DNA of 64,000 nucleotides from a virus (taxonomy: Duplodnaviria; Caudoviricetes), in IMG/VR virus record IMGVR_UViG_2731957577_000001, positions 64,001-128,000 of that record; one strand, written 5' to 3'. The translations under genes were made by a program, and so were the position numbers. Positions 1 to 64,000 of the stretch are shown here, piece by piece (within the stretch, counting starts at the first letter, position 1; the number at the start of each line of letters is the position of its first letter). A model generated the notes under the pieces. It did not search any database. It saw nothing but the letters and a program-made list of their open reading frames with translations, and had not been told where the DNA came from.

Positions 1-2
1 AG

Positions 3-629
3 ATTTACAAGGAGATTGCCTCAGACATCGCGCAGTATTGCAAGAACAATACCTTGGATCTCAAAGTCTATGACGACAAGCGGATGTTCCGCATGGTCAA
101 CTCTTTACACAAGAAGAGCGGGCGCTATAAGGTGCCGATTTCCCATGCCGAATTCGAGCGCTTGAGCCTCTCGCAAATTCGGGATTTGGCGATACAACCG
201 AGATACGTGTTACCGCCGATGCCGCAAGTCAATCCAAGGGTCAAACATTCCATCCAGCGGGTCATCGACAAGTGGACACAGCGAATCAATCAACGCAAGG
301 AATTTGAAGGTCGCTTTAAAAAGCTGGAGCAGCTCCCGGTTTGTATCCAAACGATGCTGAGTGAGAAGAACTTCCGGGAGACCGTGGATGAACGAAACAA
401 CAGCGCCACAGCGCTCACGAGCTTCTTTATGCAACAGGGGATTGAACGCGAAGAAACCTTGGCACGGATGAAGCAGTGGAGCGAGGAACGCTGTCTGCCG
501 CCGCTTCCAGCCCGCGACATCGAGATCATTGTCAACTCGGTCTACAACGGTGGATATCGCTACGGATGCGAGAGTTTCCGGCGTTTGAGTGGCGTATGTG
601 ATCGAGACCACTGTCCTCTCTTTGCATGA
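3..629 (+). CDS. Primase/primase-polymerase (AEP-type), C-terminal part with PriCT-like and Cys-rich (Fe-S-like) region; 5'-truncated by window edge
   Basis: Frame open from position 3; 'YDDKRMFRMVNSLHKKSGRYK' AEP-like motif, 'ERNNSA..L', 'PPLP..DI..IVNS', terminal 'YGC...C....CP'; lies upstream of DnaB. Confidence 0.7.
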   Translation: MYKEIASDIAQYCKNNTLDLKVYDDKRMFRMVNSLHKKSGRYKVPISHAEFERLSLSQIRDLAIQPRYVLPPMPQVNPRVKHSIQRVIDKWTQRINQRKEFEGRFKKLEQLPVCIQTMLSEKNFRETVDERNNSATALTSFFMQQGIEREETLARMKQWSEERCLPPLPARDIEIIVNSVYNGGYRYGCESFRRLSGVCDRDHCPLFA

Positions 630-651
630 GGAGAAAGGAGCCGACGAGTGC

Positions 652-939
652 ATGTCATGGTTGTCTAAGATACTTTCGGCATTCCGTGGACCATCCAGTG
701 AACCATCCAGGAGCCTTGTGATGGATGAAAAGCTGATTGAAGAGATTCGCAGCACTCCACCTCCGCCAATCAGGAGCGTGCCAATTGAGTTTTTTCAACG
801 AGAGATCCGAATCGGCAATGACCGGTTTATCGCGCCCAAAGACGGTCAGGTTGTCGTGACATACGAAAACGGAGAAGTGCGCTCCGTTGAAACACGTGTA
901 CGGGAGGTAGTATACAGATGGCCGTTAGTGAGAAGCTGA
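652..939 (+). CDS. Hypothetical protein
   Basis: AAAGGAG RBS upstream of ATG 652; overlaps ferritin start. Confidence 0.55.
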   Translation: MSWLSKILSAFRGPSSEPSRSLVMDEKLIEEIRSTPPPPIRSVPIEFFQREIRIGNDRFIAPKDGQVVVTYENGEVRSVETRVREVVYRWPLVRS

Positions 940-1487
940 TGGGCGAACTCATTCGCCAGATGAACGAGGAGTTTATGAACGAGAAGATCTATTTGGCGAT
1001 GTCCTGTTATGCAGCCAGCCAGCACCTTGAGGGCTTTACGAAGATGTTCATCTATCAAGCCAAGGAAGAACATAAGCACGCCATGCGCTTTTTCCACTAC
1101 ATCGTCATGCAAGGCGGACGGCCGCGGATCTACCCGACCGATGAGCCACAGAACTTCTTTGATAGCATCACCGATTGTCTCCGGACTGCTGTCACACATG
1201 AACAGCAGACCACCGAGCGCATTTATCATCTGACACAGCTTGCCGAAGAAGAAAAGGAGTATTCCACGCAGGAATTCTTATCCTGGTTCCATCGGGAACA
1301 AGTTGAAGAGGTACACACCTTCTCGGATCTGTTGGCCCAAGCCGCGGCATTGGATAGTGATCCCGCCACACTGATGGCGTGGGATCACCGGATCTTCCGT
1401 CAGTATGAAGATGAGCAGCGATTCGCTGATGACGATTTCATGGGATTCAAGGATTATGAGGGAAAACCGAAGAAACATCGAGATTAA
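918..1487 (+). CDS. ftnA: Non-haem ferritin
   Basis: Ferroxidase pattern 'QMNEE..N..IYLAMS', 'QAKEEHKHA', 'HEQ..T..I', 'FLSWFHREQVEE'; GGAGG RBS. Confidence 0.9.
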   Translation: MAVSEKLMGELIRQMNEEFMNEKIYLAMSCYAASQHLEGFTKMFIYQAKEEHKHAMRFFHYIVMQGGRPRIYPTDEPQNFFDSITDCLRTAVTHEQQTTERIYHLTQLAEEEKEYSTQEFLSWFHREQVEEVHTFSDLLAQAAALDSDPATLMAWDHRIFRQYEDEQRFADDDFMGFKDYEGKPKKHRD

Positions 1488-1505
1488 GAAAAACGGATCT
1501 TATTA

Positions 1506-1534
1506 TTGAAGTGTATTACAACATCGTTTATACT
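1506..1534 (+). promoter_or_regulatory. SigA-type promoter with overlapping degenerate TGTAATGCATTACA operator (1507-1520)
   Basis: TTGAAG-17bp-TATACT; TGAAGTGTATTACA matches the palindrome at 11/14. Confidence 0.65.
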
Positions 1535-1648
1535 CAGGGTGCGAGTGCGTTCCTCCTTTTTGTCGTGGCACGAGGGAATGCCGTCTCCCTTGTGCAAGAA
1601 TCGCTCAAGGCAGCGGCGCTTGCAGAATGGAGACAAGAGGTGAATTCA

Positions 1649-2755
1649 GTGGAAGGCCTCAGCTTTGAAGAAGCCTTGCGGCAAGTACAATGGATGGAGC
1701 AACCCGCTCAACCCCAGGTGCAACAAGAGCCGTTCTCGACGGATGATATAAATCCTCATCGTTTGCGCGTAACCAATCCGGATGGGCTGCTCGGCCGGCC
1801 GCTGAATAAGATTGAGGCCATGATGCTTCAGAACATCGAAGCGGTGGATGAATACGCGTGGTCGCGCGGATCCCGAGGCGGTCTGGATACCGGATGGGAG
1901 CTGTTCAATGACGCCATCGAAGGCGGCTTACAGCCCGGTCTGATTCTCTTTGCCGCGGCACCGAACGTCGGGAAATCGGCCATGATGTTGCAGATTGCAA
2001 AGACAGTCTCAGAGCGAAACGAAAACGTCTATGTATCCTATCACTCACTGGACGACAGTAACAACGAGCTGCTTCCGCGCTACATCGCCTGCGACCAACA
2101 GATCAAGATCGCACAGGCCAAGATGCCTGAAAAGTTCTCGGATCAACCGGAGATCATTGAGAAACGCAACGAAGGGCTTCGGAATCTGTACCGAAACATC
2201 TACCGCTTTGGCATGTATGACTCCGAGAATCTAGGCACCAGTGTGGAAGCGATTGAACAACACATCAAGGACATCCTGATGGAGTTGCCAGAAGGCGTCA
2301 AACTCGTCATCTGCATCGACAGTTTCAATGACCTGACCGTGGAGTCACAGAAGTTTAGCAACAACGATGCGCGCAACGAGTATGTCGCCAAGATGCTCAA
2401 AAGCTGGACGGTTCGATACAACGCCGTCGTCATGTGTACGGCACACCTTCGGAAGACCAATGGCAAACGGCCAACGGTCGACGATCTCAAAGACACGATT
2501 CGACTTCAATACGAAGCCAACCTGATTCTCCTTTTGTACAACGAGGTCGGCATCAAAGAAGAGAATGCCGCGGTGTACTGGATGGATGAAGAAGAAGAGA
2601 CGAAGATGCCCGTCATCGAGTGCAAATTTGCGAAGAACAAGTTCAGTTCCTTTAAGGGAACGCGATTCTATGAGTTCTTCCCAGACTTCTCGTTCATGAT
2701 TGAAGCGCCCATCGAGGCGTGCCGAAGATACGCTTCGCTGATTTATCAAGGCTAG
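1649..2755 (+). CDS. dnaB: DnaB-like replicative helicase
   Basis: Walker A 'AAAPNVGKS', 'ICIDS', 'AHLRK...RPTVDDLKDT..LQYEAN', 'KNK'; GTG 1649 preceded by GAGGTG. Confidence 0.9.
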   Translation: MEGLSFEEALRQVQWMEQPAQPQVQQEPFSTDDINPHRLRVTNPDGLLGRPLNKIEAMMLQNIEAVDEYAWSRGSRGGLDTGWELFNDAIEGGLQPGLILFAAAPNVGKSAMMLQIAKTVSERNENVYVSYHSLDDSNNELLPRYIACDQQIKIAQAKMPEKFSDQPEIIEKRNEGLRNLYRNIYRFGMYDSENLGTSVEAIEQHIKDILMELPEGVKLVICIDSFNDLTVESQKFSNNDARNEYVAKMLKSWTVRYNAVVMCTAHLRKTNGKRPTVDDLKDTIRLQYEANLILLLYNEVGIKEENAAVYWMDEEEETKMPVIECKFAKNKFSSFKGTRFYEFFPDFSFMIEAPIEACRRYASLIYQG

Positions 2756-2766
2756 GAGGTGGTTTC

Positions 2767-3033
2767 ATGGAACTGCTAGACACCAAGAGTGCGCGGGTGG
2801 GATACATCCTTCAGACCTTTCCAGACGCGCGCAACAATGACAATCTGCTCTGCAAGCTCTATTGGGAACTCTTTGATGGCGCGACCGATTTGAATGACAT
2901 CATCTATGCGACGAAAGCCGAGGTCATTCGGCGCGCCCGACAGCTCTGGAATGCAAAAGGCATGTACATGCCCACCGACCAGAGAATCATCAACCGCCGG
3001 CTACGCGTCAAGCGGAGTCAGAAGACTACATAA
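2767..3033 (+). CDS. Phage hypothetical protein
   Basis: AGGAGG RBS; 'P.ARNND..L...YW...DG' and 'E.IRRARQ' patterns typical of small phage proteins. Confidence 0.6.
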   Translation: MELLDTKSARVGYILQTFPDARNNDNLLCKLYWELFDGATDLNDIIYATKAEVIRRARQLWNAKGMYMPTDQRIINRRLRVKRSQKTT

Positions 3034-3039
3034 AGGAGG

Positions 3040-3588
3040 TTGACTATGAGCGAGATGGTACATGTTGAATCCTCAGACAGCGCATTCGCCACGTTCCTAC
3101 AGGAGTATGTGCAGAGCAATATGACACAGCGAGTGCGCCTGGAAACCACGATTGAAGAGTACCAATCCCTTCGAGATTACGTGGCCGAGCGCATTGACGA
3201 TCAAATCAACCTGATTGAGCAGTGGCAAGAACAACTCAACACAGGGACAGGAATTGCCACGCCCGACATGCTCAACGTGGCCCAAGGTCGTCTCCAGCAA
3301 GACCGTGACTTGCAGGATGAGATCGACCGGATTCTTAACGATCTGAATGCCCACAAACATGAACTCAGCGATCGTGTCCACACCTATCTGATGGACCTAT
3401 CCAAGATTGAGATTCATAGTGGGGGATTCGTCGCACACATCTTTGGCTACAACCGGGATGTACAGTGGGATCCAGACAATTCGTCTTTGACGTTCACAGC
3501 CGCGGGAGCGCGCGCGGAAACCGCGGTTTCCGTCCCGCTGTCGAACTGGAGAGACTCCTCGAAGTTCACCATCATTCTCAAGAGTTAG
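3040..3588 (+). CDS. Hypothetical protein (coiled-coil N-terminus, beta C-terminus)
   Basis: 182-aa ORF with AAGGAGG RBS. Confidence 0.65.
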   Translation: MTMSEMVHVESSDSAFATFLQEYVQSNMTQRVRLETTIEEYQSLRDYVAERIDDQINLIEQWQEQLNTGTGIATPDMLNVAQGRLQQDRDLQDEIDRILNDLNAHKHELSDRVHTYLMDLSKIEIHSGGFVAHIFGYNRDVQWDPDNSSLTFTAAGARAETAVSVPLSNWRDSSKFTIILKS

Positions 3589-3601
3589 GAGGCCGCCACG
3601 G

Positions 3602-4600
3602 TTGATCTTTTCCTACTACTTGGACGTCGATAAGACCCATTTGATCAATATGAAGTTCAACGTCAAGCAGATCCTGGTCCAGAATTCCATGCTTCAAGTC
3701 ACGTTTGACGCAGTGGTCGAGGAAGTTCTGGATGGAACCGTGCTTCACTCGGAATCTCAAAGCGGTGCATTCACGCTCTCTTCCAGCCGCGTGGATGATC
3801 CCACATCTTCGGATGGATACGACATCAACTTCATCCGCACCCGATATGCGGATCAAAACAAGTGGATCTTTGAAATCCAGAACAACAGCCAACCCGATCA
3901 GGTTGTCCTCGTGGGGCTTTACAGCACAACGGCAACCGGAAACCCGCTGGGCGAGGACATCATTCAGGATGATGACTCCTACAACTTTATCCTGAAGGGC
4001 AACAACATCGGCCAACTCGAAGAAACGTATGTGCCGCCGGTGCTCACGCAGAATGTGGTCAACACGGACTTCTCACAGCTCGTGTTGCCGTACGGATTTA
4101 CCACGGTATCCGGCATATATGACTCTGCAGTGGGTAGGTTCTTGCTCAGTGACTTTTCGCATACGTTCCCGAACTCGATTGATCCGGATACAGCCTTTAC
4201 CCTGACGGCGAATCTCGCGCCGATGCAAACCGATTCCGTCAGTGACGAGATCTTTCATGTCACACTTCACGGCATTGGTCAGGTGACGTTGTACAAGACG
4301 TACTTGGCATACCTGCGGGAAGGTGACGACCCGAGCAACACGATAACGATCTTTTTCGGGGCATCGGCCGATCCAACTTGGTTCCTATCGCCTCCACCGT
4401 ACTTTACCGACAAATCAAAGTTCAGTGTCCAAGCGGACGGAGCCGGAGGCGTAACCGTCAAATACGCCGGAGTATCTTTGATTGGAAGTTATGACCCATC
4501 CAATCCATTTGCAGGCGTGGACCTGCAAGCCGCAGCGAGAGCAGACAAAAGTCTGGTGGTCTGCGCCTTTGACAACTACACCATTGAATTCTTCAAGTAA
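3602..4600 (+). CDS. Hypothetical beta-rich acidic protein (possibly virion-associated)
   Basis: 332-aa ORF with AGGAGG RBS; S/T/D/F/V-rich. Confidence 0.6.
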   Translation: MIFSYYLDVDKTHLINMKFNVKQILVQNSMLQVTFDAVVEEVLDGTVLHSESQSGAFTLSSSRVDDPTSSDGYDINFIRTRYADQNKWIFEIQNNSQPDQVVLVGLYSTTATGNPLGEDIIQDDDSYNFILKGNNIGQLEETYVPPVLTQNVVNTDFSQLVLPYGFTTVSGIYDSAVGRFLLSDFSHTFPNSIDPDTAFTLTANLAPMQTDSVSDEIFHVTLHGIGQVTLYKTYLAYLREGDDPSNTITIFFGASADPTWFLSPPPYFTDKSKFSVQADGAGGVTVKYAGVSLIGSYDPSNPFAGVDLQAAARADKSLVVCAFDNYTIEFFK

Positions 4601-4612
4601 GGAGCGAGATTC

Positions 4613-4945
4613 ATGCTGATTGGCTACACCAAGACCGTTGCCGAACTCCGGACACACATCAACAACCGAATCAATGACATCAAGATGCAGATCAACGAGA
4701 TGGAAAAGGAATTGCGGGATCTGGAGGCGGATATCCGATACAATCCACCCGAACGTGGGGTGCCGGATGACCGACTGAAGGACCGTATTCGTTTGAGCAC
4801 CGAGATTGACGATCTGCAAAATGATCTCGCCTGGCTTCAGGCCAAACTCGAAGAGGCCGAGAACTCCCAGGATCAAAACCAGTCGGTGTACCTGTCTCTG
4901 AATGACTGCATCCGGCTAGGGGTTACGGAAGACGAGGAGGCATAA
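4613..4945 (+). CDS. Coiled-coil hypothetical protein
   Basis: AAGGAG RBS; heptad pattern. Confidence 0.6.
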   Translation: MLIGYTKTVAELRTHINNRINDIKMQINEMEKELRDLEADIRYNPPERGVPDDRLKDRIRLSTEIDDLQNDLAWLQAKLEEAENSQDQNQSVYLSLNDCIRLGVTEDEEA

Positions 4946-4947
4946 GC

Positions 4948-5286
4948 ATGACAGAAGCCGAGCGCAGAGAACTGGTGGAGCGATACAAACAAGAACGAAT
5001 CCGGCAGGTCAACCTGACCGCCCCTAAGAGCGCCATCTATGGCAAGGAAGACATGCTGAATCTGCCGCGGCATCGCGTCTTGCATAAGTGTCACAACTTC
5101 GAGGAATGTCCGCTGTGCTACAAGTGCCGGGCCTACGACCCGAAATACGAATCCTGCCGGCGCTGTGTGCTGGCGAAAGAAGGTCTTTTGTGCGACACCT
5201 CCTATCATCGGACTGACATCATCAATCGCATGATCACCCGAGAAAGGATTGATCTGGATGCCAAAGAGCAACAGAGGGCCGTTTAA
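4948..5286 (+). CDS. Cys-rich (Zn-binding) hypothetical protein
   Basis: GAGGAGG RBS; 'CHNFEECPLCYKC...CRRC...C..H'. Confidence 0.6.
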   Translation: MTEAERRELVERYKQERIRQVNLTAPKSAIYGKEDMLNLPRHRVLHKCHNFEECPLCYKCRAYDPKYESCRRCVLAKEGLLCDTSYHRTDIINRMITRERIDLDAKEQQRAV

Positions 5287-5290
5287 CGGC

Positions 5291-5539
5291 ATGACGTGGG
5301 ACCAGGTCGCCCTCATCATGGCGTCCCAAGCGGCTTCCCGGCCTGTCTATTGTCGGTACTGTGGAATGGATATCACACGTCCATCCAGCAAACAGCCCAG
5401 CGGACCGAATGGCGCGTGGCGTGCGCATCTGGATTGGGAGATTCAAAACGAGGCTCACCTGAGTTGCCACGAGAAGTACGTCATCGAGCAACGCAAGCAA
5501 GCCATGCAACAGTTCCATCGAGGAGGAGCTATGTCATGA
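5291..5539 (+). CDS. Zn-finger hypothetical protein
   Basis: 'CRYCG...HLSC'; fits operon spacing. Confidence 0.5.
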   Translation: MTWDQVALIMASQAASRPVYCRYCGMDITRPSSKQPSGPNGAWRAHLDWEIQNEAHLSCHEKYVIEQRKQAMQQFHRGGAMS

Positions 5540-6024
5540 CAGACATGGAGAAGAAGTTGATGTTCCGCAGTGAAATTGAGAGCGTAGAAACCACGGAGAT
5601 TCGGGAATTCCTCATGGAGGCTATTGAGAAAGCACCCGACAGCTTCTTTGAAGATGAAGAACTGGTCTCCAAGGCCAAGAAAGCATTCCGTGTTGTCCAA
5701 CACCTGTTGGATGAGGAAAAGACCAAAGGCGGGGTACGGGATATCATTCTCGCCGGCACATTGCTCTGTGACACGCTCTACAACGAGATGCCCGAGCCGT
5801 TCAAGGCGTTGCATCCTTGTGCCCCACGCATTTACTTTGCCGATCTGAAACATGAAGTGCATCAGGCAATTTGGGATGGTATCTTCCAGATCATCGAGTC
5901 GCATGAACATGACGTCAACACATCGCCGTTGCTCGAAGCCAAAGCCGGCACGCCAGGGTACTTCGTATTCTTGGCGTACTCGTTCATGAAGCCTGACTTC
6001 GTAAATGTAACGATAGGCGAATAA
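5536..6024 (+). CDS. Degenerate HD-domain-like protein
   Basis: 'DIILAGTLLCD', 'HP', 'IIESH' resemble HD-fold helices but the HD dyad reads CD. Confidence 0.45.
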   Translation: MTDMEKKLMFRSEIESVETTEIREFLMEAIEKAPDSFFEDEELVSKAKKAFRVVQHLLDEEKTKGGVRDIILAGTLLCDTLYNEMPEPFKALHPCAPRIYFADLKHEVHQAIWDGIFQIIESHEHDVNTSPLLEAKAGTPGYFVFLAYSFMKPDFVNVTIGE

Positions 6025-6130
6025 TCGATATGCCGCCGGCCCCAATCCTAGGTTGGTTGGGGCTGTTCCATCTATCCAAGCGTTGCCCCATAGCGTCTTT
6101 CAAAAGTAAAATGCGAATACAACCGCTGTA

Positions 6131-6144
6131 TGTAGTGCATTACA
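6131..6144. promoter_or_regulatory. Palindromic operator upstream of nrdJ
   Basis: TGTAGTGCATTACA (13/14), downstream of TTGCCC-18bp-TAAAAT (6083-6112). Confidence 0.6.
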
Positions 6145-6195
6145 TAATGTGCATTGCATCGAGGTGACTATATACGACGTGGAGGCAAAGGAGCA

Positions 6196-8400
6196 ATGAG
6201 TGTACAGCTACGTGGTTTCCATAGGAAACTCTTTCAGACTCGATATGCTCAAAAGAGCCTGGATAAAGAAAGGTACATTGTACCGGGCGCCGATGTTGTG
6301 ACGTTGATTCGGGATGGGAAGTACCCGGTGCGTGAGACCGCCACCGTTACCCGTGTAGACGGCGAGACCGTTCACATGATCCTCACCAGCGGCGATATGG
6401 TAGGCCAAGAATTCAGCCAGAACATCGCTCATGTGGATGCGCTGGTGGAAACAGAATGGGAGCATGCATCGGAGCGCGTTTCAACCGCTGTGGCCGGGGT
6501 AGAGAAACCCGAAGTCCGCAAGTCCCATCAGAAGAAGTTCCATCATGCCATATCAAACTTTTTATTGATCCCAGCCGGCCGCATCCTCTCTGGCGCCGGA
6601 GATGACTCCTTCGTCACTCTGTTCAACTGCTATGTGACGGCAATCAAGCCACCAAAAGGCCAAGAACGGTATGGTCGCGACAGCCGTCAAGCGATCTTTC
6701 ACACGATGGGCTTCATCACGGAAATCATGGCGCGCGGTGGCGGGAATGGAACCTGTCTATCGGTTCTGCGACCGAAGTATGCGACGTTGTCTCAAACCAA
6801 GGGCAAGTCAGCGGGCGCGGTGCATACCGGCAACATGATCAGCTCCCTCACAGACTGGGTGGAGCAAGCCAACCGTCGTGGGGCCCAGATGCTGACCTTG
6901 CACGACTGGCACCCCGATGTATTCTATACCGCCGATGAAAACGACTCTCTCTATAATGAGGACTTCATTGGTGCCAAGAATAAGCCAGGCTTCATGGAAG
7001 GCAACAATTCCTCCGTTTTGGTGTCCGATGCCTTTATGCATGCGGTCGAACATGATTTGAATTGGGATCTTGTATTTCCGGACACCACGCATCCCGCCTA
7101 CAACCTTGAGTGGGATGGAGACCTCAACAAATGGAAAGCCAAGGGCTATCCGGTCAAAGTCTATCGCACGATCCGCGCGCGAGACATGTGGAAGAAGATC
7201 ATCCACTGCAATTGGCGTTCCGCCGAACCCGGCATCATCTTCATTGACACTTGCAATCGGATGCACAATGGCTGGTACCTCGGCACGATTATGGCCACGA
7301 ACCCATGCGGCGAGCAGCCGATTCTCGATGGCTCGACCTGCAACTTGGGCGCCATCAACTGGGGTCGCATGATTAAGCCGGTTGGAGAAGACGAGCTGGG
7401 AACCATCTATGACGTCGATTGGGATCTGCTGAAAAAGACCGTATGGGCAGGTGTCCGGTTCCTGGATAACGTCATTGACGTCAGCTTTTATTGGGACAAG
7501 GACCTTGAGCGTTGGCAAAAGGGGGAACGCCGTGTCGGCCTTGGCGGCATGGGCATCGCAGACTTCCTCATTGCCATGCGGAAGCGGTATGGCTCCAAAG
7601 AAGGCAACGAACTCATCGAGAAGGTCATGCGGTTCATTCGTGACGAGGCATACCGTTGCTCGATTGAATTGGCCAAGGAGAAAGGGCCATTCCCGTTCTT
7701 TGATCGCGACAAGTATCTGGAGAGTGGCTTCGTCAAGACCCTCCCCGAAGACATCCAGCAAGCGATCTATGAGCATGGCATTCGCAATTTGACCTTGCTG
7801 ACCTTTGCGCCGACCGGTACGACTGGCAGTGTCACGCCGTCCCTGCTCGATCCCGAAGGATCCGTGTCCACGGGTTGCGAACCCCACTTCGCCATGAAAT
7901 ATCACCGGCTTTCGCGGGTGGGTTCGACCATTCAATATGCAGGTGTCGCAAAAACATGGATAGATGAACATCCAGGACAGGAGCTTCCAGAGTGGTTTGT
8001 GGGTGCAATGGATCTCACCCCGGAAGAACACGTGGGTGTCCAAGCCGCGCTCCAGAAGTACGTCGACAGCTCCATTTCTAAGACCGTCAACTGTCCGGCC
8101 GATTACACGGAAGAACAAGTGGCCGAGGTCTACATGCTGTTATACAAGTCCGGCTGCAAAGGCGGGACCATCTATCGGGACGGTTCCCGTTATGAACAGA
8201 TCCTCAGCCTCACGGATGAAGAGGAAGCACCGGAGACGGCGGAAGAAAAGGCCGGGGAGACCAATGAGATGCCGGCGGTTCAAGACAAATATGCCAATTG
8301 GGAGTGCGTCGGTTGCGGCAGCAAATCCTTCGTACTTGTTGAGAATTGCCCGCAATGCACGGAGTGTGGTCTACAAGTGTGTTCCATTGGAGGACATTGA
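6196..8400 (+). CDS. nrdJ: Class II (adenosylcobalamin-dependent) ribonucleotide reductase
   Basis: 'PAGRIL', 'LFNCYV', 'RRGAQM', 'AEPGIIF', catalytic 'TNPCGEQ', 'CNLGAIN', 'APTGT', 'SISKTVN', 'KGGTIYRDGSR'; C-terminal Zn ribbon; no R2 subunit nearby. Confidence 0.92.
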   Translation: MSVQLRGFHRKLFQTRYAQKSLDKERYIVPGADVVTLIRDGKYPVRETATVTRVDGETVHMILTSGDMVGQEFSQNIAHVDALVETEWEHASERVSTAVAGVEKPEVRKSHQKKFHHAISNFLLIPAGRILSGAGDDSFVTLFNCYVTAIKPPKGQERYGRDSRQAIFHTMGFITEIMARGGGNGTCLSVLRPKYATLSQTKGKSAGAVHTGNMISSLTDWVEQANRRGAQMLTLHDWHPDVFYTADENDSLYNEDFIGAKNKPGFMEGNNSSVLVSDAFMHAVEHDLNWDLVFPDTTHPAYNLEWDGDLNKWKAKGYPVKVYRTIRARDMWKKIIHCNWRSAEPGIIFIDTCNRMHNGWYLGTIMATNPCGEQPILDGSTCNLGAINWGRMIKPVGEDELGTIYDVDWDLLKKTVWAGVRFLDNVIDVSFYWDKDLERWQKGERRVGLGGMGIADFLIAMRKRYGSKEGNELIEKVMRFIRDEAYRCSIELAKEKGPFPFFDRDKYLESGFVKTLPEDIQQAIYEHGIRNLTLLTFAPTGTTGSVTPSLLDPEGSVSTGCEPHFAMKYHRLSRVGSTIQYAGVAKTWIDEHPGQELPEWFVGAMDLTPEEHVGVQAALQKYVDSSISKTVNCPADYTEEQVAEVYMLLYKSGCKGGTIYRDGSRYEQILSLTDEEEAPETAEEKAGETNEMPAVQDKYANWECVGCGSKSFVLVENCPQCTECGLQVCSIGGH

Positions 8401-8442
8401 GTTTCATTGGAGGTGTGGCGAGCACCTCCGGTCCAGGAGGTG

Positions 8443-8652
8443 ATGCTTGTGAAGGGACTCGGTCTACGAGATGGAATCCGCCTCCTTCTTATGTCCGTCC
8501 TCATTCTCGGCGTCATGCTTTATCTCTCTTGGACCGTCAGTTTGGCGTTTGGGCTCTTCGTCTTGGTCTTTGGTGTGGTTGAAATCGGCACCGAACTGTT
8601 TTGGATCTGGCTTGTGCAAGGAGGTGAGGAACATGGACATCCGACAAGCTGA
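8443..8652 (+). CDS. Small membrane protein
   Basis: AGGAGG RBS; two hydrophobic stretches. Confidence 0.55.
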   Translation: MLVKGLGLRDGIRLLLMSVLILGVMLYLSWTVSLAFGLFVLVFGVVEIGTELFWIWLVQGGEEHGHPTS

Positions 8653-9109
8653 CCTCATTTTGGTGCGCGGCCATGGGCCAATTGAACGCATCATCGAACA
8701 CGTTACCGACAGCCCGTATTGTCATGTTGCAGGACTGGTCAAGGACAATGAACTCATTGAGGCCCAGGCTGGACACAAGATCGGATACCAAGCCCTGGAC
8801 TACTACGACGGTGTATCCGATGTCTTTACCTGCGACATGGCGACCGAGGAGCAACGGCAGCAGATCGTCGAATGGGTTGTCAACCGGCTGGGTGGTCATT
8901 ATGACTATCTGCTGATTGGTTGGGAGGCATTACACTACATTCTCCATGTCGACTTGCCTTACAACCCGGATCCGAACCGGTTTGACTGCTCCCAACTGTG
9001 GTCGGAAGCGTACCGCTCCGTCGGAATTGATTTGTGTCCAGGGATCAAGTTTCCCTCACCGGCAGACACCGCGAACTCTCCGGTACTCCGAAAGGTGGGC
9101 TCCTTTTAA
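8633..9109 (+). CDS. Permuted papain-like amidase (YiiX/YebB-like NlpC/P60)
   Basis: 'ADLILV', 'SPYCHVAG', 'IEA', 'YD', 'FDCSQL...Y', 'SPAD'; His precedes Cys. Confidence 0.8.
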   Translation: MDIRQADLILVRGHGPIERIIEHVTDSPYCHVAGLVKDNELIEAQAGHKIGYQALDYYDGVSDVFTCDMATEEQRQQIVEWVVNRLGGHYDYLLIGWEALHYILHVDLPYNPDPNRFDCSQLWSEAYRSVGIDLCPGIKFPSPADTANSPVLRKVGSF

Positions 9110-9144
9110 GGAGTCACCATACATAGCAGGGGGGAGGGGCTATC

Positions 9145-9591
9145 ATGGAACTGCTATCCGAGTATGTCAAACGCCAACGTAACAGACGTCGATGGGTCGT
9201 ATCCATCGATGAACTTGAACCGGACAGCTACCGCACGCCACTGACAGAACGACTGCGAGACTTTATCGGCCAGCCAATTACGCCAGATTTCCAGAATCGG
9301 TTACAGCGAACGTTCGATGAGTATTTTCAGGAGATGCAATATATCAACCCACTGTACCAACCGGAATATCTCTATGAGGATCACTTTGTGATCGTGCCGG
9401 GCGAACGCGAATTCAGGCTCTCACACATCCCTGAACCTTCATCGGTTCTCGTATGGATCAACGAGACTCTAGCCCATTTGTTTGATGACTATACCTTAGT
9501 CGGAGACACCATTGTGTTTTCCGAATCACCGAATCGGGGAGATCTGCGAGTCCAATATCTGGTTCGAGCGCGGAGGCCCGTATGGAACTGA
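9145..9591 (+). CDS. Hypothetical protein, MEL[IL]xxY N-terminal family
   Basis: Starts MELLSEYV; GGAGG RBS. Confidence 0.7.
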   Translation: MELLSEYVKRQRNRRRWVVSIDELEPDSYRTPLTERLRDFIGQPITPDFQNRLQRTFDEYFQEMQYINPLYQPEYLYEDHFVIVPGEREFRLSHIPEPSSVLVWINETLAHLFDDYTLVGDTIVFSESPNRGDLRVQYLVRARRPVWN

Positions 9592-9881
9592 TTTCGGTCT
9601 ATATCGATCAACACCGGCCAACGGTTCACATTGACGATTTGGACATCGAGATTGACCTCGAAAAGTTGCAAATCACCGTGAGGTCGAGGGAATCCAGGAT
9701 GCTCTGTGTGGAGCAATTGCTCTATGAGCTTGGGATCTACAGCGCCGAGGAACTGCCGTGGATTGACATGCAACCGCCCGTCTATCTCGATGAAAAGACC
9801 ACGGTTCACATTGACGTGATGCCCAAGTACAGAAGACGTTTGTGGGAGGCCGTAAATTGGAACTCATTGCTGAATACATGA
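9582..9881 (+). CDS. Hypothetical protein, MEL[IL]xxY family
   Basis: Starts MELISVYI; GGAGG RBS; overlaps upstream stop. Confidence 0.7.
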   Translation: MELISVYIDQHRPTVHIDDLDIEIDLEKLQITVRSRESRMLCVEQLLYELGIYSAEELPWIDMQPPVYLDEKTTVHIDVMPKYRRRLWEAVNWNSLLNT

Positions 9882-10075
9882 AAGCACAGGAAGAGCGAGA
9901 GGAAGCCATTCAGGAAACCATCAATCGATTCATCGAGGAAGTATGTAACCAAATGCGTCAGGCCCTTGATTTCGATTTACATTCAAACGATGAAGTTCGC
10001 AACTACTTTGGTGAAACTCCATCTCCTACGTACCAAGTGCTTCTCCACTATGGGGGTGAAGATGTATGGAACTGA
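9857..10075 (+). CDS. Hypothetical protein, MEL[IL]xxY family (TTG start)
   Basis: TTG GAA CTC ATT GCT GAA TAC ATG = MELIAEYM; GGGAGG RBS. Confidence 0.7.
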   Translation: MELIAEYMKAQEEREEAIQETINRFIEEVCNQMRQALDFDLHSNDEVRNYFGETPSPTYQVLLHYGGEDVWN

Positions 10076-10290
10076 TTTCTGCCTACCTTGAGAACCGTGA
10101 CAAGGCACGACTCGATGAGTTGACCGAAGCCTTCAACACGTTTCTAGACAGCTACAAGAAATTCATGGAGGACGCTGGAATCATTCCGTATTACGGGTTT
10201 CCCAATGACCAACCCACTTGGGTCACACCGATATGGCAAGAACCTCGAAGACCTGACTGGGAGGGCGCTGTACATTATGCAGCCTCTTGA
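10066..10290 (+). CDS. Hypothetical protein, MEL[IL]xxY family
   Basis: Starts MELISAYL; overlaps upstream stop. Confidence 0.7.
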   Translation: MELISAYLENRDKARLDELTEAFNTFLDSYKKFMEDAGIIPYYGFPNDQPTWVTPIWQEPRRPDWEGAVHYAAS

Positions 10291-11020
10291 GCTGACCGTA
10301 AACGATCTGTACGAATTCAAGGCTTGTCCCCTGCGGTTTAAGTTCATGCGTTTGGACAAGCAGCCCGTCAAGATGACGGAGAATGATGGCCTGCGGGAAG
10401 CCGTGAAATCCACCATTAGCTACTTCTATTTCAACTTGGCACAAGGCAAGTTGGTGGGCATGGAAGATCTGAAGCAGAAGTTTGGTTCCATCTGGTATGA
10501 GCGCAACAAGATCTACAACATCATGTATGACGACAAAGTCAAGCAGCGAAAGCGGGAGCTAGAAGCCATCTCGATGTTGGCCTCATTTCATCGCCAACAA
10601 AAGTTCCACCCCGACAAAGTGGTGGCCGTAAATCTGGACTTTCGGATCCCATTTGGAGATGACCTCTATATCTCCGGTCAAATCCCCTTGATCCGGGAAA
10701 GTCCACGGGGTCTTGAGATCGCGCACTTCAAGGTCGGCAACCACAAGCCGGATGAGTTTTGGACCAAGACCGACATGGGGCTAACCATCGAAGCCATTGC
10801 CTTTGAGTCGATCTTTAAACAGCAGGTGCCAAGCATCTGTCTACACTATCTCAAGGCCGGCACAACGGTCTATACCAAGCGGACACGAAAAGACTACCAG
10901 CGTCTCTACAAGACGATCCGCATGATCAAAAAGACGATGGAGGAAGGCTGGTATTATCCTCGAGAGTCCTATCACTGTGACAAATGTCCAGCCAAACAAC
11001 CCTGTATGGAGTGGACTTGA
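10277..11020 (+). CDS. PD-(D/E)XK / Cas4-AddB-like nuclease fold, catalytic motif apparently degenerate
   Basis: 'FKACP..F', C-terminal 'HCDKCPAKQPC'; 'GQIPLI' and 'IAHFK' stand where GxID and IxDxK are expected. Confidence 0.7.
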   Translation: MQPLELTVNDLYEFKACPLRFKFMRLDKQPVKMTENDGLREAVKSTISYFYFNLAQGKLVGMEDLKQKFGSIWYERNKIYNIMYDDKVKQRKRELEAISMLASFHRQQKFHPDKVVAVNLDFRIPFGDDLYISGQIPLIRESPRGLEIAHFKVGNHKPDEFWTKTDMGLTIEAIAFESIFKQQVPSICLHYLKAGTTVYTKRTRKDYQRLYKTIRMIKKTMEEGWYYPRESYHCDKCPAKQPCMEWT

Positions 11021-11403
11021 TGGAACTCATTCAAGCCTACCTAAGCCGCTGTCCGGAGCCAAAGAGCAAGCCGATCCAACATCACGCACCCTGGGCTCGT
11101 GATGTCACATCGTTGTCTCGTCGCGCGAATGCACTCGAAGACCTCTTCCTCGAGCACGGTGTGGCACTGGCTCAATATCGGGCCCTGGAATTCGCAACCC
11201 GTATAGAACGCGAGCACCTAAATGACATCCATAATGTTGAGCGAGAATGGGAACAGGCTCTGCAGGAACTTCTTGAGGAAGAACACCGAAAACGACAAAG
11301 ACAAAAGAGACGATGGCACACAGTACCGTTGATATGGACATGTCTGTGTCTTCTGTTGATAGGACTGGACCTGATCATAGCGATCCTACACCGCACTCAT
11401 TGA
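11020..11403 (+). CDS. Hypothetical protein with C-terminal TM helix, MEL[IL]xxY family
   Basis: Starts MELIQAYL (TGATG overlap); hydrophobic C-terminus. Confidence 0.7.
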   Translation: MELIQAYLSRCPEPKSKPIQHHAPWARDVTSLSRRANALEDLFLEHGVALAQYRALEFATRIEREHLNDIHNVEREWEQALQELLEEEHRKRQRQKRRWHTVPLIWTCLCLLLIGLDLIIAILHRTH

Positions 11404-11419
11404 AAGGAGGTGAGAGGAT

Positions 11420-11614
11420 ATGAAATCCTTCAATGAACTCCAAGTCATCGTGGCCAATGAGATTAAGCAACACGGCGCCGTGACACCCCAGACTGCCGTA
11501 ACCCTCATCGGCCATATTCAAGCCTTGGAAGACAAGGTTCGCAAACTCGAACAAAAGCTCCAAGCCACCAAGCCAAGGGACGAAGGTACCAAAGAGAGCA
11601 GTGGGGAAGAATGA
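11420..11614 (+). CDS. Hypothetical protein
   Basis: AAAGGAGG RBS; 64 aa. Confidence 0.55.
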   Translation: MKSFNELQVIVANEIKQHGAVTPQTAVTLIGHIQALEDKVRKLEQKLQATKPRDEGTKESSGEE

Positions 11615-11656
11615 GCCAACATGGGACACAGGGGTGAAAAACCAAGGAGGATTCAT

Positions 11657-12565
11657 ATGCAAGAACGGTTTTTCACCACGGATGCACACGACTTGCAAAT
11701 GGTCAGGGCCGAACAGATCGGCGTGGACTATGTAGACTGGGGTCTACAGGTGATCATGGCACCCGAGGTCTGGAACAAAAGCATAGGCCAAGGCGTCAAA
11801 GTCGGCATCCTCGACACAGGCGTCGATTTCACGCACCCTGATCTCCGGGATAACATCGCCGCCTACATGGACTTCACGGGGTCTCCGGCCGGCCCACGAG
11901 ATGTAGAAGGACATGGCACGCATGTCGCCGGCATCATCGCCGCTGAATCGAACAATGTGGGCCTTGTCGGCGTCGCACCAGGAGCCAAGCTATATTGTGC
12001 CAAGGTCCTGGGCGATAACGGCAGTGGCGGGTTTGACGCCATCATCCGCGGCATTGATTGGTTGATTCAACAGGGCGTGGATGTCATCAATATGTCCCTG
12101 GGATGTTCCGTCGAGCCTCCGCAGGAAGTCCATCAAGCGATCCAACGCGCCGCGGCCGCCGGGATTGTCATCTGCGCAGCCTGTGGCAACGAGAATACCG
12201 ACGTCGGCTGGCCGGCCAAGTACGATGAAACGATTGCGGTATCCGCAATGGGTATGGACTACAACCGGGCGGAGTTTAGCAATCACGGCGTGAAAAACGA
12301 GATCATTGCGCCGGGTGTTGACATCCTATCTACATTCAAGGGAAGCACCTACGCACGTCTGTCCGGCACCAGTATGGCGACTCCAATTGTCACAGGTTCT
12401 GTCGCCTTGTACATCTCGATGATCAAGGCGCAGACCGGCAAACGTCCACCGGCGGAACAGATACATGCGGCGATTGACGCCTCCGCCGTTCACCTTGGCA
12501 AGGAAGGAAGAAACGAGGATTTCGGCGTAGGACTGATAAATCTCGTGAAACTCTTAGGAATTTGA
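11657..12565 (+). CDS. Subtilisin-like S8 serine protease without signal peptide
   Basis: Catalytic triad motifs 'ILDTG', 'HGTHVAG', 'GTSMATP'. Confidence 0.92.
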   Translation: MQERFFTTDAHDLQMVRAEQIGVDYVDWGLQVIMAPEVWNKSIGQGVKVGILDTGVDFTHPDLRDNIAAYMDFTGSPAGPRDVEGHGTHVAGIIAAESNNVGLVGVAPGAKLYCAKVLGDNGSGGFDAIIRGIDWLIQQGVDVINMSLGCSVEPPQEVHQAIQRAAAAGIVICAACGNENTDVGWPAKYDETIAVSAMGMDYNRAEFSNHGVKNEIIAPGVDILSTFKGSTYARLSGTSMATPIVTGSVALYISMIKAQTGKRPPAEQIHAAIDASAVHLGKEGRNEDFGVGLINLVKLLGI

Positions 12566-12566
12566 A

Positions 12567-12593
12567 TAGGGGGCTATGTTCCCCCTGTTTTTT
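12567..12593 (+). terminator. Rho-independent terminator
   Basis: AGGGGG..CCCCCT stem followed by GTTTTTT. Confidence 0.65.
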
Positions 12594-12621
12594 CGCTTCA
12601 GCCTATGCTATCATGTGTCTG

Positions 12622-12653
12622 TGCAATGCATTACACTGTTGCAACGCATTACA
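12622..12653. promoter_or_regulatory. Tandem palindromic operators
   Basis: TGCAATGCATTACA (12622-12635) and TGCAACGCATTACA (12640-12653), just downstream of extended -10 TGCTATCAT. Confidence 0.7.
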
Positions 12654-12673
12654 TCAAATCGAAGGAGAGGAAA

Positions 12674-12829
12674 ATGATGGGCCACAAAGTCCAGATCATC
12701 GAAGATCTTGGCAAGGGCGTCCTCCGAGAGCAATTGGCCAAGAAGGGAGAGAAGTCGGATGCTCATCGGGAGCAAACGCAAGAAGAACTTCGTCCTGGAG
12801 AGTCAAACGCACGAGCTGAAGACGAATGA
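12674..12829 (+). CDS. Small hypothetical protein
   Basis: AAGGAGAGG RBS directly after the operators. Confidence 0.45.
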   Translation: MMGHKVQIIEDLGKGVLREQLAKKGEKSDAHREQTQEELRPGESNARAEDE

Positions 12830-13217
12830 TCAGGTGCTGATTGTCCAGCAGAAGTCCGATGGCGGAATCACCAACTATGACTTGATTCTCGAGCCGGACA
12901 AGTTTGATCAGCTTGGATCTGAGGTGCGCCTGTCTTTCGAGGAATACTGCGAAACCATCAACGATCTGGTCACGGAGGAAGAAGACGACTGGGATTCGCT
13001 CCGGATGAAAGACCAAATCAACATGACACGGGATGCGATCCTCGAGCGGACGATTCTCAAATACGCCAAGGAAAAGTACGGCCTCGATCCGGAGCAATTT
13101 AACGGACACGACATGAATTACATCAAGCGATATGGGTCGGACGGGAGTTTCCTCGGCGAAGCCGTCATCGTCACCTTGACGATGATCCCGACGATGAATG
13201 CGGCCGTGAAAGGGTGA
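12759..13217 (+). CDS. Hypothetical acidic protein
   Basis: GGGAG RBS before MLIGSKRK. Confidence 0.6.
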   Translation: MLIGSKRKKNFVLESQTHELKTNDQVLIVQQKSDGGITNYDLILEPDKFDQLGSEVRLSFEEYCETINDLVTEEEDDWDSLRMKDQINMTRDAILERTILKYAKEKYGLDPEQFNGHDMNYIKRYGSDGSFLGEAVIVTLTMIPTMNAAVKG

Positions 13218-13777
13218 GACACATGTTGGTCCCCCTGGAGCTGCCGATGATGATGTATGGCAAGTACAAAACCAGCTGGTATGTCAACGACCCGTCCGGT
13301 GCCACGGATCCAAGGACCGGGAAGCCGAAGAAAGTGAAGAAGACAAAGATCGTAGAGCACTTAGAGGAACGCGGCGATCCCGGGTTTTATCCAAGTGTCA
13401 ACCACATCTATCAGAACATCCGTGGCGGCGGCAAAAAACTGACAAAAGCTGCAGAGCAACTACTAGCAAAGTGGCGCAGTCTGGCGAAAGCATGGGCGGA
13501 GGAAGTCGGTTGGGAATGCACGCACGGTGAAAAGGTCATCGTCGAAGTTACGGCCTTCTTCCCAGACAACCAAAAGAGAGACACGTCCAACGTATACAAG
13601 CTGATGATGGATGCTTTGGAGGGTGTCATCTACGATGACGACTACTACGCCCTTCCGCGAACGATGGACTTTCAAGTCTTGCCCAAGGATAGCGCAAAGC
13701 GACCGTATTTTCGGCTCCACATCTACAAGAAAACCGACGAAGATCTGCATGGGCGTCAGGTTGCAGGAGGTTTTTGA
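13214..13777 (+). CDS. rusA: RusA-family Holliday junction resolvase
   Basis: 'PSVNHIY', 'RDTSNVYKLMMDALEGVIYDDD'. Confidence 0.85.
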   Translation: MRHMLVPLELPMMMYGKYKTSWYVNDPSGATDPRTGKPKKVKKTKIVEHLEERGDPGFYPSVNHIYQNIRGGGKKLTKAAEQLLAKWRSLAKAWAEEVGWECTHGEKVIVEVTAFFPDNQKRDTSNVYKLMMDALEGVIYDDDYYALPRTMDFQVLPKDSAKRPYFRLHIYKKTDEDLHGRQVAGGF

Positions 13778-14532
13778 TGTCGGACGAGTTGGTCCTGCGC
13801 TATCAGCAAACTGGAGACTGCGCCGGCCTCATCGAGGCATACCGGCCATACATCGAGAAGTTTCAGCGCATGTTTCTCACTGGAGACATTGACTTTGGAA
13901 ACTACGACATCCGACGGTTCCTCGCCTGTTACATATCGGACAAAGAGACGGTACGAAGTCTATGCCGTGGAAAATACCACAGCAAGCAGGCCATTCAGGA
14001 AGCCTATCGGGTGCTCGAGAAAATACGCCGGGTCTTTGACGGCTATGAGTCTGACGAACTCTTTCATGAGTTGTTGATCCCGTTTCTCACATGCGCAAGG
14101 TGTTACGAGCCTTCCGGCAAGACGTTCAGTCAATATCTGTACAGCTGCTTTCGATACCGACTCAAGCGGCTCATCGATGAACGACTGTTGGATACCAATG
14201 GGGAAATGGCCTATTGGGACATGCACGAGCCCGCCAGTGAAGCCTTAGAGGACGAGTTGGACCTCGACCGCCCTGAGTACATGGATCCCAGCGAGCCCGT
14301 GGATTTGCACAGTCTACTCTGGCTCAACGGCACCCTCTGCGGAGACACGTTCCGGGATCTCACGTACACCGAGCGATACATCCTCGTCAAGGCCTATGAA
14401 GATGGTCTGGATGAACGAGCCATCGCACAACTGACAGGGTTACACCATCGCTCTGTATACCGAATCCGCAAACGATTGATTGAGCATTTCCGCAACCTGC
14501 GGGATAAAGGAGAATTGAAATGGATCAGGTAG
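13777..14532 (+). CDS. Sigma-70-family sigma factor-like protein
   Basis: 'ELVLRYQQTGD...LIEAYRPYI', 'YEPSGKTFSQYL', region 4 'LTYTERYIL...Y..G.....IA...G.....V.RI'. Confidence 0.75.
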   Translation: MSDELVLRYQQTGDCAGLIEAYRPYIEKFQRMFLTGDIDFGNYDIRRFLACYISDKETVRSLCRGKYHSKQAIQEAYRVLEKIRRVFDGYESDELFHELLIPFLTCARCYEPSGKTFSQYLYSCFRYRLKRLIDERLLDTNGEMAYWDMHEPASEALEDELDLDRPEYMDPSEPVDLHSLLWLNGTLCGDTFRDLTYTERYILVKAYEDGLDERAIAQLTGLHHRSVYRIRKRLIEHFRNLRDKGELKWIR

Positions 14533-14780
14533 CCATCATCAACCCCGATGCGAAGGTCGCTGGAATGGCTTGCAAGACGAAACAAGACGAACACACGTTA
14601 ATTCCACTGGACTGCTACGGCCGTGACATCGAATTCCTCGAGGACCGAATTGTCATCAAAAATCTCATCGTCCCGCACGCATGGTTTGAAGCCGTCCAGT
14701 TTTTCGACGAGAAGCACTGGAACGATATTGTCGAAGCGATTCGTCGGAAAGAAGCCCTCGATCTCTCGTATGCTCAATAA
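14520..14780 (+). CDS. Hypothetical protein
   Basis: AAAGGAG RBS. Confidence 0.55.
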   Translation: MDQVAIINPDAKVAGMACKTKQDEHTLIPLDCYGRDIEFLEDRIVIKNLIVPHAWFEAVQFFDEKHWNDIVEAIRRKEALDLSYAQ

Positions 14781-14785
14781 TTCTC

Positions 14786-14833
14786 TTGATTTCACACCTT
14801 CTTACGTTTATAATGATTGTGTAATGTATTACA
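14786..14833 (+). promoter_or_regulatory. SigA promoter with operator at the start site
   Basis: TTGATT-17bp-TATAAT (14786-14814), then TGTAATGTATTACA (14820-14833). Confidence 0.75.
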
Positions 14834-14849
14834 CGAAGGTTGTGAAGAC

Positions 14850-15707
14850 ATGCCTGTGCTGCAACCGATGATCGATCGGTTCCTTCAACAGAAGCAACAG
14901 CAAAACGACCGCCCGATGCGGAACAAGTTGCATCCATCGACGATCGGCATGTGTCAACGCAAGATCGTCTTTGAGATGATGGTTGTGCCTCGGGCGCTGG
15001 ATCCGCCGCGATTGGCTCGGGTGTTCGACAATGGACACAAGGTTCATGAACGATATGAGCAACTGTTCATGGACATGGGCATCGGAGTGGCACGAGAAGT
15101 TAAACTGGAGAAGGGAGACATCTCAGGTCACACCGATGCCTTGATCAAGCTGTATAGCTTTGCGGCGCCACAGGGCGAATACTGGCTTGTGGAACTCAAA
15201 AGCGCCTCCTCGAAATCCTTTGAGTGGATGGTCAAGAACAACCAACCCAAGAAGGAACACAAAGCGCAACTGACGTTCTACATGCACCTAAGCGGGATCC
15301 ATAAAGGCGTCATCCTGGTGGAGAACAAAGACAACCAGGAGATCTGGGAGTACGAGATGGAGTACGATCCAGTCTTCGGCCAACAGCTTGAACAAAAGGC
15401 ACTGTGGCTGATTGATTTAGCCAAGCACCGCATCCTACCGCCGATCCCAAGGGGTTTTTCGCCGTCTCATTACAAATGCGCCTACTGTCCATTTGCGATG
15501 TATTGCCACTATGGATCCCGAACCGAAGATGGGCAAGAGCGTTACCCGATTCCGTTCATGCCGGGGACGGAAGCGTATCGGGATATACTCAAGATCATCG
15601 AAGCGATGGAGCAAGGCAAGTCGATTCCCAACGTCATTGAAGGGGATACCATCGGGGAATTGATCCAAGAAATGACAAGAAAAAGCCAGACGTATGTCGA
15701 CGCTTAA
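14850..15707 (+). CDS. Cas4-like PD-(D/E)XK exonuclease
   Basis: 'HPS.IG.CQR', 'G...H', 'GHTD', 'VELKS', 'QL.FYM', 'C.YCPF..YC'; no CRISPR context. Confidence 0.8.
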   Translation: MPVLQPMIDRFLQQKQQQNDRPMRNKLHPSTIGMCQRKIVFEMMVVPRALDPPRLARVFDNGHKVHERYEQLFMDMGIGVAREVKLEKGDISGHTDALIKLYSFAAPQGEYWLVELKSASSKSFEWMVKNNQPKKEHKAQLTFYMHLSGIHKGVILVENKDNQEIWEYEMEYDPVFGQQLEQKALWLIDLAKHRILPPIPRGFSPSHYKCAYCPFAMYCHYGSRTEDGQERYPIPFMPGTEAYRDILKIIEAMEQGKSIPNVIEGDTIGELIQEMTRKSQTYVDA

Positions 15708-15730
15708 ATCCGATGGTAAGAGAGGTTGGG

Positions 15731-16051
15731 ATGAGCATGGTATTCGTCGATGTCGGTTTCAGCAACTTTATGGACGCGAGCAAGATCATTACGATCAGCC
15801 GGCCGGATTCGAGCCCGATCCGCCGGTTAGTCGGCCACGCCAAGGACAACAATCGGTACATCGACCTGACGCAAGGGAAGAAGACCCGTTCGATCATCGT
15901 GAGTGCCGGCGAACAAGGTCTGGTTGTCACCGCTTCTGCGGTCCAGACTTCCACGATTATCGGGCGGATTCGCAAGGCGTTCGAAGACTTGTTTGTCTCC
16001 CGCTTGGATCCCGCTGGCTTGGCGGTGATTGGAGAAGGTGGGTCCGAGTAA
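15731..16051 (+). CDS. remA: RemA (DUF370) extracellular-matrix regulator homologue
   Basis: 'VGFSN...SKII.I..PDSSPIRRL...AK.....IDLTQGKKTRSII......SAVQ..TI..R' follows the B. subtilis RemA pattern. Confidence 0.85.
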   Translation: MSMVFVDVGFSNFMDASKIITISRPDSSPIRRLVGHAKDNNRYIDLTQGKKTRSIIVSAGEQGLVVTASAVQTSTIIGRIRKAFEDLFVSRLDPAGLAVIGEGGSE

Positions 16052-16076
16052 TCCCCAACAAAGGAGCGATGGACGC

Positions 16077-19000
16077 ATGTGCAACCTGGTTCACCTGCAC
16101 GTTCACTCCGAGTTTAGTGAGTTGGACGGGCTCTCCAAGGTGCAAGACCTGGTGGCGCGTGCGAAAGAGATCGGGAGTACCGCCCTGGCCCTAACAGATC
16201 ATGGCGTCATGGGTGGTATTCCCGATTTTATCACCGCATGCGAACAAGCAGGAATCAAACCCATCCCGGGCGTCGAAGCGTATATGACGCGCAACCGGCT
16301 GCTCAAGGGCGAGTTTCTCAAGGAACGCCGGCTGGAGTTGTGCGAGAAATACAAGATCAAGGAGAAGGTCCTCAAGACCTTTATCCGCACCATCGAAAAG
16401 CAGCCGGCCAGCTTCATGGATGAAGCGACGGAACTACTCAAGGACTATCTCATGGCTCCGCCATCGGGCGACCTCTTTCATCTGACGTCGGGCGAGCTAT
16501 CCAAAGACGACGTTCTGAAAGAATTCCATCGGGAGGTCTATGACTATCTCTCGTATGACAACTATCACATCGTCCTGCTGGCGATGAACAATCAAGGGTT
16601 GGAGGATTTGTATGCCATCATCAGCGACGCTCATCTTCATGGATTCTATAGCGATCCTCGCACTGATCTTGCTTTTATTCGCGATCATGGGCTCGGGAAG
16701 AATCTCATTGCGACTTCGGCGTGCCTCGGCTCTTGGTTCGCTCGGCTGTGCCTTGCTGGGCTTATTGATGACGCTGTTGCTTTTATAGAAGAGTGCAAGG
16801 AGACGTTTCATGCGTTTTACCTGGAGAAACAAGCGACCCATCTGCCAGAGCAGATTCAGCTCAACCAGATCATCGACGATTTAGCGGCGCGGACAAACAC
16901 ACCGAAGATCATCACAACCGATGCGCATTATGCCCGCCAAGAGGACATCGACACGCATGACATCCTCATCTCGGTCAACTTCGGCAAGTGCGTCTTGGAT
17001 CCAGATCGCCTCCGTTACGCACCGGAATTCTGGATGAAATCCGAAGAGGAAGTGCGCAGCATTTGCGACGATGAGGAAGCCATTCTCAATACGAAGCGCA
17101 TTGCCGAGATGGTCAATGTCGCGCTTCCGAAGGAGCCGCTATTTCCAAAGTTCATTGTCGAAGAGGGAGACAGCCCGGAAGAGATTTTACGCAAGACAGC
17201 CTGGGATGCGCTGTTCCACTACGTCATCAAGAAGCCAGTGGACCTCGAGCGCTACTGTCAGCAGCTGGCCTATGAACTTGATGTCATTACAAGTCTTGGC
17301 TTTGCCGACTACTTTCTTGTGGTTTCGGACTACATACGCTGGGCGAAACAAAATGGGTATGAAGTCGGGCCTGGACGCGGGTCGGCCGCGGGTTCTCTGG
17401 TCGCATTCATGCTCGACATTACGACACTTGACCCCATCAAAAACAACCTGATGTTCGAGCGGTTCTTGAACCCCGAAAGAGCGGGGTATCCGGACATAGA
17501 TGCAGATTTCAGCTATGAGGCCGCCAAAGCGGTTCAACAGTATCTTAAAGACAAGTATGGCCAGGATCGGGTTGCACAGATTGGCACCTACGGCACCTTC
17601 GCCGCGCGGAAGGTCTGTCGTGCAGTGGGGAAGGCCCTTGGGTATAGCGATCAGGATCAGGACAAGTTTGCCAAGGCCATTCCGGCCAGACCCAACATCA
17701 CCCTCGAGGAAGCCTACAACGAAGAGCCGTTGGTCCAGGCCTACGCTCGCCAGCATCCTGACTGGTGGAACGCCATGAAGAAACTCGAAGGACACATCAG
17801 TCATCATGGTGTGCATGCTGGAGGCGTCGTCCTTTCTCCAGTCCCGTTAACGAAAGTGGTACCGCTTCGTCTGGATAGCGAAGGCCTTGCGACCACGCAA
17901 TACGATATGGAGTGGATTGAGAAGTTCCTGGTCAAGTTCGACATCTTGAAACTCGATACGCTGGATCTCATCAAGTACACCATGCAATACGCGGGCATCT
18001 ATGGGAAAGTCGATCTGAATGAAATTGATCTCAATGACCCGAAGGTGTACGAGGAGATCTACAACAAGCTGAATTTGGCCGGCATCTTTCAGTGCGAGTC
18101 GAAACTTTACCATGACATCATCTCCGCGATGAAGCCGAACTGCTTTGAGGATATCTCGGTCATCGTGGCGCTCGGCCGCCCAGGACCATTGGACCTCATC
18201 CCGGACTACATCGATCGGAAGTGGGGCCGAAAGAAAGTCGAGTACCCATTGCCTGAACTGGAGCCGATTCTCAAAGACACCTATGGAGTCTGGGTGTATC
18301 AAGAACAAATGATGCAGGCCAGCGTCATTCTCGGCGGACTCACACGCGGTCAGTCCGACATGATCCGAAAGGGTGTCGCCAAGAAAAAGCATGACCTCAT
18401 GCACAAGTGGATCGACCTGATGATCTACGGGTCTGAGCGGTACAAAGAGATGCGCCGCGAACACAATGCCATCGTCAATGCGATGAAAGCACGCGGGGAA
18501 GAGGTCCCGAAAGAGATGATGGACAAATACGATCCAGACCTGGATAAGGTTCCGTATGTGGAAGGTGCCATCAACCGGGGTTTTGATGAAGCCACCTTGC
18601 TCAAGATCAAAGAGGACTGGATCAAGTTCGGTAACTACTGCTTCAACCGCGCACACTCGGCTGCATACGCCAAGTTGTCGGTTCAAACGGCATGGCTCAA
18701 GACGTACTATCCTGTCGAGTTCATGGCGGCACTCCTGACCATTGCTGGTGACAAGAAGGCCAAGGATGGCACGCCAAAGACGGTCCTGTATATGCAGGAA
18801 TGCGAGAAGATGGGCATCAAGATTCTGCCGCCGGATATCAATGAATCCAACGCATCTTGGACACCCGTTGTCCATCCGGAAACGTACCAGAATCACCTCA
18901 AGGTCCACGTGGATCTGGGAACGAAGCCGGAAGAAGTGCAACTCAAGCCCGATGCCATTCGCTTTGGTCTGGGCGCCATTGCAGGGATCTCCAAAGAATC

Positions 19001-19547
19001 GGTCGATGAGATCATCAAATATCGTCCGTATACCTCGGTCGATGATGTCGTCGAACGGGTCAGCAGCCGCAAGATCAACAAGAGCAAGATTGTGGCTTTG
19101 ATCAAATCGGGCGCCTTTGACTCGATCAACCCAAACCGAAATCTCTTATGGCGCAATTACATCAAGAGTCGCGGGGAGGACTACGAGGCGATTCCAGCCC
19201 GCACCACCAAGAAAGACATCATGAGCTATGAGCGGGAGTATCTTGGCACCCTCATTACCGTACAGACCCGCTGGGACACGATTCCCAACGGGAAGGAAGA
19301 CGTACAGATCACGGGCTATGTCCTGAAGGTTGAGCCCTTTACGGCCAAGAAAACCGGTAAAGAACATTGCCGAGTCCTCGTGGAGACGCAAGAGGACGAG
19401 CGAAATGTCCTCGTATTCGGGACCAAATGGCAGCAACATAAAGGCCGCTTGGCACCCGGGCTGAAGGTCATTATCAAAGGCAAGAAGTCTGGCGAGGACC
19501 TTTTGGCAGATTCCATTCACTATGTCATGGCTGGGGTGAGCGCATGA
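16077..19547 (+). CDS. dnaE: DNA polymerase III alpha subunit
   Basis: PHP 'HLHVHSEFS.LDG', 'TDHG'; 'GPGRGSAAGS', 'FERFLNPER..YPDIDADF', 'KFDIL', 'FNRAHSAAY'. Confidence 0.95.
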   Translation: MCNLVHLHVHSEFSELDGLSKVQDLVARAKEIGSTALALTDHGVMGGIPDFITACEQAGIKPIPGVEAYMTRNRLLKGEFLKERRLELCEKYKIKEKVLKTFIRTIEKQPASFMDEATELLKDYLMAPPSGDLFHLTSGELSKDDVLKEFHREVYDYLSYDNYHIVLLAMNNQGLEDLYAIISDAHLHGFYSDPRTDLAFIRDHGLGKNLIATSACLGSWFARLCLAGLIDDAVAFIEECKETFHAFYLEKQATHLPEQIQLNQIIDDLAARTNTPKIITTDAHYARQEDIDTHDILISVNFGKCVLDPDRLRYAPEFWMKSEEEVRSICDDEEAILNTKRIAEMVNVALPKEPLFPKFIVEEGDSPEEILRKTAWDALFHYVIKKPVDLERYCQQLAYELDVITSLGFADYFLVVSDYIRWAKQNGYEVGPGRGSAAGSLVAFMLDITTLDPIKNNLMFERFLNPERAGYPDIDADFSYEAAKAVQQYLKDKYGQDRVAQIGTYGTFAARKVCRAVGKALGYSDQDQDKFAKAIPARPNITLEEAYNEEPLVQAYARQHPDWWNAMKKLEGHISHHGVHAGGVVLSPVPLTKVVPLRLDSEGLATTQYDMEWIEKFLVKFDILKLDTLDLIKYTMQYAGIYGKVDLNEIDLNDPKVYEEIYNKLNLAGIFQCESKLYHDIISAMKPNCFEDISVIVALGRPGPLDLIPDYIDRKWGRKKVEYPLPELEPILKDTYGVWVYQEQMMQASVILGGLTRGQSDMIRKGVAKKKHDLMHKWIDLMIYGSERYKEMRREHNAIVNAMKARGEEVPKEMMDKYDPDLDKVPYVEGAINRGFDEATLLKIKEDWIKFGNYCFNRAHSAAYAKLSVQTAWLKTYYPVEFMAALLTIAGDKKAKDGTPKTVLYMQECEKMGIKILPPDINESNASWTPVVHPETYQNHLKVHVDLGTKPEEVQLKPDAIRFGLGAIAGISKESVDEIIKYRPYTSVDDVVERVSSRKINKSKIVALIKSGAFDSINPNRNLLWRNYIKSRGEDYEAIPARTTKKDIMSYEREYLGTLITVQTRWDTIPNGKEDVQITGYVLKVEPFTAKKTGKEHCRVLVETQEDERNVLVFGTKWQQHKGRLAPGLKVIIKGKKSGEDLLADSIHYVMAGVSA

Positions 19548-19723
19548 TTCGACGATTCAAGTGCTGGCTCTTTGGACACGACTGGCGCTTCTCTCATTAT
19601 GGGAATCTGTATCATCGTTTCGAGCGGTGCGCGAGATGTGATACCATCCGCGATTTAGGGTGGGATGACGACTATGCAAGGTCTGTGGAGATGTGGGTAT
19701 GGAACTCATCGAGGCTTATCTGA
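19544..19723 (+). CDS. Small Zn-binding prophage protein (DUF1660-like), 59 aa
   Basis: Own translation: MIRRFKCWLFGHDW...CARC; ATGA overlap with dnaE; below ORF-track cutoff. Confidence 0.6.
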   Translation: MIRRFKCWLFGHDWRFSHYGNLYHRFERCARCDTIRDLGWDDDYARSVEMWVWNSSRLI

Positions 19724-20061
19724 GAACAACCATTGATAGCTGTCAGTTTTGGATCTCGGATCGAAGCTATGCGCCTTGGGAAATTAACTGTGAATACATT
19801 GAAATCAACTACCATCCCACAGACCCACTTGATTGTTCCGGTATCATCTGCATCCAAAAAGACGTAATGCAAGAAGTAGTTCAATACGCAGAGGGATGGC
19901 AGGTGAGGCCTTCTACATTGATCCTGTGTTATGAAAACGGGGATATGGTGCCCTATGAAGTCATGTCCCTCAACATTGAAGAGTACCAAGGCGACTCTGT
20001 CCAGTTCCGGTTCACGGCCAAACGAGGAGAGGACACATGGAACTTATCACAAGATATCTGA
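19699..20061 (+). CDS. Hypothetical protein, MEL[IL]xxY family
   Basis: Starts MELIEAYL; GGAG RBS. Confidence 0.7.
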   Translation: MELIEAYLRTTIDSCQFWISDRSYAPWEINCEYIEINYHPTDPLDCSGIICIQKDVMQEVVQYAEGWQVRPSTLILCYENGDMVPYEVMSLNIEEYQGDSVQFRFTAKRGEDTWNLSQDI

Positions 20062-20489
20062 GGGCCCGCCAACCTCATTATCAACCATTCCTTGCTGCGG
20101 GATACCAGCGATGTGTGGCGCGAAGAGGCGACCATGCGATCGACGTATTCATCAATCCAGCTTCTTTTTTAGCCACGTGTGAAGAGAGGAGGCTTATGTT
20201 CGATCGAGAGGGTTATCGCATCCATCCCGGAACCCTCCTGGGAGGCAGCGCCTCCTTCTCGATGGGCTTTGAATCGCGCGAGGATCTAGACTTGTGGTTT
20301 GGCCTTATAAATGGTCATACCTTTGATCTGGAACTCTGGCACGCGACATTGACGGGATGCTACGTCATCAGCTATTCCACGAGTCACGAAGTCATCCCTC
20401 AAAATCACACCGACAATCGCGTGATGGAGTACCAGGTTTGCGTATGTTTTCAGCATCTCGCTTTGAAACCAAACAAATTTGTGTCATAA
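20037..20489 (+). CDS. Hypothetical protein, MEL[IL]xxY family
   Basis: Starts MELITRYL; AGGAG RBS. Confidence 0.7.
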   Translation: MELITRYLRARQPHYQPFLAAGYQRCVARRGDHAIDVFINPASFLATCEERRLMFDREGYRIHPGTLLGGSASFSMGFESREDLDLWFGLINGHTFDLELWHATLTGCYVISYSTSHEVIPQNHTDNRVMEYQVCVCFQHLALKPNKFVS

Positions 20490-20507
20490 TGTATGCAATG
20501 TATTACA
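20463..20507 (+). promoter_or_regulatory. Promoter plus palindromic operator
   Basis: TTGAAA-16bp-CATAAT (with TG extension), then TGCAATGTATTACA (20494-20507). Confidence 0.6.
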
Positions 20508-20527
20508 TGAAAGGGAGGCGTCCTTTT

Positions 20528-20854
20528 TTGGAACTGAATGAGTATCAAGAGCTGGCATCACGAACCGCGAGGACGGACCGCCCCTTCTTACAGACGGTGG
20601 CCAACTTTGCACTCGGCGTAGCCGGTGAAGCAGGAGAAGTGGTCGATGAGGTCAAGAAGCTCATCTATCATGGCCATCCTCTGGATAAAGACAAGATGAA
20701 GAAGGAACTGGGCGATGTCCTATGGTACACATCCCAACTGGCCCGAGCCTTCGGGATTGAGTTGGATGACATCGCCATCACAAACCTTGAAAAACTGAAA
20801 GCCCGATATCCAGACGGGTTCTCAGAGGAAAGGAGCCTTCATCGAACTGTATGA
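20528..20854 (+). CDS. MazG-like NTP pyrophosphohydrolase
   Basis: 'NEYQ..A.RT', 'LG.AGEAGEV.D..KK', 'ELGDVLWY', 'N..KL..RYP.GF'. Confidence 0.88.
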   Translation: MELNEYQELASRTARTDRPFLQTVANFALGVAGEAGEVVDEVKKLIYHGHPLDKDKMKKELGDVLWYTSQLARAFGIELDDIAITNLEKLKARYPDGFSEERSLHRTV

Positions 20855-20927
20855 GCAAGCCAGGTTTTCGCTGTGGATAGAGCGAGGATGAAGATGGGAA
20901 GCGGGAGGACGACCAGGGATTTATGAG

Positions 20928-21248
20928 GTGAGACTCATGAATCCAAAGGAACTGATCTGGTATGACAAAGGGGACACCGTGATCGTCATCGATCCACTCT
21001 CTCCTTATGATGGATGGATCGGGACCATTGAAGTCGCCAATCCCAAGAAGATGCGATATCTGGTTGCCTTTGAACACAAGAGGGTCAAGGACACCTTCTG
21101 GTATAACCAGATCCGACCCTACCGCTCTAAGGAAGATTTATTGGCCATGATTGATCTGGCCCTGGCTTTAGGGCCGGCTGCAGAATGGATGTTCCATGAC
21201 TGGGTAATCGAGTTGCACACCCGATTTCCAGAAACCCGAGGGAACTAG
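20928..21248 (+). CDS. SH3/KOW-like plus IDEAL-like domain protein
   Basis: 'KGDTVIV....GWIGTI'; 'MIDLALALG...W.F'. Confidence 0.55.
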   Translation: MRLMNPKELIWYDKGDTVIVIDPLSPYDGWIGTIEVANPKKMRYLVAFEHKRVKDTFWYNQIRPYRSKEDLLAMIDLALALGPAAEWMFHDWVIELHTRFPETRGN

Positions 21249-21288
21249 CAAAGGGGATGCAGGGGTTGTGACTTCGGGAGGGTAATAG

Positions 21289-22548
21289 ATGAGCTGGACT
21301 TGGACATCAGAAGAAGGACGCAGGGCACTTCAAAAAGCCATTGAGCTACGCGAAGATGGACTTTCTTACAATCAGGTAGCCACCATCATCAACTCGAGTT
21401 TCGATGCTCGAGTCACAGGAGAAGCGGTACGGCGCGCACTTCACCGCCACGGACACTTGTTGGAGCCAAGCCTGAACCCAGAAGAAGATGACGAAGAAGC
21501 TATCCGACGCATGATTGAAGACGCCAAAGAAAAGGCACGGGAAGAGCGGGACAAGAAACTCGTCAGTCAGCTCTTGCGCGAAAGAGGACGAACCGAACTG
21601 ATTCTGGAGACGTTCCGAAACTGTATTGAAGCGTTCCCAAAGGTGAAACTTCAGCCGCCCAAACCTGTGGCGCTTCGCAAAGATCCGGAAGAAGCTCTGT
21701 TGCTATTCAGTGACGCGCAGATTGGCGAGAAGATCACCTTGGAAGAGACCAATGGTCTTGGCGCCTACAACATTGACATCTTCCAACACCGCATGCGTCA
21801 TCTCACAAATGAAGTCCGACGCATCGCCCGGGAACAGAGCCTGGCACACCCGATCCGGAAACTCAACATCGCGATGCTGGGCGATAACGTCGATGGAATC
21901 AACGTCTACCGCGGCCAGGTGCATCACCTCGATGTCATGATCGTCGACCAGTTCCTCATTGGAACCTGGGAAATCGCCAAGTCTTTGGTCGCCTTGCTCG
22001 ACACGTTTGACGAGATCGAGATCTGGGGCATCGTTGGGAATCACGGGCGCATCGGAAAGAAGGGTGAGAACCCGAGCCATATCAACTGGGACTACATCAT
22101 GTACAAGATTATGAAGAGGTTGCTCGATGAGAACTACGGAGACCGGATTAAGTGGAACATTCCCGTATCCAACTGGACCCTGGCCGAGATTAACGGGCAT
22201 AACTTCTTGTTCTTGCACGGCGATACGATCAAGGGATGGAATGGCCTTCCGTACTACGGCATCGACCGCGCAGACTCTCGGTTGACGAAGATGTTGGCGG
22301 CACATGGACGGTTCTTCCGGTACCTGTGCCTGGGCCATCACCATAACCCGGCGGAGATTGACAGCCCCGGCGGCGAGAAGATTCTCAATGGCACAATGGT
22401 CGGTGGCTCCGAGTTTTCCATCAACCAGCTTCATACCTCGAGTCTGCCGAGCCAGTGGTTCTTTGGCGTCAGCCAAGAGCAAGGCATTACGTGGCGCCAT
22501 AAGATTCTCCTGAATGTGTTTCCCGACGCCAGGGAGGAAAGTGCATGA
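21289..22548 (+). CDS. Calcineurin-like metallophosphoesterase with N-terminal HTH
   Basis: 'SDAQIG', 'LGDNVDG', 'GNHGR', 'HGD', 'GHHH'. Confidence 0.85.
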   Translation: MSWTWTSEEGRRALQKAIELREDGLSYNQVATIINSSFDARVTGEAVRRALHRHGHLLEPSLNPEEDDEEAIRRMIEDAKEKAREERDKKLVSQLLRERGRTELILETFRNCIEAFPKVKLQPPKPVALRKDPEEALLLFSDAQIGEKITLEETNGLGAYNIDIFQHRMRHLTNEVRRIAREQSLAHPIRKLNIAMLGDNVDGINVYRGQVHHLDVMIVDQFLIGTWEIAKSLVALLDTFDEIEIWGIVGNHGRIGKKGENPSHINWDYIMYKIMKRLLDENYGDRIKWNIPVSNWTLAEINGHNFLFLHGDTIKGWNGLPYYGIDRADSRLTKMLAAHGRFFRYLCLGHHHNPAEIDSPGGEKILNGTMVGGSEFSINQLHTSSLPSQWFFGVSQEQGITWRHKILLNVFPDAREESA

Positions 22549-22766
22549 AGCGATATTTACCGACGCTCATCCGCCAAGGACGGATTCTGATTCTACTGGC
22601 CATCGCGATTTTCATTGCAAAGATGTGGGGACAGACCTATGCATTTCTGTTCCTGGCCTACTGGATCCTGTGTGATCTCTCGGATATTGAGACCGAGCTC
22701 ATCGAACAAAAAGAAAGGCGTGAACAGTTGTGGAACAATATCTTTCCTACTCGAAAGCCTTTTTAG
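22545..22766 (+). CDS. Small membrane protein
   Basis: GGAGG RBS; hydrophobic segments. Confidence 0.5.
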   Translation: MKRYLPTLIRQGRILILLAIAIFIAKMWGQTYAFLFLAYWILCDLSDIETELIEQKERREQLWNNIFPTRKPF

Positions 22767-22966
22767 CCGCCTTGCAGTCCGCCATGACCAAAGAGGAACT
22801 CGACAACTGCATGGCCTGTGCAGAGGAGATTTATCAAGCGATAACGCCAATCATTGAGAAGCACAATCTCAATATCCGAGAGGCGCTGAACACCGTGGTG
22901 GCTGTCAACACAACCGTCGTGGAACTGGCAAAGGAACAGATGGAAGAACGGAGGAATGTCCAATGA
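22730..22966 (+). CDS. Hypothetical protein
   Basis: Operon-fitted ORF. Confidence 0.45.
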   Translation: MEQYLSYSKAFLAALQSAMTKEELDNCMACAEEIYQAITPIIEKHNLNIREALNTVVAVNTTVVELAKEQMEERRNVQ

Positions 22967-23259
22967 TGAAAGAACTGATTGTCGGAGAGATTCTCACGCA
23001 GTTGGCCGCGGCCAATGCTCAACTCACCGAGATCGCCAGGGCAATCGAACAAAACTGCGAGTCGATGCGGGATGTGATAGATGTCGTCTTGGCTGAAGAG
23101 GAAGACGAGGCTGACCTGTCTCCCGAAGACGAAGCTACAGAGAGTGTTCTCCATGAACTGTTTCAGTCCCTGCCTCCGGGAACTCAAGTGATCGCTGTCG
23201 ATCCAGATGACTTTCTGGATTTCATTCGGAAAAACAACTTCGACGTATCGGAGGATTGA
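22963..23259 (+). CDS. Acidic hypothetical protein
   Basis: GGAGG RBS; ATGA overlap. Confidence 0.55.
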   Translation: MMKELIVGEILTQLAAANAQLTEIARAIEQNCESMRDVIDVVLAEEEDEADLSPEDEATESVLHELFQSLPPGTQVIAVDPDDFLDFIRKNNFDVSED

Positions 23260-23864
23260 ATATGTACCTGATTGCCTTAGAGGGACTGGACAAAAGCGGG
23301 AAGGCCACACAGGTACAGCTGCTTCAGGATCGACTCGAGAAGGGCGGCAAGAAGGTCACCACGATGGACTTTCATCGCTACGATACGCCAACCGGACAAC
23401 TCATCATGAAATGGCTCAGAAGGGAATGGGAGGTCTCCCAGGAGACCATTGAGTTAATCATGACGGCCGATAAGCAGGCCCAACAGGAGAACTTCCAGCG
23501 ACTCGAACAAGAAGGATATGACTTTCTCGTCTTAGACCGGTATACCCTGAGTCAAATCGTTTACTCTCAAGCCGCAGGCATTGAATGGCTATGGACACTG
23601 GCATTGCAAAGCCACCTACGTCAACCGGATCTCGACATCTATATCGACATCACACCCGAAGAGTCCATGCGGCGCAAGGGCAAATGGGGCGAGAATGACC
23701 GTTACGAAAGCGACTTAGCCTTCCTGAAGAGAGTACGCGAGAATTACCTGAGTTACGTCGATAAAATTCACTCTACCAGTGTCGCCATTGTCGATGGGAT
23801 GGCCAGTATCAAACAGGTCCATGAAGCCATTTGGTCCTATGTATCCAACGAATTCCTTCATTAA
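23256..23864 (+). CDS. tmk: Thymidylate kinase
   Basis: P-loop 'EGLDKSGKAT', 'LDRY..S...Y', 'PDL.IY.D'. Confidence 0.9.
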   Translation: MNMYLIALEGLDKSGKATQVQLLQDRLEKGGKKVTTMDFHRYDTPTGQLIMKWLRREWEVSQETIELIMTADKQAQQENFQRLEQEGYDFLVLDRYTLSQIVYSQAAGIEWLWTLALQSHLRQPDLDIYIDITPEESMRRKGKWGENDRYESDLAFLKRVRENYLSYVDKIHSTSVAIVDGMASIKQVHEAIWSYVSNEFLH

Positions 23865-23877
23865 ATATCAAATATCG

Positions 23878-23900
23878 ACCCTCCTCGAGAGGGTTTTTTC
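23878..23900 (+). terminator. Rho-independent terminator
   Basis: ACCCTC-CTCGA-GAGGGT followed by T-tract. Confidence 0.7.
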
Positions 23901-23952
23901 TTGATTTTGTCGAAGAAGAAAAACATGGTGATCATTCCTCGGAGGTGCCAGT

Positions 23953-24708
23953 ATGAAGAAAGTTGTTGGGTATGGATTGGCCTTCATCCTTGGTCTCGTC
24001 ATGAGCGGTAGTACGGCTCTTGCCGCAACAAAGACGGCAAATGATACTTATCCTACAGTCGTCAAGTTGCCACCGAAGAACGTCAAATTCAACAAACCAC
24101 CCTATATAATTCCTTGGGGTCCCGACCATAACTCTAAGGGTGTCATCAACACGTTCTACTATAGGTCCTATTACGAAGTGATGGGGAATCCGACCTCAGC
24201 CATGATAAAGGCTGCTCAAACCGGCTTCACGTATGCTCGCACCCATGACAAGAGCCTCACGGTCGGAAAAGACACCATTAATTTTCACTGGGTGGGCGTC
24301 GGAGACTGGGACGGCTACCTTTGGGATGGTGATGGGTGGTGTACTTTCTATGTGAAGATCGACGACAATGACTGGGGACACTTAACCCATATGTTCAAGA
24401 CCTATAAGAAGAAACAGATCATTGCCGCATGGGACAAAATCTGTAAGGACGTGTACAACCATTCCGTGGCTATCAAGAACGGACTGGAGGGCGTCGGAGT
24501 CGAATTCGACTACAATGGCATCCTTCACTCCAACCCGACCCCGTACTTAAACCCAAATACCACGAGCGAGGGGAATCAGTATCACAAGTTCGCAAAAAAT
24601 AGCTGGCGCATGAACTTGAATGTGGTCAATTACATCGGAAGTCGGGATAGCAAACAATCCGAAGTGGCTCCTCCAGTCATTGTTGGGGACATCAGAAGTC
24701 ACAACTAA
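23953..24708 (+). CDS. Secreted hypothetical protein
   Basis: Sec signal peptide 'MKKVVGYGLAFILGLVMSGSTALA'. Confidence 0.7.
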   Translation: MKKVVGYGLAFILGLVMSGSTALAATKTANDTYPTVVKLPPKNVKFNKPPYIIPWGPDHNSKGVINTFYYRSYYEVMGNPTSAMIKAAQTGFTYARTHDKSLTVGKDTINFHWVGVGDWDGYLWDGDGWCTFYVKIDDNDWGHLTHMFKTYKKKQIIAAWDKICKDVYNHSVAIKNGLEGVGVEFDYNGILHSNPTPYLNPNTTSEGNQYHKFAKNSWRMNLNVVNYIGSRDSKQSEVAPPVIVGDIRSHN

Positions 24709-24844
24709 TCCGGCCAGGAAACATCCTCAGACGAAACCGAGGAGTAACCAAACCGGTTACGCGCTGATACTGTTGACCCGCTTCGGCGGGGTTTTCTTTT
24801 GTCGTAACGAAAAACCCGTCCATTAACGGTACTCGAACAAAATA

Positions 24845-24872
24845 AGTTTACATAAGCTTTCTTATCGGACGT
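24845..24872 (-). other. dif-like XerC/XerD (CodV/RipX) recombination site
   Basis: Minus strand ACGTCCGATAA-GAAAGC-TTATGTAAACT vs B. subtilis dif ACTTCCTAGAA-TATATA-TTATGTAAACT (recalled); 11-6-11 layout, right arm identical; intergenic between convergent genes. Confidence 0.75.
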
Positions 24873-24962
24873 TCAAAAAATGGAAAGGAGGAAGTGTTTC
24901 CACTCCCCATCGGATTGCAGTCCGAGCCCCAGACTCTCGGGGAACCGGATGCCGCATGATGA

Positions 24963-25829
24963 TTAGTACAGGTTGGTGCCACCCTCAACGGGCAACTCCT
25001 TTTTATCGCTGTCCTTCAAATTCTTCCACATGCCAGGATGGAAGTAGTAATAATCCGCGATCTGATACGCCTTCTTGAAGTCCATATCTACCATATCACG
25101 GAAATTATCCCAAGCGATCTTCTTGGCGGTCGCCCGGCTCCACTCAATCTTCACAGCCGGTTGCGTGGATTGTTTGCCATATTGATCCGTAAAGTCGGCC
25201 ATGCCCCACAAGCGGACCATGGTGACCTTCGGGTTCTCGAACAGCTTCTGCGACCACGCCGTCATGGTCTGAGCCAGGATCTGTGCATAGTCAGTCTCAT
25301 TCCAGACGGCATCTGGCTTCACTTTGACCCAGACAATCTTGTCGCCCTGGGTCTTTGTCCCGGCATTATCCAGCACCTGCACGCTGGTAATCTCCGAGGT
25401 AGATGCCGTTTTTGTCATCTTTTCTGCCTCACCGATGGCCAACTGCACGTTCTCCACCGATACTGTTTCGTTCTTCCATTCTGGTGCTGGTTTTGATGTG
25501 GCTGGCTTGGCTTCCGGCTTCTCGGTCTTGCTGTTCGTCGTTTTCGTGTTCGACGTATCTTTAGATGCGGTCTGTGTTTTCTTCCCGGCAGTCTGGGATG
25601 TTGCGCTGCCGTTGTCCCCGCTATTTCCGCCGAAATTGGTCGCCGGTCCGATTATGATCCAGGCAATCGCCCACGCCGTCACCAGCCAGCGGGCCGCTTT
25701 CGTGCCACGCTTTCCTGCCCACATCCAGATGGCGGCAATCGGTGGCACAAAGATCCCCAACACCCACAGATACCAACTCTTGCGCTTCTTCTCTTCGGTT
25801 TCCGACACGAGCGCTTCTCCCCCTTGCAA
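24963..25829 (-). CDS. Membrane-anchored extracellular protein
   Basis: Two N-terminal TM helices, S/T/K-rich linker, globular C-terminus. Confidence 0.7.
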   Translation of the reverse strand: MQGGEALVSETEEKKRKSWYLWVLGIFVPPIAAIWMWAGKRGTKAARWLVTAWAIAWIIIGPATNFGGNSGDNGSATSQTAGKKTQTASKDTSNTKTTNSKTEKPEAKPATSKPAPEWKNETVSVENVQLAIGEAEKMTKTASTSEITSVQVLDNAGTKTQGDKIVWVKVKPDAVWNETDYAQILAQTMTAWSQKLFENPKVTMVRLWGMADFTDQYGKQSTQPAVKIEWSRATAKKIAWDNFRDMVDMDFKKAYQIADYYYFHPGMWKNLKDSDKKELPVEGGTNLY

Positions 25830-25931
25830 GTGTTTATAAATCGATTATACCTGACGAATTTTGTTTAGTCAGAAGCCTCCTTCTAATTTGTCCTCGAATT
25901 GCCGATGGATCACCTCCTTATAAGGTTGGGA

Positions 25932-25986
25932 TTGTCGAACCCCCATGATCGACGTATAATCAGATCATCAATCGAACACATGTTCG
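25932..25986 (+). promoter_or_regulatory. SigA promoter with LexA/DinR (SOS) box
   Basis: TTGTCG-17bp-TATAAT (25932-25960); CGAACACATGTTCG (25973-25986) fits CGAAC-N4-GTTCG. Confidence 0.8.
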
Positions 25987-26003
25987 CATATGGGGGTAAG
26001 GAT

Positions 26004-26129
26004 ATGACACAGACAAAGACACCGATCGACGAGGCGATTCATCAGATTTGGCTTGAATTACGCAAGACACTCCAAGAGTTTGAGGAACTGTTGGAACAAG
26101 CAGAGGGTTCGTCGGATCAGCGTACATAA
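26004..26129 (+). CDS. Small SOS-regulated helical peptide (41 aa)
   Basis: GGGGG/AAGGA RBS directly after the SOS box. Confidence 0.5.
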   Translation: MTQTKTPIDEAIHQIWLELRKTLQEFEELLEQAEGSSDQRT

Positions 26130-26230
26130 ATCTCCTTGGTGGGATGTTATCATTTTCCACGGCCAAGGAAATGATTGTTCTTGTATCATATAGAGGATGC
26201 CGATCTTCGCTGGACTGAGGTGGCGGAGTA

Positions 26231-26893
26231 ATGTGCGGACGCTTCACTCAAGCCTTTGAGAACTGGGGAGACGTCTTGAGAACCTTCGGGGTGGTGGACG
26301 ATGGATTCCGCGTGCCGCCCAGATACAACATTGCTCCCTCTCAAGACGTTCCCATCATTATCTCGGATGGGCAAGCCAGACGTATTGGACAGGTCCAATG
26401 GGGGCTGATCCATCCATGGTCTCAGTCATCCAGAAGTCGCATCCGTCCGATCAACACTCGGGCGGAGACACTGTTGGCCAATCGGTGGTTTCGATCCTTG
26501 GTTCCCAAAAAGAGATGCATCGTACCCGTGGACTCTTTCTACGAGTGGCGCCGAAACACCAAACAGCCCTTGCGCATCCAGCTCGAGCGCCGGCCCGTAT
26601 TTGCGCTGGCAGGTATTTATGACGTTTGGCACAGCAAAGACGGCCAAAAGGTCAGTTCCTTTGCCATTGTGACCTGTTCCCCCAATGTTTTTATGCTCGG
26701 GATCCATGACCGCATGCCCGTGATCCTAGATGAAGATGGCGTCAACTTGTGGCTGGATCGTTCCGTGACCGACCCGGAAGTCGTAACCTCCGTCCTCACC
26801 CCCACCACGGAACCTATGAAGGCTTATCCGGTCCACCCGAAAGTCGGAAATGTACGAAATGACGATCCTTCGTGCATCGAACCGTATGAGTGA
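26231..26893 (+). CDS. SOS response-associated peptidase (SRAP/HMCES abasic-site protein)
   Basis: 'MCGRF', 'RYNIAPSQ', 'WGL', 'NTRAET', 'FYEW', 'IHDRMPVIL'. Confidence 0.92.
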   Translation: MCGRFTQAFENWGDVLRTFGVVDDGFRVPPRYNIAPSQDVPIIISDGQARRIGQVQWGLIHPWSQSSRSRIRPINTRAETLLANRWFRSLVPKKRCIVPVDSFYEWRRNTKQPLRIQLERRPVFALAGIYDVWHSKDGQKVSSFAIVTCSPNVFMLGIHDRMPVILDEDGVNLWLDRSVTDPEVVTSVLTPTTEPMKAYPVHPKVGNVRNDDPSCIEPYE

Positions 26894-26907
26894 TTTATGA
26901 TAGAATC

Positions 26908-27258
26908 CTACCGACCGAATGATTCACTTCCACCGTACTCTCCGATGGCACACAATGCCTCGGAGAGTCCTTTTTGTCTCGCCTGAACCCTGCGGATCAT
27001 AAAGACTAAATCTTCAATCACCTCTTGATACACTTGGGCTCGGATCGGATCTACATTTGGAAGACGTTCCGTGTAAGCATCAATGAGTTCTTGGAGATCG
27101 TTTTGCTCCTGAGTTGCAGCGTCGATCCACATTTGGACACGCTGACGATCCGCATGTCGTTGCCGTGCTTGTTCCGTCGTGACAACGATATGGCGGATTG
27201 TGTGTTCTTGTGGCAACGGAAATCCGGATGGAATCGAGGGAGAAATCAGAGCATCCAT
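26908..27258 (-). CDS. Hypothetical protein
   Basis: AAGGAGG RBS; helical. Confidence 0.55.
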   Translation of the reverse strand: MDALISPSIPSGFPLPQEHTIRHIVVTTEQARQRHADRQRVQMWIDAATQEQNDLQELIDAYTERLPNVDPIRAQVYQEVIEDLVFMIRRVQARQKGLSEALCAIGEYGGSESFGR

Positions 27259-27331
27259 CCTACATCTCCCCTCCTTGCATTGTTTTCGAGAAAGATAAAA
27301 AAGCCGCCCATACGAAGACGGCTATCGTTTA

Positions 27332-28219
27332 CTACTGCAGATTTTGAACCTCCTTACTTGCACGTTTGTAGAATTGAAGATATTGCCGTTCGTCCTCTTT
27401 CGTATTTTCACTGTTTCCTGTTCCGTCGATCCGTTCATTGTAATCTTGATAAAGCGAGGTCAAGAATACCCATGCTTGAGCAGTGTCGGAGCGTGCCTGA
27501 TAGACTTTAGGATCTTCTTCTGGTGAATATCGATACGAGATTTTGTGATAAACATTCCACCCTTCCCGATTGTGTTCTGAAACATAACTACTCCAATCAG
27601 TTGGATCGGGCACGCCTGCCATTTGTAGTTTCATCCACTGGTAATATTGATTCATGAAGGACAGATAACTTTTTAGATATGCTGCTGAAACACGGGACTT
27701 TATGGGATGAATGTTGAGTTTGAGATTGACCACCTTGCGAGCCTCTAGTTCTTTTTCTCCGTATTCTTTTTTCGCAAGTCGGCCTGTTAAACGCTCTCCA
27801 TTTTGTCCCACTAATTTTAGGATGCCTTTCGACTGGTTTTCGGAATTCGCAAAGAAATCTACGGTGATGACATAAGGCCCCTTCTGCAGTTCTTTCCAGT
27901 TATGCGGTGTGATGGATGCTTGATAATGTCCATTCTGTACCTGCACTGTCTGACTGCTACCGTAGTATTTTTGTGTATTGGCCAAATCAAAATCCACATC
28001 GACGTTTGCACCGTCCGGAAGGTCGGTACTGCCTCTCACGACAATATTACTGCCTTTCGTATAAACAGAATCGATGGTTAACATTGAATACGATTTGTGT
28101 GTAACGACAGTGTTTTTGTGTGTAACCACAGTGTTTTTGGTGGAACTCGATGGTTGGTTACACGCGGTAAGTAATAGCATCGGAATACAAGCCAGGACCC
28201 GATATGCGCGATGAGACAC
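27332..28219 (-). CDS. Lipoprotein (lower GC)
   Basis: Lipobox 'LLTAC'; tandem KNTVVTH repeat. Confidence 0.7.
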   Translation of the reverse strand: MSHRAYRVLACIPMLLLTACNQPSSSTKNTVVTHKNTVVTHKSYSMLTIDSVYTKGSNIVVRGSTDLPDGANVDVDFDLANTQKYYGSSQTVQVQNGHYQASITPHNWKELQKGPYVITVDFFANSENQSKGILKLVGQNGERLTGRLAKKEYGEKELEARKVVNLKLNIHPIKSRVSAAYLKSYLSFMNQYYQWMKLQMAGVPDPTDWSSYVSEHNREGWNVYHKISYRYSPEEDPKVYQARSDTAQAWVFLTSLYQDYNERIDGTGNSENTKEDERQYLQFYKRASKEVQNLQ

Positions 28220-28260
28220 TTTTAATCCTCCCAGACAAAAATTCCATATTTGATGATATC

Positions 28261-28560
28261 CTAACCGATATGCCTTTGGAATACATATTGGATCTGAATC
28301 CCAATGGACTTGATCCCCTGAATCAATATGGGATCATGGGATAGACAACTCGGAGACACACAAACAATCGTCGATACGGTTCCATCCTGAATATCATTCA
28401 AGAGAGCTTGGAATCCTGGACAATCTAGAGTATCACCAGAAGCCCCACAGTCGACGTACTCTTGATAAACAGCGCGTCCGACATGGTCCCGACACGCCTT
28501 CAGTTGGCGTTCGATCTCTGCCATATCCATGAGATCGGTCCGGGCATAGATACCAATCAA
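28261..28560 (-). CDS. Serine recombinase N-terminal domain only (degenerate)
   Basis: 'IYART', 'Q...C', 'Y.D.GASG....PGFQ.LL'; catalytic YxRxS is altered and there is no DNA-binding domain. Confidence 0.6.
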   Translation of the reverse strand: MIGIYARTDLMDMAEIERQLKACRDHVGRAVYQEYVDCGASGDTLDCPGFQALLNDIQDGTVSTIVCVSPSCLSHDPILIQGIKSIGIQIQYVFQRHIG

Positions 28561-28578
28561 GCATCGAACCTCCTATGT

Positions 28579-29274
28579 TTAGGCTGGCACAGGAGCCTGG
28601 AGCATCCCGGCTTGGATGAATGCATTCTGCAAATCTACCATCATTTCCTGCATGGCCGGCCAGCCGTCCTGCTTCTTTCGCAACACATAGCTGGGGTGAT
28701 ACGTATGGAGCATCGGGATGCCATTGAACTCTCTCCAGATCCCACGCTCTCGGCTGATCTTCAACCGGCTCCCTTCGGATCGCATGGCCCACATGGCCGG
28801 ATTCCCCAGGGTCACTATGACCTTTGGCTGAACAATCGCGATCTCATTAAACAAGTGCGCGTTGGAACAGCACCGTATCTCATCCATCGTGGGTTGGCGA
28901 TTGTTCACATCCGTCCGGCACTTGACGACGTTCGTGATATACAACCGCCGCCGGTCCACGCCAAGTCTCAACAACGCCCAGGTCAGGAGCTGCCCCGCCG
29001 CGCCGATCAGCGGTAGATCATAGGCCTCCTCTTGTGCGGCCGGCGCCTCCCCAATCAACATGACATCCGCTTGCCAACTCCCTGTACCACGGACTGGGCC
29101 CTGACATCCCAACGCTAACGGACAACGCCGGCATTCACGGATATTAGTGTCCATATAAAATTGCTCATCCACCAGGTGCTGAGTATATTGGTTGACATAC
29201 TGGATCTCCTGGAGCGGATATCCCGCGTTGACCAATTGACGTTCAATCTCAGACCAGTCACGGACGTCCGCCAA
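28579..29274 (-). CDS. Uracil-DNA glycosylase, family 4 (Fe-S)
   Basis: 'C..C.L', 'GEAP', 'TNVVKCR...NR.P..DE...C', 'YHPS'. Confidence 0.9.
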   Translation of the reverse strand: MADVRDWSEIERQLVNAGYPLQEIQYVNQYTQHLVDEQFYMDTNIRECRRCPLALGCQGPVRGTGSWQADVMLIGEAPAAQEEAYDLPLIGAAGQLLTWALLRLGVDRRRLYITNVVKCRTDVNNRQPTMDEIRCCSNAHLFNEIAIVQPKVIVTLGNPAMWAMRSEGSRLKISRERGIWREFNGIPMLHTYHPSYVLRKKQDGWPAMQEMMVDLQNAFIQAGMLQAPVPA

Positions 29275-29332
29275 GATCCTCCACCTCCATGTTTAACTTG
29301 TCAGCAACTTGTGTCAGACTTATAATGAGTGT

Positions 29333-29473
29333 TGAAGACGGCAATCATAAAAAAAGGCCCCACCAGCAGCCACTGGTGAGGCCTGGCGGGCCGACAAGGC
29401 CTACCCATTGCGCCGAGAGCAAAGCAATCTGTCAGCGGATGGTCGACTGGCCCGAGTCGACCATCATTCATTT
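29333..29473 (+). ncRNA. Putative antisense (antitoxin) RNA A
   Basis: TTGTCA-17bp-TATAAT (29298-29326); overlaps 3' end of locus A mRNA; ends at hairpin 29439-29464 plus CATTCATTT; ends approximate. Confidence 0.55.
29349..29384 (-). terminator. Terminator of locus A mRNA
   Basis: AGGCCTCACCAG/CTGGTGGGGCCT stem followed by a T-tract on the minus strand. Confidence 0.75.
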
Positions 29474-29559
29474 ATGATGAACTCAAAGCTGACAGCCAGG
29501 AGCCAGAGGTGTCCAGCTATAGGTACTGGGACGACTCTGATCCGAAGCACTCGCTTCAT
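29464..29559 (-). CDS. 31-aa peptide A (MKRVLRIRVVPVPIAGHLWLLAVSFEFIINE), candidate type I toxin
   Basis: AGGAGGTG RBS sequestered by upstream CCACCTCCT; extended -10 TGCTATACT (29689-29697); similar to peptide B. Confidence 0.65.
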   Translation of the reverse strand: MKRVLRIRVVPVPIAGHLWLLAVSFEFIINE

Positions 29560-29733
29560 CGGCACCACCTCCTCGGCTCACACCTAACGCAACAGGTAGA
29601 GCCGAGTCGGCCCACATCTGTGTGAGCCATAGGAGGTGGCTGGGCCTACAACGGATAGATTCATCTTACGATGAGTCCCGCCACTTCAAGTATAGCATCT
29701 ATATAACCCCATTTCCTAGAAGGAATTCTCAAT

Positions 29734-29979
29734 ATGAGCCGGATTGTCGAACGACCCATTCAATCCATCCAAACCAATGACCGAGGCGAACCGGTGGCAT
29801 GGCTGGATCGCGGTGTGACCCACCGAGTTGTTGAGATTCTCGATGCCTGGAGAGAGGCTGGAAATTGGTGGGAAGACGAACCGAATCGAGCCATGTATCG
29901 TGTGCTTACATCGGAGAACTACGTGTATGATCTCGAAGAATCCGAAGGCAAATGGAAGGTCTATAAAGTGTGGGATTAG
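29734..29979 (+). CDS. DUF6504-like small protein
   Basis: 'V.EILD.WRE.G.WW', 'YDL.....W....VWD'. Confidence 0.7.
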   Translation: MSRIVERPIQSIQTNDRGEPVAWLDRGVTHRVVEILDAWREAGNWWEDEPNRAMYRVLTSENYVYDLEESEGKWKVYKVWD

Positions 29980-30133
29980 GCCGCCCATTTGATTTCTATT
30001 CTAGATCATGGGCGTGCTATACTAGAAATGACCCATCTCTATAGATGGCCAACGTCTTGTTGTTGGCTGACACCCCCTCGGCTGCTGTGGGACGGTGCGG
30101 CGCCTTGTCGGAGGGCCGAGGGGGTGAGAGTTG

Positions 30134-30226
30134 ATGCGGTGGTTTCGCATTCGCGTGACGCTTTTACCGACCGGCCATGCGTTTCTGCCTTGGATCGTTC
30201 GTGTAGAGCTTACCATAAAGAAGTGA
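30134..30226 (+). CDS. 30-aa peptide B (MRWFRIRVTLLPTGHAFLPWIVRVELTIKK), candidate type I toxin
   Basis: GAGGGGGTG RBS inside a perfect 12-bp stem with 30071-30082; extended -10 TGCTATACT (30015-30023); similar to peptide A. Confidence 0.65.
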   Translation: MRWFRIRVTLLPTGHAFLPWIVRVELTIKK

Positions 30227-30331
30227 CGACCGGTTCTCAGCCAACCGGTCGTCGTTAGCGACTCACCATCAACTCCGACAAGCGTTGCACCGTCCGTCGG
30301 GACCCTGCCAGTCAGCCTCTGGCGGGGTCTC
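30217..30331 (-). ncRNA. Putative antisense (antitoxin) RNA B
   Basis: Minus-strand TTGTTA-18bp-TATAAT (30367-30338); ends at hairpin 30226-30252 plus CACTTCTTT; ends approximate. Confidence 0.55.
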
Positions 30332-30452
30332 ATTCTTATTATAGTCAATGTGCGTCTCATGTAACAACATGCTGAAACGAATCCAAAGGTCAATGAACTT
30401 ACTCTCCCAGAGGTCGACCTCTCTAAAAAGCATGATTCATAAAATCATGATT

Positions 30453-31067
30453 CTATGAAATCGCTTCTCCCTCCCGCTCGGGATGCGGACGCAGATCTAC
30501 CTGGGGCGGCTCCTGTGCCTTGCAGTAGAGTTCAATCGGCATGCCCTGGCTCAGCCACTGCGTGAGCTCTTCGATATAGCGGCCGCGCTCAATATATTGT
30601 GCCGCCTGTTTTCGGATCGCAGCTCTGGCCAGTTCTTCTGTCTCCCCAAATGCCTTAAACAAGCAATTCCCGTTAGGTAGCCGCAGCATATAGACGTCGC
30701 CTTTTGGCCACTCGTCGATGGCAATGGCATCATGCCAGCCTTCGTGATAGGCGGCTTGGACAAACTTCAGAGTTCGTAGGCCACTCAAAATCTGCTCTGG
30801 GGTACTTCCCCAATGGGTTTGGAGCTTTTTCAGAAGCTGAGAAGCCCATTGAAAATGAGTATACCGATCCGCCTGGACTTCCGCATGGAACCCATACCAC
30901 TCGTCATACTCCGGGTCCGTTTGCCATTCAAACCGTACTCTATAGTCCGAATACCCTTTGTGTTCCCGGACGACAACCGACAAGTGTTCGTACCGATTAC
31001 CATAGGAATGGCTCGGCGGCAGACGATAAATCAAGAAGTATTTATTGGGACGACGAATCTGCGTCAT
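30453..31067 (-). CDS. Hypothetical protein
   Basis: AAAGGA RBS; 204 aa. Confidence 0.65.
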   Translation of the reverse strand: MTQIRRPNKYFLIYRLPPSHSYGNRYEHLSVVVREHKGYSDYRVRFEWQTDPEYDEWYGFHAEVQADRYTHFQWASQLLKKLQTHWGSTPEQILSGLRTLKFVQAAYHEGWHDAIAIDEWPKGDVYMLRLPNGNCLFKAFGETEELARAAIRKQAAQYIERGRYIEELTQWLSQGMPIELYCKAQEPPQVDLRPHPEREGEAIS

Positions 31068-31089
31068 GAAGGATCATCCTTTCTTGGCA

Positions 31090-31154
31090 TAAAAGGAAGA
31101 CCCCTGTGATTGACTCACAGGGGTCTTGCGCTAAACGGAACTATGAAGTTTGTC
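31090..31154 (-). ncRNA. Putative ~65-nt sRNA complementary to the leader of the rep-like gene
   Basis: Minus-strand TTGTCA-18bp-TATTAT promoter (31190-31161, TG extension); 13-bp terminator stem 31097-31127; carries the complement of 31257-31272. Confidence 0.6.
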
Positions 31155-31369
31155 ACCGACATAATAGCATAGAAGTCATAGCTATGACAACTGAAAAATA
31201 TCGACTTGGTTCGGCAGGAAATCTTTTCGCCTTAGCGAATATATGCTATGATTCTGTTGCGCTAAACGGAACAGGATGCCTGTACCCTATACAGGTTATC
31301 TACGTCTGTTTTGGCGCACCCATTAACGGTGCGCCTCGATTTTTATAGAGAAAGGAGTGCGGGGATCGA

Positions 31370-31996
31370 GTGCTCGACCACAAAGACACGGGCAAGTATA
31401 CATACTGGATGAAGCACTTTGAGAACGGAGAACTGATCGAGGTCCCTGAGTCGAAGATAGAAAACATCTCCCTTGACACGCTCGACAACGGACCGGTCAT
31501 CCCCTTGCATCAGGGTGGATTCGCACAGATCCCTGCCTATTGGCTCTACTTCTGGTGTCCCTTTCTCTCGGTTCACGCTCAGTCTATATTTACGCACTTG
31601 ATCGCCCATACATACATAGACAAGAACTGGTGCCAGATCAAGCGTGAAACGCTCGCTGCAGAATGCAACATGAGCCTGTCCGCCTTCAACAAACACTTCG
31701 AGCAACTTGAACGATACAAGCTGGCTTGGCGCATCGAGGTGAGAACCCCGGATGGAAGCAACCTGCCGAACATTTACATCACGAGGAGGCAAATGCCCCT
31801 CATCCCGCAGGAACTTTACGATCAATTATCGGACCGGCTCAAGGACATGCATGATCAGTACATCGAGCGCATGGCCAAAAGCGGCATGCTGTACCTGGAT
31901 GTGGAGTATGAACGTCCACTTCCCGAACCCAGCCCACCGCCGAAAAGACGCGGCAGACCAAAAGGCTCAAAGAACAAACCCAAGGCGTCTGAATAG
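31370..31996 (+). CDS. wHTH replication initiator-like protein
   Basis: 'IFTHLI.H......CQIKRETLAAECNMS......HF.QL....L...E.R..DG.NLPNIY.I' resembles HTH_36-type Rep N-termini; AAAGGAG RBS; own terminator. Confidence 0.6.
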   Translation: MLDHKDTGKYTYWMKHFENGELIEVPESKIENISLDTLDNGPVIPLHQGGFAQIPAYWLYFWCPFLSVHAQSIFTHLIAHTYIDKNWCQIKRETLAAECNMSLSAFNKHFEQLERYKLAWRIEVRTPDGSNLPNIYITRRQMPLIPQELYDQLSDRLKDMHDQYIERMAKSGMLYLDVEYERPLPEPSPPPKRRGRPKGSKNKPKASE

Positions 31997-32041
31997 GCGC
32001 CTTTTTTTATGCCCAGAAAAACACCTTCCACGAGAAAAAAT

Positions 32042-32277
32042 ACCCCCTCCGTAATACGGACCCTCTATTTTTTCTGGTGTAACCCGTATCTCTTCTGGAG
32101 GAACCCCTATTCCGTATCACATAAGGTCCATTTCACCGTGCGGAAGGTAGATTCTTTCTCACAGACGGTGGAATCCGTGAAACGGAAGCATTGGTTCCTT
32201 GATGCGGAAGGGCACATTCCACCACAAAGAAACCCACCTTCCGTCACAAGGAAAGCAGGCTTACATACGGCGGAGAC
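32042..32277. repeat. Degenerate ~21-22-bp periodic array (iteron-like, candidate origin)
   Basis: About 11 units with recurring TTCC..../....CGGAAG cores directly downstream of the rep-like gene. Confidence 0.5.
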
Positions 32278-32330
32278 AAAAGAATAGATCTTTGAATCAG
32301 ATCCAATAAACAATTCTCCTCCTACTCCTA

Positions 32331-32660
32331 CTATATAGGGGAGACGGAGCTTTGAACCTGCACATTCTCAGGAAACTCCATCGCGAGGTTCTCGAGTCCA
32401 TGAAGAAGACATCGAAGCAGGAGCTGAACCTGATCCGACTGAAGGAGCGGAGGAAGGTCCACCTGAAGATACCCAGGTCTGGACTTCACTCTGATGTCGA
32501 CGCCGAGCAATTCCCGGATGGAACTCACCGTGTTCCTCGACAGTACAGACACCGCAGCACACACGATGTCCGTTCCCGGATCGCCAAAATTGGCGTGCCC
32601 GTGGATCTCTACCCTTTCGATCTTCCCTGTAAAATCTCTACCCACCACCACCCTAATCAT
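32331..32660 (-). CDS. prp: Ribosomal-processing cysteine protease Prp (DUF464)
   Basis: 'GHANF...G.DIVCAAVS.L', 'G.L', 'GL.NL..EFPENV'. Confidence 0.88.
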   Translation of the reverse strand: MIRVVVGRDFTGKIERVEIHGHANFGDPGTDIVCAAVSVLSRNTVSSIRELLGVDIRVKSRPGYLQVDLPPLLQSDQVQLLLRCLLHGLENLAMEFPENVQVQSSVSPI

Positions 32661-33325
32661 TGGGCTTTCACCAAGTTGCCGTTTTGCTCTGCCTTTAAGG
32701 TCACCGGTTCAGCCACCATTTCCGAGTTGGCCATCTGGAACGCTTTCACCATCAGGTCATACTTTTCCTTGAGTTCGCGATAATCCTTGACGAGCGATTG
32801 ATACAAAGGATGATCTTTCACTCCCTCATCGGAAATCTCGCGAGCCTCTGTCTCTAATTCATAGATCCGCTGTGCCTGTGCCTTGATCGTCTCTTCAAGC
32901 ACACGCTGCTGTTCAAAGAGTGCCTTTACGTGACGCTCGGATGCCTTATACATTCCCTCGAGCTTTTGATTGCGTTGCTGCAATTTCTTGGTGTCCTGGT
33001 CCACCTGTCGCAGGGCACGAATAATACCGGCCAGATCCATAAACGGGGTTTGTGAAAGATCCTCCGTGGTCTCCTTAGAATCATTCACGACATGGATGGG
33101 CATGACTTCAGCCATCTCGGTCTCTCTGCGCTTCCGACGGCGCCGCATTTGATTGAAGTGCTGACGAATAGAAACCGGTGTGCGCTTGAGCCGCTCACTC
33201 GCCTCCGAGAAGATTTCGGCATCATCGATGCCTAGCAAGCTCTGCTCCTGGACAAACTCCTCCAACCAGCGCTCCTCATCTTCCGTCCAGCGCGCATTCT
33301 TGTTGATGGGATACACGTTCGCCAT
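32657..33325 (-). CDS. RsfA-like regulator (Myb/SANT-like N-terminus plus coiled coil)
   Basis: 'RWTEDEERWL...V', 'F.E....L.RT', C-terminal 'EQNGNL'. Confidence 0.6.
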   Translation of the reverse strand: MANVYPINKNARWTEDEERWLEEFVQEQSLLGIDDAEIFSEASERLKRTPVSIRQHFNQMRRRRKRRETEMAEVMPIHVVNDSKETTEDLSQTPFMDLAGIIRALRQVDQDTKKLQQRNQKLEGMYKASERHVKALFEQQRVLEETIKAQAQRIYELETEAREISDEGVKDHPLYQSLVKDYRELKEKYDLMVKAFQMANSEMVAEPVTLKAEQNGNLVKAQ

Positions 33326-33584
33326 GCCTCAATCTCTCCTCTTCTTGCTGAAGATATGAAATCGCAGCATCGAGCCCGCGTTTGTCCGTTTGGGTTTGCC
33401 ACCAGGTGTACAGAGGCATCCAGTCTTCCAAATCCCAGACCAACACCAAATGCTGATAGTGATACAGACTCAACACAGGCTGACTGAGGTATCGGCCAGG
33501 TAACGCCTTCCATTTGCGTTTACGCGGCTCGAACCCTTTGAAGAATCGGTCAATCGCTTCATGCAGCTGTTGCAGTTTTTTCAC
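33276..33584 (-). CDS. Hypothetical protein
   Basis: Operon-fitted ORF; start uncertain. Confidence 0.5.
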   Translation of the reverse strand: MKKLQQLHEAIDRFFKGFEPRKRKWKALPGRYLSQPVLSLYHYQHLVLVWDLEDWMPLYTWWQTQTDKRGLDAAISYLQQEEERLRHGERVSHQQECALDGR

Positions 33585-33688
33585 CGCGGAACACCCCGCA
33601 CAGGTTCCCTCGATTTGACCCTTGCCTCCTGTGCTTTTCACACCCAAGAGCGATGCCCCAAGCACAGGAGACAGAGGCCTTCTGTGAG

Positions 33689-33910
33689 TTACCTTGCATC
33701 CACATGCTCCTGGATGAAACGTCGAAAGAGCGGATTTTGAGTCTGAATCAGCCAGCGCACGTACGCAACATTCTCCCGTCCGTAGGCGCCTTTTCGTTCC
33801 CGTGCGGGAACTTCTTGTTCAAATTGCGCCCACAGTTTCCGGTGTTCATCGGGATACGCATCGGCAAAGGCGTTCGTAGCAAAGATGGCCCGTTGGAACT
33901 CTAAATTCAT
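33689..33910 (-). CDS. Hypothetical protein
   Basis: GAGGAG RBS. Confidence 0.55.
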   Translation of the reverse strand: MNLEFQRAIFATNAFADAYPDEHRKLWAQFEQEVPARERKGAYGRENVAYVRWLIQTQNPLFRRFIQEHVDAR

Positions 33911-34338
33911 GCTGCTGTCTCCTCGCTGTTCGGATCAAAAAGCCAAAGCTGACTCTCGGTTACAGTCGTATTCCATCGGTAAGCCAGCCGGCCGTTTTCC
34001 ACGACGTAGAGCATCGATCCGATCCGGTACTGGCCATCCTCCAATGCCACTTCATCACCAATGAAACACCCCTCAAAATCCACCGGATTGCCGTCCAACC
34101 CCATCGGGGGTTCGTACAAGGGAGTCACCTTCACCTCGTCGACGTCCACCTCGACCCACACAGAAACCCCAATGGTCAACTCGTACGTCTGACCACATCG
34201 AGGGCATTCGTAGCGACGAGAGTCTTTCAAGCTCTCCACGTTGAACTCAGCTTCTTCCACCAGTTCGGACTCAAGATCCGTTTCAATTTCCTCTCCGCAT
34301 GTGCAGACGATCCGCTTCCTATGGTACTGTGCCTCCAT
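33907..34338 (-). CDS. Zn-ribbon protein
   Basis: 'CTCG...CPRCG'; AGGAGG RBS. Confidence 0.6.
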   Translation of the reverse strand: MEAQYHRKRIVCTCGEEIETDLESELVEEAEFNVESLKDSRRYECPRCGQTYELTIGVSVWVEVDVDEVKVTPLYEPPMGLDGNPVDFEGCFIGDEVALEDGQYRIGSMLYVVENGRLAYRWNTTVTESQLWLFDPNSEETAA

Positions 34339-34349
34339 GTTTAGTCCTC

Positions 34350-34535
34350 CTAGCCAACGGCAATGACATCAAACGCATCACCGAGTTTCTCTCGAATCTC
34401 ATCAGGAGTCGCTTCGACGACCGCCATCAAATGGTCATTGACCGAGATGACCTCAACCTTTTGTTTCAACGCATCGACCTGAGATGTATCCTCTAACTGA
34501 ATGAAATAGACAGCCACAACATCGACCTCCTTCAA
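34350..34535 (-). CDS. Small hypothetical protein
   Basis: First gene after the operator-containing promoter; start uncertain. Confidence 0.5.
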   Translation of the reverse strand: MKEVDVVAVYFIQLEDTSQVDALKQKVEVISVNDHLMAVVEATPDEIREKLGDAFDVIAVG

Positions 34536-34547
34536 GGATCATAGGCC

Positions 34548-34597
34548 GTGTAATGCATTACACAATCAAGTATAATACACAAAACACGGCCTCTCAA
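34548..34597 (-). promoter_or_regulatory. SigA promoter with perfect palindromic operator
   Basis: Minus strand TTGAGA-17bp-TATACT, then GTGTAATGCATTACAC (34548-34563). Confidence 0.8.
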
Positions 34598-34612
34598 TGG
34601 AAAAGCTGTGCG

Positions 34613-35971
34613 TTATGCGTTCGTTTCGCCTTCAACCGCTTCAGATTCGCCCGAACCGTTCTCCTGCGCCTGTTCCGCCGCGGCAGCTACATCCTCGGCA
34701 AACGGGTCTACTTCGGCTTCCGGTGGATTGAAGTCCTCGATCACGACACTATCCTTCATGTACGTGGTACGGATCGGGGTCACCAAGTCCAGATCCGACG
34801 AGCTGGTACCGGACACCCGAATCACAAACGGCGTCTTCGGAGACGTGAAGCAAAGCACAACCTGTTCCTCCGGAGAGATGGCGCCAAGCATGTCGAGGAG
34901 ATACGCAACGTTAAAGCTCGTTCCGATGTCCTTGCCCTCGGAAGACAGAGGCCGAATGTCTTCCTGGAACTTGCCATACTGGGTCGGATCGGACAGGAAC
35001 CGAACTTGGCCGTTCTTCGCGTCGACCAAGATATGAGCTGTTGTCACGCCCACATCATTCGCATACAAGGTCGCGCGACTCAGCAACTCCCTCAGCTCGC
35101 CGGCGCGAAACTGAATCTTAGTGCTGAAGTCAGGTGGAATGATCCGGTCGGTATCCGGGTATTGATCGTGCAACGTGCGAGTATAGATCGTGGTGTCGTC
35201 CAACTCATACAACACATAGCTCTTATCGAACCGGATTGTCACCATATCAACGTCCTTCAGGTGTTTCACTACTTCGTTAATGGAATCGGCCGGAATCACA
35301 TGGTTGCCATCCTCCACCTCACCGGTCAGTTGATACGACTGCTGCGCAAGACGGTGAGAATCGCATCCAATGGTCCGGAATATGCCGTCCTTGACGATGT
35401 GGTTCACGCCCGTCAGAACCGGCCGCGTCTCCGATTTGGATGTCGCATAGACAGTGCGGCGATACATCGTTGCCAGAACCGCGGACGGAACGGAGAACGA
35501 TAGCTGTCCATTGACCGACGGCAGCTTGGGATACTGGTCAAGGTGCAGACCCGCCAGAGACATCTTGGCGCCCTTGAACTTGATGAGCGTCTGAAGTTTG
35601 TTGAACTCGATGGTCACATGCTTTCCAGTAACACGGTTCACCAGGTCGACGAACTTACGACCCGGGAAGATAAGGCCGCCACCCTCTCCCTGAACGCGGA
35701 ACGACTCCATATCCGTGATGACGGTCTTCGTATAGAAGTTGCTGTTTCCGCCGATCAGCGTGATCTTGTTGTCCTCAACCTGAAAGTAAATGCCCTGGAG
35801 CGCCTGGGAGGGCGAGTTCTTTGACACCGAGTTTCCGACCTTACGAACCGCCTCACGTAACACTTCGCTCTTGATGGTCAGTGTGAACACCTGATTGGTC
35901 GTAAAGACCTGCTTCTCGGCCTCCTTCTCCAGTTCAACCGCCTTCTTCAGGTCAGCTTCTGCAAGCGCCAT
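34613..35971 (-). CDS. dnaN: DNA polymerase III beta sliding clamp
   Basis: 'L.GIY', 'YP.LP', 'ETRPVLTGV', 'DSHRLA', 'YPD..RIIP', 'FNV.YLLD', 'P.R'; acidic extensions. Confidence 0.92.
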   Translation of the reverse strand: MALAEADLKKAVELEKEAEKQVFTTNQVFTLTIKSEVLREAVRKVGNSVSKNSPSQALQGIYFQVEDNKITLIGGNSNFYTKTVITDMESFRVQGEGGGLIFPGRKFVDLVNRVTGKHVTIEFNKLQTLIKFKGAKMSLAGLHLDQYPKLPSVNGQLSFSVPSAVLATMYRRTVYATSKSETRPVLTGVNHIVKDGIFRTIGCDSHRLAQQSYQLTGEVEDGNHVIPADSINEVVKHLKDVDMVTIRFDKSYVLYELDDTTIYTRTLHDQYPDTDRIIPPDFSTKIQFRAGELRELLSRATLYANDVGVTTAHILVDAKNGQVRFLSDPTQYGKFQEDIRPLSSEGKDIGTSFNVAYLLDMLGAISPEEQVVLCFTSPKTPFVIRVSGTSSSDLDLVTPIRTTYMKDSVVIEDFNPPEAEVDPFAEDVAAAAEQAQENGSGESEAVEGETNA

Positions 35972-36020
35972 GATACATTCCTCCTCTTTTTAATTCCCTA
36001 AAATTCGGCGACAGCCGGCT

Positions 36021-36383
36021 TTAAGCCGTAACGGATTTGCGTTCGAGTTTCTGGATGGCGATGACTAACTGGACATCGAGTTCCTCCATCGTCTCCTCAT
36101 CGTAGATGGGCATACCCAACTTGGAGGCCACAAGGATCTCGAGTCTTGCGCCTTTTGAATCAAGCCAGTTCGGAAGGACCACCACTGCATCGGCATCCAA
36201 CATGGCCTTGATATCCCTACGCAGGTAATCCTCCCACGACCAACCCTCGACATAACCGAGCCGCGCGGGATTGATGACCTCATATCCCTTCTCATTCAGC
36301 CGTTCCTCAGCGGCGAAAAAGGCCTCATAGTTGTAGTTCTCCATTCCAGACATCGGGCCGCTGATGTAAATCTTCGTTGCCAT
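36021..36383 (-). CDS. DUF4406 / nucleoside deoxyribosyltransferase-like protein
   Basis: 'KIYISGPMSG..NYN..AF', 'NPA', 'W.DS.GA.LE..VA..LG'. Confidence 0.8.
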   Translation of the reverse strand: MATKIYISGPMSGMENYNYEAFFAAEERLNEKGYEVINPARLGYVEGWSWEDYLRRDIKAMLDADAVVVLPNWLDSKGARLEILVASKLGMPIYDEETMEELDVQLVIAIQKLERKSVTA

Positions 36384-36409
36384 ACAAATACCCCTCAAGC
36401 AGAAGTTTT

Positions 36410-36688
36410 TTATCTCCAGGGGAGCGCGCCTGAAAGCAAGACGCTTGTCTCCACCTGTCCATCCCATTCTTTCGGGATCGTGACTTGGCCAGACTTCACA
36501 TCCACGATGATCGGATACTGATTGTCGGTGGAGTATGCAAATGTGCGAAGCCGACCTGTCTGCGGATCGTACTCCATCGAGGCCAACATCATGCCATCGA
36601 CCATGATCGCCACACCCGGACAAGGATCATCTGGGTATCTCATGACTTCAATCGTCCCAAGCGGAGTCTTCACCGGCTCCAACATCAT
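36410..36688 (-). CDS. Hypothetical protein
   Basis: GGGAGG RBS. Confidence 0.5.
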   Translation of the reverse strand: MMLEPVKTPLGTIEVMRYPDDPCPGVAIMVDGMMLASMEYDPQTGRLRTFAYSTDNQYPIIVDVKSGQVTIPKEWDGQVETSVLLSGALPWR

Positions 36689-36700
36689 CCCTCCCATCCG

Positions 36701-37570
36701 TCAGCTCAAGATCAGCTCAAGCTGGCCTTGGGCTACTTTACGACTGTTGTCCGCAATCTTCATCGGAGGGTCATATGGATCGAACCCACCGAGGCCATCC
36801 GGCATCAAGGCGTACCAGGGCGCATACCAGAACATCTGGATCTTGCAAAGTTTGACCGCGACCAGATTCATGTCCACCGCATAGGCCCGAAGGATGTAAT
36901 TACTCTGCGGAAGAAGCATGGCACCGCACCCTACACTTGGTTCACAGGTAGTCTTTCTCTTGAGTGCCTCCGGGTCTTCCCCGCCCACCAACATCTTTGT
37001 CATCATCACGCACAGATGAAATGGAGTGGGAAAGTACCCGAGGGCGCCCCGGTATCCCCGACCCATTTCGTCACACAAGATTTGACTCATGTAGTCGGTC
37101 GGGTTATCCAGAACCAGAAACAGATCAAACATCCGGTAGTAATGCTCATTCAGTTCAGATGAGATGTCCGGCGGAGAGTTTCTGGCACCAAAACCCCAAA
37201 GCAACCAATCTGCAAACTTCTCAATATTGGACTCCCATCGATAATCCTCTAAGCACTTGGTAAGCATCTTATGGGTGGCGGCCACGCCCGAACTCCCTCG
37301 ATCTGCCCACTGGATTTGAGGAATCGGGCCGCTATCCGCAATCGTGCCTTTGGCTACGATGTCGAGCCACCAATTCCACCGACCCCAGAGCAGCTGGTCA
37401 TACGCAAGCAGGAATGGGAGCAACCAACCCTTCTTCTCGAAGACCTCGTTGGCGTTTTTCGGCGCGCCACCCATTGCGCTGGCACATTCGAAGAACGTGC
37501 TGTGCATCTCCAAGAGCTTTTCAGGATCGAATCGCTCAACGCGGTATAAGCTCGTTGATTTCTTCTTCAT
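36701..37570 (-). CDS. N6-adenine methylase (HsdM)-like protein, SAM-binding part only
   Basis: 'GYFPTP', 'EPSVGCGAML', 'AVD'; no NPPF motif. Confidence 0.6.
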   Translation of the reverse strand: MKKKSTSLYRVERFDPEKLLEMHSTFFECASAMGGAPKNANEVFEKKGWLLPFLLAYDQLLWGRWNWWLDIVAKGTIADSGPIPQIQWADRGSSGVAATHKMLTKCLEDYRWESNIEKFADWLLWGFGARNSPPDISSELNEHYYRMFDLFLVLDNPTDYMSQILCDEMGRGYRGALGYFPTPFHLCVMMTKMLVGGEDPEALKRKTTCEPSVGCGAMLLPQSNYILRAYAVDMNLVAVKLCKIQMFWYAPWYALMPDGLGGFDPYDPPMKIADNSRKVAQGQLELILS

Positions 37571-38006
37571 CGTCTTCGTCCTCACCACAATGCACAATGA
37601 ACGAGTCAGGGACATACTCTCCATCGGGAAGCGCGCTCCACTTATACGCCTTCAGAACGGCTTCCTCCAGGCATTCAGCCTCAACCTTAACAACCCCGGA
37701 CATCGTCCAGCTTACAGGCAATCGATATGTCTTAGTGGTCCGATTCCCACGAAAGACCAGGCTCGGAGCGTCCTCTGAACTGCCGGGACGTTCCTCGAAG
37801 TCGGCTTCATTGAAGCTGTAGACTTGAGTGCCGATCCCATCATCCAAGATTTCAAATACGCGCGCGTCGTCCGTCTCGGGATCAAAATCTTTCCAAACCA
37901 CTTGAGCCAATGAGAGTCTTGCTTCCTCAAGGGTCGGCTTGGACCACAAATCCTCCACAATTCCACCGTTGGACACGATGCACACATACCTGGAAACAAT
38001 GTTCAT
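37536..38006 (-). CDS. Acidic hypothetical protein
   Basis: AAAGGAG RBS before MNIVSRYV. Confidence 0.55.
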   Translation of the reverse strand: MNIVSRYVCIVSNGGIVEDLWSKPTLEEARLSLAQVVWKDFDPETDDARVFEILDDGIGTQVYSFNEADFEERPGSSEDAPSLVFRGNRTTKTYRLPVSWTMSGVVKVEAECLEEAVLKAYKWSALPDGEYVPDSFIVHCGEDEDDEEEINELIPR

Positions 38007-38120
38007 CGATAAACTCCTTTCCAATAGATCGGATTGGCCAACAGATTCTGTAGGCATGTCGTAAATCCCGTGAAAATAAGTAGCTTTGGAAGAAAATCCA
38101 GTTCATCGAGGTCATACCAA

Positions 38121-38402
38121 TCAAGAACCATCGGAAATACTCCTCTCCCCTCCGTCGATGCGGCGTTTGAGCCAAGAAAACGTGATTTTGAGGCGGCGGA
38201 ACACAAACGCAATCCCTTGAGTGGCCTCACCCCGATGATGAATGATCCCAAACCAATGGATGGCTCGGCCGGTATTGGTACGCCAAGAGTCGCCCTTGTG
38301 TTTCGCCCACGCCACGTATACCCCGTATCCCGCGAAGGCCAATCCACGCGCGGAGTAATCAGGGTCATCATGACGAATCCGAATCAACCATCTCACCACC
38401 AA
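38121..38402 (-). CDS. Hypothetical basic protein
   Basis: Operon-fitted ORF. Confidence 0.4.
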   Translation of the reverse strand: MVVRWLIRIRHDDPDYSARGLAFAGYGVYVAWAKHKGDSWRTNTGRAIHWFGIIHHRGEATQGIAFVFRRLKITFSWLKRRIDGGERSISDGS

Positions 38403-38413
38403 ACCGCCGGCGC

Positions 38414-41400
38414 TCAGAAGAGCGCCAGCTCGTATTGGCCTTCGGCGACAAGCTCTTTCTTGCGCTTGCCCTTGTTGTAAGACGCTGCGTCTTGCACCAG
38501 CGTGAACATCTCCTCGACATGGGCCAGATAATCGGCCAAGTCGAGGGCAGATATCCGGCCGGCGGCCACATCCTCTTGCATCTGCTTGACGATGCCTTGC
38601 TGGATGCGACGGACTTCCTCGATACCCAGCGGGTTCATATCGTACCCGTCATAGCCTTCAAACGTCGCATTCTGCAGCTCCTCATACGTCGCATTGATTC
38701 GCTGCCAGCGGCTCTCGATGGAACTGACATCATCCAGCGTGCCTTCGTTGACGAGTTTCTTGGCCAACGCGGTGATGCCCTCACCACTATCCGCCATCGC
38801 CCGCAAGCCTTCCTCAGAGAACTTGCCTTGCAGCGCCAATGCGGCGTCAATCTTGCGAGCAATGTGTTCCAAAACATTGGCCTGGATAGTATCTCGATAA
38901 ACCATCGTGTAGACCTCGACCGGTTGCGTCTGCTTGATCCGCCAGGAGCGGCGGCTGGACTGCATGTAGTTATAGGTGGAGTAATCCATCTGGTAGTAGA
39001 TGATGGTCGGGAACATGAGCAAGTCGAGACCCACGGACACCAGGCGCGGGTTGGTAATCAGAACATCCCAATCATGCTTCTCCATCATCTCATGCAGCCA
39101 GGCTTCCCGGTCCTCTTGCTTCGGCATCTGGATACCGTCATAGACACCAGAGGCCTTTAGGATCCCGACATTGTATCCATCCGCCTTGAGTTTCTCGTAC
39201 AGGTACGTGTCGACGCCATTGGATCCTGTGAACCGGCAATACACCAACACCTTTCGACCGCGACGGTGAATCTCATCGTCGAGCTTCAAGGTCAACTCAT
39301 GGTACTTGGTCGGAATAAACGTGGACGGATCGAAGTTCGTAGGCACCGTGATCACATGCGTGAGTCCTTCATTATCCTCATACGTGATGGGACCCCAATT
39401 CCACGGTGTATCCGAGTATTGATACAACGTGTTGATGTACGTCGACACATGCCGCATGCCACCGGTCAGGAACAGACTCTGACGCATGATGCTACCGATC
39501 TCGTCTTCCACTTGCTTGTAAGCGGCGAAATGCCTTTCATCCATCTCGACGAAGATGGGCTCTTCTCGATACGGCGGCAAGGCATATCCGAGGTCGGCCA
39601 GTTCCACAAAGGCACAGTTGCTAATCAAGTATCGGGAGAACACATGCGGTGAGACACCCGCACGCTCCCTCATGCCGGACTTCTTTCGGTTCGACAACGG
39701 TCTCCCGTTCCCCAGGTGCTGTTTGTACGAGTGTTCATAGACCCCGTACCGCTCGATGAACAGGGACAAGTCGTTGTAGCTGATGCTCTCCCGAAGCAAA
39801 CGCTTAGGATCCAGACGCGCCAAAAGGTAGAAGATGTCGGACGCCATGCCACCGAGCAACGTCCCGGTCAGCAGGATCTGCTTCTCGGTATGATTGATCA
39901 GCTGGCCAAACGCCTTGGCGCGGTCGGTCTCGCCGCTCTTGTATTCATGAACTTCGTCGGCGATGAGATACTTGAAGAACCCGCGCCGAAGACGCTTATT
40001 GATCATCCATGCCGGAGACACCTTCCGATTCAGGGAGTCTTTCTTGAGGAGCGCAGGCCGCCACAAGACAAACCCACATTCCTGCTCATGTTTCGACGGA
40101 TCCTTGACCATGTGCTTAGGTAAGTCCGCCGTGCGAACCCGATTGCGGCACACATAGTTCTCGGCCTTCATCGTGTTCATCCACTTGCCGTTGCGCTTGG
40201 TTTGGAAGAAGTGCTCATCGGCCGGCTCCTTCTTCCGAGCCATGAGCAGGCCGCCACACTGCGGGCAATGAAACCCGGTATCGGTCGTCACGACGGTCTC
40301 TTCTTCCCGACCGGTATTGATGTTGAAATACGGTTCTCTCCGGAACCGAATCCGAGCCTTTTCCCCATTGGCTTTCCGTTCCTTGGCGTCCGCCGCGTTA
40401 TACCGCCAATCTTGAATCGGCTCCATCGGATACGTCGCCTTTGCCACATCGGAGGACATGACCCAATACTCAATCTCACTGGGCCGATAGGGCATCTTCT
40501 CCATCTTCAAGACGTTTCGCCATGAGGTGATTTCATATACCTTGGCGCCAGGGACACGCTCTTTGATCTCCCGCTTCCACTTCTCGACCATAATACCGGG
40601 AACGAACACCAGCGCCCGGTACGGATCCACCTTGCCCTTTGACATATGCTCGGTGATATAGGGAATGACCGCACCCATCGCGGTCTTGCCTGTCAGTTGT
40701 GTTACCGTATGGGCTTTTTATCCCATACTTCTAACGGTTCATATTCCCGTTAGCTCAGCATACCTTTTCACCCTCGACTCAACGTTAGGGTGGCGCGGCC
40801 TCGTGGGAGCATTATTCCTGTTACCGGTCAGCTCCTATGCGTTGCCCCTGACTGGGATTTGCCCAGCCTTCGGTTCGGGTCAGCATCTCAGCCTTCCCGC
40901 TTAATTCCGCGCTATTGCCCACTACATTTCTGCAGTGGCGGGCATCATCTACCCATCTCGCCCACGACGAAGCAATACTTCTCGTCCTTGAGCGTCTTGG
41001 CAACCCCCATCACCACGTCGGCCTGTGGCGGAAAGAGACCCGTGACCCCATTCTTGTTGGCGTGCAGGTTCACGTCATAGAACGCCGGCGAGTGTTTCTC
41101 CTTGGTCGGATCAAATCGAATCTGGCTATTCTCCTGAATCCGATCGCCCAGCGCGCTGGCAAAGTGGCTCAGGTACGTATCGAGAGAGTCGCAATCCTTG
41201 AGAACCGACTGTTCATCAGTCCGGCCATCATCAAGAAGTGCAAAGTCCAGATCCAGAGACTGAATCCCCTCGGTGATGATGTTCTCCAAGTCGCGTTCCG
41301 TAATCTGAAGCAGACCGGCCTTGAGCGGATACTCATTGCCATAGCAATGAACCGTCAGCTTTCGGAAGTAGCCGAGGTCGATGCACTGTTGAACAATGTA

Positions 41401-41925
41401 ATCCGCCCACTCTTCCAGCATGGGGGTGTTGTAACGATCATTGAGGATGCGGAAGATCTGCTTCTCAATATCCCCATCCCACGCCAGAATGAGTTCTTCG
41501 GGTGGCCGGCGCGGTTCAAGACCCTGTGCCAATCGCTCATCCTCTTCTCGCTGCCAATCCTGTCGAGCCTTAATGTTCGGCTTGGCACACTTGGCAACGA
41601 CCAACATGTGGGTCAAATCCTCGACCCGAGTTTCAAACACGTCAAACGCATTGCGGTCGGGCATGACGACATCGAAGCAGGTATGGCCCTTTTCGTAGGA
41701 ATTGCCTTCCGCGCGCCGAATTTGGCCGGTCTTAAAGTCGTTCATGAATTCGACGACTTGATGCACCTTGCTGTCGGCACCAATCACGTTGGCTAGATAC
41801 ACAGTGCGATGACGCCGCTGATAATCTACCACGAGCAGATCAATATACGCCTGCGCGCGCTGGTGCCGAGCATACATTTCGAGCAAATAGATCTCGTTGC
41901 TCTGAAAATCCGCCACTTTGAACAC
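38414..41925 (-). CDS. SF2/SNF2-like helicase, two exons (41925-40951 and 40693-38414), 1084 aa when spliced
   Basis: Splicing restores Walker A GEMG|TGKT; 'DEVH', 'LTGT', 'GLDL', 'QSSRRSWRIKQ'. Confidence 0.88.
40694..40950 (-). mobile_element. Group I self-splicing intron without ORF (257 nt)
   Basis: Follows exon U, ends in G; P1 GGGU/GCCC with U.G pair; core-like segments AATTAAGCGGGAA, CCGAACCGAAG, GCAACGCATAG, AAGGTATGCTGAG (P7 GCATA/TATGC); removal restores frame and motif. Confidence 0.88.
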
Positions 41926-41928
41926 CTC

Positions 41929-43179
41929 TTACATGAGTTTGTGAAATTGCCCGTGACGATCTAAGAACTTCACACCGATGTGGTAATACTCTCGTTCCTT
42001 GATGCGCGTTACACCTTCTTCATCTTCTTCCGTCGTCTCTTGCGACATCTTGACGACGCTCCCCTTGACCAGATGCTGGTCGGGGCCCGTTCCGATGTAT
42101 CCATTCAGATACCCAGACGCCAACATCAAGGCAACGTGACCTTTATGAAGCTGTGTTGGTGGTTTGGGAACCTCGTTATCCAGAACCTGCGAGTACGTCT
42201 GCTGATACGAAGAAACCAGGCTCGACCTGCGGATGAACGACAGCGCTTCTTCCGCGGTTACCGGACCAACTCGAAAGTGCAAAACGTCTTCTTGTCGTTT
42301 CGAAGGAACCTGATACAGCGGTTGCGCTTGAATCGAGATCACCGGAATTTCTTTGTAGGGACGATACTTATACTGCATCAGCTCATACGCATACTCGGGA
42401 TCCCGAATCGCCTTGGGCCGCTTCCGCGCAAAGATAATGCACTTTCTCTGTTCCTCATACTCTGCGTCATCTTGCCGATAGACCCGGATATCGTCGTACT
42501 GATTGGCCAGCTTGAAGCAAATCTGGCTGTCGATGAACTCCTTGGGCGTGACGAAGATGAGGATGCCATTCGGGGCCAGCTTATCCGAAACCAGATTCAG
42601 CAAGAACTTGTCCCAACGGTAGGTCACCATCCGGCGTTCTTGCTCCCGCTGCATCCGGCGGAAGGCAATTTCCCGTTCCTCGATGGTCTTTCTCACCTTG
42701 GCCTCAAACTTCTCCCGACGCTTTTGGATCTCTTCTTCGGTCAACCCCTCGTCACCAAAGTCAATGACGTCCTCATCTTGTGCCTCTTGTGCTTCCAGCA
42801 GCCGGCGGACTTCCGCTTCAAAGTCTGGAATCGTGAAGGGGTCATAGTCCCGGAAGATCTCATCAATCAATCGGCTGTCCACATCCGGGTTCATGACCAC
42901 CAGCGAGAAGGCTTCCGGCGTCACCTTGGACTCATTTTTATACGAGGACGTGCAGACCTTCGTGAACCTTTCCCGCGCGCGATTGGCTTGCCATTGATTT
43001 TCCGTGACCCCATACCGATAGGTCTCCGGGTGCATCCTTGTAATCTCATACAGCACTTCCCCATCGCCGCACCGATAATCCAGAGCGGTGACGGCCTGGC
43101 CCTCTGGGAACTTCAAATACGTGCGAATCACTTGGCACGTAAACTTGCTCAGTGGCTCATTCATCCACCGTGCGTACAT
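41929..43179 (-). CDS. Class I SAM-methyltransferase-like protein (DUF6094-like), degenerate
   Basis: 'LDYRCGDG', 'YGVT', 'FSLVVMNPD', 'L.PNGILIFV.P', 'L..GH..L.LASG..NG'. Confidence 0.65.
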   Translation of the reverse strand: MYARWMNEPLSKFTCQVIRTYLKFPEGQAVTALDYRCGDGEVLYEITRMHPETYRYGVTENQWQANRARERFTKVCTSSYKNESKVTPEAFSLVVMNPDVDSRLIDEIFRDYDPFTIPDFEAEVRRLLEAQEAQDEDVIDFGDEGLTEEEIQKRREKFEAKVRKTIEEREIAFRRMQREQERRMVTYRWDKFLLNLVSDKLAPNGILIFVTPKEFIDSQICFKLANQYDDIRVYRQDDAEYEEQRKCIIFARKRPKAIRDPEYAYELMQYKYRPYKEIPVISIQAQPLYQVPSKRQEDVLHFRVGPVTAEEALSFIRRSSLVSSYQQTYSQVLDNEVPKPPTQLHKGHVALMLASGYLNGYIGTGPDQHLVKGSVVKMSQETTEEDEEGVTRIKEREYYHIGVKFLDRHGQFHKLM

Positions 43180-43193
43180 GGCCTCTCTCCTCC

Positions 43194-43688
43194 TCAGATC
43201 GTTTCATCCAAACTGTAAACGTCAAAATCAATGAAATCCTCGTCATCCAACGAGAAAGGATTGCGAACCCGGCGTGTGGACCTTGAGTCTGCATAGTCGA
43301 TACATGCCGTTAAGTCATGAATGACGGCATCGATCAACTCAATGGGGATCCCTCGCTGTAAATACCCAACCGTGCTTCCAACTTGCCGACCATGATGGGC
43401 TGTCTTATCGCGGAAGATCCCACCCTCTGCGAATGTGGTCTCAATGATGGCAAAGGGAACGGGGGATTCGAGTTCGAAGGTGTGATCATCGGTCGCTTTG
43501 AATCGAACCATCACACGATACCATTTGTCCTTGACCTGGAATCGCTTCGAAAACACCTTGACCTTGGCGGTGAAGCGATCCAACAGCCACCCTCTTGCTT
43601 CTGAGGTCATGACGTCAAACGTATCCGGGTGGATGCCGCTCATGCGAATCGGAGTGACATTGTACATGTAAGCCTGAATCAATTCCAT
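43194..43688 (-). CDS. Hypothetical protein, MEL[IL]xxY family
   Basis: Starts MELIQAYM; AAGGTG RBS; TGGTATAAT promoter upstream. Confidence 0.7.
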   Translation of the reverse strand: MELIQAYMYNVTPIRMSGIHPDTFDVMTSEARGWLLDRFTAKVKVFSKRFQVKDKWYRVMVRFKATDDHTFELESPVPFAIIETTFAEGGIFRDKTAHHGRQVGSTVGYLQRGIPIELIDAVIHDLTACIDYADSRSTRRVRNPFSLDDEDFIDFDVYSLDETI

Positions 43689-43783
43689 GTTTGATGTTCA
43701 CCTTCTTTAACTGACGCGGGTATTATACCATAGTTTATGAAAATAGGGCACTACTTGTGTAGTGCCCTTCATGATTCTCGATC

Positions 43784-44323
43784 TTACTTCAATTTGCTTT
43801 GCAAATACTCACGAAGCGCCTGTGTCGATGGGAATCCAATCGGCTCCAGGCCCATATCGTACTTTACAACGTCGAGGATAATTTCGATGAGTGTGCTTTG
43901 TGTAATCGCGCAGCCGCCATTGAACTGATTCTCTTCGGAAAAATCGCTCGTCCACTTGTAGATCTCCCGGTTGTAGATACCTACCTGTTTCATGACCGGT
44001 TTGTTCGGGCTGTAGAGCTTCGGATCGAGCCCTGGACGATATACATGTCGAGCTTTCCTTGGGACCTCTGGATATTCGGTGTCCGTTTTGGAATCCGGCG
44101 GTGCAGATGGTGATGGAGCAGAAGGTTCTTCTTGGATCGATTTTTGCCGGGTCACGGCAACTTCATCCACAGTTCGAACCGAGGTAGGAGCAGAGGCCGG
44201 CGCGCGACGAACCATCGAAGCCATCGAGAAGGAAGGCTCTTCCCATTCGTCTTCCTGTGCGGCTTGACGGTGCTTACTTTCGCTGGCCAGCCTCTTGAGT
44301 CGGCTCATTGTATCTTCTGCCAT
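43784..44323 (-). CDS. Hypothetical protein, disordered N-terminus with possible ribbon-helix-helix C-terminus
   Basis: Own promoter TTGCCA-17bp-TATAAT (44394-44366) and downstream hairpin. Confidence 0.55.
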   Translation of the reverse strand: MAEDTMSRLKRLASESKHRQAAQEDEWEEPSFSMASMVRRAPASAPTSVRTVDEVAVTRQKSIQEEPSAPSPSAPPDSKTDTEYPEVPRKARHVYRPGLDPKLYSPNKPVMKQVGIYNREIYKWTSDFSEENQFNGGCAITQSTLIEIILDVVKYDMGLEPIGFPSTQALREYLQSKLK

Positions 44324-44402
44324 GAAACTCTCTTCCCTTCTCAAGACCTCCACATTTCAAGTCCCATTATAGGAAAGAGAGAATTTCTTGGCAAATATTT
44401 TG

Positions 44403-44666
44403 TTAGGATTTTTGCACCACTTTCGGTTCCTTCTCTTCAATCGAATTCACAAGTTCCTGTACTGCATTGTAGATGTGCTCATCACCCCAATATTGCTCGG
44501 CTTCAATCACATAGATCTCACCAGTTTTAGAATCCGTAACCAAAACTCGAAGTGGCGACCCAATATTAGGGGAATCCCAATAGGAGATCAGCTTGGTATT
44601 TTGATCAAAGTCCACAGACTGATACGCCTCAGATACTACATCCACAGAGTATCGATCCCTAAACAC
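44403..44666 (-). CDS. Hypothetical protein
   Basis: GGGGAG RBS. Confidence 0.55.
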   Translation of the reverse strand: MFRDRYSVDVVSEAYQSVDFDQNTKLISYWDSPNIGSPLRVLVTDSKTGEIYVIEAEQYWGDEHIYNAVQELVNSIEEKEPKVVQKS

Positions 44667-44685
44667 GGCAATCTCCCCTTCTTCC

Positions 44686-45336
44686 TTACGCGGCTTTCAC
44701 AATCTCATAGACACGACGCAATTCTTCATCGGTCAGTTCGTTAAAGAACTGGAATGGCTTTACTGCCTTCATACACTCATGGTGCAACAGGTTAATGTCC
44801 ACTCCACGCATCGACAGGTCCATGAGCATCGCATTGATCTCGTTTTCGAGACGTACACGCTCCGGATTTGGCGTCTGCGGCTGGTTGACACCCATCTCAT
44901 CCAGTTCATCACTGCAAATATGATCCGGATCATCGCCCGTTGGAATGGCAAATGCCTGCCGTTGCATGTACTTGTACGCCATCGTCATGGCTTTCGCGAT
45001 GCCCTTATCCTGTGAATCCGAACCCTGACCACCAACATTGATAACCTCGTATTCTCCAGTCTGCACGTCGATGATCTTGTACTTCATGTTCACGGTGGTG
45101 ACCTGGTTGTTGATCTGAAAGTCCATATTCACAGGGAGGATGATCAGGCCAAGATCCAGCAGATGCCGCCGGATTTCTTGGGTCATCTTCTCCTCAGATA
45201 GGTAGCTGTACCGAGTGGATTTGAAGCTGATAAATCCGTCCTTCTTGAGATACTTGACACGACGCATAACCTCAGAGATTTTCTGATACAGATTCAACGT
45301 CTTCTCAGCTTGCGGATCCACCTGATTCTGTTCCAC
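44686..45336 (-). CDS. ERF-family single-strand annealing protein
   Basis: 'L.QKI..V......KDG', 'Y.Y', 'G.DS.DKG..KAMT.A.KY.....F.IPTGDDPD'. Confidence 0.85.
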   Translation of the reverse strand: MEQNQVDPQAEKTLNLYQKISEVMRRVKYLKKDGFISFKSTRYSYLSEEKMTQEIRRHLLDLGLIILPVNMDFQINNQVTTVNMKYKIIDVQTGEYEVINVGGQGSDSQDKGIAKAMTMAYKYMQRQAFAIPTGDDPDHICSDELDEMGVNQPQTPNPERVRLENEINAMLMDLSMRGVDINLLHHECMKAVKPFQFFNELTDEELRRVYEIVKAA

Positions 45337-45543
45337 TGTCCTCGACCTCCAACAGTTGATTGGGATGCATGGAAGTATGCGGACGGAATACCGCGACCTG
45401 ATCCAAAGACTGAAGTTCACGTTTGAGCCGCCGGAGCAACTCAATCACCTCCGGCTTGGTCAGATCACGCTGTGCCTGATGCCTCCCCTGGTTGTCAGTC
45501 CACACGACCGTCCACATGGATGAAATCACCTCATGGTCTCGTT

Positions 45544-46935
45544 TCAGCCTGCAATCAAATGACGCTGGTTGTGCTTGTACGTATCCACCCGCGCCTTGAT
45601 CGACTCATAGCTCACCTCAAAGAGTTCGGATGCTTGCCGGATGTATATGTCCAGTTCAACCGGATCTTCAACCTGGCTCAGAACCTCGATGACTTTTCGC
45701 ATCCGTTCTTGTTGCAATTGTGCAATCTCGGATTGATGATAAAAGATCTGGTCATAGGTCTCACGATGAATCCGTTCCAACCGCCACTGACTTATGGTAC
45801 GCCGATGCTTCTCCATCCAGCGAAGCAGCTGATCAGGTTCATCTTCGAAGTTGTCACAAAGATCACAGGGATCTAGACCCTCTGGCATTGGGATGATAAA
45901 CGTCTGGATACCGTGAGACGTCAGCATCTTGGCATCCCGCTCGATGGCCTTCATGCCGGCTTCATCCCCATCTCGCATCGAGACGACCCGCTTCGCGCCG
46001 GCGCGCACCAAGAGTTTCGTCTGGGCTTCGGTGAGCGCGGTTCCCATCGTGCAGACGGCATTCTGGACACCATATTTGTGGAGCTTGATGACATCCGTCC
46101 AGCCCTCGACAATCACAGCTTCGCCCCACTGGCGAATGAACTCTTTTGCGATGTGCATGCCAAAGAGGTGATTGCCCTTGTCAAACTCCGGATACGGATG
46201 GTCCTTGTAATACGGGTCATCCGGCTTGATAGAGATTCGGTCCAGATACTTCACAATCGGCATCTTGCCTTCGGCCTGCAGTTTCTTGTTCGCCTCGGCC
46301 AACACGTTGGGAGGAAGCATCGTCCGGCCGGTAAAGCTGATGATGTTCCCGTGAAAGTCAAACAGGGTAAAGACGATGCGATCCTTGGTATTCCGAAAAT
46401 CATAGTCCACGTCATCACCAAAGCCGAGCTTCCAAAGCAAAATGTCTTGCATCGTGAACCCGCGCTGATAGAGGTATGCCAGAGCCTCTTTGTTGTTCAT
46501 GAGGTTCTGTTGAAACCGCTCAGCAGCTCGCTCACAATACTCAATCCACTTGGCGCGAAGATCCTGTTTTCGCTTGGCTTCAGGATCCAGAACCGGCAGT
46601 GGCTCACCTAGGAAGTTGGCCAACCACTCAATCGCTTCGCCAAGATTGCATCGTAAAATGCCCTTCAAGAAACCATACACATCACAAGACTGAACGGTGC
46701 TATGGTTTCTGGAACCAGCGCCACAGGCATAACAGCCAAAGGTCTGTTTGTCCGTCCGAACATGGAAACTCGGATTCTTTTCTTCATGAAACGGACAACA
46801 CGCCACATAGTCGCGGCCCATCTTCTTCAGCGGCACAAACTGAGAGATGACCGCCACAATGTCGGCCTTCGACTTCAGATACTCCTTGAATTCATCTGGA
46901 TAGTACGGCACATCGACCCTCCTCTCCTTGATCAA
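45544..46935 (-). CDS. dnaG: DnaG-type DNA primase
   Basis: CHC2 'CPFHEEKNPSF...C..CG', 'F.GR', 'KYL', TOPRIM 'VEG..DV', 'DGDEAG', 'DP.D'. Confidence 0.92.
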   Translation of the reverse strand: MIKERRVDVPYYPDEFKEYLKSKADIVAVISQFVPLKKMGRDYVACCPFHEEKNPSFHVRTDKQTFGCYACGAGSRNHSTVQSCDVYGFLKGILRCNLGEAIEWLANFLGEPLPVLDPEAKRKQDLRAKWIEYCERAAERFQQNLMNNKEALAYLYQRGFTMQDILLWKLGFGDDVDYDFRNTKDRIVFTLFDFHGNIISFTGRTMLPPNVLAEANKKLQAEGKMPIVKYLDRISIKPDDPYYKDHPYPEFDKGNHLFGMHIAKEFIRQWGEAVIVEGWTDVIKLHKYGVQNAVCTMGTALTEAQTKLLVRAGAKRVVSMRDGDEAGMKAIERDAKMLTSHGIQTFIIPMPEGLDPCDLCDNFEDEPDQLLRWMEKHRRTISQWRLERIHRETYDQIFYHQSEIAQLQQERMRKVIEVLSQVEDPVELDIYIRQASELFEVSYESIKARVDTYKHNQRHLIAG

Positions 46936-47420
46936 ACTCCAAAAAGACGCGATAGCGACGATATCTCGACCTCGAAATCAACCTTCTTCACGCGCTTCGG
47001 AATGTAGCAACTGCCGTCTGGATTGTACTTGGCCGGAGATTGCTCCGGGAGGTCAAAAGTCCCATCAAGAGGTGTATGAAAAACATCGGATATAAGCCTT
47101 AGCATTCCAAACGAAGTTACATTCACGAAGCGGATCCGGGTGGCAGAGGGAAAATACTCGTGACAACGACTCTTCAACTCATTGAGCATCCTTCGGGCGA
47201 TCCCTTGTCTTTGATGCGACTTCTTGACCATGACCCAGGTACAGCGGACCACAGAAGGATCGGTGAGGTCTTTGAACACATGTATCTCGCCGATGTCTTT
47301 CCCATATTCAATCTTGAATCCGTAGCCGTCAGGCGCTATCGTAGACCAGGAAAGCGGTCGGGAATCCCTTTCCCGGTTCATCTCATTCCTCTTTGAATTC
47401 GTCCGGATAGTACGCCACAA
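46932..47420 (-). CDS. GNAT-fold acetyltransferase-like protein
   Basis: 'V...HQRQGIARRML' acetyl-CoA motif A. Confidence 0.6.
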   Translation of the reverse strand: MWRTIRTNSKRNEMNRERDSRPLSWSTIAPDGYGFKIEYGKDIGEIHVFKDLTDPSVVRCTWVMVKKSHQRQGIARRMLNELKSRCHEYFPSATRIRFVNVTSFGMLRLISDVFHTPLDGTFDLPEQSPAKYNPDGSCYIPKRVKKVDFEVEISSLSRLFGV

Positions 47421-47467
47421 ACGATCATCCCTCCTTGGATCAATCCCCTAAATGGAGCGATAGCGAC

Positions 47468-50400
47468 TCAGTCATCGTCTTTCATAGTTGGCAGGATGCC
47501 CCGTTCAACATACTTTACGGCGTCCACTTCCTCGCAGACTTCACGGGCATGATCGCGAGCTGGCGCCTCACTGGCGTAGATGTACAGCTCACCCTCGACG
47601 GCCAATTTATCCCCGTCTTTATAGACGTCGAAAAGGCGTTCTCCGTACCAACCACGAAACGGCTCAAGGACAATCCAGTGATTCGGGAAATCCGGATGAT
47701 CCACTGGCCTTACAAACACCTTCTGGTTCGGATCGATACTTTCGACGTAAATGGTCCCCTTCATCGATTCTCCTCCTTGAGTTTCTCACGTTCCTGTCGC
47801 GCCCACTCAATCCATGCCTTGAGGGCTGGGTTTGTGACTTCAATCGTTGTTCCTCGCAGTTCAAGAACGTGATGCGCGGCTTCAAGTTCCCGGGCCAACA
47901 TCTCGATGGTTCGTAGTTTCTGGAGGTCCCAGCAAGTACCACAGAGACAAAACGCCTCTTGAATCTCATCGGGAGTTAACGGCTGAGCTTCAATCATCTT
48001 GTTCATCCTCCCAATCAATCCATGCTTTCACGTCTTCAGGAATCGAGTCTAGAGCAGCCTGCGCGATATCAACCGATGCCTTCCCATCGCTGTTAGCGAC
48101 TGTAGACAACGCACCCGCCATGTTCCGCACTGTGTTCGCCAAGACATAAATCGTGTTCATGGCTTCCACATGTTCCGCAGGTCGAACATACATGAGTTCA
48201 GTACCTTCACCGCTCATCTGCCGGAGCAGATCATAGGTCATGTAAAACAATTCAGGTGAAAACATGTTCGAACCTCCTATGGACTGGTGATCTCAAAGAT
48301 GCCTCGAAATCCCTTCGGAAAGCTCGTGATACCTTCGCTCTCTCTCGACACGGCGCGACAATCGCCGATAGGCTCGCTGGACTTTCCGTTCCAAAGGGAT
48401 GCCCAATAGACGTTCCCACCAGTTGTAGTGGATGACCTGATACTTGTTCCCGCACTCTACTACGAACTCATTCCCTCGAATATGTCGAACTCCCATGATA
48501 ACGTCCTCCGTTCCCTTGGCCTTTTTGTAAATCATCGGTCCCTACACAAGAAGTACACCGAGAACAACCAACGGCCACAAGAGACACGCCAGGGTCCACT
48601 CGGTACGGGTCATACGGCGTGGCGCAAGATCCCCATGCATCTGGGAAGCAATAAATGCGACTGCTACACTAGTGATGAGATACAATCCAATAAACGCGAG
48701 GATTTGCTCAGCAGACGTCAATGTTCATAGCGCCTCCTTTTCCGCGCACCTTGTCATAGGCTTCACGGGCTATTTGAACAAAGAAGTCGCCTTGCATCGA
48801 CTGTTTCTCTCTGAAATTGTTGAATACAATCCGCGCCAATGCATCCAGCATGATGGCGTTTTGATTTTCTAACTCAGACAACCCCTTGACCATCTTTTCG
48901 TTGCATTCATGCGCCCGCTTCACTTCCTCATGCAGACGCTTGTTGCGCTCCCGCAACTCCTCAATTTGTTCTCCCCGAACCTTGGCGAGAACCTCACCCG
49001 ACATCGTGTGGACCTCTTGCGCCTCATCACAGAATTCGGTGAGCCTGTGTATCTCCTCCAATTTATCCCGCATGATGGCGTTCTGTTGTTCTAATTCCTT
49101 GATATAGTCCATCATGTGTTGCTTTTGCGCACGAAGAGATGTCACTAAGTCAAAGGCTCCGATCGGACACTCACTATCTATGATTGATTGTAACTTTACG
49201 ATCTTTTGGTCGCGCTCGTCGATTTGTTCAAGGAGGAATCCGATACTTGTGCACCCTGACTTCGGGGAACTAACCGACCACGGATTCTCCAACGCTTCTT
49301 CGTAGCTTCGAGTCTCGGTGTGTCCATCAATAAACGTTGCTACAAACTGCGTGCCGTTTTCGTCTGACCTCACCGTAACAGGATGCTTCATGTCGTGTTC
49401 CCAGGCATCCCTTATCGCCTGTATGCGCTCGTTATCGTCCATCACTCGTCCCCTTCTCCAAACTCGCCGCTCTGGAGTTGGGCTAGTGCTTTGTCGGCAA
49501 TATGTTGACAATCAGCTAAGGCATCAAATGGGCTATACACAGGTACATCTATCCATCCTCCAGCGGATTGCTTGGAGATGTCCTTTAACGCCTTCTGCGT
49601 CACCTTCACCGCCGCAATCAGTTTTGGCCCTACCTCGTATCGCCATCCTGCTTCTGTGATCCGTCCATCTTTCATCGCTTGCTCAATCTCGTTCAGCCAT
49701 TGCATTAGGCTTCACCCCGCTTTCTCCAGAGCGCTACCGGAGATGCTACCATACTGCGGGGCAACTTCCGCTCAATGCGTTCAGCCAATGCCTTTCGCTG
49801 ATTGCAGACCTCACATTCCTCCACTTTGCACTCCATGTAGGACGTCTCAAGCGCTCCCAACAGTAATACCAACTCTGTCTGCGTGAAGTCCATCCGACGG
49901 ACCTTGTTCTCGTCCACTACCAACCTTCACACACCCCTTCCTCACTCGGTATGATCCGCATGGCAAAACGGACATCCATCCTTATTCGTCGCCTCAAACC
50001 GGAACAAGTCTGACTCAGAGAGAACAATGTCGCGGACTTTATCGGCATAGCGTCCGCCAATACATCCGCATGGCTCGTTAATGTCCGTAGCAATCACGGT
50101 GTAGTGCTTAGTCGCCACGAATTGAACCCTCCTTTTCGGTTGCTATTTGCAACTCACCGGCCGCTTGGCAAATACGCCGGGTCAAATACTCATCCAATCC
50201 TTTGCACGCACGATCGGGATGATGATGGCAGTACCAAGTCTTACGAACTCTCTCCACGACGTCTTGCGGCTGTCGAAGGAGCCTTTCCGCAGAATCTCTA
50301 TAGTATCCTGTGACCATCGCACAGTCGTGACATGGCTTTGGGAGGAGTTCAAGCGGAGGTTGTTCAGCCCACCAGCGCCAATACTCACTTTCATGAACGA

Positions 50401-50681
50401 CAACTCGCGGGCGGCGAATTCTAGGCATCCAACTCGTCCCTCTGGACCTGGTGAACTTCAATCACGACATGCTTTTCATCTTTGACCGGCAGACGAATAA
50501 TCCCTTTTGCAAAGAAGGCCGCCCCAATCAGAAAAGCCACGATCGAGAAGTTATCACAGGCTGCTTCTTGAGCGGATTTCGCCCACAAATGCCACCCGAA
50601 ATACCACGTTTCCAGTGTGTTAAACACCAAGGCCAGTGTGATCAATACAAGACCAATCGCCGTGAATGATTTTGCGGTCAT
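47468..50681 (-). other. Array of about 11 short, tightly packed phage hypothetical genes (47468-47764, 47761-48018, 47990-48265, 48293-48535, 48542-48721, 48708-49442, 49442-49705, 49705-49923, 49942-50118, 50108-50428, 50421-50681)
   Basis: Overlapping start/stop junctions with SD sequences; two are membrane proteins, several contain CxxC. Confidence 0.55.
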
Positions 50682-50717
50682 GATGGTTCCCTCCGGAAAA
50701 AACGAGGGATGAACGCA

Positions 50718-51704
50718 TCATCCCTCGAGGTTTAGGATGTACCGAACCAGGTCGGTGATTTGCTCGCTCATGTCTTTCCTAAACTCGCGGACGCTCAGCG
50801 CGAGAGCTTGTGGCTTCTGTTCGCAATATCGATCCAGTGTAGCCAGTATATTCTGGTGCATCTTACGGACAACGTCCACGTCGATGGCGAATTTATTTTC
50901 CGCCTGCTCGCTCCGCAAGATCTGCAGTTCCTGGCGAAGCATCTCCAGTTCTTCGCGCATCGATTCCGCCGCTTGAATCTGGCGGTTGCGGTCGTCAATC
51001 ACCTCTTGAACCAGCTTCAGATTCTGAACGGTCGAGAGCTGATCGGACAAAGAACGGAGATAGGACATCGCCTGATGGATCGATTCCGTCAAGACCGCCA
51101 TGATCTCACGGTCATCTTTCTTGAGAATCTCTTGTGCGGTCGGAATCGACTCCATCTGTTCCAGAAACTCGCGGACTCGCTCATCCAGATTGACTGGCCG
51201 CTCTGTTACACCCGAAGTCTGGCCAAAGACGGTTTCATCCGCCAACGCCGTCACAGGCGCTGTAGTCTCCACTTCCTTGGCCGGTTCCGGCGTAGGTTGT
51301 GCAGCTTGAACCGGTACAGACGATTCTTTGGGAACAGACTCTGTCTTTGGCTCCAGTGTCACCAAATCTTTTTGAGGTCGAACGCCGAGCTTTGCAAACA
51401 AATCCGCCAGAGCAGCGTCATCTTCAGGACCAGAAATCTTGATCGATTTCTTCACAAATGGGCTGTTCTCAGGTAGCTTATAGATCTTGCGGTTGTACTG
51501 ACCGCGGCGATCCAACTGAATCAATTCTCCAGCCTCGACCAGCTTCTTGAGATGATAGTCCATCGTCGGCCCTTGAACCCCAAACATGTCTGCCAGTTCC
51601 GTGGACGCAATCTCAATGGTTCCATCCGGAGATTGCTCAATTAAATCAGCCATGTATTGTAAAACTTTATGTCGGTCAACTTTTCGAGCCGTCTGTGCGC
51701 TCAT
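50718..51704 (-). CDS. Winged-HTH DNA-binding protein with C-terminal coiled coil
   Basis: 'STELADMFGVQGPTMDYHLKKLVEAGEL' HTH plus wing. Confidence 0.7.
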   Translation of the reverse strand: MSAQTARKVDRHKVLQYMADLIEQSPDGTIEIASTELADMFGVQGPTMDYHLKKLVEAGELIQLDRRGQYNRKIYKLPENSPFVKKSIKISGPEDDAALADLFAKLGVRPQKDLVTLEPKTESVPKESSVPVQAAQPTPEPAKEVETTAPVTALADETVFGQTSGVTERPVNLDERVREFLEQMESIPTAQEILKKDDREIMAVLTESIHQAMSYLRSLSDQLSTVQNLKLVQEVIDDRNRQIQAAESMREELEMLRQELQILRSEQAENKFAIDVDVVRKMHQNILATLDRYCEQKPQALALSVREFRKDMSEQITDLVRYILNLEG

Positions 51705-51796
51705 GAGAAAGCCCCTCTCACTTTGGCCTTATACGCTTATAATCGTCTTCTTGAGACCATTATAAACGATAAGTTCAAGAAAAGTACAGACGGCGA

Positions 51797-53746
51797 TCAA
51801 GATAGCTTCACTTTTTGCAGAATTTCTTCGGGAAGTTCGTCCAAGAACCGAGATGGCTTGACAGAAATCAGGCCGCGAGGCCCTTGCCGCATCGTAGTGT
51901 ATGTCAAGAAAAGACGTTTTTCTGCTCGGGTAATGCCGACATACGCAAGCCGACGTTCTTCCTCCAACTCATGCGCTTCCTTGCTACGCCAAGACGGAAA
52001 GACGCCTTCATTCATGCCGATGATAAAGACCACCGGAAACTCCAGGCCTTTACTGGAGTGCATGGTCATCAGCCGTACCGCGTTTTGGCCCTTTTCCTCC
52101 ACATCCGTGAGCAGCGAGATTTCCTGCAGAAAGTCTCCGAGTGTCTTGTCTGGATGGTCTTCTTGATACTGATGTACCAGTCGAAGAAACTCCTCCAGGT
52201 TATCCAGCTTGTCCTGGGCTTCTTTATTCTTGGTGTTCTGCCACATGGCCACGTAGCCCGTCTTATCTAAGACATACTTCACGAACTTCTCGAGATCGCG
52301 AGTCTGGTGGGCGCGCAGATCTTCCAGCAAAGACAAGAACACTTTTACCTTACCGTTGGTCGCTTTCTTGATCTGTTTGATGTCGTCAATGCTCCGCAAC
52401 GCCCGATGAATGCTGACTTTGTAGTCATTGGCGTACTTAATGATATGTTCTTCAGACGACTTCCCTATGCCGCGCGCGGGCTTATTCAGAATGCGAAGCA
52501 TCGCGGCATCATCCTTGGGGTTATGGATCACGCGAAGATACGAAACCGTGTCCTTGATCTCCTCCCGTTCAAAGAACGCAGACCCACCCACGACCTTATA
52601 CGGAATGAAGTTCGGCACAAAGAGTTGCTCTAGGGCCAGAGATTGTGCATTGTTCCGGTAGAGCACGGCGAAGTCTGACCACGCATACCCTTCTTCCATG
52701 ACCATCTTCTTGATCTTTGAAGCCACGTATGCCGATTCCTTGCGCTCATCGGACAGCTCGATGACCTGGATGGCATGGCCGCCTTTCTTGTCCGTGAAGA
52801 GGTTCTTCTCTTTCTGGTTTGGATTGTGTTTCATGATCATGTTTCCGGCATGGACAATGACCTCGGTGGACCGGTAGTTCTGGTCCAGATAAATCGTCGT
52901 GCAAGGGAAGAACTTGCGCTCGAAGGACAGAATGTTCGAGATGTCGGATCCGCGGAAACCATAGATGGACTGATAGTCATCGCCCACGACAAATAGATTG
53001 TTCTGTGGCCAAGCCAGGTACGACAGAAGCATGAACTGCGCATGATTGACGTCCTGATACTCGTCCGCAAAGACGAACTTAAAACGGTTCTGCCAATACT
53101 CGCGGGCACCTGGAAAGTCGTTCAGGATCTGAACGGTGTTCATGATAAGGTCGCCAAAATCCATCGCATTGGCTTCCTTCATGAACTCTTGATACTTGGC
53201 ATAGACCTGGGCCATGACCTCATATGTGGGCGAATCCGCGAGATTATACAGACACCAATCGGGAGTATGCAGAAGGTTCTTGGCTTGATCAATGTAATGC
53301 AATGCCAGACCTTCTTTATAGTCCTCCTCAATGCCCATCATCTTGTAGATGCGTTCAAGAAGTTTGAGCTGGTCGCTAGTGTCATAGATGACAAAATTGC
53401 GTTCATAGCCGAGAAGATGTGCGTATTTGCGGAGAATGCGGACACAAAGGGAGTGAAAGGTCCCCATCCAGATTTGCGCCGCCTTCTCTTCACCGATCAC
53501 CTTCGTGATGCGCTCTTTCATCTCGCGCGCGGCCTTGTTGGTGAAGGTGGCGACAAACATCTCACTGGGCTGAACGCCATGATTCGCAATCATGTTGGCG
53601 ATGCGAACGGTCATCGTGCGCGTCTTACCCGAACCGGCGCCAGCCAACACGAGGACGGGCCCATAAATCGTTTCGGCCGCCTGCCGTTGATTCGGATTGA
53701 GTTCGGACAGCATCTGCTCAATTGGGGTGGTTGTTATTGTGGTCAT
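51797..53746 (-). CDS. pcrA: PcrA/UvrD SF1 helicase
   Basis: 'LNPNQ', 'AGAGSGKT', 'TFTNKAA', 'DEYQD', 'VGDDYQSIYGFRG', 'NYRS', 'H.SKGLEF', 'EERRLAYVGITRA'. Confidence 0.95.
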   Translation of the reverse strand: MTTITTTPIEQMLSELNPNQRQAAETIYGPVLVLAGAGSGKTRTMTVRIANMIANHGVQPSEMFVATFTNKAAREMKERITKVIGEEKAAQIWMGTFHSLCVRILRKYAHLLGYERNFVIYDTSDQLKLLERIYKMMGIEEDYKEGLALHYIDQAKNLLHTPDWCLYNLADSPTYEVMAQVYAKYQEFMKEANAMDFGDLIMNTVQILNDFPGAREYWQNRFKFVFADEYQDVNHAQFMLLSYLAWPQNNLFVVGDDYQSIYGFRGSDISNILSFERKFFPCTTIYLDQNYRSTEVIVHAGNMIMKHNPNQKEKNLFTDKKGGHAIQVIELSDERKESAYVASKIKKMVMEEGYAWSDFAVLYRNNAQSLALEQLFVPNFIPYKVVGGSAFFEREEIKDTVSYLRVIHNPKDDAAMLRILNKPARGIGKSSEEHIIKYANDYKVSIHRALRSIDDIKQIKKATNGKVKVFLSLLEDLRAHQTRDLEKFVKYVLDKTGYVAMWQNTKNKEAQDKLDNLEEFLRLVHQYQEDHPDKTLGDFLQEISLLTDVEEKGQNAVRLMTMHSSKGLEFPVVFIIGMNEGVFPSWRSKEAHELEEERRLAYVGITRAEKRLFLTYTTMRQGPRGLISVKPSRFLDELPEEILQKVKLS

Positions 53747-53783
53747 GATTCGCCTCCACAGTGAATCTCATTCAGGCCGTGAC

Positions 53784-53975
53784 TCATTGATCACGATGAT
53801 CCTTGTTCAACTCCTCGCATTTGACCATCGCTCTGCGAGCAATCTCAGCCAATTCGGTCGCAAACCCGCCAATGCCTATACCCACTAAACGCCAAGAACG
53901 TTCCGCATAATCGATACGCTTTAAGGCGTCCCACATGATGGCGTTTTGTTGTTGCAACGTATCCATCGCAATCAC
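53784..53975 (-). CDS. Small hypothetical protein
   Basis: AAAGGAG RBS; QNAIM module. Confidence 0.5.
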   Translation of the reverse strand: MIAMDTLQQQNAIMWDALKRIDYAERSWRLVGIGIGGFATELAEIARRAMVKCEELNKDHRDQ

Positions 53976-54003
53976 TCCTTTCTACAAAATGGAGCGATAG
54001 CTC

Positions 54004-54519
54004 TTATCCAACCTGAATATCCTGATAAAGCTCACGCAGGCGCTTGATCCCGTTTTGATAATGGTACTGGACGGTTCCTGGATGAACACCACACAACTTG
54101 GCGATGTCGGTGAACATCCAACCCTCCACGTCATGAAAGAAGATGGCTTCCGCCTGTGCCTTGGTCAGCACGTTGGTTCGAATCCAGTAACGCAATGCGC
54201 GTAACACACGGTCATACGTTTTGTCCTCTTGGTAGACGGGAGCGGGAATGCGCACAATGAATTCCCGAATCTCTGGGTCCGGCGAGGTATCGATGCTCAT
54301 CTTGTTGTTCACGCGTTGGTAGTTGATGCGCTTTGCCAAACGCGACTTGGCGTGGGTCCCTTGAATCCGCCACAGTGCGTACTCTTGGAGAACATCATCC
54401 TTGGTCATGCCGCGCTTTCTAGCCAGCGCCGCCAGCGATTTCGGGCTGACCTGAAGGTGAGGGTTGATGCCTTCCAGCGCACGCTCAATGTCCTTATAGT
54501 CCAGAATAAGTGCAGTCAT
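54004..54519 (-). CDS. Sigma-70 region-4 HTH protein
   Basis: 'LTKAQAEAIF.....GW.F.DIA..CG....TV..H...GIK.LR'. Confidence 0.7.
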   Translation of the reverse strand: MTALILDYKDIERALEGINPHLQVSPKSLAALARKRGMTKDDVLQEYALWRIQGTHAKSRLAKRINYQRVNNKMSIDTSPDPEIREFIVRIPAPVYQEDKTYDRVLRALRYWIRTNVLTKAQAEAIFFHDVEGWMFTDIAKLCGVHPGTVQYHYQNGIKRLRELYQDIQVG

Positions 54520-54565
54520 ACCAACCAGACTCCTTATGTAACCAAAGGGGCCAAGGGCCCCCGTT

Positions 54566-56092
54566 TCATCGTCTCTTGGCGAGGGAAATCAGGGTCGGGT
54601 GAACCTCAAGCAACTGTTGATACAACGACTCAAAGGTCTCGCGAATATCCCACTGCGCTTGTTCGCTCGTGCGCAGATTGATGAGATGATACGCTTCCCA
54701 CAAGTTAAAGTGGGCCACGATTCTGCGCCGATGACAGTTGAGAACGCAATACTCGCGATAGCCGAGCTCTAATATATCGTATAGGGCTTTGGCTTTCTCT
54801 GCGACCTCATAGACGATATCCTCAAGTCCTGCTTCCTGAATGCGCGGTGGTACGGTAATGCCAAGGTTTGCGCTCGGCCGGCTGAACACAAAGTTCGTTT
54901 TCCGGTTGTGACGAAGCAGCTGGTGCCAACTGGCTTCCGAAATCAGCAGTTCCGCTTGGTAATCCACCTGCTTGAACATCTCGGGCGGAACATCATGCGT
55001 CCCCATTTCCCACAAGAGATCTTGGATGGACTCAACCAGATACGATTCACTCATCGTCCGCGCGCGGGCCAGCGCCTCCCGGAATCGAAGGCCCTGCTCC
55101 TGAACCAGGACTTGCGCGATGATGTTCACCATTGCGTGACGTTCCGAAGGTGCCTTCTGAAGGCCCACGTAACTTACTTCGGGAAAATCGGGGAAGTATT
55201 CCGTCGTAAACCGATGTTTGATCCGTGCCTTACTCTTCGCCATATATTCAGAAGGCTCGGCATGCTTGAGCAGTGTCGGCAAGATCTTGGAGATCTCCTG
55301 CTTGAGATTGTCGGCGAGCTGATGAACCTCGGCAAAGTCTGAGTTGTACAGTTTGACAATGCCATCTCGCCAGGCGCGGCCGTTGGCTGTCATGCCAAGA
55401 TTCGTGAACATGGCCAGTGGCAACACGTAGCGCGCGTCTTCAAAGGCGAGCTTACGCAAAGCGACATCTCGCTTGGTTGATTCGCTAAGACTTGCCGGCA
55501 ACAGTGCGTCCTTGTCTTTGTCCTTCAGATGGTTGTACACGCCCTCAATCAACTGTTCAAAGGCGTCGTAGCACTCGTTCATCAGCAATTCAAAGCGCTC
55601 GTGGCGCGGATCGTCTTTCGGAATCGGGTTGTACCAGTCGCCGCGCTTTGGCTGCTGATACCGCTGGCTGTACTCGGTGATCGAGAGAAACTCATTCGAG
55701 AGTTCCAATTCGGCCGAAGCGAGTCGAGACACCTTTTCAATTCCCACATGCGCTACGGCGTGTTCGGCCACGGAACTGTGCCCGTAATTCACGGTCCATT
55801 TTTCATGGAACTGGGCAGCTCGCTCGGACAAAGGCTTGAGATCCAGTGTCCGTCCATCGACTTCAACATGCCCCTTCTCCAGGGCTTCACGGAGGAGTTC
55901 CTTAAAGGACTTGGGGCTTCGAGAAACCCATGCAAACAAAACCGCAACGAATTCTTCGGGCAAGTTGGTTACGCCATAGACATTCCCATCCAGATTCGTG
56001 ATGAACGGAGATAAGTCCACGGCTTCACGGGGCTTTTCCGTCGGCCGGGAAGCTCGGCTCTTGTTCTTCTTTTGCTCCTGGGTGTGTGCCAA
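54566..56092 (-). CDS. thyX: Flavin-dependent thymidylate synthase, tandem-domain ThyX
   Basis: 'YGH.SVAEH', 'E.SQRY', 'EDARYVLP', second repeat 'QLLRHNR', 'LR....AQWDIR'. Confidence 0.88.
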   Translation of the reverse strand: MAHTQEQKKNKSRASRPTEKPREAVDLSPFITNLDGNVYGVTNLPEEFVAVLFAWVSRSPKSFKELLREALEKGHVEVDGRTLDLKPLSERAAQFHEKWTVNYGHSSVAEHAVAHVGIEKVSRLASAELELSNEFLSITEYSQRYQQPKRGDWYNPIPKDDPRHERFELLMNECYDAFEQLIEGVYNHLKDKDKDALLPASLSESTKRDVALRKLAFEDARYVLPLAMFTNLGMTANGRAWRDGIVKLYNSDFAEVHQLADNLKQEISKILPTLLKHAEPSEYMAKSKARIKHRFTTEYFPDFPEVSYVGLQKAPSERHAMVNIIAQVLVQEQGLRFREALARARTMSESYLVESIQDLLWEMGTHDVPPEMFKQVDYQAELLISEASWHQLLRHNRKTNFVFSRPSANLGITVPPRIQEAGLEDIVYEVAEKAKALYDILELGYREYCVLNCHRRRIVAHFNLWEAYHLINLRTSEQAQWDIRETFESLYQQLLEVHPTLISLAKRR

Positions 56093-56155
56093 CCATCGCA
56101 CCTCCAAAAAGATGAGGAGAACGTCTGTCCTCCTCATTGGGTCTCAGTCTGCTCT

Positions 56156-56464
56156 TTAGGTCACGATGCGGACAGGGATCGGAATGAAGTTGTATCCGCC
56201 AAGACCCAGGCTCCTTGCAATGGAACTCGCATGCTCCATCTGACCCAACGCAACCTTGCTCTGGATCCCCAGATCCCGCGGCAGGCCTTTGAGCAGCGAG
56301 GCCTCCGATTGAAACTTCATGGGTTTGACCCCGGTTTTGATGTGCCCCTTGGACGCTGGTCGCGACGCAGTCATTCCGTTCATCTGACGAAACCGACCTT
56401 CGGAGATGAATTGAATGGCCTCTCTCGCATCGGCTCCATAGTGAAACAACGCCACAACCATCAC
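56156..56464 (-). CDS. Hypothetical protein
   Basis: AAGGAGG RBS. Confidence 0.5.
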   Translation of the reverse strand: MMVVALFHYGADAREAIQFISEGRFRQMNGMTASRPASKGHIKTGVKPMKFQSEASLLKGLPRDLGIQSKVALGQMEHASSIARSLGLGGYNFIPIPVRIVT

Positions 56465-56480
56465 CTCCTTTCAGGAGGCG

Positions 56481-56696
56481 TTAGTTCAAGTCGTTAAACA
56501 CCGAAACGCTCGGGCCATCATCGTAATACTCCGGTTTCTTACCGGCCTCGACGAGCTGGCCGCCAGCCTGAGACAGGTGCAGTTCAATGTCCCGAGTCAC
56601 TTCTGTACAACTCGTGCCCTGTCCACCAATGACTTCGAACTTCACGCCGCCGCCTTTCGGAATCGTAAACTTCACCTTGTGCTCCTGCATGATCAT
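56481..56696 (-). CDS. DUF2997-family protein
   Basis: 'F.I...G.V..EV.G..G.SC...T..IE..L.....KPEYY'. Confidence 0.8.
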   Translation of the reverse strand: MIMQEHKVKFTIPKGGGVKFEVIGGQGTSCTEVTRDIELHLSQAGGQLVEAGKKPEYYDDGPSVSVFNDLN

Positions 56697-56717
56697 GATC
56701 CTCCTCTATAGCTCCAT

Positions 56718-56915
56718 TCATGCTACGGCCACACGCAGCCGGTATCCTTGACTACGAAGCGCAGACACGGTTTTGACAACGTCCTGAAGGAAGCTGCATT
56801 CAATCACGGCATCCAGAGAACCGTCGAGATACGTGGCCACACGATAGCCCGAGAGAAACGGACTCCCGTGTGGCGTAATCACGCAGTATTCCTTGAGTTC
56901 TTCAAAGGCGAGCAT
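56718..56915 (-). CDS. Hypothetical protein
   Basis: Start abuts upstream stop. Confidence 0.45.
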   Translation of the reverse strand: MLAFEELKEYCVITPHGSPFLSGYRVATYLDGSLDAVIECSFLQDVVKTVSALRSQGYRLRVAVA

Positions 56916-57302
56916 TTATGCCCACTGCGTAGCTAGAATTTCAATCTCGCCGTTCTCGTTGACCGTGATGTCTTCCTCCCGTACGTTCCAACGGTTCTGT
57001 TCGCAAATGTCCAAGACTCGATACTTGTCATGAAGCTGAGCGACCGTGCCGGTGAACGCCTTCTCACCCCACGGCATCCGGAACCAGTCGGCAATCAGTT
57101 CATACTCCCCGGATTCTTTCTTGTTGAACCCAATGGGAAGCAGTTTTCCGTTACGAACAACGGCCAGTTCTACACGCCGACGGTCGCCATACCCGGTATC
57201 GATGACCTGATCCTTTCTGAGTCCCAGACCCATCTCTTCCAGCGCTTTGGTCAGATACGCCTCATTGTTCACCGGACAGGCATAGGTCGCAAAATGACTC
57301 AT
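56916..57302 (-). CDS. DUF1257 (Ycf35-like) protein
   Basis: 'MSHF......L..AL..MG', 'IGF.....YEL.AD', 'G.I......W'. Confidence 0.85.
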   Translation of the reverse strand: MSHFATYACPVNNEAYLTKALEEMGLGLRKDQVIDTGYGDRRRVELAVVRNGKLLPIGFNKKESGEYELIADWFRMPWGEKAFTGTVAQLHDKYRVLDICEQNRWNVREEDITVNENGEIEILATQWA

Positions 57303-57375
57303 AGAAAACCCCTCTTTTCATGTATGGATTTTGCCCCACGAGATCGAAAAGAACTGCTGGGTTTATTGTAGGGCA

Positions 57376-57762
57376 TTACAATCGGCCTGTAAAGTACGTT
57401 TTTGCAATGTTTCTGAGTAATTCCACGCGTTTTTTCTGGATTTCAACGACTTGGTTATAGACACTCTCGGGCATCTGATCGAGTTCCTCTTGGGTATAGT
57501 TCTTCTCGATCAAGGTCCGGAGACTCTTGAGACTGTGCTGCATGAACTCTTCAAAGTGCGGCGCCAAGATGAGGCGATACACATGAAGATGTCCCACGCG
57601 TTTCTTGAAGTCCTCCAGCAGTTGCTCAAACTCAGCCACCTCATCCATCGCGAAGTCGATGGCTCGCTGGAACTTTTGCTTCTTGTCCAGATCCTCCTCG
57701 AGTTGAAGGTTCTTGGACACAAAGGCATAGGCTTTTTGTCGCTCGACCTCTTTGTCGTACAT
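57376..57762 (-). CDS. Hypothetical helical protein
   Basis: AGGAGG RBS. Confidence 0.6.
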   Translation of the reverse strand: MYDKEVERQKAYAFVSKNLQLEEDLDKKQKFQRAIDFAMDEVAEFEQLLEDFKKRVGHLHVYRLILAPHFEEFMQHSLKSLRTLIEKNYTQEELDQMPESVYNQVVEIQKKRVELLRNIAKTYFTGRL

Positions 57763-57772
57763 GAGTTACCTC

Positions 57773-59395
57773 CTAGTCTGCGATGTCCAAATCTCCCAGG
57801 TCGATCACGCGCAGCCGCGGCTTGCTCCCTCCCTTGTACTCTCCATGAAGGAGTCGATGTTCATGACTGGAAGCGCACTTGGCGCTCGTCTTGGCCCATT
57901 CACGAAGATCCGACAAGAGCTGCGGATTGCGCTTGGCCAGCGGAACGGTCTTCTGGATTTGTTCGCGGATGTCCTCTATGAGGATGTGGTGAGATGGGCG
58001 TTCTCCCTTTCGGAAAGACGCATAGGCCCTTCGGCCGGCTTCGGAGACTACCGATTCAATTTCAGCACCGGAGAAGTCCTCCATTTCCTTCGCCAGCTTG
58101 TCGATGGTTTCCTCATCGAATACACCCGGCTCCGCCGTATCACCGACCTGATAACCTCGCTTGATCAAATGAATCTTGAGGATCTCCTTGCGTTCATCCA
58201 GATGTGGCAAGGATACAAAGAAGACCTCATCAAATCGGCCGGCACGGGTGAGTTCCGGCGGCAGCTTTGTGACGTCATTCGCAGTGGCGATGACAAAGAC
58301 GGGCGCCGTCTTTTCCGAGAGCCAAGTCAAGATGGACTGAACCACGCGGGAAAGTGTACCGGAGTCGGAACGATCCGAGCTTCCCATACCGGCCAATCCC
58401 TTTTCCATCTCGTCAATCCAAAGCACACATGGGCTGACATCCTCCGCCAGCTTCAAGGCACGGTCAATGTTCTTTTCAGACTGACCGACGCGAGAATCCA
58501 TGATGGAACCCATGTTCATCTTCAAGAGAGGCAAGTTCCACATGTGTGCGACGGAACGAGCGGCCAGCGATTTACCGGTACCCGGAAAGCCGACCATGAT
58601 GCAGCCACGAACCGGATCCACGTTGTAGTTGCGGGCTTCGGGATCAAACGAATAGTACGCGTCCCGGAACCAATCCTTGACGATGTCCATCCCACCCACT
58701 TGATCCATATCGCCGAGCTTGGTGATGTATTCAAGCAAACCCGTCTTGCGGATGACCTGTTCCTTTTCGGCCACGATCTCCGAGAGGACAATCCGCTTAT
58801 TCTTCGCAACGGACTTCTTCAAGACATTCGTGATCTCCATCTCGGTCATCCCGACCAAGGAGTGAATCAGCGCTTCCCGTTCACGCCCTTCTGGTACCGG
58901 AAGCTCGCGCATCCGGAGATAATTCTCCATCGCTTCCAGTTGCTCAATCACTTGCTCTCGGGTCGGCAACTCGTATTTGACTACCGTCACCAGTTTCTCC
59001 AACTCCATTGGGATGTTATAGGAGTTGGGAGCGGTCACGATGATGGGCTTGTACACTTTATCGGGCAACTCCAGAACGTCTCGAAACTTGCGTTTGACCT
59101 GTGGATTGCTCCACAGATCATGAAAGTCCTTGAGGATATAAACGGCTTGCTCGGTAGAATTTTGAATCCGGTCCAGGATCAGAACGGGGTCAAACATCTT
59201 TTCGGCTTGCTCCCCGGTAATCAGATCCACAAGGCCTGCGGTTATCGTCCAGTAGTACCCTTGATAGGACTTGAGTTCGATGAGCGACTTCATATCCTGC
59301 TGAAACCGATCTTCCTCATAAGTCGTCACCAGGATCATGCGGCGCCGGCTGTTCATCAGCATACTGATTTCCTGCATCCCTGTCAGTTGACTCAT
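57773..59395 (-). CDS. Ycf46-like AAA+ ATPase
   Basis: 'T.EE.R', 'LKDFH', 'EK.Q.I.K.G.LEY', 'GG...K.W', 'GFPGTGKS', 'WIDEMEK', 'TAN', 'LPPEL.R.GRFDE.FFV.LP'. Confidence 0.88.
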   Translation of the reverse strand: MSQLTGMQEISMLMNSRRRMILVTTYEEDRFQQDMKSLIELKSYQGYYWTITAGLVDLITGEQAEKMFDPVLILDRIQNSTEQAVYILKDFHDLWSNPQVKRKFRDVLELPDKVYKPIIVTAPNSYNIPMELEKLVTVVKYELPTREQVIEQLEAMENYLRMRELPVPEGREREALIHSLVGMTEMEITNVLKKSVAKNKRIVLSEIVAEKEQVIRKTGLLEYITKLGDMDQVGGMDIVKDWFRDAYYSFDPEARNYNVDPVRGCIMVGFPGTGKSLAARSVAHMWNLPLLKMNMGSIMDSRVGQSEKNIDRALKLAEDVSPCVLWIDEMEKGLAGMGSSDRSDSGTLSRVVQSILTWLSEKTAPVFVIATANDVTKLPPELTRAGRFDEVFFVSLPHLDERKEILKIHLIKRGYQVGDTAEPGVFDEETIDKLAKEMEDFSGAEIESVVSEAGRRAYASFRKGERPSHHILIEDIREQIQKTVPLAKRNPQLLSDLREWAKTSAKCASSHEHRLLHGEYKGGSKPRLRVIDLGDLDIAD

Positions 59396-59682
59396 CCGTT
59401 TCTACGCCCCCAGTCGTACGTAATGTTGGTCGCGCCAATGGCTGCAAGTTTGTCGCGGATTTCCCGGACAAACGGCTCCCAAGAACCACAACCCGGCCAG
59501 CGGCTTAATGGCGGCATGGCATACCACACGCCTTTATACTGAAAGACAAACTTCGCACCCGTTACATAAGCGCCTACGTCGCCATACGCATTGGCTTTTC
59601 GGGCCCACTCACTCTGGATGGCCTTCAGTTCAACCGGCACATCGGCGTGTGGACCCATGTAGATCGCGTTGACAGTTGGCAT
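59392..59682 (-). CDS. Hypothetical protein
   Basis: GGAGG RBS; ATGA overlap. Confidence 0.55.
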   Translation of the reverse strand: MPTVNAIYMGPHADVPVELKAIQSEWARKANAYGDVGAYVTGAKFVFQYKGVWYAMPPLSRWPGCGSWEPFVREIRDKLAAIGATNITYDWGRRNG

Positions 59683-59703
59683 CGTACCCCTCCATGAAGC
59701 CAG

Positions 59704-60606
59704 TCACAGATCCAAATCGATGTCGGCAAACTTGCTGACCAGCGCCGCCTTCTTGGCTTGCTCGGCACTCTCCTTGAGGATATCCTGGCGGCTCGCTGTA
59801 AACCGAGTGAGATATTCACTGTACATGAAATCATTTTTCGACACGGAGAGCAATTCGGACTTAATGTTGTCCGCCTGAACCGCAACCGAATAGCGGTCAT
59901 GATTCTCGTCCCACGGTTCCGGCTTGATGGTGAACTGTTCCATCCGTAAATGGGTCAATCCCAAATCCGATGTGCTTGTCTTCGCATTCTCCATTAACTC
60001 CATGCGATAAATCATCATGTCCTCCAACGAGTAGAACACAAATTCAAAGCGTTGTGGCTTCAACAGGTCGGAGACCGAACGAACCGTGAGGTTGATGTCG
60101 AGTATATCCAGATAAGTGTTCGATTTCACCACCCAGTCTATGTGGTACTCAAGACCCTCAAAGGTACCGACATTCTGGTTGGCCTTCATGTCCGTAATGA
60201 TGCCGATTCCCTTTGTTCTCCGATACGTCACCCCGACTCGAGCCGGGTACCGGCCCTGTTGCCAGCAGTTCGACACATAGGTGTCCAGAAGAGTATCGAC
60301 CGCTTGACGGTACTCCGACGTGGATTCCAGGCGCTCATTCTTACCCTCATAGTGAAGGCGCGCCATAATCTGTTCGAACTCTTCCAGTTCAAACGTATGG
60401 TCAAGCACGTCATCCTGGACCTTCGCGCGGAGAACCACAGTCTGCTCATCATACTTCTCGGGATCCGTGAGAAGCTGCATCGGAATCGAGAGATACTCAA
60501 TGGGATTTAAGATCACCAGTGACTCATTCTCCAGCTTGATCTTCGGTAACAACGACAGGTCAACATAGTCCATCTCGCCTGGATTCGTCGGGTTCGGGAT
60601 GGGCAT
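59704..60606 (-). CDS. Hypothetical acidic protein
   Basis: AAGGAGG RBS before MPIPNP; ends 'FADIDLDL'. Confidence 0.65.
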   Translation of the reverse strand: MPIPNPTNPGEMDYVDLSLLPKIKLENESLVILNPIEYLSIPMQLLTDPEKYDEQTVVLRAKVQDDVLDHTFELEEFEQIMARLHYEGKNERLESTSEYRQAVDTLLDTYVSNCWQQGRYPARVGVTYRRTKGIGIITDMKANQNVGTFEGLEYHIDWVVKSNTYLDILDINLTVRSVSDLLKPQRFEFVFYSLEDMMIYRMELMENAKTSTSDLGLTHLRMEQFTIKPEPWDENHDRYSVAVQADNIKSELLSVSKNDFMYSEYLTRFTASRQDILKESAEQAKKAALVSKFADIDLDL

Positions 60607-60644
60607 CTCACTCAAGCCTCCTTGTGTCAAAGTCAAGATGAGCG

Positions 60645-60881
60645 TCATTCGTTGATCGTTGCGAGCATTTCCTTGAGCCGATGGATGTACGCCTCAAGGG
60701 CATCGATGCACTCAAGCGGAATGGTGATCCCAGTGCCCTGGTATCCGCCTCGGGGACCAATCTTCTCGATTTCGAGCCAAAGACCTTCCCCCTCATCAAA
60801 CTGCATGACGAAACGCTCCGAGTTTGCGGCACCGGGTGAACCTTTGAGCTGGACGCATTCCCGATACGACAGAAAAGACAT
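60645..60881 (-). CDS. Hypothetical protein
   Basis: GGAGG RBS. Confidence 0.5.
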   Translation of the reverse strand: MSFLSYRECVQLKGSPGAANSERFVMQFDEGEGLWLEIEKIGPRGGYQGTGITIPLECIDALEAYIHRLKEMLATINE

Positions 60882-61723
60882 TATGCACCTCCAAAGATCT
60901 TCATGTACTCGTCTCGTTCCACAAAGCGCTGTTCACAATCCTCATCACAAAAGTGCATAGAGTCATCCAGAAGCGCATGGCCACAACAACGGCACGTCTT
61001 TTGGCAGGCCATCCTGCGGTTGTATTCATCGGCATAGAGCATCTCAAAGTGCTGACCGCTTGGGTCACGACGCAGGCTCTCGGCCGCATAGATGACTCGC
61101 TGATTGGCGGAGCCAATGAACATGCCTTCATCCATCGTCGGGGACACCGGAAGGCGCTTGTCATGTTGATAGTCCCCATCCACCAGCATGTCTACGTACT
61201 TGAGCAGTTCAAGAATCTCATCAGGTGTGGCGATTTGATACCGCGATCTGTCCTCTGTCCAACTGCTGCTGTACACCTGGAGTGCTTCATGAACCTCTGG
61301 TCCGTCACACGCGCGAGGAACGAAGACAATGCCATTGCGCAAGAGATTCTCCAGCACATACGCGGTATAGATGACGATATGAAACTTCGGATCAAGTTCC
61401 TTCAGCCGCCTGCAGACCTTGATGAGATTGCGCGTCTGAAGCAGGGGCTCTCCACCGCAGAACGTCACCTGACGATTCCATGCATCCCGAACGATGAAGT
61501 CCACTACTTCATCCACCGTCATTTCGCGTCTCGGGCCGCCAAACTCCCACGTGGTCGGGTTAAAGCAGCCTTGGCACGGATTGACGATGCCCCGGATGCA
61601 GCCTTTCAGGAAAAGCTCCAGACGCTTGCCTGGGCCCGCGGTCCTTGCATCTTTGGTGATGCCAATGAACCACAATCGATCACGGTCTGTCATGCACATC
61701 ACCACTAGGCATTCTTTTTCCAC
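60881..61723 (-). CDS. Radical SAM protein, NrdG (RNR-activase)-like
   Basis: 'GPG.R..LF.KGC......CQGCFN', 'GGEP', 'YT.Y', 'D.LVDG.Y', 'GS.NQR'; CxxxCxxC spacing is expanded. Confidence 0.8.
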   Translation of the reverse strand: MEKECLVVMCMTDRDRLWFIGITKDARTAGPGKRLELFLKGCIRGIVNPCQGCFNPTTWEFGGPRREMTVDEVVDFIVRDAWNRQVTFCGGEPLLQTRNLIKVCRRLKELDPKFHIVIYTAYVLENLLRNGIVFVPRACDGPEVHEALQVYSSSWTEDRSRYQIATPDEILELLKYVDMLVDGDYQHDKRLPVSPTMDEGMFIGSANQRVIYAAESLRRDPSGQHFEMLYADEYNRRMACQKTCRCCGHALLDDSMHFCDEDCEQRFVERDEYMKIFGGA

Positions 61724-62298
61724 TCCAACAGGTCGGTTCTGTAATCAACACTGTTGCACAAGATCAAGCACACCATACGCAACTGATCCTGAAGGTGCCT
61801 CACATCATTTGTCGCGTCTATGATTTCCGCCTGGATCAGATCCCTCTTGTGCCTGAGCATATCAAGCTGGCGTTCGAGGATAACAATCTGTTCATCAAGC
61901 GTCGACATTTGGGTCTTCAGACGGTCCACGGTTATCTTGGACTTGGCTTCGGCGCGTTCCAACTGGGCGTTGAGCTTGTCTACCTCGCGCAACAGTCCCT
62001 TGATGGTCTGCCGATTCACCGGCTCTGGAAAACCAAGGTCGCATTTGAACACGGTAATAAAACACGTGTTGTCAACATCCGTCACGATGATGATGTTGTC
62101 GCGGATGTAGTAATTACGTGTCATGTTGTCGCCAATCTGCCCGCGCCAAAGGAAGCGTGCATGCTCAAACAATTGATGAACATGTCTGTTGATTTGTTCC
62201 TCGTGCGCGATTATGTAATGCTGGCGCTCAGGAACTGTGGTGATGCCTACAATCCGCTCGACATAGCGTTGCTTAAAGTGCTTGGTCAGGTTCACAAC
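61705..62298 (-). CDS. Hypothetical protein (RelE-like 'T.HF.QRY.ER' N-terminus plus coiled coil)
   Basis: GGAGGTG RBS; start approximate. Confidence 0.55.
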   Translation of the reverse strand, partial: VVNLTKHFKQRYVERIVGITTVPERQHYIIAHEEQINRHVHQLFEHARFLWRGQIGDNMTRNYYIRDNIIIVTDVDNTCFITVFKCDLGFPEPVNRQTIKGLLREVDKLNAQLERAEAKSKITVDRLKTQMSTLDEQIVILERQLDMLRHKRDLIQAEIIDATNDVRHLQDQLRMVCLILCNSVDYRTDLLEWKKNA

Positions 62299-62329
62299 TT
62301 CACCTCCCGCTCGAATTCTACTCAGAGCA

Positions 62330-62377
62330 TGTAATGCGTTACAACAAGTATAGTACAGAAAGGTACAGAAACACAAC
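62330..62377 (-). promoter_or_regulatory. Promoter plus palindromic operator
   Basis: Minus strand TTGTGT-18bp-TATACT, then operator TGTAATGCGTTACA (62330-62343, + strand). Confidence 0.7.
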
Positions 62378-62449
62378 GAAAACCGGGCTTACACGAAAGA
62401 AATTTTCGTTAAGCCCGGTTATTCTTCAGCAGATCGATCTCACACGGTA

Positions 62450-62674
62450 TCAAGATGAAGCCAATCTGTATGTTTTGAGCCATGCAGGATCAACTTGCCA
62501 ATACTTCGCCGCCTGCATAACAGCTTCATCCTCGGTGCCCTGGAAGACGCCAATGACTAAATCCGTTGGGTCAATGTCCTGGAATTCCGGATACCCGGTT
62601 TCGTCGTAGTTCCCGGTTTGGATCTCGAGAGACCCCGCGTATTCCGAATCCAGCACCACCAGATAGTCAGACAT
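62450..62674 (-). CDS. Hypothetical protein
   Basis: GGGAGG RBS. Confidence 0.55.
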   Translation of the reverse strand: MSDYLVVLDSEYAGSLEIQTGNYDETGYPEFQDIDPTDLVIGVFQGTEDEAVMQAAKYWQVDPAWLKTYRLASS

Positions 62675-62876
62675 TCGCTTTGCCTCCCTTCAAGGCCAAC
62701 CAGGGGCTTCTCCTTCGACGCGTCTTCCGGGCCATCGTTCCACAGAGGACAAAGAACAGGAACTTGACCAACAGCCACATCAGCTGCAACAACATCAGGA
62801 CACACTCAATCAGCAAGTCCCAAAGAGTCCGGCGCACCACAGGATGGCGTAGAATCGAGCGCAGAATTTTGGTCAT
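62667..62876 (-). CDS. Small membrane protein
   Basis: AAGGAGG RBS; one TM segment. Confidence 0.5.
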   Translation of the reverse strand: MTKILRSILRHPVVRRTLWDLLIECVLMLLQLMWLLVKFLFFVLCGTMARKTRRRRSPWLALKGGKANV

Positions 62877-62887
62877 GAGAGACCTCC

Positions 62888-63445
62888 TTAGACGTTCATC
62901 CGAATCGAAATCGTCTTATCCGTCTCTTGATACTCCACACAGTCGGGCAGATGCTCTTTGAGTGCAGGATTCTCCTCGATCTTCTGCAGGAGATAGTTCT
63001 TTGCCTTTGTGGCATCGAGCTGCGGTTCTTTCAGGAACTGATCCCGTACCCCATTGGCGGCCAGAAACCCTTCAAAGGCCACGGGATCTTTGATGACCAG
63101 GTTGTGATTGACCTTGCGCGGGGAGATCGTCGCCACATCCAGTTTGAGGGCCTTACCGCCGTTGACGTTCATGATGTAATGCTTGACAAGACCATCAATG
63201 TCCTCGATCTGTTCCACCACGCGTTGAATCTTCTTGTCCCACTCCTGCTTGACCGCATCCCGCAAGGCTTTGAGACGGTCGACTTCTTCCCGCAGAATCT
63301 TGCGTTTGATAATGAGCTTTCGAACCATCAGCTCATCGAGCATGAAGGTCTGGCCACCGTTTTCCTCATAGGCTTCCAGCATCTCTTCAATGCCCGCCAG
63401 ATCCTCTTCCAAAATCGCTTCTTCGAACGTTGCTGCAACCGCCAT
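62888..63445 (-). CDS. Gam/Gp157-like host-nuclease inhibitor
   Basis: Long coiled coil followed by 'K.LKL...TI..RK', 'KEP.LD..K.K'. Confidence 0.6.
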   Translation of the reverse strand: MAVAATFEEAILEEDLAGIEEMLEAYEENGGQTFMLDELMVRKLIIKRKILREEVDRLKALRDAVKQEWDKKIQRVVEQIEDIDGLVKHYIMNVNGGKALKLDVATISPRKVNHNLVIKDPVAFEGFLAANGVRDQFLKEPQLDATKAKNYLLQKIEENPALKEHLPDCVEYQETDKTISIRMNV

Positions 63446-63461
63446 GACAAGATCCCTCCTG

Positions 63462-63890
63462 TTAATCGAGTTTGTAGCCCTCGATCGGTTCCTTGCAGTT
63501 CGGGCACACATAGGTCTCGTCGTCAGAGTTTACCTCATCGAGCGGAACGGCCTTTCTCTCAAGGACCTTCTCACTGATGTGGTACCAGGCGGAAACCGTG
63601 GAAACCTCTTCGCAGTATGGACAGGTGCGAACCACGTCCACGACACGGACCCCGAAGCCGCCCTCTCCCACCAACTCAAGGCTTGTCGGCATCCAACGGG
63701 GACCTCTTGCAACTGCATAGGGCTCATCCCAGTCAACGATCACAAGACCATCCTCGATGGAGGACACAGTACCTGTAGCCTTGTGATCGGGATCCAAAGA
63801 CCGTCGTTTTACGCGGTCGCCAGGGGTAAAATCAAACTCCACCAATTCGTTGTCGATCACGACTTTGTGGATAACACGTCCCACACCCAT
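63462..63890 (-). CDS. SH3-like plus Zn-ribbon protein
   Basis: 'F.PGDRV', 'V.WD', 'CPYC', 'CPNC'. Confidence 0.55.
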   Translation of the reverse strand: MGVGRVIHKVVIDNELVEFDFTPGDRVKRRSLDPDHKATGTVSSIEDGLVIVDWDEPYAVARGPRWMPTSLELVGEGGFGVRVVDVVRTCPYCEEVSTVSAWYHISEKVLERKAVPLDEVNSDDETYVCPNCKEPIEGYKLD

Positions 63891-64000
63891 ACCTCCTGAA
63901 AATCCGGCGATAGCCGTGGATTATGCGACCGCGTTCGTCGAGGGGCTCTTTTGAATCAGCTCGTCGACGTAATGCAACAACACATCCAGAGAAGCTGTAT

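Follow-up and report, generated by a model that had tools for sequence, protein, structure and literature searches.

The window analysed here, 64,000 nucleotides long, is part of C7, a 198-kb jumbo-phage contig of 52% GC found inside an assembly of 60% GC. Eight of its genes (Table 1) encode otherwise unrelated small proteins that open with the same N-terminal octapeptide, M-E-L-hydrophobic-x-x-Y-hydrophobic, for which the refined consensus is M-E-L-[IVLM]-x-x-Y-[LIM]. We call this octapeptide the tag. The eight N-termini listed in a sequence-only reading of the window all translate as claimed, with an in-frame stop 2–31 codons before each start and a GGAG-type Shine–Dalgarno sequence 6–10 nt 5′ of it. 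That reading also held the bodies to be dissimilar, and from residue 9 on the eight sequences indeed have no mutual BLASTP similarity; the single TM helix that it mentioned is C-terminal and belongs to the 127-residue protein, whose gene is flanked by those for a PD-(D/E)XK nuclease and the S8 protease. Pfam and PHROG searches of the 148-residue protein gave zero matches. As a full set, eight is too low, with six to eight further tagged genes present on C7 beyond the window.

Table 1. Tagged genes and their neighbours (window coordinates unless C7 is named).
Feature	Length (aa)	N-terminus	Coordinates	Strand	Remarks
Tagged gene	148	MELLSEYV	9145..9591	+	First in four-gene tandem tagged array
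Tagged gene	99	MELISVYI	9582..9881	+	Start overlaps the stop of the preceding gene (TGGAACTGA = W-N-stop)
Tagged gene	72	MELIAEYM	9857..10075	+	TTG start; GGAGG 8 nt 5′ of TTG
Tagged gene	74	MELISAYL	10066..10290	+	
Tagged tail-anchored membrane protein	127	MELIQAYL	11020..11403	+	TM segment at residues 100–127
S8 subtilase			11621..12565	+	No co-variation with the tag
Tagged gene	120	MELIEAYL	19699..20061	+	Immediately 3′ of dnaE
Tagged gene	150	MELITRYL	20037..20489	+	
DnaN β-clamp, phage-encoded	452		34613..35971	-	In the same replication cluster as TAG164
SNF2-family helicase			38414..40678	-	Next conserved neighbour after the DUF6094-like gene
DUF6094-type methyltransferase-like protein	416		41929..43179	-	Conserved neighbour of TAG164
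TAG164, founder family	164	MELIQAYM	43194..43688	-	
Tagged genes beyond the window			C7: 150766, 152916, 153202, 153440, 153672, 161239, 162589		
Variant tag		MVTELIQPYL	C7: 151019		

In all, C7 has 14–16 tagged genes, and no credible tagged gene is found in the remaining 3.4 Mb of the assembly. Ten of the eleven start-codon matches to the strict motif in the 3.63-Mb assembly are on C7, the eleventh being buried 226 codons within an ORF. With gene calls from a crude home-made caller, 14 of 282 C7 genes are tagged against 0 of 243 genes of the Moorella phage MTATph1 (Fisher test, p = 1.6e-4); the same test of C7 against the host, for which ~3300 genes were assumed, gives p = 3e-16. The motif stands at residue 2 in 10 C7 genes, there are five internal copies in 60,744 residues, and the tag alone is a recurrent N-terminus on C7. 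The DNA pattern ATGGARYTNNTNNNNNNNTAYNT has 12 matches on C7; 300 other genomes of the phylum mostly have 0–6 matches per genome, on scattered contigs. The motif is thus concentrated on C7, and the comparison with the host proposed in the sequence-only reading shows no similar frequency there.

Beyond C7, the scan of related phages adds a point absent from that reading: the tag is clade-wide. The clade comprises jumbo phages of ~200 kb from Bacillus-type bacteria (Bacillota) that are related to 0305phi8-36, and the tag is present in 10 of 10 related phage records, whose major capsid proteins are ≥72% identical and whose GC contents are 35–52%. Nine related IMG/VR records (major capsid protein 72–84% identical) have one to eight matches each to the DNA pattern, with 0 matches to the reversed-pattern control in every genome. 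A gene-level scan counted three tagged genes in G005, an Oceanobacillus phage that, with a capsid protein identity of 72%, is the most dissimilar of the clade members examined, and ~9–25 in G001–G003; the share of genes that are tagged is 5–8%, ~8% at most. The tag is confined to the clade. It has 0 matches in five outgroups (MTATph1, 0305phi8-36, KLEB27-3, WH1 and G007), which span the Moorella phage, 0305phi8-36, two other Bacillus jumbo phages and one further genome, and BLASTP of the tagged proteins against MTATph1 gave zero matches. The virion proteome of 0305phi8-36 is known.

The S8 protease, which had been pointed out as a possible partner of the tag, is dissociated from it both ways: MTATph1 has an S8 orthologue (48% identical) and zero tags, and G005 has tags and no S8. 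The tag as an S8 substrate label is therefore rejected. The same observation bears on the wider proposal that the tag is a degron or timer, an exposed helix through which an AAA+ protease or adaptor, of host or phage origin, would make accessory proteins short-lived or clear them at a given stage. A short, hydrophobic, exposed N-terminal element on many dispensable-looking proteins is what such a signal might look like, and the cytosolic N-terminus of the membrane protein would fit FtsH-type extraction. However, no protease co-varies with the tag, and the invariance of E2 and Y7 at fixed spacing points to a specific pocket and not to generic hydrophobic recognition. Constitutive instability would also bring no obvious advantage to the founder of the tag, a conserved core protein of the replication cluster described below. 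We regard a degron as improbable.

Four phages of 37–52% GC supplied 44 strict tags, in all of which M1, E2 and Y7 are unchanged; 41 have L3. Their codons vary freely: Leu3 is encoded by all six leucine codons, E2 by GAA (23) and GAG (21), Y7 by TAT (27) and TAC (17), and one Ser in two G005 tags is AGC in one and TCA in the other. Pairwise tag identity is 80–86% at codon positions 1–2 and 31–42% at position 3, and the 24 nt flanking the tags are ~30% identical pairwise. Conservation acts on amino acids, not DNA, and RNA-level conservation is absent, since third codon positions and upstream DNA are free. The synonymous variation noted earlier is borne out from the window codons. Likewise, the near-random third positions and unrelated flanks agree with the earlier claim of protein-level selection on an amphipathic two-turn helix, codon saturation together with the unrelated flanks ruling out conservation at the DNA level only. 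Shuffled tags have a helical hydrophobic moment of 0.29, the real ones 0.40, and in two AlphaFold2 models the tag is predicted as a short, peripheral helix of low confidence (pLDDT 49 and 61 for residues 1–10, with cores at 80–94). After residue 8, the 44 tags have no conserved residue or processing site, position 9 being E or D in 17 of them. Sec/Tat signal peptides have a basic n-region, a hydrophobic h-region of 10–15 residues and a cleavage site; the tag was rejected as such a peptide because the conserved stretch has 8 residues, E2 is acidic and residues 9–13 are polar.

The tag might also need no partner at all. It could be an aid to expression or folding, an optimal set of first eight codons or a nascent peptide (an elongation ramp or a solubility cap) copied along with the 5′ ends of genes. 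The bearers are mostly young, fast-evolving ORFs, the tag is invariably at the exact start, and the orthologue of one bearer, an ATPase, can go untagged without loss of the gene. Such an aid is nevertheless hard to reconcile with unconstrained third positions and upstream DNA, with use by so small a share of the genes and not by the highly expressed structural ones, and with retention over phage GC contents of 35–52% while sister phages of similar hosts lack it. We think this explanation quite improbable.

The bodies that follow the tag include a TerL-like P-loop ATPase with Walker A/B motifs, tail-anchored TM proteins, a small β-barrel and an α/β fold unmatched in the PDB. In BLASTP comparisons across the four phages, most tagged proteins are singletons. 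Equivalent genomic positions keep the tag despite diverging bodies. The position directly after dnaE is tagged in C7, G001, G003 and G005 (G002 is not shown), and tagged TM proteins occupy the position equivalent to that of the tail-anchored protein in G001 and G003. Three tagged positions are common to G005, namely that 5′ of the PD-(D/E)XK nuclease, that directly after dnaE and that of TAG164, and all three fall in replication operons. The tag is separable from the bodies and module-like. In this respect the earlier proposal of a sorting or docking signal on effector-like cargo holds to the extent that the peptide is a unit independent of the bodies; for cargo of an effector-like kind we found nothing positive.

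This separability has to be weighed against common descent, by which the tagged genes would all descend from one ancestor and have diverged as paralogues until helix 1 alone is recognisable. The ~80-residue tagged arrays are true paralogues (20 sequences align, the mean column identity being 21%, and have G17 in common). On the other hand, there are at least four unrelated body types (P-loop ATPase, β-barrel, α/β fold and TM-anchored helical protein), the ATPase has an untagged orthologue in G005, and a relic would not hold E2 and Y7 invariant beside saturated neighbouring codons. Descent as the sole cause is very improbable.

One tagged gene stands apart from the others. A tagged orthologue of TAG164 is found in 10 of 10 clade records, invariably 5′ of the DUF6094-like gene, in a replication cluster with the order ThyX, UvrD-like helicase, DnaG primase, (ERF), TAG164, methyltransferase-like, SNF2, DnaN clamp. 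When 1.84 billion representative proteins were searched with a TAG164 profile, 42 clusters only were retrieved, and most of them, very weak matches included, begin MEL/MDL..Y. Four divergent metagenomic contigs retain the order [~190 aa] – TAG164 – [430–470 aa] – SNF2, the 430–470-residue product matching DUF6094 weakly in one of the four, and these contigs carry no further tagged genes. None of the 5 outgroups has TAG164 or the methyltransferase-like gene. Native to the N-terminus of the TAG164 family, the tag was copied onto other proteins in the clade; its origin in one conserved family beside the methyltransferase-like and SNF2 helicase genes is an addition to what had been noted before. 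Conservation in TAG164 extends past residue 8 (Y9, P13 and I19); within the founder family the helix may be partly a structural element, a point against docking.

Could the tag be an address for the virion? A scaffold- or core-binding peptide would have its bearers packaged in the prohead and injected with the DNA, and the methyltransferase/helicase pair could be co-packaged anti-restriction cargo of the DarB kind, P1 DarB being a packaged protein that this pairing recalls. Tandem arrays of tagged genes would suit such cargo. In T4, the capsid-targeting sequence (CTS) is an N-terminal peptide of ~10 residues on the internal proteins IPI, IPII and IPIII, portable to foreign proteins, with positions 4 and 7 critical for specificity (PMC9026906). 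The tag resembles it in form, as a short N-terminal peptide on unrelated, fast-changing small proteins of one phage. Unlike the CTS, the tag is not followed by a prohead-protease cleavage site, and no conserved residue beyond 8 could form one. Nor is the head machinery of the clade the T4 gp21/gp22 system: its head protease-scaffold belongs with gp123 of 0305phi8-36 (33% identical, E = 2e-56), annotated as HK97 gp4/P2 gpO-like, and is common to that untagged phage. The structural module is without tagged genes, which lie in replication and accessory regions (the G005-common positions in replication operons), one conserved bearer is anchored in the membrane, and tagged genes are ~8% of the total at most. 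Capsid targeting seems unlikely, and for the T4-like packaging option offered in the sequence-only reading we found no positive evidence.

Motifs that lead to a replication hub offer another comparison. The PIP-box of PCNA clients, Qxx[ILM]xx[FY][FY], has the same spacing of hydrophobic positions 4, 7 and 8, and the hydrophobic residue at 4 and Y7 of the tag fit it; however, position 1 of the tag is Met and not Gln, position 8 is aliphatic, and E2 and L3 are fixed where the PIP-box is free. The bacterial β-clamp-binding consensus is QL[SD]LF or QLxLxL, and Hda, a small P-loop ATPase, carries its clamp motif, QLSLPL, at the N-terminus (PMC5397184). As in the clamp-binding motifs and the PIP-box, a short terminal peptide is found on many unrelated proteins; the tagged ATPase resembles Hda in being a P-loop ATPase that bears an N-terminal motif, and the phage’s own clamp gene lies in the TAG164 cluster. 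The bacterial consensus itself was rejected, since E replaces Q and two extra residues separate the hydrophobic pairs. Judged by sequence, the tag matches no known hub-binding consensus.

The tag has the look of an address or docking label of a kind not described before. Stability, turnover or expression would be equally possible roles for an eight-residue helix, and we put at roughly one in two the probability that the tag is a docking peptide for a single common partner, probably linked to replication. The tag would be a portable N-terminal short linear motif, an amphipathic helix of two turns borne on a flexible stalk, whose eight residues, native to TAG164, would have been grafted within one clade onto unrelated, fast-evolving accessory proteins. 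The count of grafts would vary from three in the Oceanobacillus phage to ~25 in the richest genome. Every bearer would dock through the helix on one receptor, and a changing set of small proteins, including a membrane anchor and a terminase-like ATPase, would be gathered at one place or machine. The first candidates for the receptor would be the methyltransferase-like protein or the SNF2 helicase, conserved neighbours of the founder, and the second another replication hub such as the phage β-clamp. Phyletic co-occurrence cannot single out the receptor, because the tag arose once; ~39 gene families match its clade-specific distribution. No enzyme linked to the tag was found. Each of the 7 clade genomes tested has the DnaN clamp and 4 of the 5 outgroups lack it. 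The phage clamp retains the canonical binding pocket; bacterial clamp-binding motifs occupy the cleft between domains II and III. Phage 0305phi8-36, although untagged, encodes a YonO-like RNA polymerase and a distantly related clamp (PMC7824862). It is tempting, if rather doubtful, to go further and see a phage-private address system, in which a helix from the small subunit of a methyltransferase-like/SNF2 module recruits up to ~8% of the genes to one machine, and gaining the tag amounts to being plugged in.

The founder module, composed of a small tagged protein, a DUF6094-like protein and an SNF2 helicase, is uncharacterised and is conserved in a wider phage group. The system is experimentally tractable, as one clade member with three tagged genes resides in the cultured strain Oceanobacillus profundus DSM 18246. 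Should the tag prove to be a docking label, it would single out which jumbo-phage genes of unknown function cooperate, and at what place; it would illustrate how newborn genes are wired into an existing machine by the addition of eight residues; and it would offer a minimal portable tag to direct proteins inside infected Bacillota.

All eight ORF starts in the window to which the sequence-only reading had assigned a shared N-terminal octapeptide (the tag) were found where it placed them, each reading M/L-E-L-[IL]-x-x-Y-[LIVM]. An in-frame stop lies a few codons upstream of each, and a GGAG-type Shine-Dalgarno sequence is properly spaced at 8/8 of them, including the TTG start at 9857. The DNA upstream of the eight sites is mutually unrelated, and codons for the shared residues vary synonymously, as had been described. 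BLASTP of residues 9 onward detects no similarity among the eight window proteins, in agreement with the unrelated bodies reported earlier, and the single TM helix noted among them is at the C-terminal end of the 11020 product. These eight proteins have no match in Pfam or PHROGs, and searches with another ten tagged proteins yielded no significant one either; the top score among the 18 is a weak one to Terminase_6N (E = 1e-3). No phage record matched the region in megablast, and a search for related loci by way of the PD-(D/E)XK nuclease found none. The genes upstream of 9582 and 10066 both end ...V-W-N-stop. As a signal these overlaps were rejected: ATGGAACTGA has a TGA in its +2 frame, so that the tag imposes this arrangement of overlapping stop and start on the gene before it.

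The window spans 64001-128000 of contig C7, a jumbo-myophage-like genome of 198 kb with terminase, portal, protease-scaffold, major capsid protein and tail sheath-type genes plus a complete replication set. Its GC content is 52%, in an assembly (G000) of 3.6 Mb and roughly 60% GC, and it could be an extrachromosomal phage of this host or else a phage placed in the bin by mistake. Moorella phage MTATph1 has 49 of the about 282 C7 genes, with a capsid protein 60% identical; the capsid protein of Bacillus phage 0305phi8-36 is 49% identical. For 163 of the about 282 crude C7 gene calls, BLASTP found no homologue in MTATph1 or in three relatives from the clade. The enrichment anticipated by the sequence-only reading is borne out, as 10 of the 11 strict start-codon matches in the whole assembly are on C7 and the eleventh lies deep inside an ORF. 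A relaxed scan adds tagged genes outside the window, for a C7 total of 14–16, and the tag is the sole recurrent N-terminus on the contig. Across 60,744 residues of C7 the motif stands at residue 2 in 10 cases versus 5 internal ones. The degenerate DNA pattern of the tag has 12 matches on C7; in 300 other genomes of the phylum there are mostly 0–6 per genome, on scattered contigs. Two sequences inside DnaE were rejected as tags: 'DLIPDYI', which recurs in the DnaE of a relative (G002) as MDLIPSYI and which we take to be a conserved polymerase motif, and 'TELLKDYL', which was not seen in the other phages examined. Short ORFs resembling an IS3-type transposase OrfA interrupt a minus-strand region of C7 that holds tagged genes.

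The tag is found throughout the clade. All IMG/VR capsid-protein relatives (72–84% identical; 190–229 kb records) carry 1–8 exact matches each to the DNA pattern, with 0 for a reversed-pattern control. Whole genomes were examined for three of these relatives (G001–G003) and then a fourth (G005). Strict tags at ORF starts number 14 in C7, 7 in G001, 14 in G002, 9 in G003 and 0 in MTATph1; for the core M-[EDN]-[LM]-x-x-x-Y the counts are 14, about 9, about 25, about 21 and 2, respectively, the last two matches being spurious. The GC content of tagged phages ranges from 35 to 52%. No tag was found in five outgroups, MTATph1, 0305phi8-36, KLEB27-3 and WH1 (capsid protein 48–60% identical) and G007 (36%). 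G005 is contig NODE_7 (NZ_QWEH01000007.1, 194,705 bp) from the assembly of an Oceanobacillus profundus isolate, DSM 18246; it is a near-complete member of the jumbo-phage clade and has three tagged genes only.

The 44 strict tags identify the level at which selection acts. M1, E2 and Y7 are invariant, and 41/44 tags have L3. Position 4 accepts I, V, M or L and position 8 accepts L, I or M; positions 5 and 6 are free, as first supposed, and past position 8 there is no conservation. E2 is encoded by GAA 23 times and GAG 21 times, Y7 by TAT 27 times and TAC 17 times, and Leu3 uses all six Leu codons. For conserved residues, pairwise identity is 80–86% at codon positions 1–2 versus 31–42% at position 3, which upholds the earlier proposal of protein-level selection. 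The 24 nt on each side of the tag are about 30% identical. A motif in DNA or RNA, such as a regulator site or a recombination boundary, is therefore excluded, since neither third positions nor flanks are under constraint and Leu3 is written both as CTN and as TTR.

Among four phages, most tagged proteins are BLASTP singletons, and the tag is kept at equal genomic positions, in genes after dnaE and beside the PD-(D/E)XK nuclease. The tag is modular rather than tied to a single fold. Its bearers include small β-barrels of ~80 aa in tandem arrays, the 164-aa α/β family that we call TAG164, P-loop ATPases of 206–265 aa with a terminase-type Walker A (AGRxTGKT) and a Walker B, membrane proteins with a tail anchor, encoded at a conserved position, and short helical proteins. 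The AlphaFold2 model of the barrel (20 sequences) has a mean pLDDT of 77.7, with the barrel at residues 19–70. Foldseek against the PDB found no match at E ≤ 1e-3 for the barrel, just weak bL19/SH3/Sm-like ones, and none at that threshold for TAG164. The P-loop protein of C7 is a stand-alone protein without a nuclease domain, separate from the real TerL, and a PDB profile search with its family found nothing. This family is tagged in C7, G001, G002 and G003, and the G005 orthologue is untagged, starting MKNIWLKIKSFF; one and the same protein family can therefore have the tag or lack it. Both AlphaFold2 models show the tag as a short helix (residues 5–8 in the barrel and 2–8 in TAG164) followed by coil, with a pLDDT of 49 and 61, respectively, versus 80–94 for the cores. 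The amphipathic face suggested earlier agrees with a helical wheel, in which M1, L3, I4, Y7 and L8 form a single face, and with a hydrophobic moment of 0.40 versus 0.29 for shuffled tags.

A tagged TAG164 orthologue is present in 10/10 clade records. A word-indexed search of 5.8 billion proteins with the 164-aa protein returned only itself, and a profile search of 1.84 billion representative proteins returned 42 clusters only, most of which start MEL/MDL-x-x-x-Y, down to E = 4e-4. Four divergent metagenomic contigs have the gene order [~190 aa]–TAG164–[430–470 aa]–[SNF2 helicase, about 1100 aa], within ThyX–UvrD–DnaG–(ERF)...DnaN, and C7 has the same order. The 430–470-aa gene has a weak DUF6094 match in 1/4 of these contigs, and no other gene of the four loci is tagged. 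NCBIfam found nothing on this module, and none of the five outgroups has TAG164 or the methyltransferase-like gene. G005 shares three of the tagged positions, and each lies in a replication operon. The simplest history is that the octapeptide was native to the N-terminus of the TAG164 family, whose module is found throughout the jumbo clade, and that it then spread to other genes, three in G005 and many in C7 and G001–G003.

Features discussed in the text (w, window coordinates; C7, contig coordinates)
Feature	Position	Strand	Description
S8 subtilase	w 11621-12565	+	Pfam E = 3e-59
Founder gene order	w 34613-46911		order as on the four metagenomic contigs
DnaN β-clamp	w 34613-35971	-	452 aa, phage-encoded
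SNF2 helicase region	w 38414-41925	-	two ORFs, 38414-40678 and 40945-41925
TAG164	w 43194-43688	-	164 aa, α/β fold, model pLDDT 82
ThyX	w 54566-56092	-	508 aa
Radical SAM protein	w 60881-61693	-	Fer4_12 + Radical_SAM
OrfA-like ORFs	C7 151363-151878	+	MSAIRRNHPPEFKAKVV...
YonO-like RNA polymerase	C7 154520-157687	-	two-barrel, 1055 aa; Pfam RdRP (PF05183), E = 1e-12
Tagged P-loop protein	C7 162589-163209		206 aa; Walker A AERRTGKTT + Walker B, terminase-large-subunit-type
TerL	C7 171953-173716		

The tag is best explained as a putative docking peptide for one receptor, onto which its helix would bring the unrelated bearers, because this helix is exposed, invariant, transferable and carried by unrelated bodies. 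The tag may instead be a degron. The sequence-only reading pointed to the nearby S8 protease, whose gene is real, yet protease and tag are dissociated both ways: MTATph1 has S8 without tags, and G005 has tags without S8. That reading also offered a capsid-targeting signal like that of T4. Possible in principle, this finds no support, as the tag is not followed by any processing site, the untagged 0305phi8-36 shares the protease-scaffold, which is of its gp123 type, the structural module is without any tagged gene, and one conserved bearer is membrane-anchored.

If the tag is a docking peptide, the first-choice candidate receptors would be the founder's conserved neighbours, namely the DUF6094-like protein, the SNF2 helicase and the ~190-aa protein. 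The second candidate is the phage DnaN clamp. Clamps are classic readers of terminal peptides. A clamp motif stands at the N-terminus of Hda, a small ATPase (PMC5397184). The phage clamp is present in 7/7 clade genomes tested and absent from 4/5 outgroups (only 23% identical in 0305phi8-36). Against it, the tag does not fit the clamp-binding motif QL[SD]LF, and the pocket of the phage clamp is the canonical one. The C7 clamp is longer than the bacterial clamps of 376–378 aa that it matches at about 32% identity, and a divergent relative on contig L084 has 632 aa. The YonO-like RNA polymerase gene lies upstream of the tagged ~80-aa barrel arrays, on the same strand, in C7, G002 and G003; this polymerase is also present in untagged 0305phi8-36 (PMC7824862). 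Phyletic profiling has no power to choose the reader because the tag arose once and is equally well correlated with about 39 gene families. The radical SAM gene was rejected as a tag-modifying enzyme; its product looks QueE/NrdG-like, and nothing links this clade-conserved protein to the tags. ThyX is likewise clade-conserved, with no tag link found.

We found no description of the tag motif in the literature, including a jumbo-phage overview (PMC7824862) that has no mention of such a tag, and no relevant literature on DUF6094 or MTATph1. The general phenomenon of a shared terminal peptide is already known, as in the T4 capsid-targeting sequence and clamp-binding tails. The founder-and-spread history of this tag is unusually clear, and Oceanobacillus profundus DSM 18246 is a possible laboratory system, a tractable cultured host in which the tag could be studied.

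Follow-up and report, generated by a model that had tools for sequence, protein, structure and literature searches.

Two candidate type I toxin-antitoxin-like modules in a phage-like element, from a family found in Alicyclobacillaceae

Two compact loci, A on the minus strand and B on the plus strand, lie between positions 29298 and 30367 of the window (the whole 64,000-nt stretch of DNA analysed here). Between them is a DUF6504 gene (29734-29979). Beyond locus A, and co-oriented with it, is a UDG gene (28579-29274), and beyond locus B a gene (31370-31996) which the original prediction had called rep-like, and which indeed matches a phage replication initiator. The same prediction, made from the letters alone, had described A and B as twin loci with full type I toxin-antitoxin architecture; the extended -10 sites, stems, ORFs, 5'-3' pairings, terminators and convergent promoters that it listed are all present, with the coordinates given below. 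In the 1.7 kb around the two loci there are 5 promoter-like sites, against 1.2 +/- 1.0 in shuffled sequence, and 9 terminator-like sites, against 1.2 +/- 1.4. These provide promoters and terminators for four predicted transcripts, with ends taken from consensus scans, in the convergent geometry expected for type I systems.

The toxin promoter of locus A, by reading of the sequence, is an extended -10 (TGCTATACT, 29689-29697, minus strand) with no recognisable -35 upstream of it; the A-type homologue G066 has TGGTATACT at this position. The predicted toxin mRNA (29346-29682, minus strand) is ~336 nt long, with a 123 nt leader in which an anti-SD hairpin (minus strand, arms 29620-29639 and 29565-29583, checked by eye) takes up the Shine-Dalgarno (SD) sequence in a stem of 9 + 10 bp either side of a bulge; with the leader folded alone, the SD window is paired at 12 of 12 bases. 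The ORF (MKRVLRIRVVPVPIAGHLWLLAVSFEFIINE, 29464-29559, minus strand) has 31 codons plus a stop; its translation starts MKRVLRIRV, and homologues occur in G066 and G062. At its stop codon the pattern scan places a hairpin (29438-29465) that doubles as the predicted terminator, with tail ATTCATTTAT, of an antisense RNA on the plus strand. The following 3' UTR linker (29385-29437, minus strand) pairs with the leader through segments of 7, 8, and 12 bp: 29384-29390 with 29677-29683, 29388-29395 with 29606-29613, and 29401-29412 with 29588-29599, the last including two G.U pairs in a base-by-base check. The loop of the anti-SD hairpin is the site of segments pairing with the 3' UTR, and the leader/3' UTR duplex is computed at -64.3 kcal/mol, against -43.3 +/- 4.3 in shuffles (z -4.8; equalled by none of 300). 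The pattern scan places an intrinsic terminator with a 13 bp stem and U7 at 29346-29384 (minus strand, hairpin 29384-29355), and facing it a promoter, TTGTCA-17-TATAAT, with 11 of 12 matches (29298-29326, plus strand). From this promoter and the scanned terminator, an antisense (antitoxin) RNA of ~143 nt is predicted (29333-29475, plus strand), complementary to the final ~130 nt of the mRNA, the last four codons included, with a fold of -59.5 kcal/mol (z -4.4).

Locus B has the same extended -10, TGCTATACT, at 30015-30023 (plus strand, sequence reading), and TGnTAnAAT is present at the aligned position in 4 of 4 B-type homologues. Its predicted mRNA (30030-30340, plus strand; ~310 nt, 104 nt leader) has full-length homology to four other loci, at 72-86% identity. 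The anti-SD hairpin (30071-30126, plus strand) pairs CACCCCCTCGGC with GCCGAGGGGGTG in 12 perfect bp (arms 30071-30082 and 30115-30126). The ORF (MRWFRIRVTLLPTGHAFLPWIVRVELTIKK, 30134-30226, plus strand) has 30 codons from ATG plus a stop, its translation starting MRWFRIRV; a TTG sits one codon upstream of this ATG. The stop-codon hairpin (30225-30253, pattern scan) is again a predicted antisense terminator, here on the minus strand with tail ACTTCTTTAT. Segments of the 3' UTR (30267-30295, plus strand) pair perfectly with the anti-SD loop and start codon: 30273-30282 with 30104-30113 (10 bp), 30287-30295 with 30090-30098 (9 bp), and 30267-30275 with 30128-30136 (9 bp, covering the ATG, checked base by base). 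The leader/3' UTR duplex comes to -61.9 kcal/mol, against -39.0 +/- 3.8 in shuffles (z -6.0). A terminator hairpin with a U-rich tail (30299-30341, hairpin 30299-30331, plus strand) and a convergent promoter, TTGTTA-18-TATAAT, with 10 of 12 matches (30338-30367, minus strand), were found by pattern scan. The resulting predicted antisense (antitoxin) RNA (~116 nt, 30216-30331, minus strand, from the same scan) would cover the 3' UTR and the final 3-4 codons of the ORF; its fold is -52.3 kcal/mol (z -3.2).

Folding, which the original prediction had proposed as a check, gives full-length toxin RNAs far more stable than shuffles, at -167.7 kcal/mol (z -8.1) for A and -146.7 kcal/mol (z -5.9) for B, with an SD unpaired probability of 0.016 in full-length RNA A. 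The stop-codon hairpin, SD sequestration, and 5'-3' closure claimed for both loci are borne out by sequence, scan, and folding together, and the antisense units put at ~115-140 nt over the 3' ends come out at ~116-143 nt from the predicted promoters and terminators.

Searches of known families returned little. In Rfam, the whole window has no match at gathering score, and at E up to 10 the region 29200-30500 gives chance-level matches only (ctRNA_pGA1, at 22.7 bits against 45; abiF; Spot 42); none of the known antitoxin RNA families (RatA, SR4/bsrG-type, Sok, Sib, RdlD, IstR) has a covariance-model match there. Three family peptides have no match in Pfam or NCBIfam at E up to 10, nor do profile HMMs of Fst/Ldr, Hok/Gef, TxpA/BsrG, TisB, Ibs, or ShoB match the family peptides. 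Just one member of the family emerged when 1.84 billion proteins were searched by profile, and about 15 billion predicted proteins likewise include just one. An A-type pattern has one match, in Alicyclobacillus fodiniaquatilis; a back-translated B-type pattern has none in the genome, viral, and metagenome collections, from which near relatives seem to be missing. No related locus was confirmed by a peptide-alignment search of viral contigs, and blastn of the 1.2 kb region against phage and plasmid collections found no match. Type I toxins, being tiny, unannotated, and poorly conserved, make their systems difficult to detect.

Relatives do exist within the order: of 64 genomes searched there, 8 contain the family, with 10 loci in all from three genera and more than one copy in one genome, and some distant copies are retrieved by the peptide HMM but missed by DNA search. 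Samples of 400 genomes from the class or the phylum contained none outside Alicyclobacillaceae. Weak peptide-HMM matches in other families (G107, G081, G407, G072, G014, G034, G067, and G018, inspected or at chance level) were discarded: they fall within long ORFs or are without the architecture. Three subtypes can be distinguished: A-type (locus A, G066, and G062), B-type (locus B and four other loci), and C-type (G027 and G031). Their neighborhoods are unrelated: a phage-like replication module here, and elsewhere a glycosyltransferase, a peptide deformylase, an ABC permease, or, for the C-type loci, UvrD and a Y-family polymerase. In the C-type loci the -35 of the toxin promoter is overlaid by a LexA/Cheo-like box (CAAACATATGTTCG); no such box is found at loci A and B. 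A recent tandem or inverted duplication was considered for A and B and rejected, as they have no mutual DNA similarity and each is closer to relatives in other genomes. The type I architecture of the original prediction is supported by computation, and its duplication is not: A and B belong to two long-diverged subtypes, each with homologues elsewhere, and are not twins by local duplication.

The architecture recurs across the family. In the nine full loci the mRNA is ~297-347 nt long and the ORF 27-33 codons, against a type I descriptor of 150-400 nt and <60 aa; a strong SD stands at correct spacing upstream of the ORF in all loci. With the leader alone, the SD window is paired at 9-12 of 12 bases in all nine; in the full RNAs its unpaired probability is 0.02-0.45 across loci. 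The leader/3' UTR duplex is significant in eight of the nine (z -2.5 to -6.0), the G066 copy being the one in which it is not (z +0.6). The SD and anti-SD sequences form a different pair in each of the three subtypes. The descriptors used by T1TAdb (PMC8594479) include an anti-SD that masks the SD, stem-loops at both the 5' and the 3' end, and long-distance 5'-3' pairing, and all of these are present. Promoters are less regular: L008, L009, and L016 were put through the pattern scan, and no promoter was called in them for either the sense or the antisense RNA. L008 retains TTGTTG-18-TATAAT as an antisense promoter, while all that can be recognised by eye in the L009/L010/L016 clade is an extended -10 (TGGTATAAC) displaced outward by ~35 nt; every homologue does have a -10 element, and the antisense terminator side is retained in the scanned copies.

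Sequence change within the B-type agrees with the proposed structure. Five related B-type sequences were compared, one of which had served to derive the pseudoknotted structure under test; for that structure 95.1% of cells are paired and 6 pairs have compensatory changes, compared with 33-51% and 0-2 when partners are slid; alifold was also applied to this alignment. By element, 93% of cells are paired in the anti-SD hairpin over the five loci, with an extra C in one arm of the L009 stem matched by an extra G in the other. The stop-codon hairpin has two compensatory base pairs among homologues; the 5'-3' segments have one compensatory change (G-C to A-U) and 90-100% of cells paired; and the terminator has one compensatory pair and 98.5% paired. 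Conservation of ORF and structure in homologous loci was one of the tests that the original prediction had set itself, and it is answered by these loci.

Taken together, the type I toxin-antitoxin architecture of both loci is supported as far as computation reaches. The best explanation, with a probability of roughly 0.6, is that A and B are both type I toxin-antitoxin-like modules complete in themselves, built to the Gram-positive "3'-overlap" plan and representing a new family confined to Alicyclobacillaceae in the genomes searched. A weak promoter with only an extended -10 would give a ~310-340 nt mRNA encoding a peptide of 27-33 residues. As the long leader emerges, the upstream anti-SD would sequester the SD, as folding and covariation show; in the complete transcript, the 3' UTR between stop-codon hairpin and terminator would pair onto the anti-SD loop, leader, and start codon, closing the RNA into a compact, translationally inert form (computed in eight of the nine full loci). 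From the foot of the mRNA terminator, a convergent and stronger sigma-A promoter would produce the ~116-143 nt antisense RNA; since this RNA would stop at the hairpin that spans the toxin stop codon, it would be perfectly complementary to the same 3' segment. By analogy with bsrG/SR4 and txpA/RatA, the duplex may lead to RNase III cleavage, a tighter SD lock, or both, so that the peptide would be kept off while the module is present. Were the antisense supply to stop, processing of the more stable mRNA might free the SD, and the peptide then made could arrest or kill the cell. The features fit the type I locus descriptors and the 3'-side, ORF-overlapping antisense RNAs of Gram-positive families (PMC8594479), and the type I systems of B. 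subtilis typically sit in prophages (PMC6562991).

The nature of the peptide bears on this. An uninterrupted hydrophobic helix of ~18-20 residues is the hallmark of most type I toxins. The family peptides (27-33 residues) have a cationic N-terminus, then an uncharged hydrophobic stretch of 15-17 residues that includes 1-3 prolines and a Gly-His; G, H, and E are invariant in the alignment. AlphaFold2, with a 10-sequence alignment, predicts a beta-hairpin (strands 2-15 and 18-30, pLDDT 82.9) with Gly-His at the turn; Foldseek of the 31-residue model against the PDB gave no match below E = 5, and ESM Atlas look-alikes (best score 0.84) were uninformative. By prediction and alignment, then, these peptides lack the alpha-helical transmembrane domain of the typical hydrophobic type I toxin, to which SymE and RalR are known exceptions (PMC6562991). 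The invariant residues point to a defined fold or a particular partner more than to a peptide that disrupts membranes unspecifically. The peptide most likely acts at the membrane, though not as a classical single transmembrane helix. A bolder version, possible but doubtful as it stands, is that this is the first type I family with a sequence-conserved cationic beta-hairpin toxin (invariant Gly-His turn, conserved Glu). A beta-hairpin in place of a transmembrane helix would imply a different mechanism, such as a membrane beta-sheet oligomer or binding to a specific target, and the RNA lock would be of a "shared-strand" type, antitoxin RNA and the mRNA's own leader competing for one 3' UTR segment.

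The same peptide features could be turned against toxicity. With its Gly-His turn, Glu, and predicted beta-hairpin, unlike generic hydrophobic type I toxins, the product might be a micro-protein that is not toxic and has a regulatory or structural role, for example in binding a phage or host partner. A cis-antisense RNA and a structured leader would then only adjust how much of it is made, with no addiction or killing; purifying selection on the ORF is in keeping with this. We consider it unlikely, though it deserves weight. A triple lock of the kind predicted here, with anti-SD hairpin, 3' UTR closure over the start codon, and strong convergent antisense, is characteristic of genes with harmful products (PMC8594479), and the cassette behaves as a mobile, self-contained module, found in unrelated contexts and at multiple copies in one genome. 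In addition, and as an indirect hint of toxicity, the G062 copy has specifically lost its start codon and leader: homology sets in precisely where the start codon used to be (now ATT instead of ATG), other sequence stands in place of leader and promoter, and the 3' UTR and antisense promoter are retained.

Reducing the ORF's role further, to that of a leader peptide in a phage expression switch acting on neighbors (read-through into UDG, or DUF6504), seems improbable. Locus A does end ~70 nt upstream of the UDG gene, which on sequence reading has no obvious promoter of its own, and none was called for DUF6504, but homologous cassettes adjoin entirely different genes while keeping the whole architecture and their own strong terminators, and the peptide is conserved through to its C-terminus, a constraint not expected of a leader peptide. 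Least credible of all is that the loci are structured non-coding RNAs or bidirectional terminators with incidental ORFs. The RNAs are very strongly structured, and the below-threshold ctRNA_pGA1 match falls on the terminator hairpin; against this, the frame is open in every full copy, with a correctly spaced SD, and the peptide HMM can find copies at distances where DNA search fails. Over the full ORF, the five B-type loci give dN/dS values of 0.09-0.40, and over an 87 nt part of it 0.09-0.30, compared with stops in the +1 frame and values of about 0.6-2 in +2; variable columns by codon position number 11/5/17, third-position changes dominating. The C-type pair has dN 0.016 and dS 0.20, and the A-type ratio is relaxed (0.66). 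The small ORF is evolving as coding sequence under purifying selection, and on this coding signature the reading as mere bidirectional terminators with chance ORFs was rejected.

These are the first candidate type I modules for the thermo-acidophilic Alicyclobacillaceae. Two variants side by side near the replication module of a large phage-like element fit a role in maintenance or in phage-phage or phage-host conflict. One RNA design in three natural variants that have diverged and do not cross-pair could be useful for dissecting or engineering orthogonal RNA locks, and a conserved Gly-His/Glu beta-hairpin, if toxicity proves true, would widen the fold repertoire of type I toxins.

Among known systems, the SOS-controlled tisB/IstR-1, dinQ/AgrB, and symE/SymR of E. 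coli, in which LexA boxes overlap the toxin promoters (PMC6562991), share with the C-type relatives a LexA-like box over the promoter; their antisense arrangement differs, they have no homology to the present loci, and A and B have no such box. With hok/Sok (plasmid R1) and aapA1/IsoA1 (Helicobacter pylori) the loci, as computed, share a full-length mRNA made inert by long-distance 5'-3' interaction, and local hairpins that hide the SD during transcription (PMC6733600, PMC8594479). However, those are Gram-negative families with helical toxins and no sequence relationship to A or B, their antisense RNAs cover an internal or 5' stretch of the mRNA, which is activated when its 3' end is trimmed. 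The closest parallels are bsrG/SR4, bsrE/SR5, and txpA/RatA of the B. subtilis prophages SPbeta, P6, and skin, which share a Gram-positive host, a prophage-like location, a small-peptide mRNA with a sequestered SD, and a convergent antisense RNA (predicted here) of ~100-200 nt over the mRNA 3' end and the ORF end. The antitoxins of those systems bring about decay that depends on RNase III, and in the case of SR4 the SD helix is tightened as well (PMC3834814, PMC6562991, PMC8594479). These systems have no sequence or Rfam relationship to A and B, and their toxins are helical and transmembrane, whereas a beta-hairpin with Pro and Gly-His is predicted here. A further difference from these systems is that the predicted antisense target is the same 3' segment that would fold the mRNA back over its leader and start codon.

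The two loci, A (minus strand) and B (plus strand), flank an 81-codon DUF6504 gene (29734-29979, plus strand). The region 29100-30600 was read directly and every small ORF in it listed; each element of the original prediction was found in place. Both loci have the extended -10 sequence TGCTATACT (29689-29697, minus, in A; 30015-30023, plus, in B), followed by a stem in which an anti-SD segment of the leader pairs with the Shine-Dalgarno (SD) sequence: 29620-29639 with 29565-29583 in A (minus), and 30071-30082 with 30115-30126 in B (plus). The ORFs have 31 codons in A (29464-29559, minus) and 30 in B (30134-30226, plus), each with a hairpin straddling its stop codon, and each 3′ UTR can pair with its leader through three segments, of 7, 8, and 12 bp at locus A and of 10, 9, and 9 bp at locus B, where the final 9-bp segment covers the ATG. 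The proposed convergent promoters were recovered by an independent consensus scan: TTGTCA-17-TATAAT at 29298-29326 (plus) for A, and TTGTTA-18-TATAAT at 30367-30338 (minus) for B. The scan also gave terminators for both sense RNAs, and terminator-like sites in the antisense direction at both stop-codon hairpins; over the whole region it found 5 promoter-like sites (1.2 expected) and 9 terminator-like sites (1.2 expected). Fold z-scores are -8.1 (A) and -5.9 (B) for the sense RNAs, and -4.4 and -3.2 for the predicted antisense RNAs.

Searching relatives at the DNA level gave full-length locus B homologues at four other places (72-86% identity), one of them a third cassette copy in the same genome, on a separate contig. 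Peptide profiles recovered copies missed by this search: A-type (like locus A) in genomes G066 and G062, and, in G027 and G031, a third subtype designated C-type. The total is 10 loci; of the 64 genomes of the order that were searched, 8 carry at least one, and these belong to three genera of one bacterial family. Outside that family, samples of 400 genomes from the class and from the phylum yielded none, and a sequence-pattern match in Alicyclobacillus fodiniaquatilis points to the same family. Among 1.84 billion representative proteins a profile search found a single, unnamed member, and Pfam, NCBIfam, and Rfam have no family matching the peptides or RNAs. The loci had been described as duplicated; A and B are instead long-diverged subtypes set side by side, not the products of a recent duplication.

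The ORFs are genuine genes belonging to one peptide family. In the B-type loci the ORF frame has a dN/dS of 0.09-0.30, compared with about 0.6-2 in the +2 frame, and the +1 frame is interrupted by stops; the three codon positions account for 11, 5, and 17 variable columns. The C-type pair has a dN of 0.016 and a dS of 0.20, and the A-type pair is more relaxed (dN/dS 0.66). From this coding signature, the peptide is translated and under selection.

The RNA architecture is conserved as well. In all nine full loci the promoter has a good or extended -10 and the leader is 93-123 nt long, with 9-12 of 12 SD positions paired when it is folded alone; each also has a stop-codon hairpin, a linker in the 3′ UTR, and a hairpin at the end. 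The SD/anti-SD pairs differ by subtype (GGAGGUGG/CCACCUCC, GGGAGGUGG/CCACCUCCC, and GAGGGGGUG/CACCCCCUC), and in one B-type locus an extra C in one arm of the stem is matched by an extra G in the other. The leader-linker duplex is stronger than in dinucleotide shuffles in eight of the nine (z -2.5 to -6.0), the sole exception being that of G066. A structure that combines the anti-SD, stop, and terminator hairpins with three long-range helices, the latter written as a pseudoknot, was tested on five B-type loci: 95.1% of cells are paired (33-51% with partners slid) and 6 pairs have compensatory changes (0-2 with partners slid), for a structure derived from one of only five related sequences compared. 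RNAalifold independently retains the long-range helix.

On the antisense side, the convergent -10 is a perfect TATAAT in A, B, a further homologue (L008), G066, G062, and the C-type loci; the clade of L009, L010, and L016 has just an extended -10, TGGTATAAC, some 35 nt further away. An antisense-facing terminator is present in the homologues scanned. Read in reverse complement, the final codons of the peptide (IKK, INE, DKD, SKDE; 29464-29475, 30216-30226, and homologues) form its U-tract, placing a double constraint on this stretch: the C-terminal Lys/Asn/Asp residues and the predicted antisense terminator would constrain each other.

The cassettes occur in unrelated neighborhoods, elsewhere beside a GT2/GtrA glycosyltransferase, a peptide deformylase, an ABC permease, or UvrD and a Y-family polymerase. 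Those in the window are within a large phage-like replication and nucleotide-metabolism module, with a DnaE-type polymerase (16029-19547), DnaB-like helicase (1511-2755), RNR large subunit (6154-8400), primase (45544-46935), second helicase (51797-53746), sliding clamp (34613-35971), thymidylate synthase-like protein (54566-56137), and replication initiator (31370-31996). This module, the dominant content of 1-64000, is reminiscent of large temperate phages of the SPbeta type, in which type I systems are found too. Locus A is followed closely, in the same orientation, by a family-4 uracil-DNA glycosylase gene (28579-29274, minus) that has no obvious promoter of its own and is adjoined by a 99-residue serine-resolvase N-terminal domain fragment (28261-28560, minus).

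Only one site in the window, CGAACACATGTTCG at 25973-25986, matches the Bacillus-type LexA (Cheo) box perfectly; it precedes an SRAP (SOS response-associated peptidase) gene (26231-26893) by ~245 nt. Matches with at most one mismatch are not enriched in the window (2, with 2.5 expected from shuffles). At the C-type locus of G027 (L051; the same in G031), a LexA-like box, CAAACATATGTTCG, overlaps the -35 of the toxin promoter, and a second, AGAACATATGTTCG, precedes the Y-family polymerase operon, with UvrD on the other side (boxes at 1362-1375 and 1833-1846). This arrangement suggests that the C-type subtype is under SOS control, as tisB, dinQ, and symE are; when two mismatches are allowed, the number of matches in the locus does not exceed chance (4, with 2.6 expected).

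A harmful gene would be expected to leave inactivated toxins with surviving regulatory parts; the cases here are few. In the A-type locus of G062 (L042, G062:C1 ~51200-51300), homology to G066 starts precisely where the start codon used to be (now ATT). Other sequence, with no SD, stands in place of the leader and promoter, but the 3′ UTR, terminator, and antisense promoter are kept. It is probably an orphan antitoxin or a decayed toxin. Two B-type leader remnants (L011, G011:C1 ~3203325-3203397; L012, G029:C46 ~70843-70911), each between the ends of two convergent genes, retain nothing beyond the anti-SD hairpin with its SD and a few initial codons, ending in an early stop after 8 codons; no full copy was found in their genus.

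A serious rival to a toxin is a non-toxic micro-protein, and its main support comes from the peptide itself. Type I toxins usually have a transmembrane helix (PMC6562991), and from this the family peptide departs, its uncharged stretch being only 15-17 residues with 1-3 prolines. The ten aligned peptides share a basic N-terminus, a hydrophobic center, an invariant Gly-His mid-sequence, and an invariant Glu near the C-terminus. AlphaFold2, given this alignment, models the peptide as a beta-hairpin of two strands (2-15 and 18-30, mean pLDDT 82.9) with Gly-His at the turn, its tip half hydrophobic on both faces and its base half amphipathic, Arg facing Glu. Should toxicity prove true, this departure from a transmembrane helix would be the main source of novelty. 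The type I toxin-antitoxin reading, as a new family or a variant, is largely supported by the architecture and its conservation, with a putative toxin and a predicted antisense RNA.

The layout of A and B matches published type I descriptors, namely SD/anti-SD pairing, 5′ and 3′ stem-loops, a 5′-3′ long-distance interaction, and, in Gram-positive families, a 3′-side antisense overlapping the ORF (PMC8594479). The nearest functional counterparts, bsrG/SR4 and txpA/RatA, reside on B. subtilis prophages; their antisense RNA sets off RNase III-dependent decay, and SR4 additionally extends the SD helix (PMC3834814, PMC6562991). Particular to A and B, the predicted antisense would target the very part of the 3′ UTR that folds back over the start codon to close the mRNA. 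The SD would then stay hidden whichever partner wins, through the 3′ UTR or the local anti-SD hairpin, so that activation would need a processing step, as it does in hok and aapA1 (PMC6733600).

Follow-up and report, generated by a model that had tools for sequence, protein, structure and literature searches.

On balance, two small open reading frames (ORFs A and B) probably encode the toxins of two type I toxin-antitoxin-like cassettes that have diverged and are insulated from each other; the cassettes are located on an Alicyclobacillus mobile element. Both ORFs lie in the window, the whole stretch of 64,000 nucleotides that was analysed. Their translations matched exactly the two peptides quoted in an earlier note on this DNA. 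The region marked in that note (29464-30226) takes in both ORFs as well as an unrelated DUF6504 gene:

29464-29559, minus strand: ORF A, 31 codons + stop (codons 29467-29559, stop 29464-29466), from the translation
30134-30226, plus strand: ORF B, 30 codons + stop (codons 30134-30223, stop 30224-30226), from the translation
29734-29979: DUF6504 gene, 81 codons, between the two divergent cassettes

The features listed in the earlier note as common to both peptides (RIRV, P-x(1-2)-G-H, a Trp and E-x-x-I) were all found in A and in B. As hallmarks of a family they fared unevenly: the Gly-His pair is kept, but the Trp column and E-x-x-I are not conserved family-wide. The only invariants across the family are Met1, the Gly-His pair and one Glu in the second half. 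RIRV appears as RIRL, RINV, KLQV or KISV among members, and a Pro is found two or three residues ahead of Gly-His in 8/10 of them. BLASTP comparison of the A and B peptides gave no match, and a peptide profile made from the B type only ranked A seventh of 89,037 genome frames (E=3.8). By these comparisons, the resemblance between the two peptides alone is not beyond chance. At the DNA level, a profile built from B-type cassettes at other loci aligned with locus A over the full 330 nt (E=2.6e-9). The B-type-only DNA profile also matched the A-type cassette of another species (G027/G031, E=9e-8), which combines an A-like peptide with the B-like RNA motifs TGGGRCGRTG and CAYCGTCCGTC. Since the cassette DNA is homologous end to end, A and B belong to one family of diverged paralogues, as had been proposed; the proof comes from the full-length cassette DNA profile, not from the peptides.

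Each cassette is organised in the order extended -10 box, small 5' hairpin, long anti-Shine-Dalgarno hairpin, ORF, hairpin over the stop codon, spacer and terminator. The following elements were assigned to the sense mRNAs:

29689-29697, minus strand: extended -10 promoter of the A mRNA, TGCTATACT, in inverted repeat I4, conserved box
30015-30023, plus strand: extended -10 promoter of the B mRNA, TGCTATACT, in inverted repeat I4
29564-29640, minus strand: 5'-UTR hairpin of A, from predicted folds; its 5' arm CCACCTCC... pairs with the Shine-Dalgarno sequence GGAGGTGG
30071-30126, plus strand: 5'-UTR hairpin of B; the arm CACCCCCTCGGC pairs with GCCGAGGGGGTG, which holds the Shine-Dalgarno sequence
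29355-29384, minus strand: Rho-independent terminator of the A mRNA, with a 13-bp stem and a T7 tail
30299-30331, plus strand: terminator of the B mRNA, from a terminator scan

The TGCTATACT 9-mer of repeat I4 is identical ahead of A and B. Most other cassettes have TGnTATAAT or TGnTATACT at the equivalent place, and G027/G031 has TATAAT without the TG. The predicted transcripts run from ~29680 to 29350 (A) and from ~30030 to 30340 (B), each being ~320 nt long, and comparison of whole-mRNA folding with shuffled sequences gave z = -7.4 (A) and -7.2 (B). The anti-Shine-Dalgarno hairpin consists of 10-13 bp formed by a CACC(T/C)CC arm and GGAGGTG/GGGGGTG. Its two arms in B are complementary at 12/12 positions (I7), and the consensus helix displays compensatory changes. 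Folding of isolated leaders predicted a sequestered Shine-Dalgarno sequence in 9/10 cases, suggesting that the toxin mRNA is intrinsically repressed in translation. Terminator-like hairpins were detected on both strands of both cassettes, with 9 found between 29200 and 30500 against 0.7 expected. Leader-peptide attenuation was rejected as an explanation for this layout, as both mRNAs end in terminators and have no same-strand gene downstream.

Promoter and terminator signals on the opposite strand pointed to an antisense RNA in each cassette:

29298-29326, plus strand: promoter of the A antisense RNA (TTGTCA, 17 nt, TATAAT; 11/12 matches)
30338-30367, minus strand: promoter of the B antisense RNA (TTGTTA, 18 nt, TATAAT)
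29334-29478, plus strand: predicted A antisense RNA, ~145 nt, from promoter and terminator signals; overlaps the last codons of ORF A
30213-30331, minus strand: predicted B antisense RNA, ~119 nt, from promoter and terminator signals
30225-30253, minus strand: hairpin over the B stop codon, acting as putative terminator of the B antisense RNA, with a T-rich tail from the terminal Lys codons of ORF B

The A promoter is the best sigma-70-type site between 29200 and 30500. An unbiased scan of the same interval returned three promoter-like sites, corresponding to the two antisense promoters and an alternative hexamer that shares the -10 box of B; all are opposite in strand to the ORFs and located just past the sense terminators. 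A TATAAT-like box was present at this place on the opposite strand in 10/10 cassettes compared, seven of these boxes being perfect. The background per 40 nt is 0.26% for a perfect TATAAT box and 3.9% for a box with one mismatch. The A antisense RNA would end at a hairpin (29438-29465) followed by a T-rich tail. Both antisense RNAs were predicted to fold into three stem-loops, with z = -5.6 for A and -3.0 for B. On these signals, each cassette has a candidate gene for an antisense RNA that is complementary to the mRNA and is served by a promoter and a terminator of its own. The Lys/Asn codons at the end of the ORF, read in reverse, give the U-rich tail of the antisense RNA; the final codons of both ORFs (30213-30226 and 29464-29478; Lys-Lys and Ile-Asn-Glu) encode the tail of the antisense terminator. 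This double use may constrain the C-terminal residues of the peptides.

Besides the anti-Shine-Dalgarno hairpin, a second pairing was identified within each mRNA, involving the interior of the 5' hairpin and the spacer that follows the ORF, with ~24 bp of complementarity:

29386-29428, minus strand: 3' spacer of the A mRNA, pairing with the interior of its own 5' hairpin (GTCGGCCC with GGGCCGAC; I10)
30272-30297, plus strand: 3' spacer of the B mRNA, pairing with the interior of its own 5' hairpin (CTCCGACAAG...CACCGTCC; I9, I21)

The cognate A duplex had a predicted energy of -57.7 kcal/mol, compared with -35 kcal/mol for the same interior with the B spacer and -36.7 kcal/mol for shuffled sequences; the cognate B duplex reached -52.4 kcal/mol against -36.3 kcal/mol with the A spacer. 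The complementarity is maintained in A and B by wholly different sequences, and relatives show a compensatory change from GGTG/CACC to GATG/CATC. Covariation statistics are thin, as expected from a small family confined to one bacterial family. Because the pairing is kept through unrelated sequences and cross pairs stay at the level of shuffled ones, A and B should not cross-talk. The minimum free energy structure of the full B mRNA contained a 27-bp long-range helix, the Shine-Dalgarno sequence being held by a weak partner inside the ORF. When the part covered by the antisense RNA was blocked in silico, the B Shine-Dalgarno sequence shifted into the 13-bp hairpin. In the A mRNA it was closed with or without the modelled block. 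We therefore treat a Shine-Dalgarno switch upon antisense binding as a hypothesis, modelled for B only.

We propose the following scheme. Each cassette would produce an ~320-nt mRNA with a long leader and a ribosome-binding site locked in a hairpin, the interior of which could alternatively pair with the 3' spacer further along the transcript. A consensus promoter would drive the synthesis of a convergent antisense RNA (115-145 nt) covering this spacer and the last codons, and the antisense-mRNA duplex would be marked for degradation. Binding of the antisense RNA to the spacer would also leave the anti-Shine-Dalgarno hairpin closed, so that no peptide is made. Following a drop in antisense RNA level, some mRNA would be translated into a two-stranded beta-hairpin of 27-33 residues with the invariant Gly-His at its tip, which in the B type would have one hydrophobic face and another made of Arg, Lys and Glu. 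This peptide may inhibit growth without forming a transmembrane helix, through association with copies of itself at the surface of the membrane or on a target in the cell. We infer the transcription of both RNAs, and likewise the toxicity, the fold and the target of the peptides.

The proposed organisation is close to that of described Gram-positive type I families (TxpA/RatA, BsrE-G-H, YonT), in which antisense RNA and mRNA overlap at the 3' end of the latter, including the last part of the ORF (PMC8594479). The cassettes resemble the bsrG/SR4, txpA/RatA, bsrE/SR5 and yonT/SR6 pairs of B. subtilis prophages in their convergent genes, and also in the 3' antisense overlap including the ORF end and in their location on a large mobile element (PMC8594479). 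Upon SR4 binding, the duplex that holds the bsrG Shine-Dalgarno sequence grows from 4 to 8 bp (PMC3834814); strengthening of this duplex by an antitoxin bound at the distant 3' end is a further likeness, seen here in silico (PMC3834814). Unlike the B. subtilis pairs, the peptide and RNAs described here have no sequence similarity to them, the peptide is predicted to be a beta-hairpin without membrane helix, and the leader is much longer, with its 10-13 bp anti-Shine-Dalgarno hairpin and ~24 bp of interior-spacer complementarity. Pairing between the 5' leader and the 3' end of the toxin mRNA, predicted here and kept by covarying sequences, is shared with hok/Sok and aapA1/IsoA1 (PMC6733600). 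In those systems, the antisense RNA sits inside the mRNA or towards its 5' side and translation is activated by 3' trimming, whereas the antisense RNA of the cassettes would cover the 3' partner of the long-range helix itself; hok/Sok and aapA1/IsoA1 also differ from cassettes A and B in belonging to Gram-negative organisms and encoding helical toxins. Similarities to Fst and the RNA I-RNA II pair (par of pAD1) include transcripts that converge, a stem-loop in the leader that covers the ribosome-binding site and a small peptide with a central Pro-x-x-Gly, together with an acidic tail in the A type. However, par RNAs interact by direct repeats at their 5' ends, whereas the repeat of the cassettes is inverted and intramolecular, and Fst is a transmembrane helix (PMC8309996).

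Searches of Pfam (E<=0.1), NCBIfam, PHROGs and PADLOC (E<=1) gave no match for any of 9 members, nor did Pfam type I toxin models (including Fst) or PDB chains at E<=10. None of the Rfam antitoxin RNA families (RatA, SR-type, Sok, Sib, IstR) reached gathering score in the window, and Rfam matches at E<=10 between 29200 and 30500 were at chance level. In agreement with the earlier note, which did not recognise the family and held that a match to a described toxin would speak against its reading, the peptides were without counterpart in these libraries.

Six-frame profile searches identified 11 intact or nearly intact cassettes in 9/45 Alicyclobacillaceae species genomes. Searches of 19 genomes of the sister family, ~370 further genomes of the class, IMG/VR and, with the motif used, metagenomes did not find the cassette. 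A profile search of 1.84 billion representative proteins returned one match, a 31-residue sequence of the A. cellulosilyticus type. RNA-motif pattern scans of genome contigs, IMG/VR and metagenomes recovered Alicyclobacillus loci only; the remaining matches had no matching ORF and were attributed to chance. In other Bacilli, peptide matches were weak (E between 4e-4 and 1e-2 for each genome) and were dropped, as they did not show the cassette anatomy. The B type is represented in A. herbarius, A. kakegawensis and A. cellulosilyticus, with a second copy in the genome that carries the window; the A type was found in A. fructus, A. fodiniaquatilis and two more genomes. The third intact cassette of the window's own genome is of B type (G000:C61:10309-10644, L003) and sits between metallophosphoesterase and DUF4406 genes. 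Its DNA is 97% identical to the A. herbarius copy and 73% identical to B of the window. The nearest relative of the latter is the A. cellulosilyticus copy (84% DNA identity), compared with 73% for the other copy of its own genome. An A-type remnant was also detected in this genome (G000:C60:1962-2073, minus strand; nhmmer E=1.4e-5). It corresponds to the 3' untranslated part (the post-stop hairpin arm, the CACCGTCC motif and the terminator) and has neither ORF nor leader. The A-type copy of G062 (L156:1340-1720) adjoins an rve integrase fragment; it has lost the anti-Shine-Dalgarno hairpin and the ATG at the aligned start while keeping intact the antisense -10 box and the terminators, and is possibly decaying or under different control.

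Comparison of related loci did not reveal a conserved block around the cassettes. Neighbours vary by species (peptide deformylase/SDR, Mutator transposase, integrase fragment, UvrD, Y-family polymerases), and DUF6504 as a conserved neighbour was not borne out across loci. As neighbours differ between species, the cassettes move as self-contained units; in several species they sit on mobile DNA. The window encodes a DnaB-like helicase, Pol III alpha, DnaN beta clamp, DnaG primase and UvrD, along with a class I/II RNR large subunit, ThyX, an SNF2 helicase and a methyltransferase. The window belongs to a large mobile element or prophage that has genes of its own for replication and nucleotide metabolism and resembles SPbeta-like elements, which likewise bear type I toxin-antitoxin pairs.

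Several genes near the cassettes have a link to DNA repair. A family-4-type UDG gene is located at 28579-29274, and Y-family polymerase genes were found 1-2 kb or less from the cassettes in A. kakegawensis and G027. At 25973-25986 the window has its sole zero-mismatch LexA/Cheo-type box, the perfect palindrome CGAACACATGTTCG. This box precedes an SRAP (SOS-response-associated peptidase) gene (26231-26893) by ~245 nt, which suggests that the SRAP gene of the element is SOS-controlled. SOS control of the cassettes themselves was considered in view of the nearby SRAP, UDG, DUF6504 and Y-family polymerase genes and was dropped, since the sole good LexA-type box (25973-25986) is far from them and box counts were those expected by chance.

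The position of A and B among the replication and repair genes of the element could also fit a small regulatory or accessory protein that is not a toxin and is kept under antisense control, for example one that docks as a strand on a host or phage protein, or that serves in element exclusion. With a GRAVY of 0.2-0.9, the peptides of the family are not as hydrophobic as usual toxins, and their invariant His and Glu would suit such a role. We nevertheless consider it rather unlikely: selfish addiction modules fit better with self-contained units moving among unrelated contexts, and a product locked twice, by burial of its Shine-Dalgarno sequence and by an antisense RNA, is typically one whose synthesis has to be prevented.

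Structure prediction was in agreement with the proposal of the earlier note that the peptides are beta-hairpins, not helices. AlphaFold2, using as input a family alignment of 8-9 related sequences, modelled both as two-stranded hairpins with Gly-His at or near the turn. The A hairpin has strands 2-15 and 18-30 with Gly-His at the turn (best pLDDT 81, five models between 74 and 81); the B hairpin has strands 3-12 and 20-29 (best pLDDT 72, the other four models between 55 and 60). In the B register, read from sequence and strand limits without coordinates, Phe, Ile, Val, Leu and Trp would lie on one face and Arg, Thr, Glu and Lys on the other, and the conserved Arg would face the invariant Glu. 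Searches of the PDB with Foldseek and of the ESM Atlas by shape gave nothing meaningful for a 31-residue hairpin. The Atlas feature search returned nothing for A, and for B only unnamed clusters of 28-34 residues at 0.93-0.94, which we take as a lead only. Two properties ascribed to the hairpins stood in part. The peptides had been called cationic, which is true of the B type (net charge +4 to +5) but not of the A type, where the charge is only +1 to +3. The alternation of polar and hydrophobic residues is visible in the cores FRIRVTL and VRVELTIK but is statistically no stronger than chance: most members have a beta-type hydrophobic moment above their helical one, yet it does not significantly exceed that of shuffled sequences (z 0-1.7).

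A helical structure had been named in the earlier note as evidence against its reading; hairpin predictions and insertion energies both pointed away from one. With a rough Hessa-type scale, the best 19-residue window of every member gave an insertion sum of +5.8 to +10.9 kcal/mol, compared with -3.0 to +3.6 kcal/mol for transmembrane segments of two membrane proteins and +6 to +16 kcal/mol for the best windows of soluble controls. By this measure, no segment of any member reaches the hydrophobicity of a membrane helix, and the peptides are predicted to differ from membrane-associated type I toxins in having no hydrophobic alpha-helical transmembrane domain. The alternative is an ordinary type I toxin that would, like Fst, Lpt or TisB, be a short membrane helix kinked by proline, the AlphaFold hairpin being an artefact of a shallow alignment. 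The classic RNA layout, a pLDDT of only 72-81 and a central uncharged stretch of 15-20 residues are compatible with it, and the helices of Fst and Lpt also bear a functional Pro (PMC8309996). We regard a short kinked helix through this stretch as unlikely: the stretch contains one or two Pro plus Gly and His, insertion energies resemble those of soluble controls, beta-branched or aromatic residues make up 37-53% of the peptides, the best of the five A models is a hairpin, and the Pfam type I toxin models did not match.

Protegrin, tachyplesin, arenicin and thanatin are cationic beta-hairpin antimicrobial peptides that are secreted, processed from a precursor and clamped by disulfides. The family described here resembles such peptides in having two strands and a turn of similar length and, in the B type, an Arg-rich amphipathic pattern. 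Unlike them, it has no Cys, signal sequence or precursor and would act inside the producer, and its A-type members are barely cationic. A disulfide-stabilised cationic hairpin is at odds with the 0 Cys counted in 9 aligned members, whose net charge ranges from +1 to +5; the G062 peptide would have one Cys only if an upstream ATG were used. A RiPP precursor was likewise rejected, as there is no modifying enzyme nearby. Returning to the toxin reading, we put forward tentatively, as a possibility that may well not hold, that the peptides represent the first structurally distinct class of type I toxins: cytoplasmic, disulfide-free amphipathic beta-hairpins that would oligomerise on or in the membrane, or add a strand to a target protein, with the tip His and the strand Glu having functional roles. 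Pore formation, also suggested in the earlier note, is equally speculative.

Translation of the two frames was supported by their pattern of substitution. Values of dN/dS, for which a result near 1 had been named in the earlier note as evidence against its reading, were 0.09-0.40 for B-type pairs and 0.08-0.70 for A-type pairs (homologues in 4 other species). Changes between B-type pairs were mostly at third positions, one example pair having 2, 1 and 8 changes at codon positions 1, 2 and 3. These data indicate that the peptide is under purifying selection, and with 27-33 codons the ORFs have the size (<60 codons) of toxin genes kept by selection. It is very improbable that the unit is instead a pair of overlapping non-coding RNAs with untranslated frames, as the high degree of RNA structure, the lack of Prodigal-type annotation and the single family member (unnamed, 31 residues) among ~15 billion predicted proteins might suggest, because substitutions concentrate at third positions with dN/dS far under 1, the ORF frame is open in all members while other frames contain stops, and a strong Shine-Dalgarno sequence (GGAGGTG/GGGGGTG) lies 8-9 nt ahead of the ATG/GTG.

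Type I-like modules are now documented in Alicyclobacillus; the literature found by our search reports none in this genus, the T1TAdb paper included (PMC8594479). Membrane-associated type I toxins described so far are all built on a transmembrane alpha-helix (PMC8309996), and if the prediction holds the family would depart from this pattern. Searches for new type I toxins filter candidates by hydrophobicity (PMC8594479, on Fozo et al. 2010). If it is true that a type I RNA grammar can be combined with a beta-hairpin product, such a filter would miss a class of toxins, and a new mode of action would become available for study. As sequence-orthogonal neighbours, A and B would make a natural pair in which to follow the co-evolution of antisense specificity and of 5'-3' locking of the mRNA.

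Follow-up and report, generated by a model that had tools for sequence, protein, structure and literature searches.

A rep-like gene is preceded here by two identical copies of a 16-nt word, one at the 5' end of its predicted leader and the other inside a small transcription unit predicted on the opposite strand. This arrangement raises the question of whether an RNA encoded next to rep, and not across it, could decide if transcription of the leader continues into the gene. We addressed it in a window of 64,000 nucleotides, that is bases 64001-128000 of a 198-kb contig belonging to a 3.6-Mb genome of the family Alicyclobacillaceae.

A plasmid-type replicon on a large phage-like element

Around the rep region are encoded a DnaB-like helicase, a ribonucleotide reductase (RNR), DnaE, DnaN, a primase, UvrD, ThyX, UDG and SRAP (Table 1), and a borderline capsid match was found on the same contig at 180.6 kb. 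These replisome genes and the borderline capsid match place the rep region on a large element of phage-like, possibly phage-plasmid, nature. The replisome and nucleotide-metabolism genes lie beside a plasmid-type rep/iteron replicon, so that two replication systems are present on one element. By DNA similarity, the region 30400-32100 had no match in phage and plasmid collections.

The first-pass annotation of this DNA, made from the sequence alone, had called the gene rep-like, and this name is supported. Its product matches phrog_26369 (annotated replication initiation protein) at 1e-22, and no Pfam match was found at E ≤ 0.01. By using a profile made from the window Rep and two Alicyclobacillus relatives, we collected 372 protein clusters, mostly of 320-400 aa. 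A profile built from the window Rep recovers proteins with PF13730, of which pBS72 RepA is a homologue. Homologues of Rep include RepA of the B. subtilis plasmid pBS72 (the replicon of the pHT01 vector), the annotated initiator of Brevibacillus phage Jenst, which adjoins a partition gene, and the initiators of Bacillus and Paenibacillus plasmids of 140-260 kb. All seven longer relatives that we sampled (323-405 aa) contain a DnaA N-terminal domain, and several also HTH_36. The window Rep, with its 208 aa, ends before the DnaA_N domain and is without a C-terminal DnaA N-terminal-like domain; the two Alicyclobacillus relatives are likewise short (188-197 aa). The window Rep appears to be the N-terminal DNA-binding part only of pBS72 RepA-like initiators (HTH_36 + DnaA_N). 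Close relatives of it were not found with back-translated patterns in genome, viral and metagenome contigs, a word-index protein search returned its own protein alone, and a search of 400 other Bacillota genomes gave one weak match only.

The initiator gene is followed by a terminator and then by a 21/22-bp iteron array, and 21-bp arrays also follow rep in both Alicyclobacillus relatives (L011 and L012). Given the homology of Rep and the array that follows, the region looks like a complete plasmid-type replicon. The unit of these arrays, whose period is 21/22 bp, differs per element: TTCCGTnnnACGGAA in the window, TGTACAnnnTGTWCA in L011 (3636-3760) and GNCGAAAAWW... in L012 (3614-3740).

Two predicted divergent units share a 16-nt word

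The 16-mer TTGCGCTAAACGGAAC occurs twice on the plus strand with 0 mismatches, and these are the only two exact copies in the whole 3.6-Mb genome, both at this locus; within the window, no third copy was found even when up to 3 mismatches were allowed. As the flanking bases differ, the length of the repeat is exactly 16 nt. We call this word the seed, or the address where its proposed role is meant.

Promoters and terminators were assigned as consensus matches (Table 1). On the minus strand, they delimit a predicted sRNA composed of a ~13-nt A/U-rich 5' tail, the 16-nt complement of the seed, a terminator hairpin and a U tail, with a predicted fold of -25.1 kcal/mol (z = -5.0 versus shuffles). 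Seed copy 1 abuts the stem of this terminator with a 2-nt overlap, and the T-run is present on the minus strand only. On the plus strand, the predicted rep leader is ~86 nt long (fold z = -4.9 versus shuffles), and its terminator with the T-run lies 5 nt before the rep RBS. The sRNA unit (31088-31154) and the leader (31257-31345) do not overlap, and their promoters are divergent.

The first-pass annotation had described most of this layout, and its description was accurate: the two copies of the 16-mer lie exactly where it had placed them and form a unique pair in the genome; the divergent terminated unit of ~65 nt around copy 1 does have an extended -10 promoter and a 13-pair terminator, and its predicted transcript carries the exact complement of the 16-mer; copy 2 begins at the predicted +1 of rep, 4 nt after the extended -10; and the palindrome overlapping the sRNA -35 is an exact one of 14 bp. 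The palindrome is a candidate operator, and the inter-promoter regions of five relatives contain no counterpart of it between the promoters. An inverted repeat, TTCGC-N4-GCGAA (31226-31239), also covers the weak rep -35 and the spacer.

Searches against Rfam gave no match for the window at the gathering score, only noise for 31000-31420 (E = 0.14 and 0.45), and nothing for six relatives at E ≤ 0.1.

Table 1. Position, strand and predicted nature of the features of the window.
Feature	Position	Strand	Detail
DnaB-like helicase	1511-2755		
RNR	6154-8400		
DnaE	16029-19547		
Orphan ORF, 204 aa	30453-31067	-	From the ORF list; starts 20 nt past the sRNA terminator tail
Predicted sRNA, ~65 nt	31088-31154	-	Promoter and terminator scan
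Predicted sRNA intrinsic terminator	31097-31127	-	13 pairs, then CCTTTTATGC
Seed copy 1	31126-31141	-	Predicted to be transcribed as the complement, GTTCCGTTTAGCGCAA
Predicted sRNA promoter	31161-31190	-	TTGTCA, 18-nt spacer, TG-extended TATTAT; 10/12 consensus matches
Palindrome GTCATAGCTATGAC	31175-31188		Perfect, 14 bp; overlaps the sRNA -35
Predicted rep promoter	31224-31252	+	Weak -35 TTTTCG, 17-nt spacer, extended -10 TGCTATGAT at 31244-31252
Seed copy 2	31257-31272	+	5' end of the predicted rep leader; starts 4 nt after the -10
Central leader hairpin	31274-31301	+	From the fold; between seed and anti-seed
Anti-seed TCTGTTTTGGCGC	31305-31317	+	Predicted to pair with the seed; overlaps the terminator left arm at 31313-31317
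Predicted leader terminator (attenuator)	31313-31345	+	GGCGCACC/GGTGCGCC, then TCGATTTTTA
rep-like gene, 208 aa	31370-31996	+	GTG start; RBS GAAAGGAG at 31350-31357
Predicted rep terminator	31982-32003	+	Terminator scan
Iteron-like array, probable iteron origin	32026-32282		~12 degenerate 21/22-bp units, TTCCGT-N3-ACGGAA
DnaN	34613-35971		
Primase	45544-46935		
UvrD	51797-53746		
ThyX	54566-56137		

The layout recurs at other rep loci with different seeds

We compared the DNA upstream of rep at 27 distinct loci of the pBS72 RepA-like family. The module, i.e. the divergent sRNA unit and the leader sharing a seed, was found at 11 of them, window included, with seven unrelated seeds of 8-16 nt (Table 2), those of the Paenibacillus plasmids being short (only ~8 nt). 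For each seed, the copies match one another and are complementary to their own terminator arm. At all module loci, copy 1 is separated by 0-5 nt from a G+C-rich hairpin with a T-run on the minus strand, and is found 10-16 nt past the start predicted from a minus-strand TTGnnn-17/18-TGnTAnnnT promoter. The first base of copy 2 comes 3-7 nt after the rep -10, the spacing between copies is 119-140 nt, and an intrinsic terminator is found 90-120 nt into the leader. The rep -10 is TGnTAnnnT in every module relative except L036 (GGTTATAAT, no TG), and the U tails of the sRNA hairpins are poor in L023 and L024. The sequence elements and their complementarity are conserved while the sequence itself changes from locus to locus. 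The first-pass annotation had read the locus as a non-overlapping antisense sRNA with an attenuator, and had named covariation of the two copies in relatives as a check on this idea. Both the layout and the covariation are found at ten other rep loci, where the seeds are different and the two copies and the anti-seed still match. That the seeds might be members of a larger repeat family is ruled out, a third copy being absent at every locus.

Table 2. The 11 loci with the module and their seeds (two forms are given where the copies differ).
Locus	Source	Seed
Window	This element	16 nt
L011	A. macrosporangiidus (Alicyclobacillus contig)	GACCAAT[T/C]GCGCGG
L013	Metagenome contig	GCGCATAATAGTTACA, exact in both copies
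L015	Metagenome contig	TGCGATTAACACG, exact in both copies
L023	Metagenome contig	GTAGACGACGCTC / GCAGACGATGCTC
L024	Metagenome contig	CCAGAATACCGT / CCAGGATACCGT
L033	Paenibacillus plasmid	GCGTGCA
L036	Paenibacillus plasmid	TGCGTGCT
L037	B. thuringiensis plasmid pd	TGCGATTACAY
L038	Paenibacillus plasmid (L043 is a near-identical record)	TACGTGCA
L042	B. cereus pG9842_140	TGCGATTACAY

The two plasmids with the same seed, L037 and L042, are 90% identical over the module, and the ~150 bp with both promoters differ at one position. Two compensatory pair changes separate them in the sRNA terminator stem and two more in the central leader hairpin. Such changes point to selection on the RNA structure of the sRNA stem and of the leader hairpin.

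Next to the sRNA unit of the window, the 204-aa ORF could be assigned to no family of Pfam or PHROG, and a structural comparison gave no usable neighbour. Because it lies behind the sRNA terminator, it would be reachable only via read-through from the sRNA promoter or from a promoter further upstream. Another possibility is that regulation is reversed or goes both ways: the attenuated rep leader, being abundant, would pair with the nascent minus-strand transcript beside its terminator and modulate read-through into the divergent gene, or would sponge the sRNA. At two loci, the window and L015, the sRNA terminator is indeed followed after ~20 nt by a gene that has an RBS of its own, with no promoter in between. 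However, among the five module loci at which gene orientation was determined, a co-directional gene directly behind this terminator is seen only at these two, and the left-hand neighbour is convergent in L011, L013 and L024. The sRNA unit is therefore a free-standing small transcription unit at the latter three loci, and is not simply the leader of the 204-aa gene. Moreover, the complement of the seed shares no more than 0-2 nt with the stem of the sRNA terminator, on which pairing would thus have hardly any effect. We give very little credence to such a reversed or two-way regulation.

At a twelfth locus, A. tolerans L012, the leader is kept without a matching sRNA or minus-strand terminator. 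The module looks degenerate there, and the leader can thus persist without the sRNA. In the DNA upstream of rep, the module is absent from phage Jenst, pTHECO01, Geobacillus pGspE55-1 and pBS72/pHT01, from the P. urinalis, P. lautus and Paenibacillus sp. Cedars plasmids, from the B. velezensis and B. licheniformis plasmids, and from nine metagenome contigs representing seven distinct loci. Iteron arrays lie upstream of rep in several loci without the module (L019 of phage Jenst at 960-1100, L021, L034, L035, L044 and L045); their units are of the GGTGAAAA type in Jenst and TGTCACAAAA..AGGAGT, in both orientations, in the Thermobacillus and Paenibacillus plasmids. This distribution suggests that one Rep family may use two alternative control modules, either the sRNA module or upstream iterons.

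Two additional elements were noticed in the same comparisons. First, most pBS72-family relatives, including pBS72/pHT01, have a second conserved RNA-like element just upstream of rep, of which there is none in the window. In this element, an A-run precedes a long hairpin with GGCGACC, GGCCGCC or GCGGCCAAAC in the loop (L033 ~945-1010, L034 ~905-975, L036 ~890-950, L038 ~880-945, L039 ~860-905, L040 ~870-960, L041 ~975-1055, L031 ~1295-1360, L032 ~1335-1385 and L014 ~1660-1765). Second, L011 (~2865-2990) and L012 (~2855-3000) have an extra ~100 nt between attenuator and rep, with a short ORF. This segment includes a covarying hairpin (GACCC/GGGTC versus GAGCC/GGCTC) and a conserved peptide-like stretch, MI(F/L)xKxxYHxGVLxST, whose L011 copy is out of frame with rep.

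The seed is predicted to compete for the left arm of the leader terminator

To represent the nascent state, leaders were folded up to the 3' arm of their own terminator. In the window, 13 of the 16 seed nucleotides then pair with 31305-31318, six pairs being formed with the left arm, in agreement with the pairing between seed and 31305-31317 that had been proposed from the sequence alone. The native seed gives -28.8 kcal/mol versus -18.9 +/- 2.3 for shuffled seeds (p = 0.004). In all 12 leaders, L012 included, the predicted partner of the seed is a stretch whose end falls within the left arm of the terminator. Compared to 500 shuffled seeds, native seeds stabilise the nascent fold by 6-10 kcal/mol in the seven non-plasmid leaders (p = 0.002-0.024 each); for the five plasmid leaders, an energy as low as the native one is attained by 0-30 of 300 shuffled seeds. 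A cruder measure, the count of pairs between seed and arm, was weak per locus (p = 0.11-0.26, not significant, in 5 of 7 loci), and the energy measure was used in its place.

Also, we calculated how the seed affects the terminator at equilibrium. Masking the seed in silico, to imitate a bound sRNA, raised the probability of the terminator from 0.34 to 0.87 in L013, from 0.01 to 1.00 in L015 and from 0.13 to 0.99 in L024. At four loci (the window, L011, L012 and L023), the terminator is favoured with or without masking (in the window, 0.99 without and 1.00 with it), so that control there would have to be kinetic and co-transcriptional. The window terminator hairpin (31313-31335) has 8 pairs, 7 of them G-C, in the terminator scan, and only 5-6 of its 8 left-arm nucleotides are taken up by the anti-terminator. 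In the full-length window leader at equilibrium, the terminator and the lower seed helix (AAACGGA/UCUGUUU) coexist, and the GCGC-GGCGC part of the seed helix alone competes with the terminator.

Then, we predicted duplexes between the leader and the single-stranded 5' part of the sRNA, since predictions with the whole molecules ignore intramolecular structure and are uninformative. These duplexes start at leader position 1-2 and reach -14 to -29 kcal/mol across loci, energies attained by 0-5 of 300 shuffles. For the window the value is -29.0 kcal/mol with 16/16 nt complementary, and none of 300 shuffles reaches it.

The same duplexes would also apply if the sRNA bound the leader and acted mainly post-transcriptionally, through cleavage by RNase III/RNase J or a change in leader stability or translation, with no induced termination. 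Given that the terminator is already favoured at equilibrium in 4 of the 7 non-plasmid leaders, termination may occur constitutively and in only part of the transcripts. Translation is indeed the step on which many antisense RNAs of Gram-positive plasmids act, as does RNAII of pMV158. This very small RNA is made of a single-stranded 5' tail and a terminator hairpin, and its tail contacts the rep mRNA, as proposed for the module; unlike the module sRNA, it is cis-encoded and overlapping, and inhibits repB translation rather than causing termination. However, the seed lies 80-100 nt upstream of the RBS, with no contact with it, and a pure stability mechanism leaves the conserved complementarity between seed and terminator arm unexplained. 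A mainly post-transcriptional action strikes us as quite improbable.

We also considered that the repeated words could be DNA operators or iteron-like sites, by which a protein (Rep or a Cop-like repressor) represses both divergent promoters, the terminators being ordinary and unconnected. Operators are classically found where copy 2 is located, at +1 of the rep promoter; iteron replicons typically contain direct repeats, and relatives without the module have iteron arrays upstream of rep. In addition, the window seed fits TTCCGT-N3-ACGGAA with 2 mismatches of the 12 specified positions, and scores 7.6 bits on the matrix of the 12 iteron units (rank 68 of 63,986, top 0.1% of window 15-mers). 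However, this score is below those of all 12 iteron units and of ~55 other window positions, the iterons after rep in L011 and L012 do not resemble the seeds, and the seed has no third copy at any locus. Likewise, a DNA site needs neither complementarity to the terminator arm, present in 12 of 12 leaders, nor a position within 0-5 nt of a hairpin with an opposite-strand T-run. As these conserved features are RNA-level ones, a DNA role cannot explain them, and we consider it unlikely that the words serve as protein-binding sites in place of RNA pairing. For the window itself, a DNA-level role of the seed is possible, and its address may additionally mimic a Rep iteron half-site, coupling RNA and protein control.

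A model for the control of rep by a divergent sRNA

We favour, with a probability of roughly 0.7, countertranscript-driven attenuation of rep by a non-overlapping, divergently transcribed sRNA, following the pT181/pIP501 logic. According to this model, two back-to-back promoters would fire divergently, and both RNAs would be made. The left promoter would give the ~65-nt sRNA, whose single-stranded 5' part is the exact complement of the 16-nt address and precedes the terminator hairpin, and the right promoter would give the rep mRNA, with the address as its first 16 nt. In the nascent leader, the address would pair with 31305-31317 and tie up the left arm of the 31313-31335 hairpin, allowing read-through into rep. 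With many copies of the element, the sRNA would be abundant and bind the address first; once the address is occupied, the left arm would be free, the terminator would form and transcription would stop ~25 nt before the rep RBS. Such kinetic competition, ending in termination in vivo, would set the level of Rep and thereby the copy number, and the outcome would be negative feedback on a plasmid-type replication initiator.

Comparison with known antisense systems

Countertranscript-driven attenuation of rep is known from pT181 (RNAI/RNAII) and from the Inc18 plasmids pIP501 (RNAIII), pAMbeta1 and pSM19035. In these plasmids, as proposed here, the 5' leader of the rep mRNA is bound by a small RNA (constitutively made in the plasmids), and this pairing blocks a pre-emptor helix so that an intrinsic terminator forms before the rep RBS, resulting in negative feedback on copy number (PMC4981023, PMC5703833). 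In silico, the window leader is of the same type: its pre-emptor helix and its terminator helix are mutually exclusive, and the predicted target is the 5' strand of the former. The 11 other leaders are so too. In contrast, the RNA of these known plasmids comes from the opposite strand of the leader itself and is fully complementary to it, whereas the sRNA gene of the module is located ~130 bp upstream, is divergent and does not overlap. Only the 8-16-nt address is shared, and pairing would take place between single-stranded 5' regions and not between loops. The Rep proteins also differ, that of the module belonging to the HTH_36 family of the pBS72 RepA type. In pIP501, convergent transcription is part of the circuit and is relieved by CopR (PMC4981023). 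Since the regulator is here a neighbouring divergent gene, interference by convergent transcription of the pIP501 type cannot occur.

Two other systems share part of this design. First, in the immunity of the phage-plasmid P4, seqB of the CI RNA pairs with seqA and seqC. CI resembles the module sRNA in being a short RNA that is not cis-antisense and causes premature termination of replication genes via short duplicated complementary words (PMC4825925, citing Sabbattini 1995, Briani 2000). It differs from the module sRNA in being processed from a same-strand transcript under its own control, the words being inverted repeats. The P4 system also uses another kind of termination sites, is gamma-proteobacterial and has an unrelated replication protein. 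Second, in the par locus of pAD1 (RNA I/RNA II, Fst toxin-antitoxin), complementarity arises, as in the module, from direct repeats (DRa, DRb) transcribed in opposite directions (PMC7472228). Unlike in the module, the promoters are convergent, the terminator is shared and bidirectional, and the RNA blocks translation of a toxin, with no attenuation of rep.

In the literature that we searched, whose coverage leaves out most subscription journals, we found no description of a trans-encoded or non-overlapping rep countertranscript. In the examples known to us and in those that we checked, antisense control of plasmid replication relies on a cis-encoded overlapping RNA, which makes convergent transcription inherent in these circuits (PMC4981023). 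The combination of features in the module appears widespread but undescribed.

A conserved divergent regulator gene with a short shared address would indicate that attenuation control can be built in trans. At even odds, in our view, the large plasmids and phage-plasmid-like elements of Bacillota contain a replicon family in which an address of 8-16 nt, free to evolve, sets the copy number and probably also incompatibility, and is kept in register in the sRNA, the 5' end of the leader and the terminator arm. The module is as such a candidate incompatibility determinant for a widespread family that includes large plasmids of the Bacillus cereus group and of Paenibacillus as well as phage-like elements. 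As the module is present in culturable hosts, for example on pG9842_140, the model is directly testable. If it is true, the module would be a natural, modular and orthogonal trans-acting attenuator and a natural template for orthogonal RNA-controlled terminators; given that the sRNA gene is separate from its target, the address could be rewritten without touching the promoters. In principle, an element could then silence any other one with an identical address.
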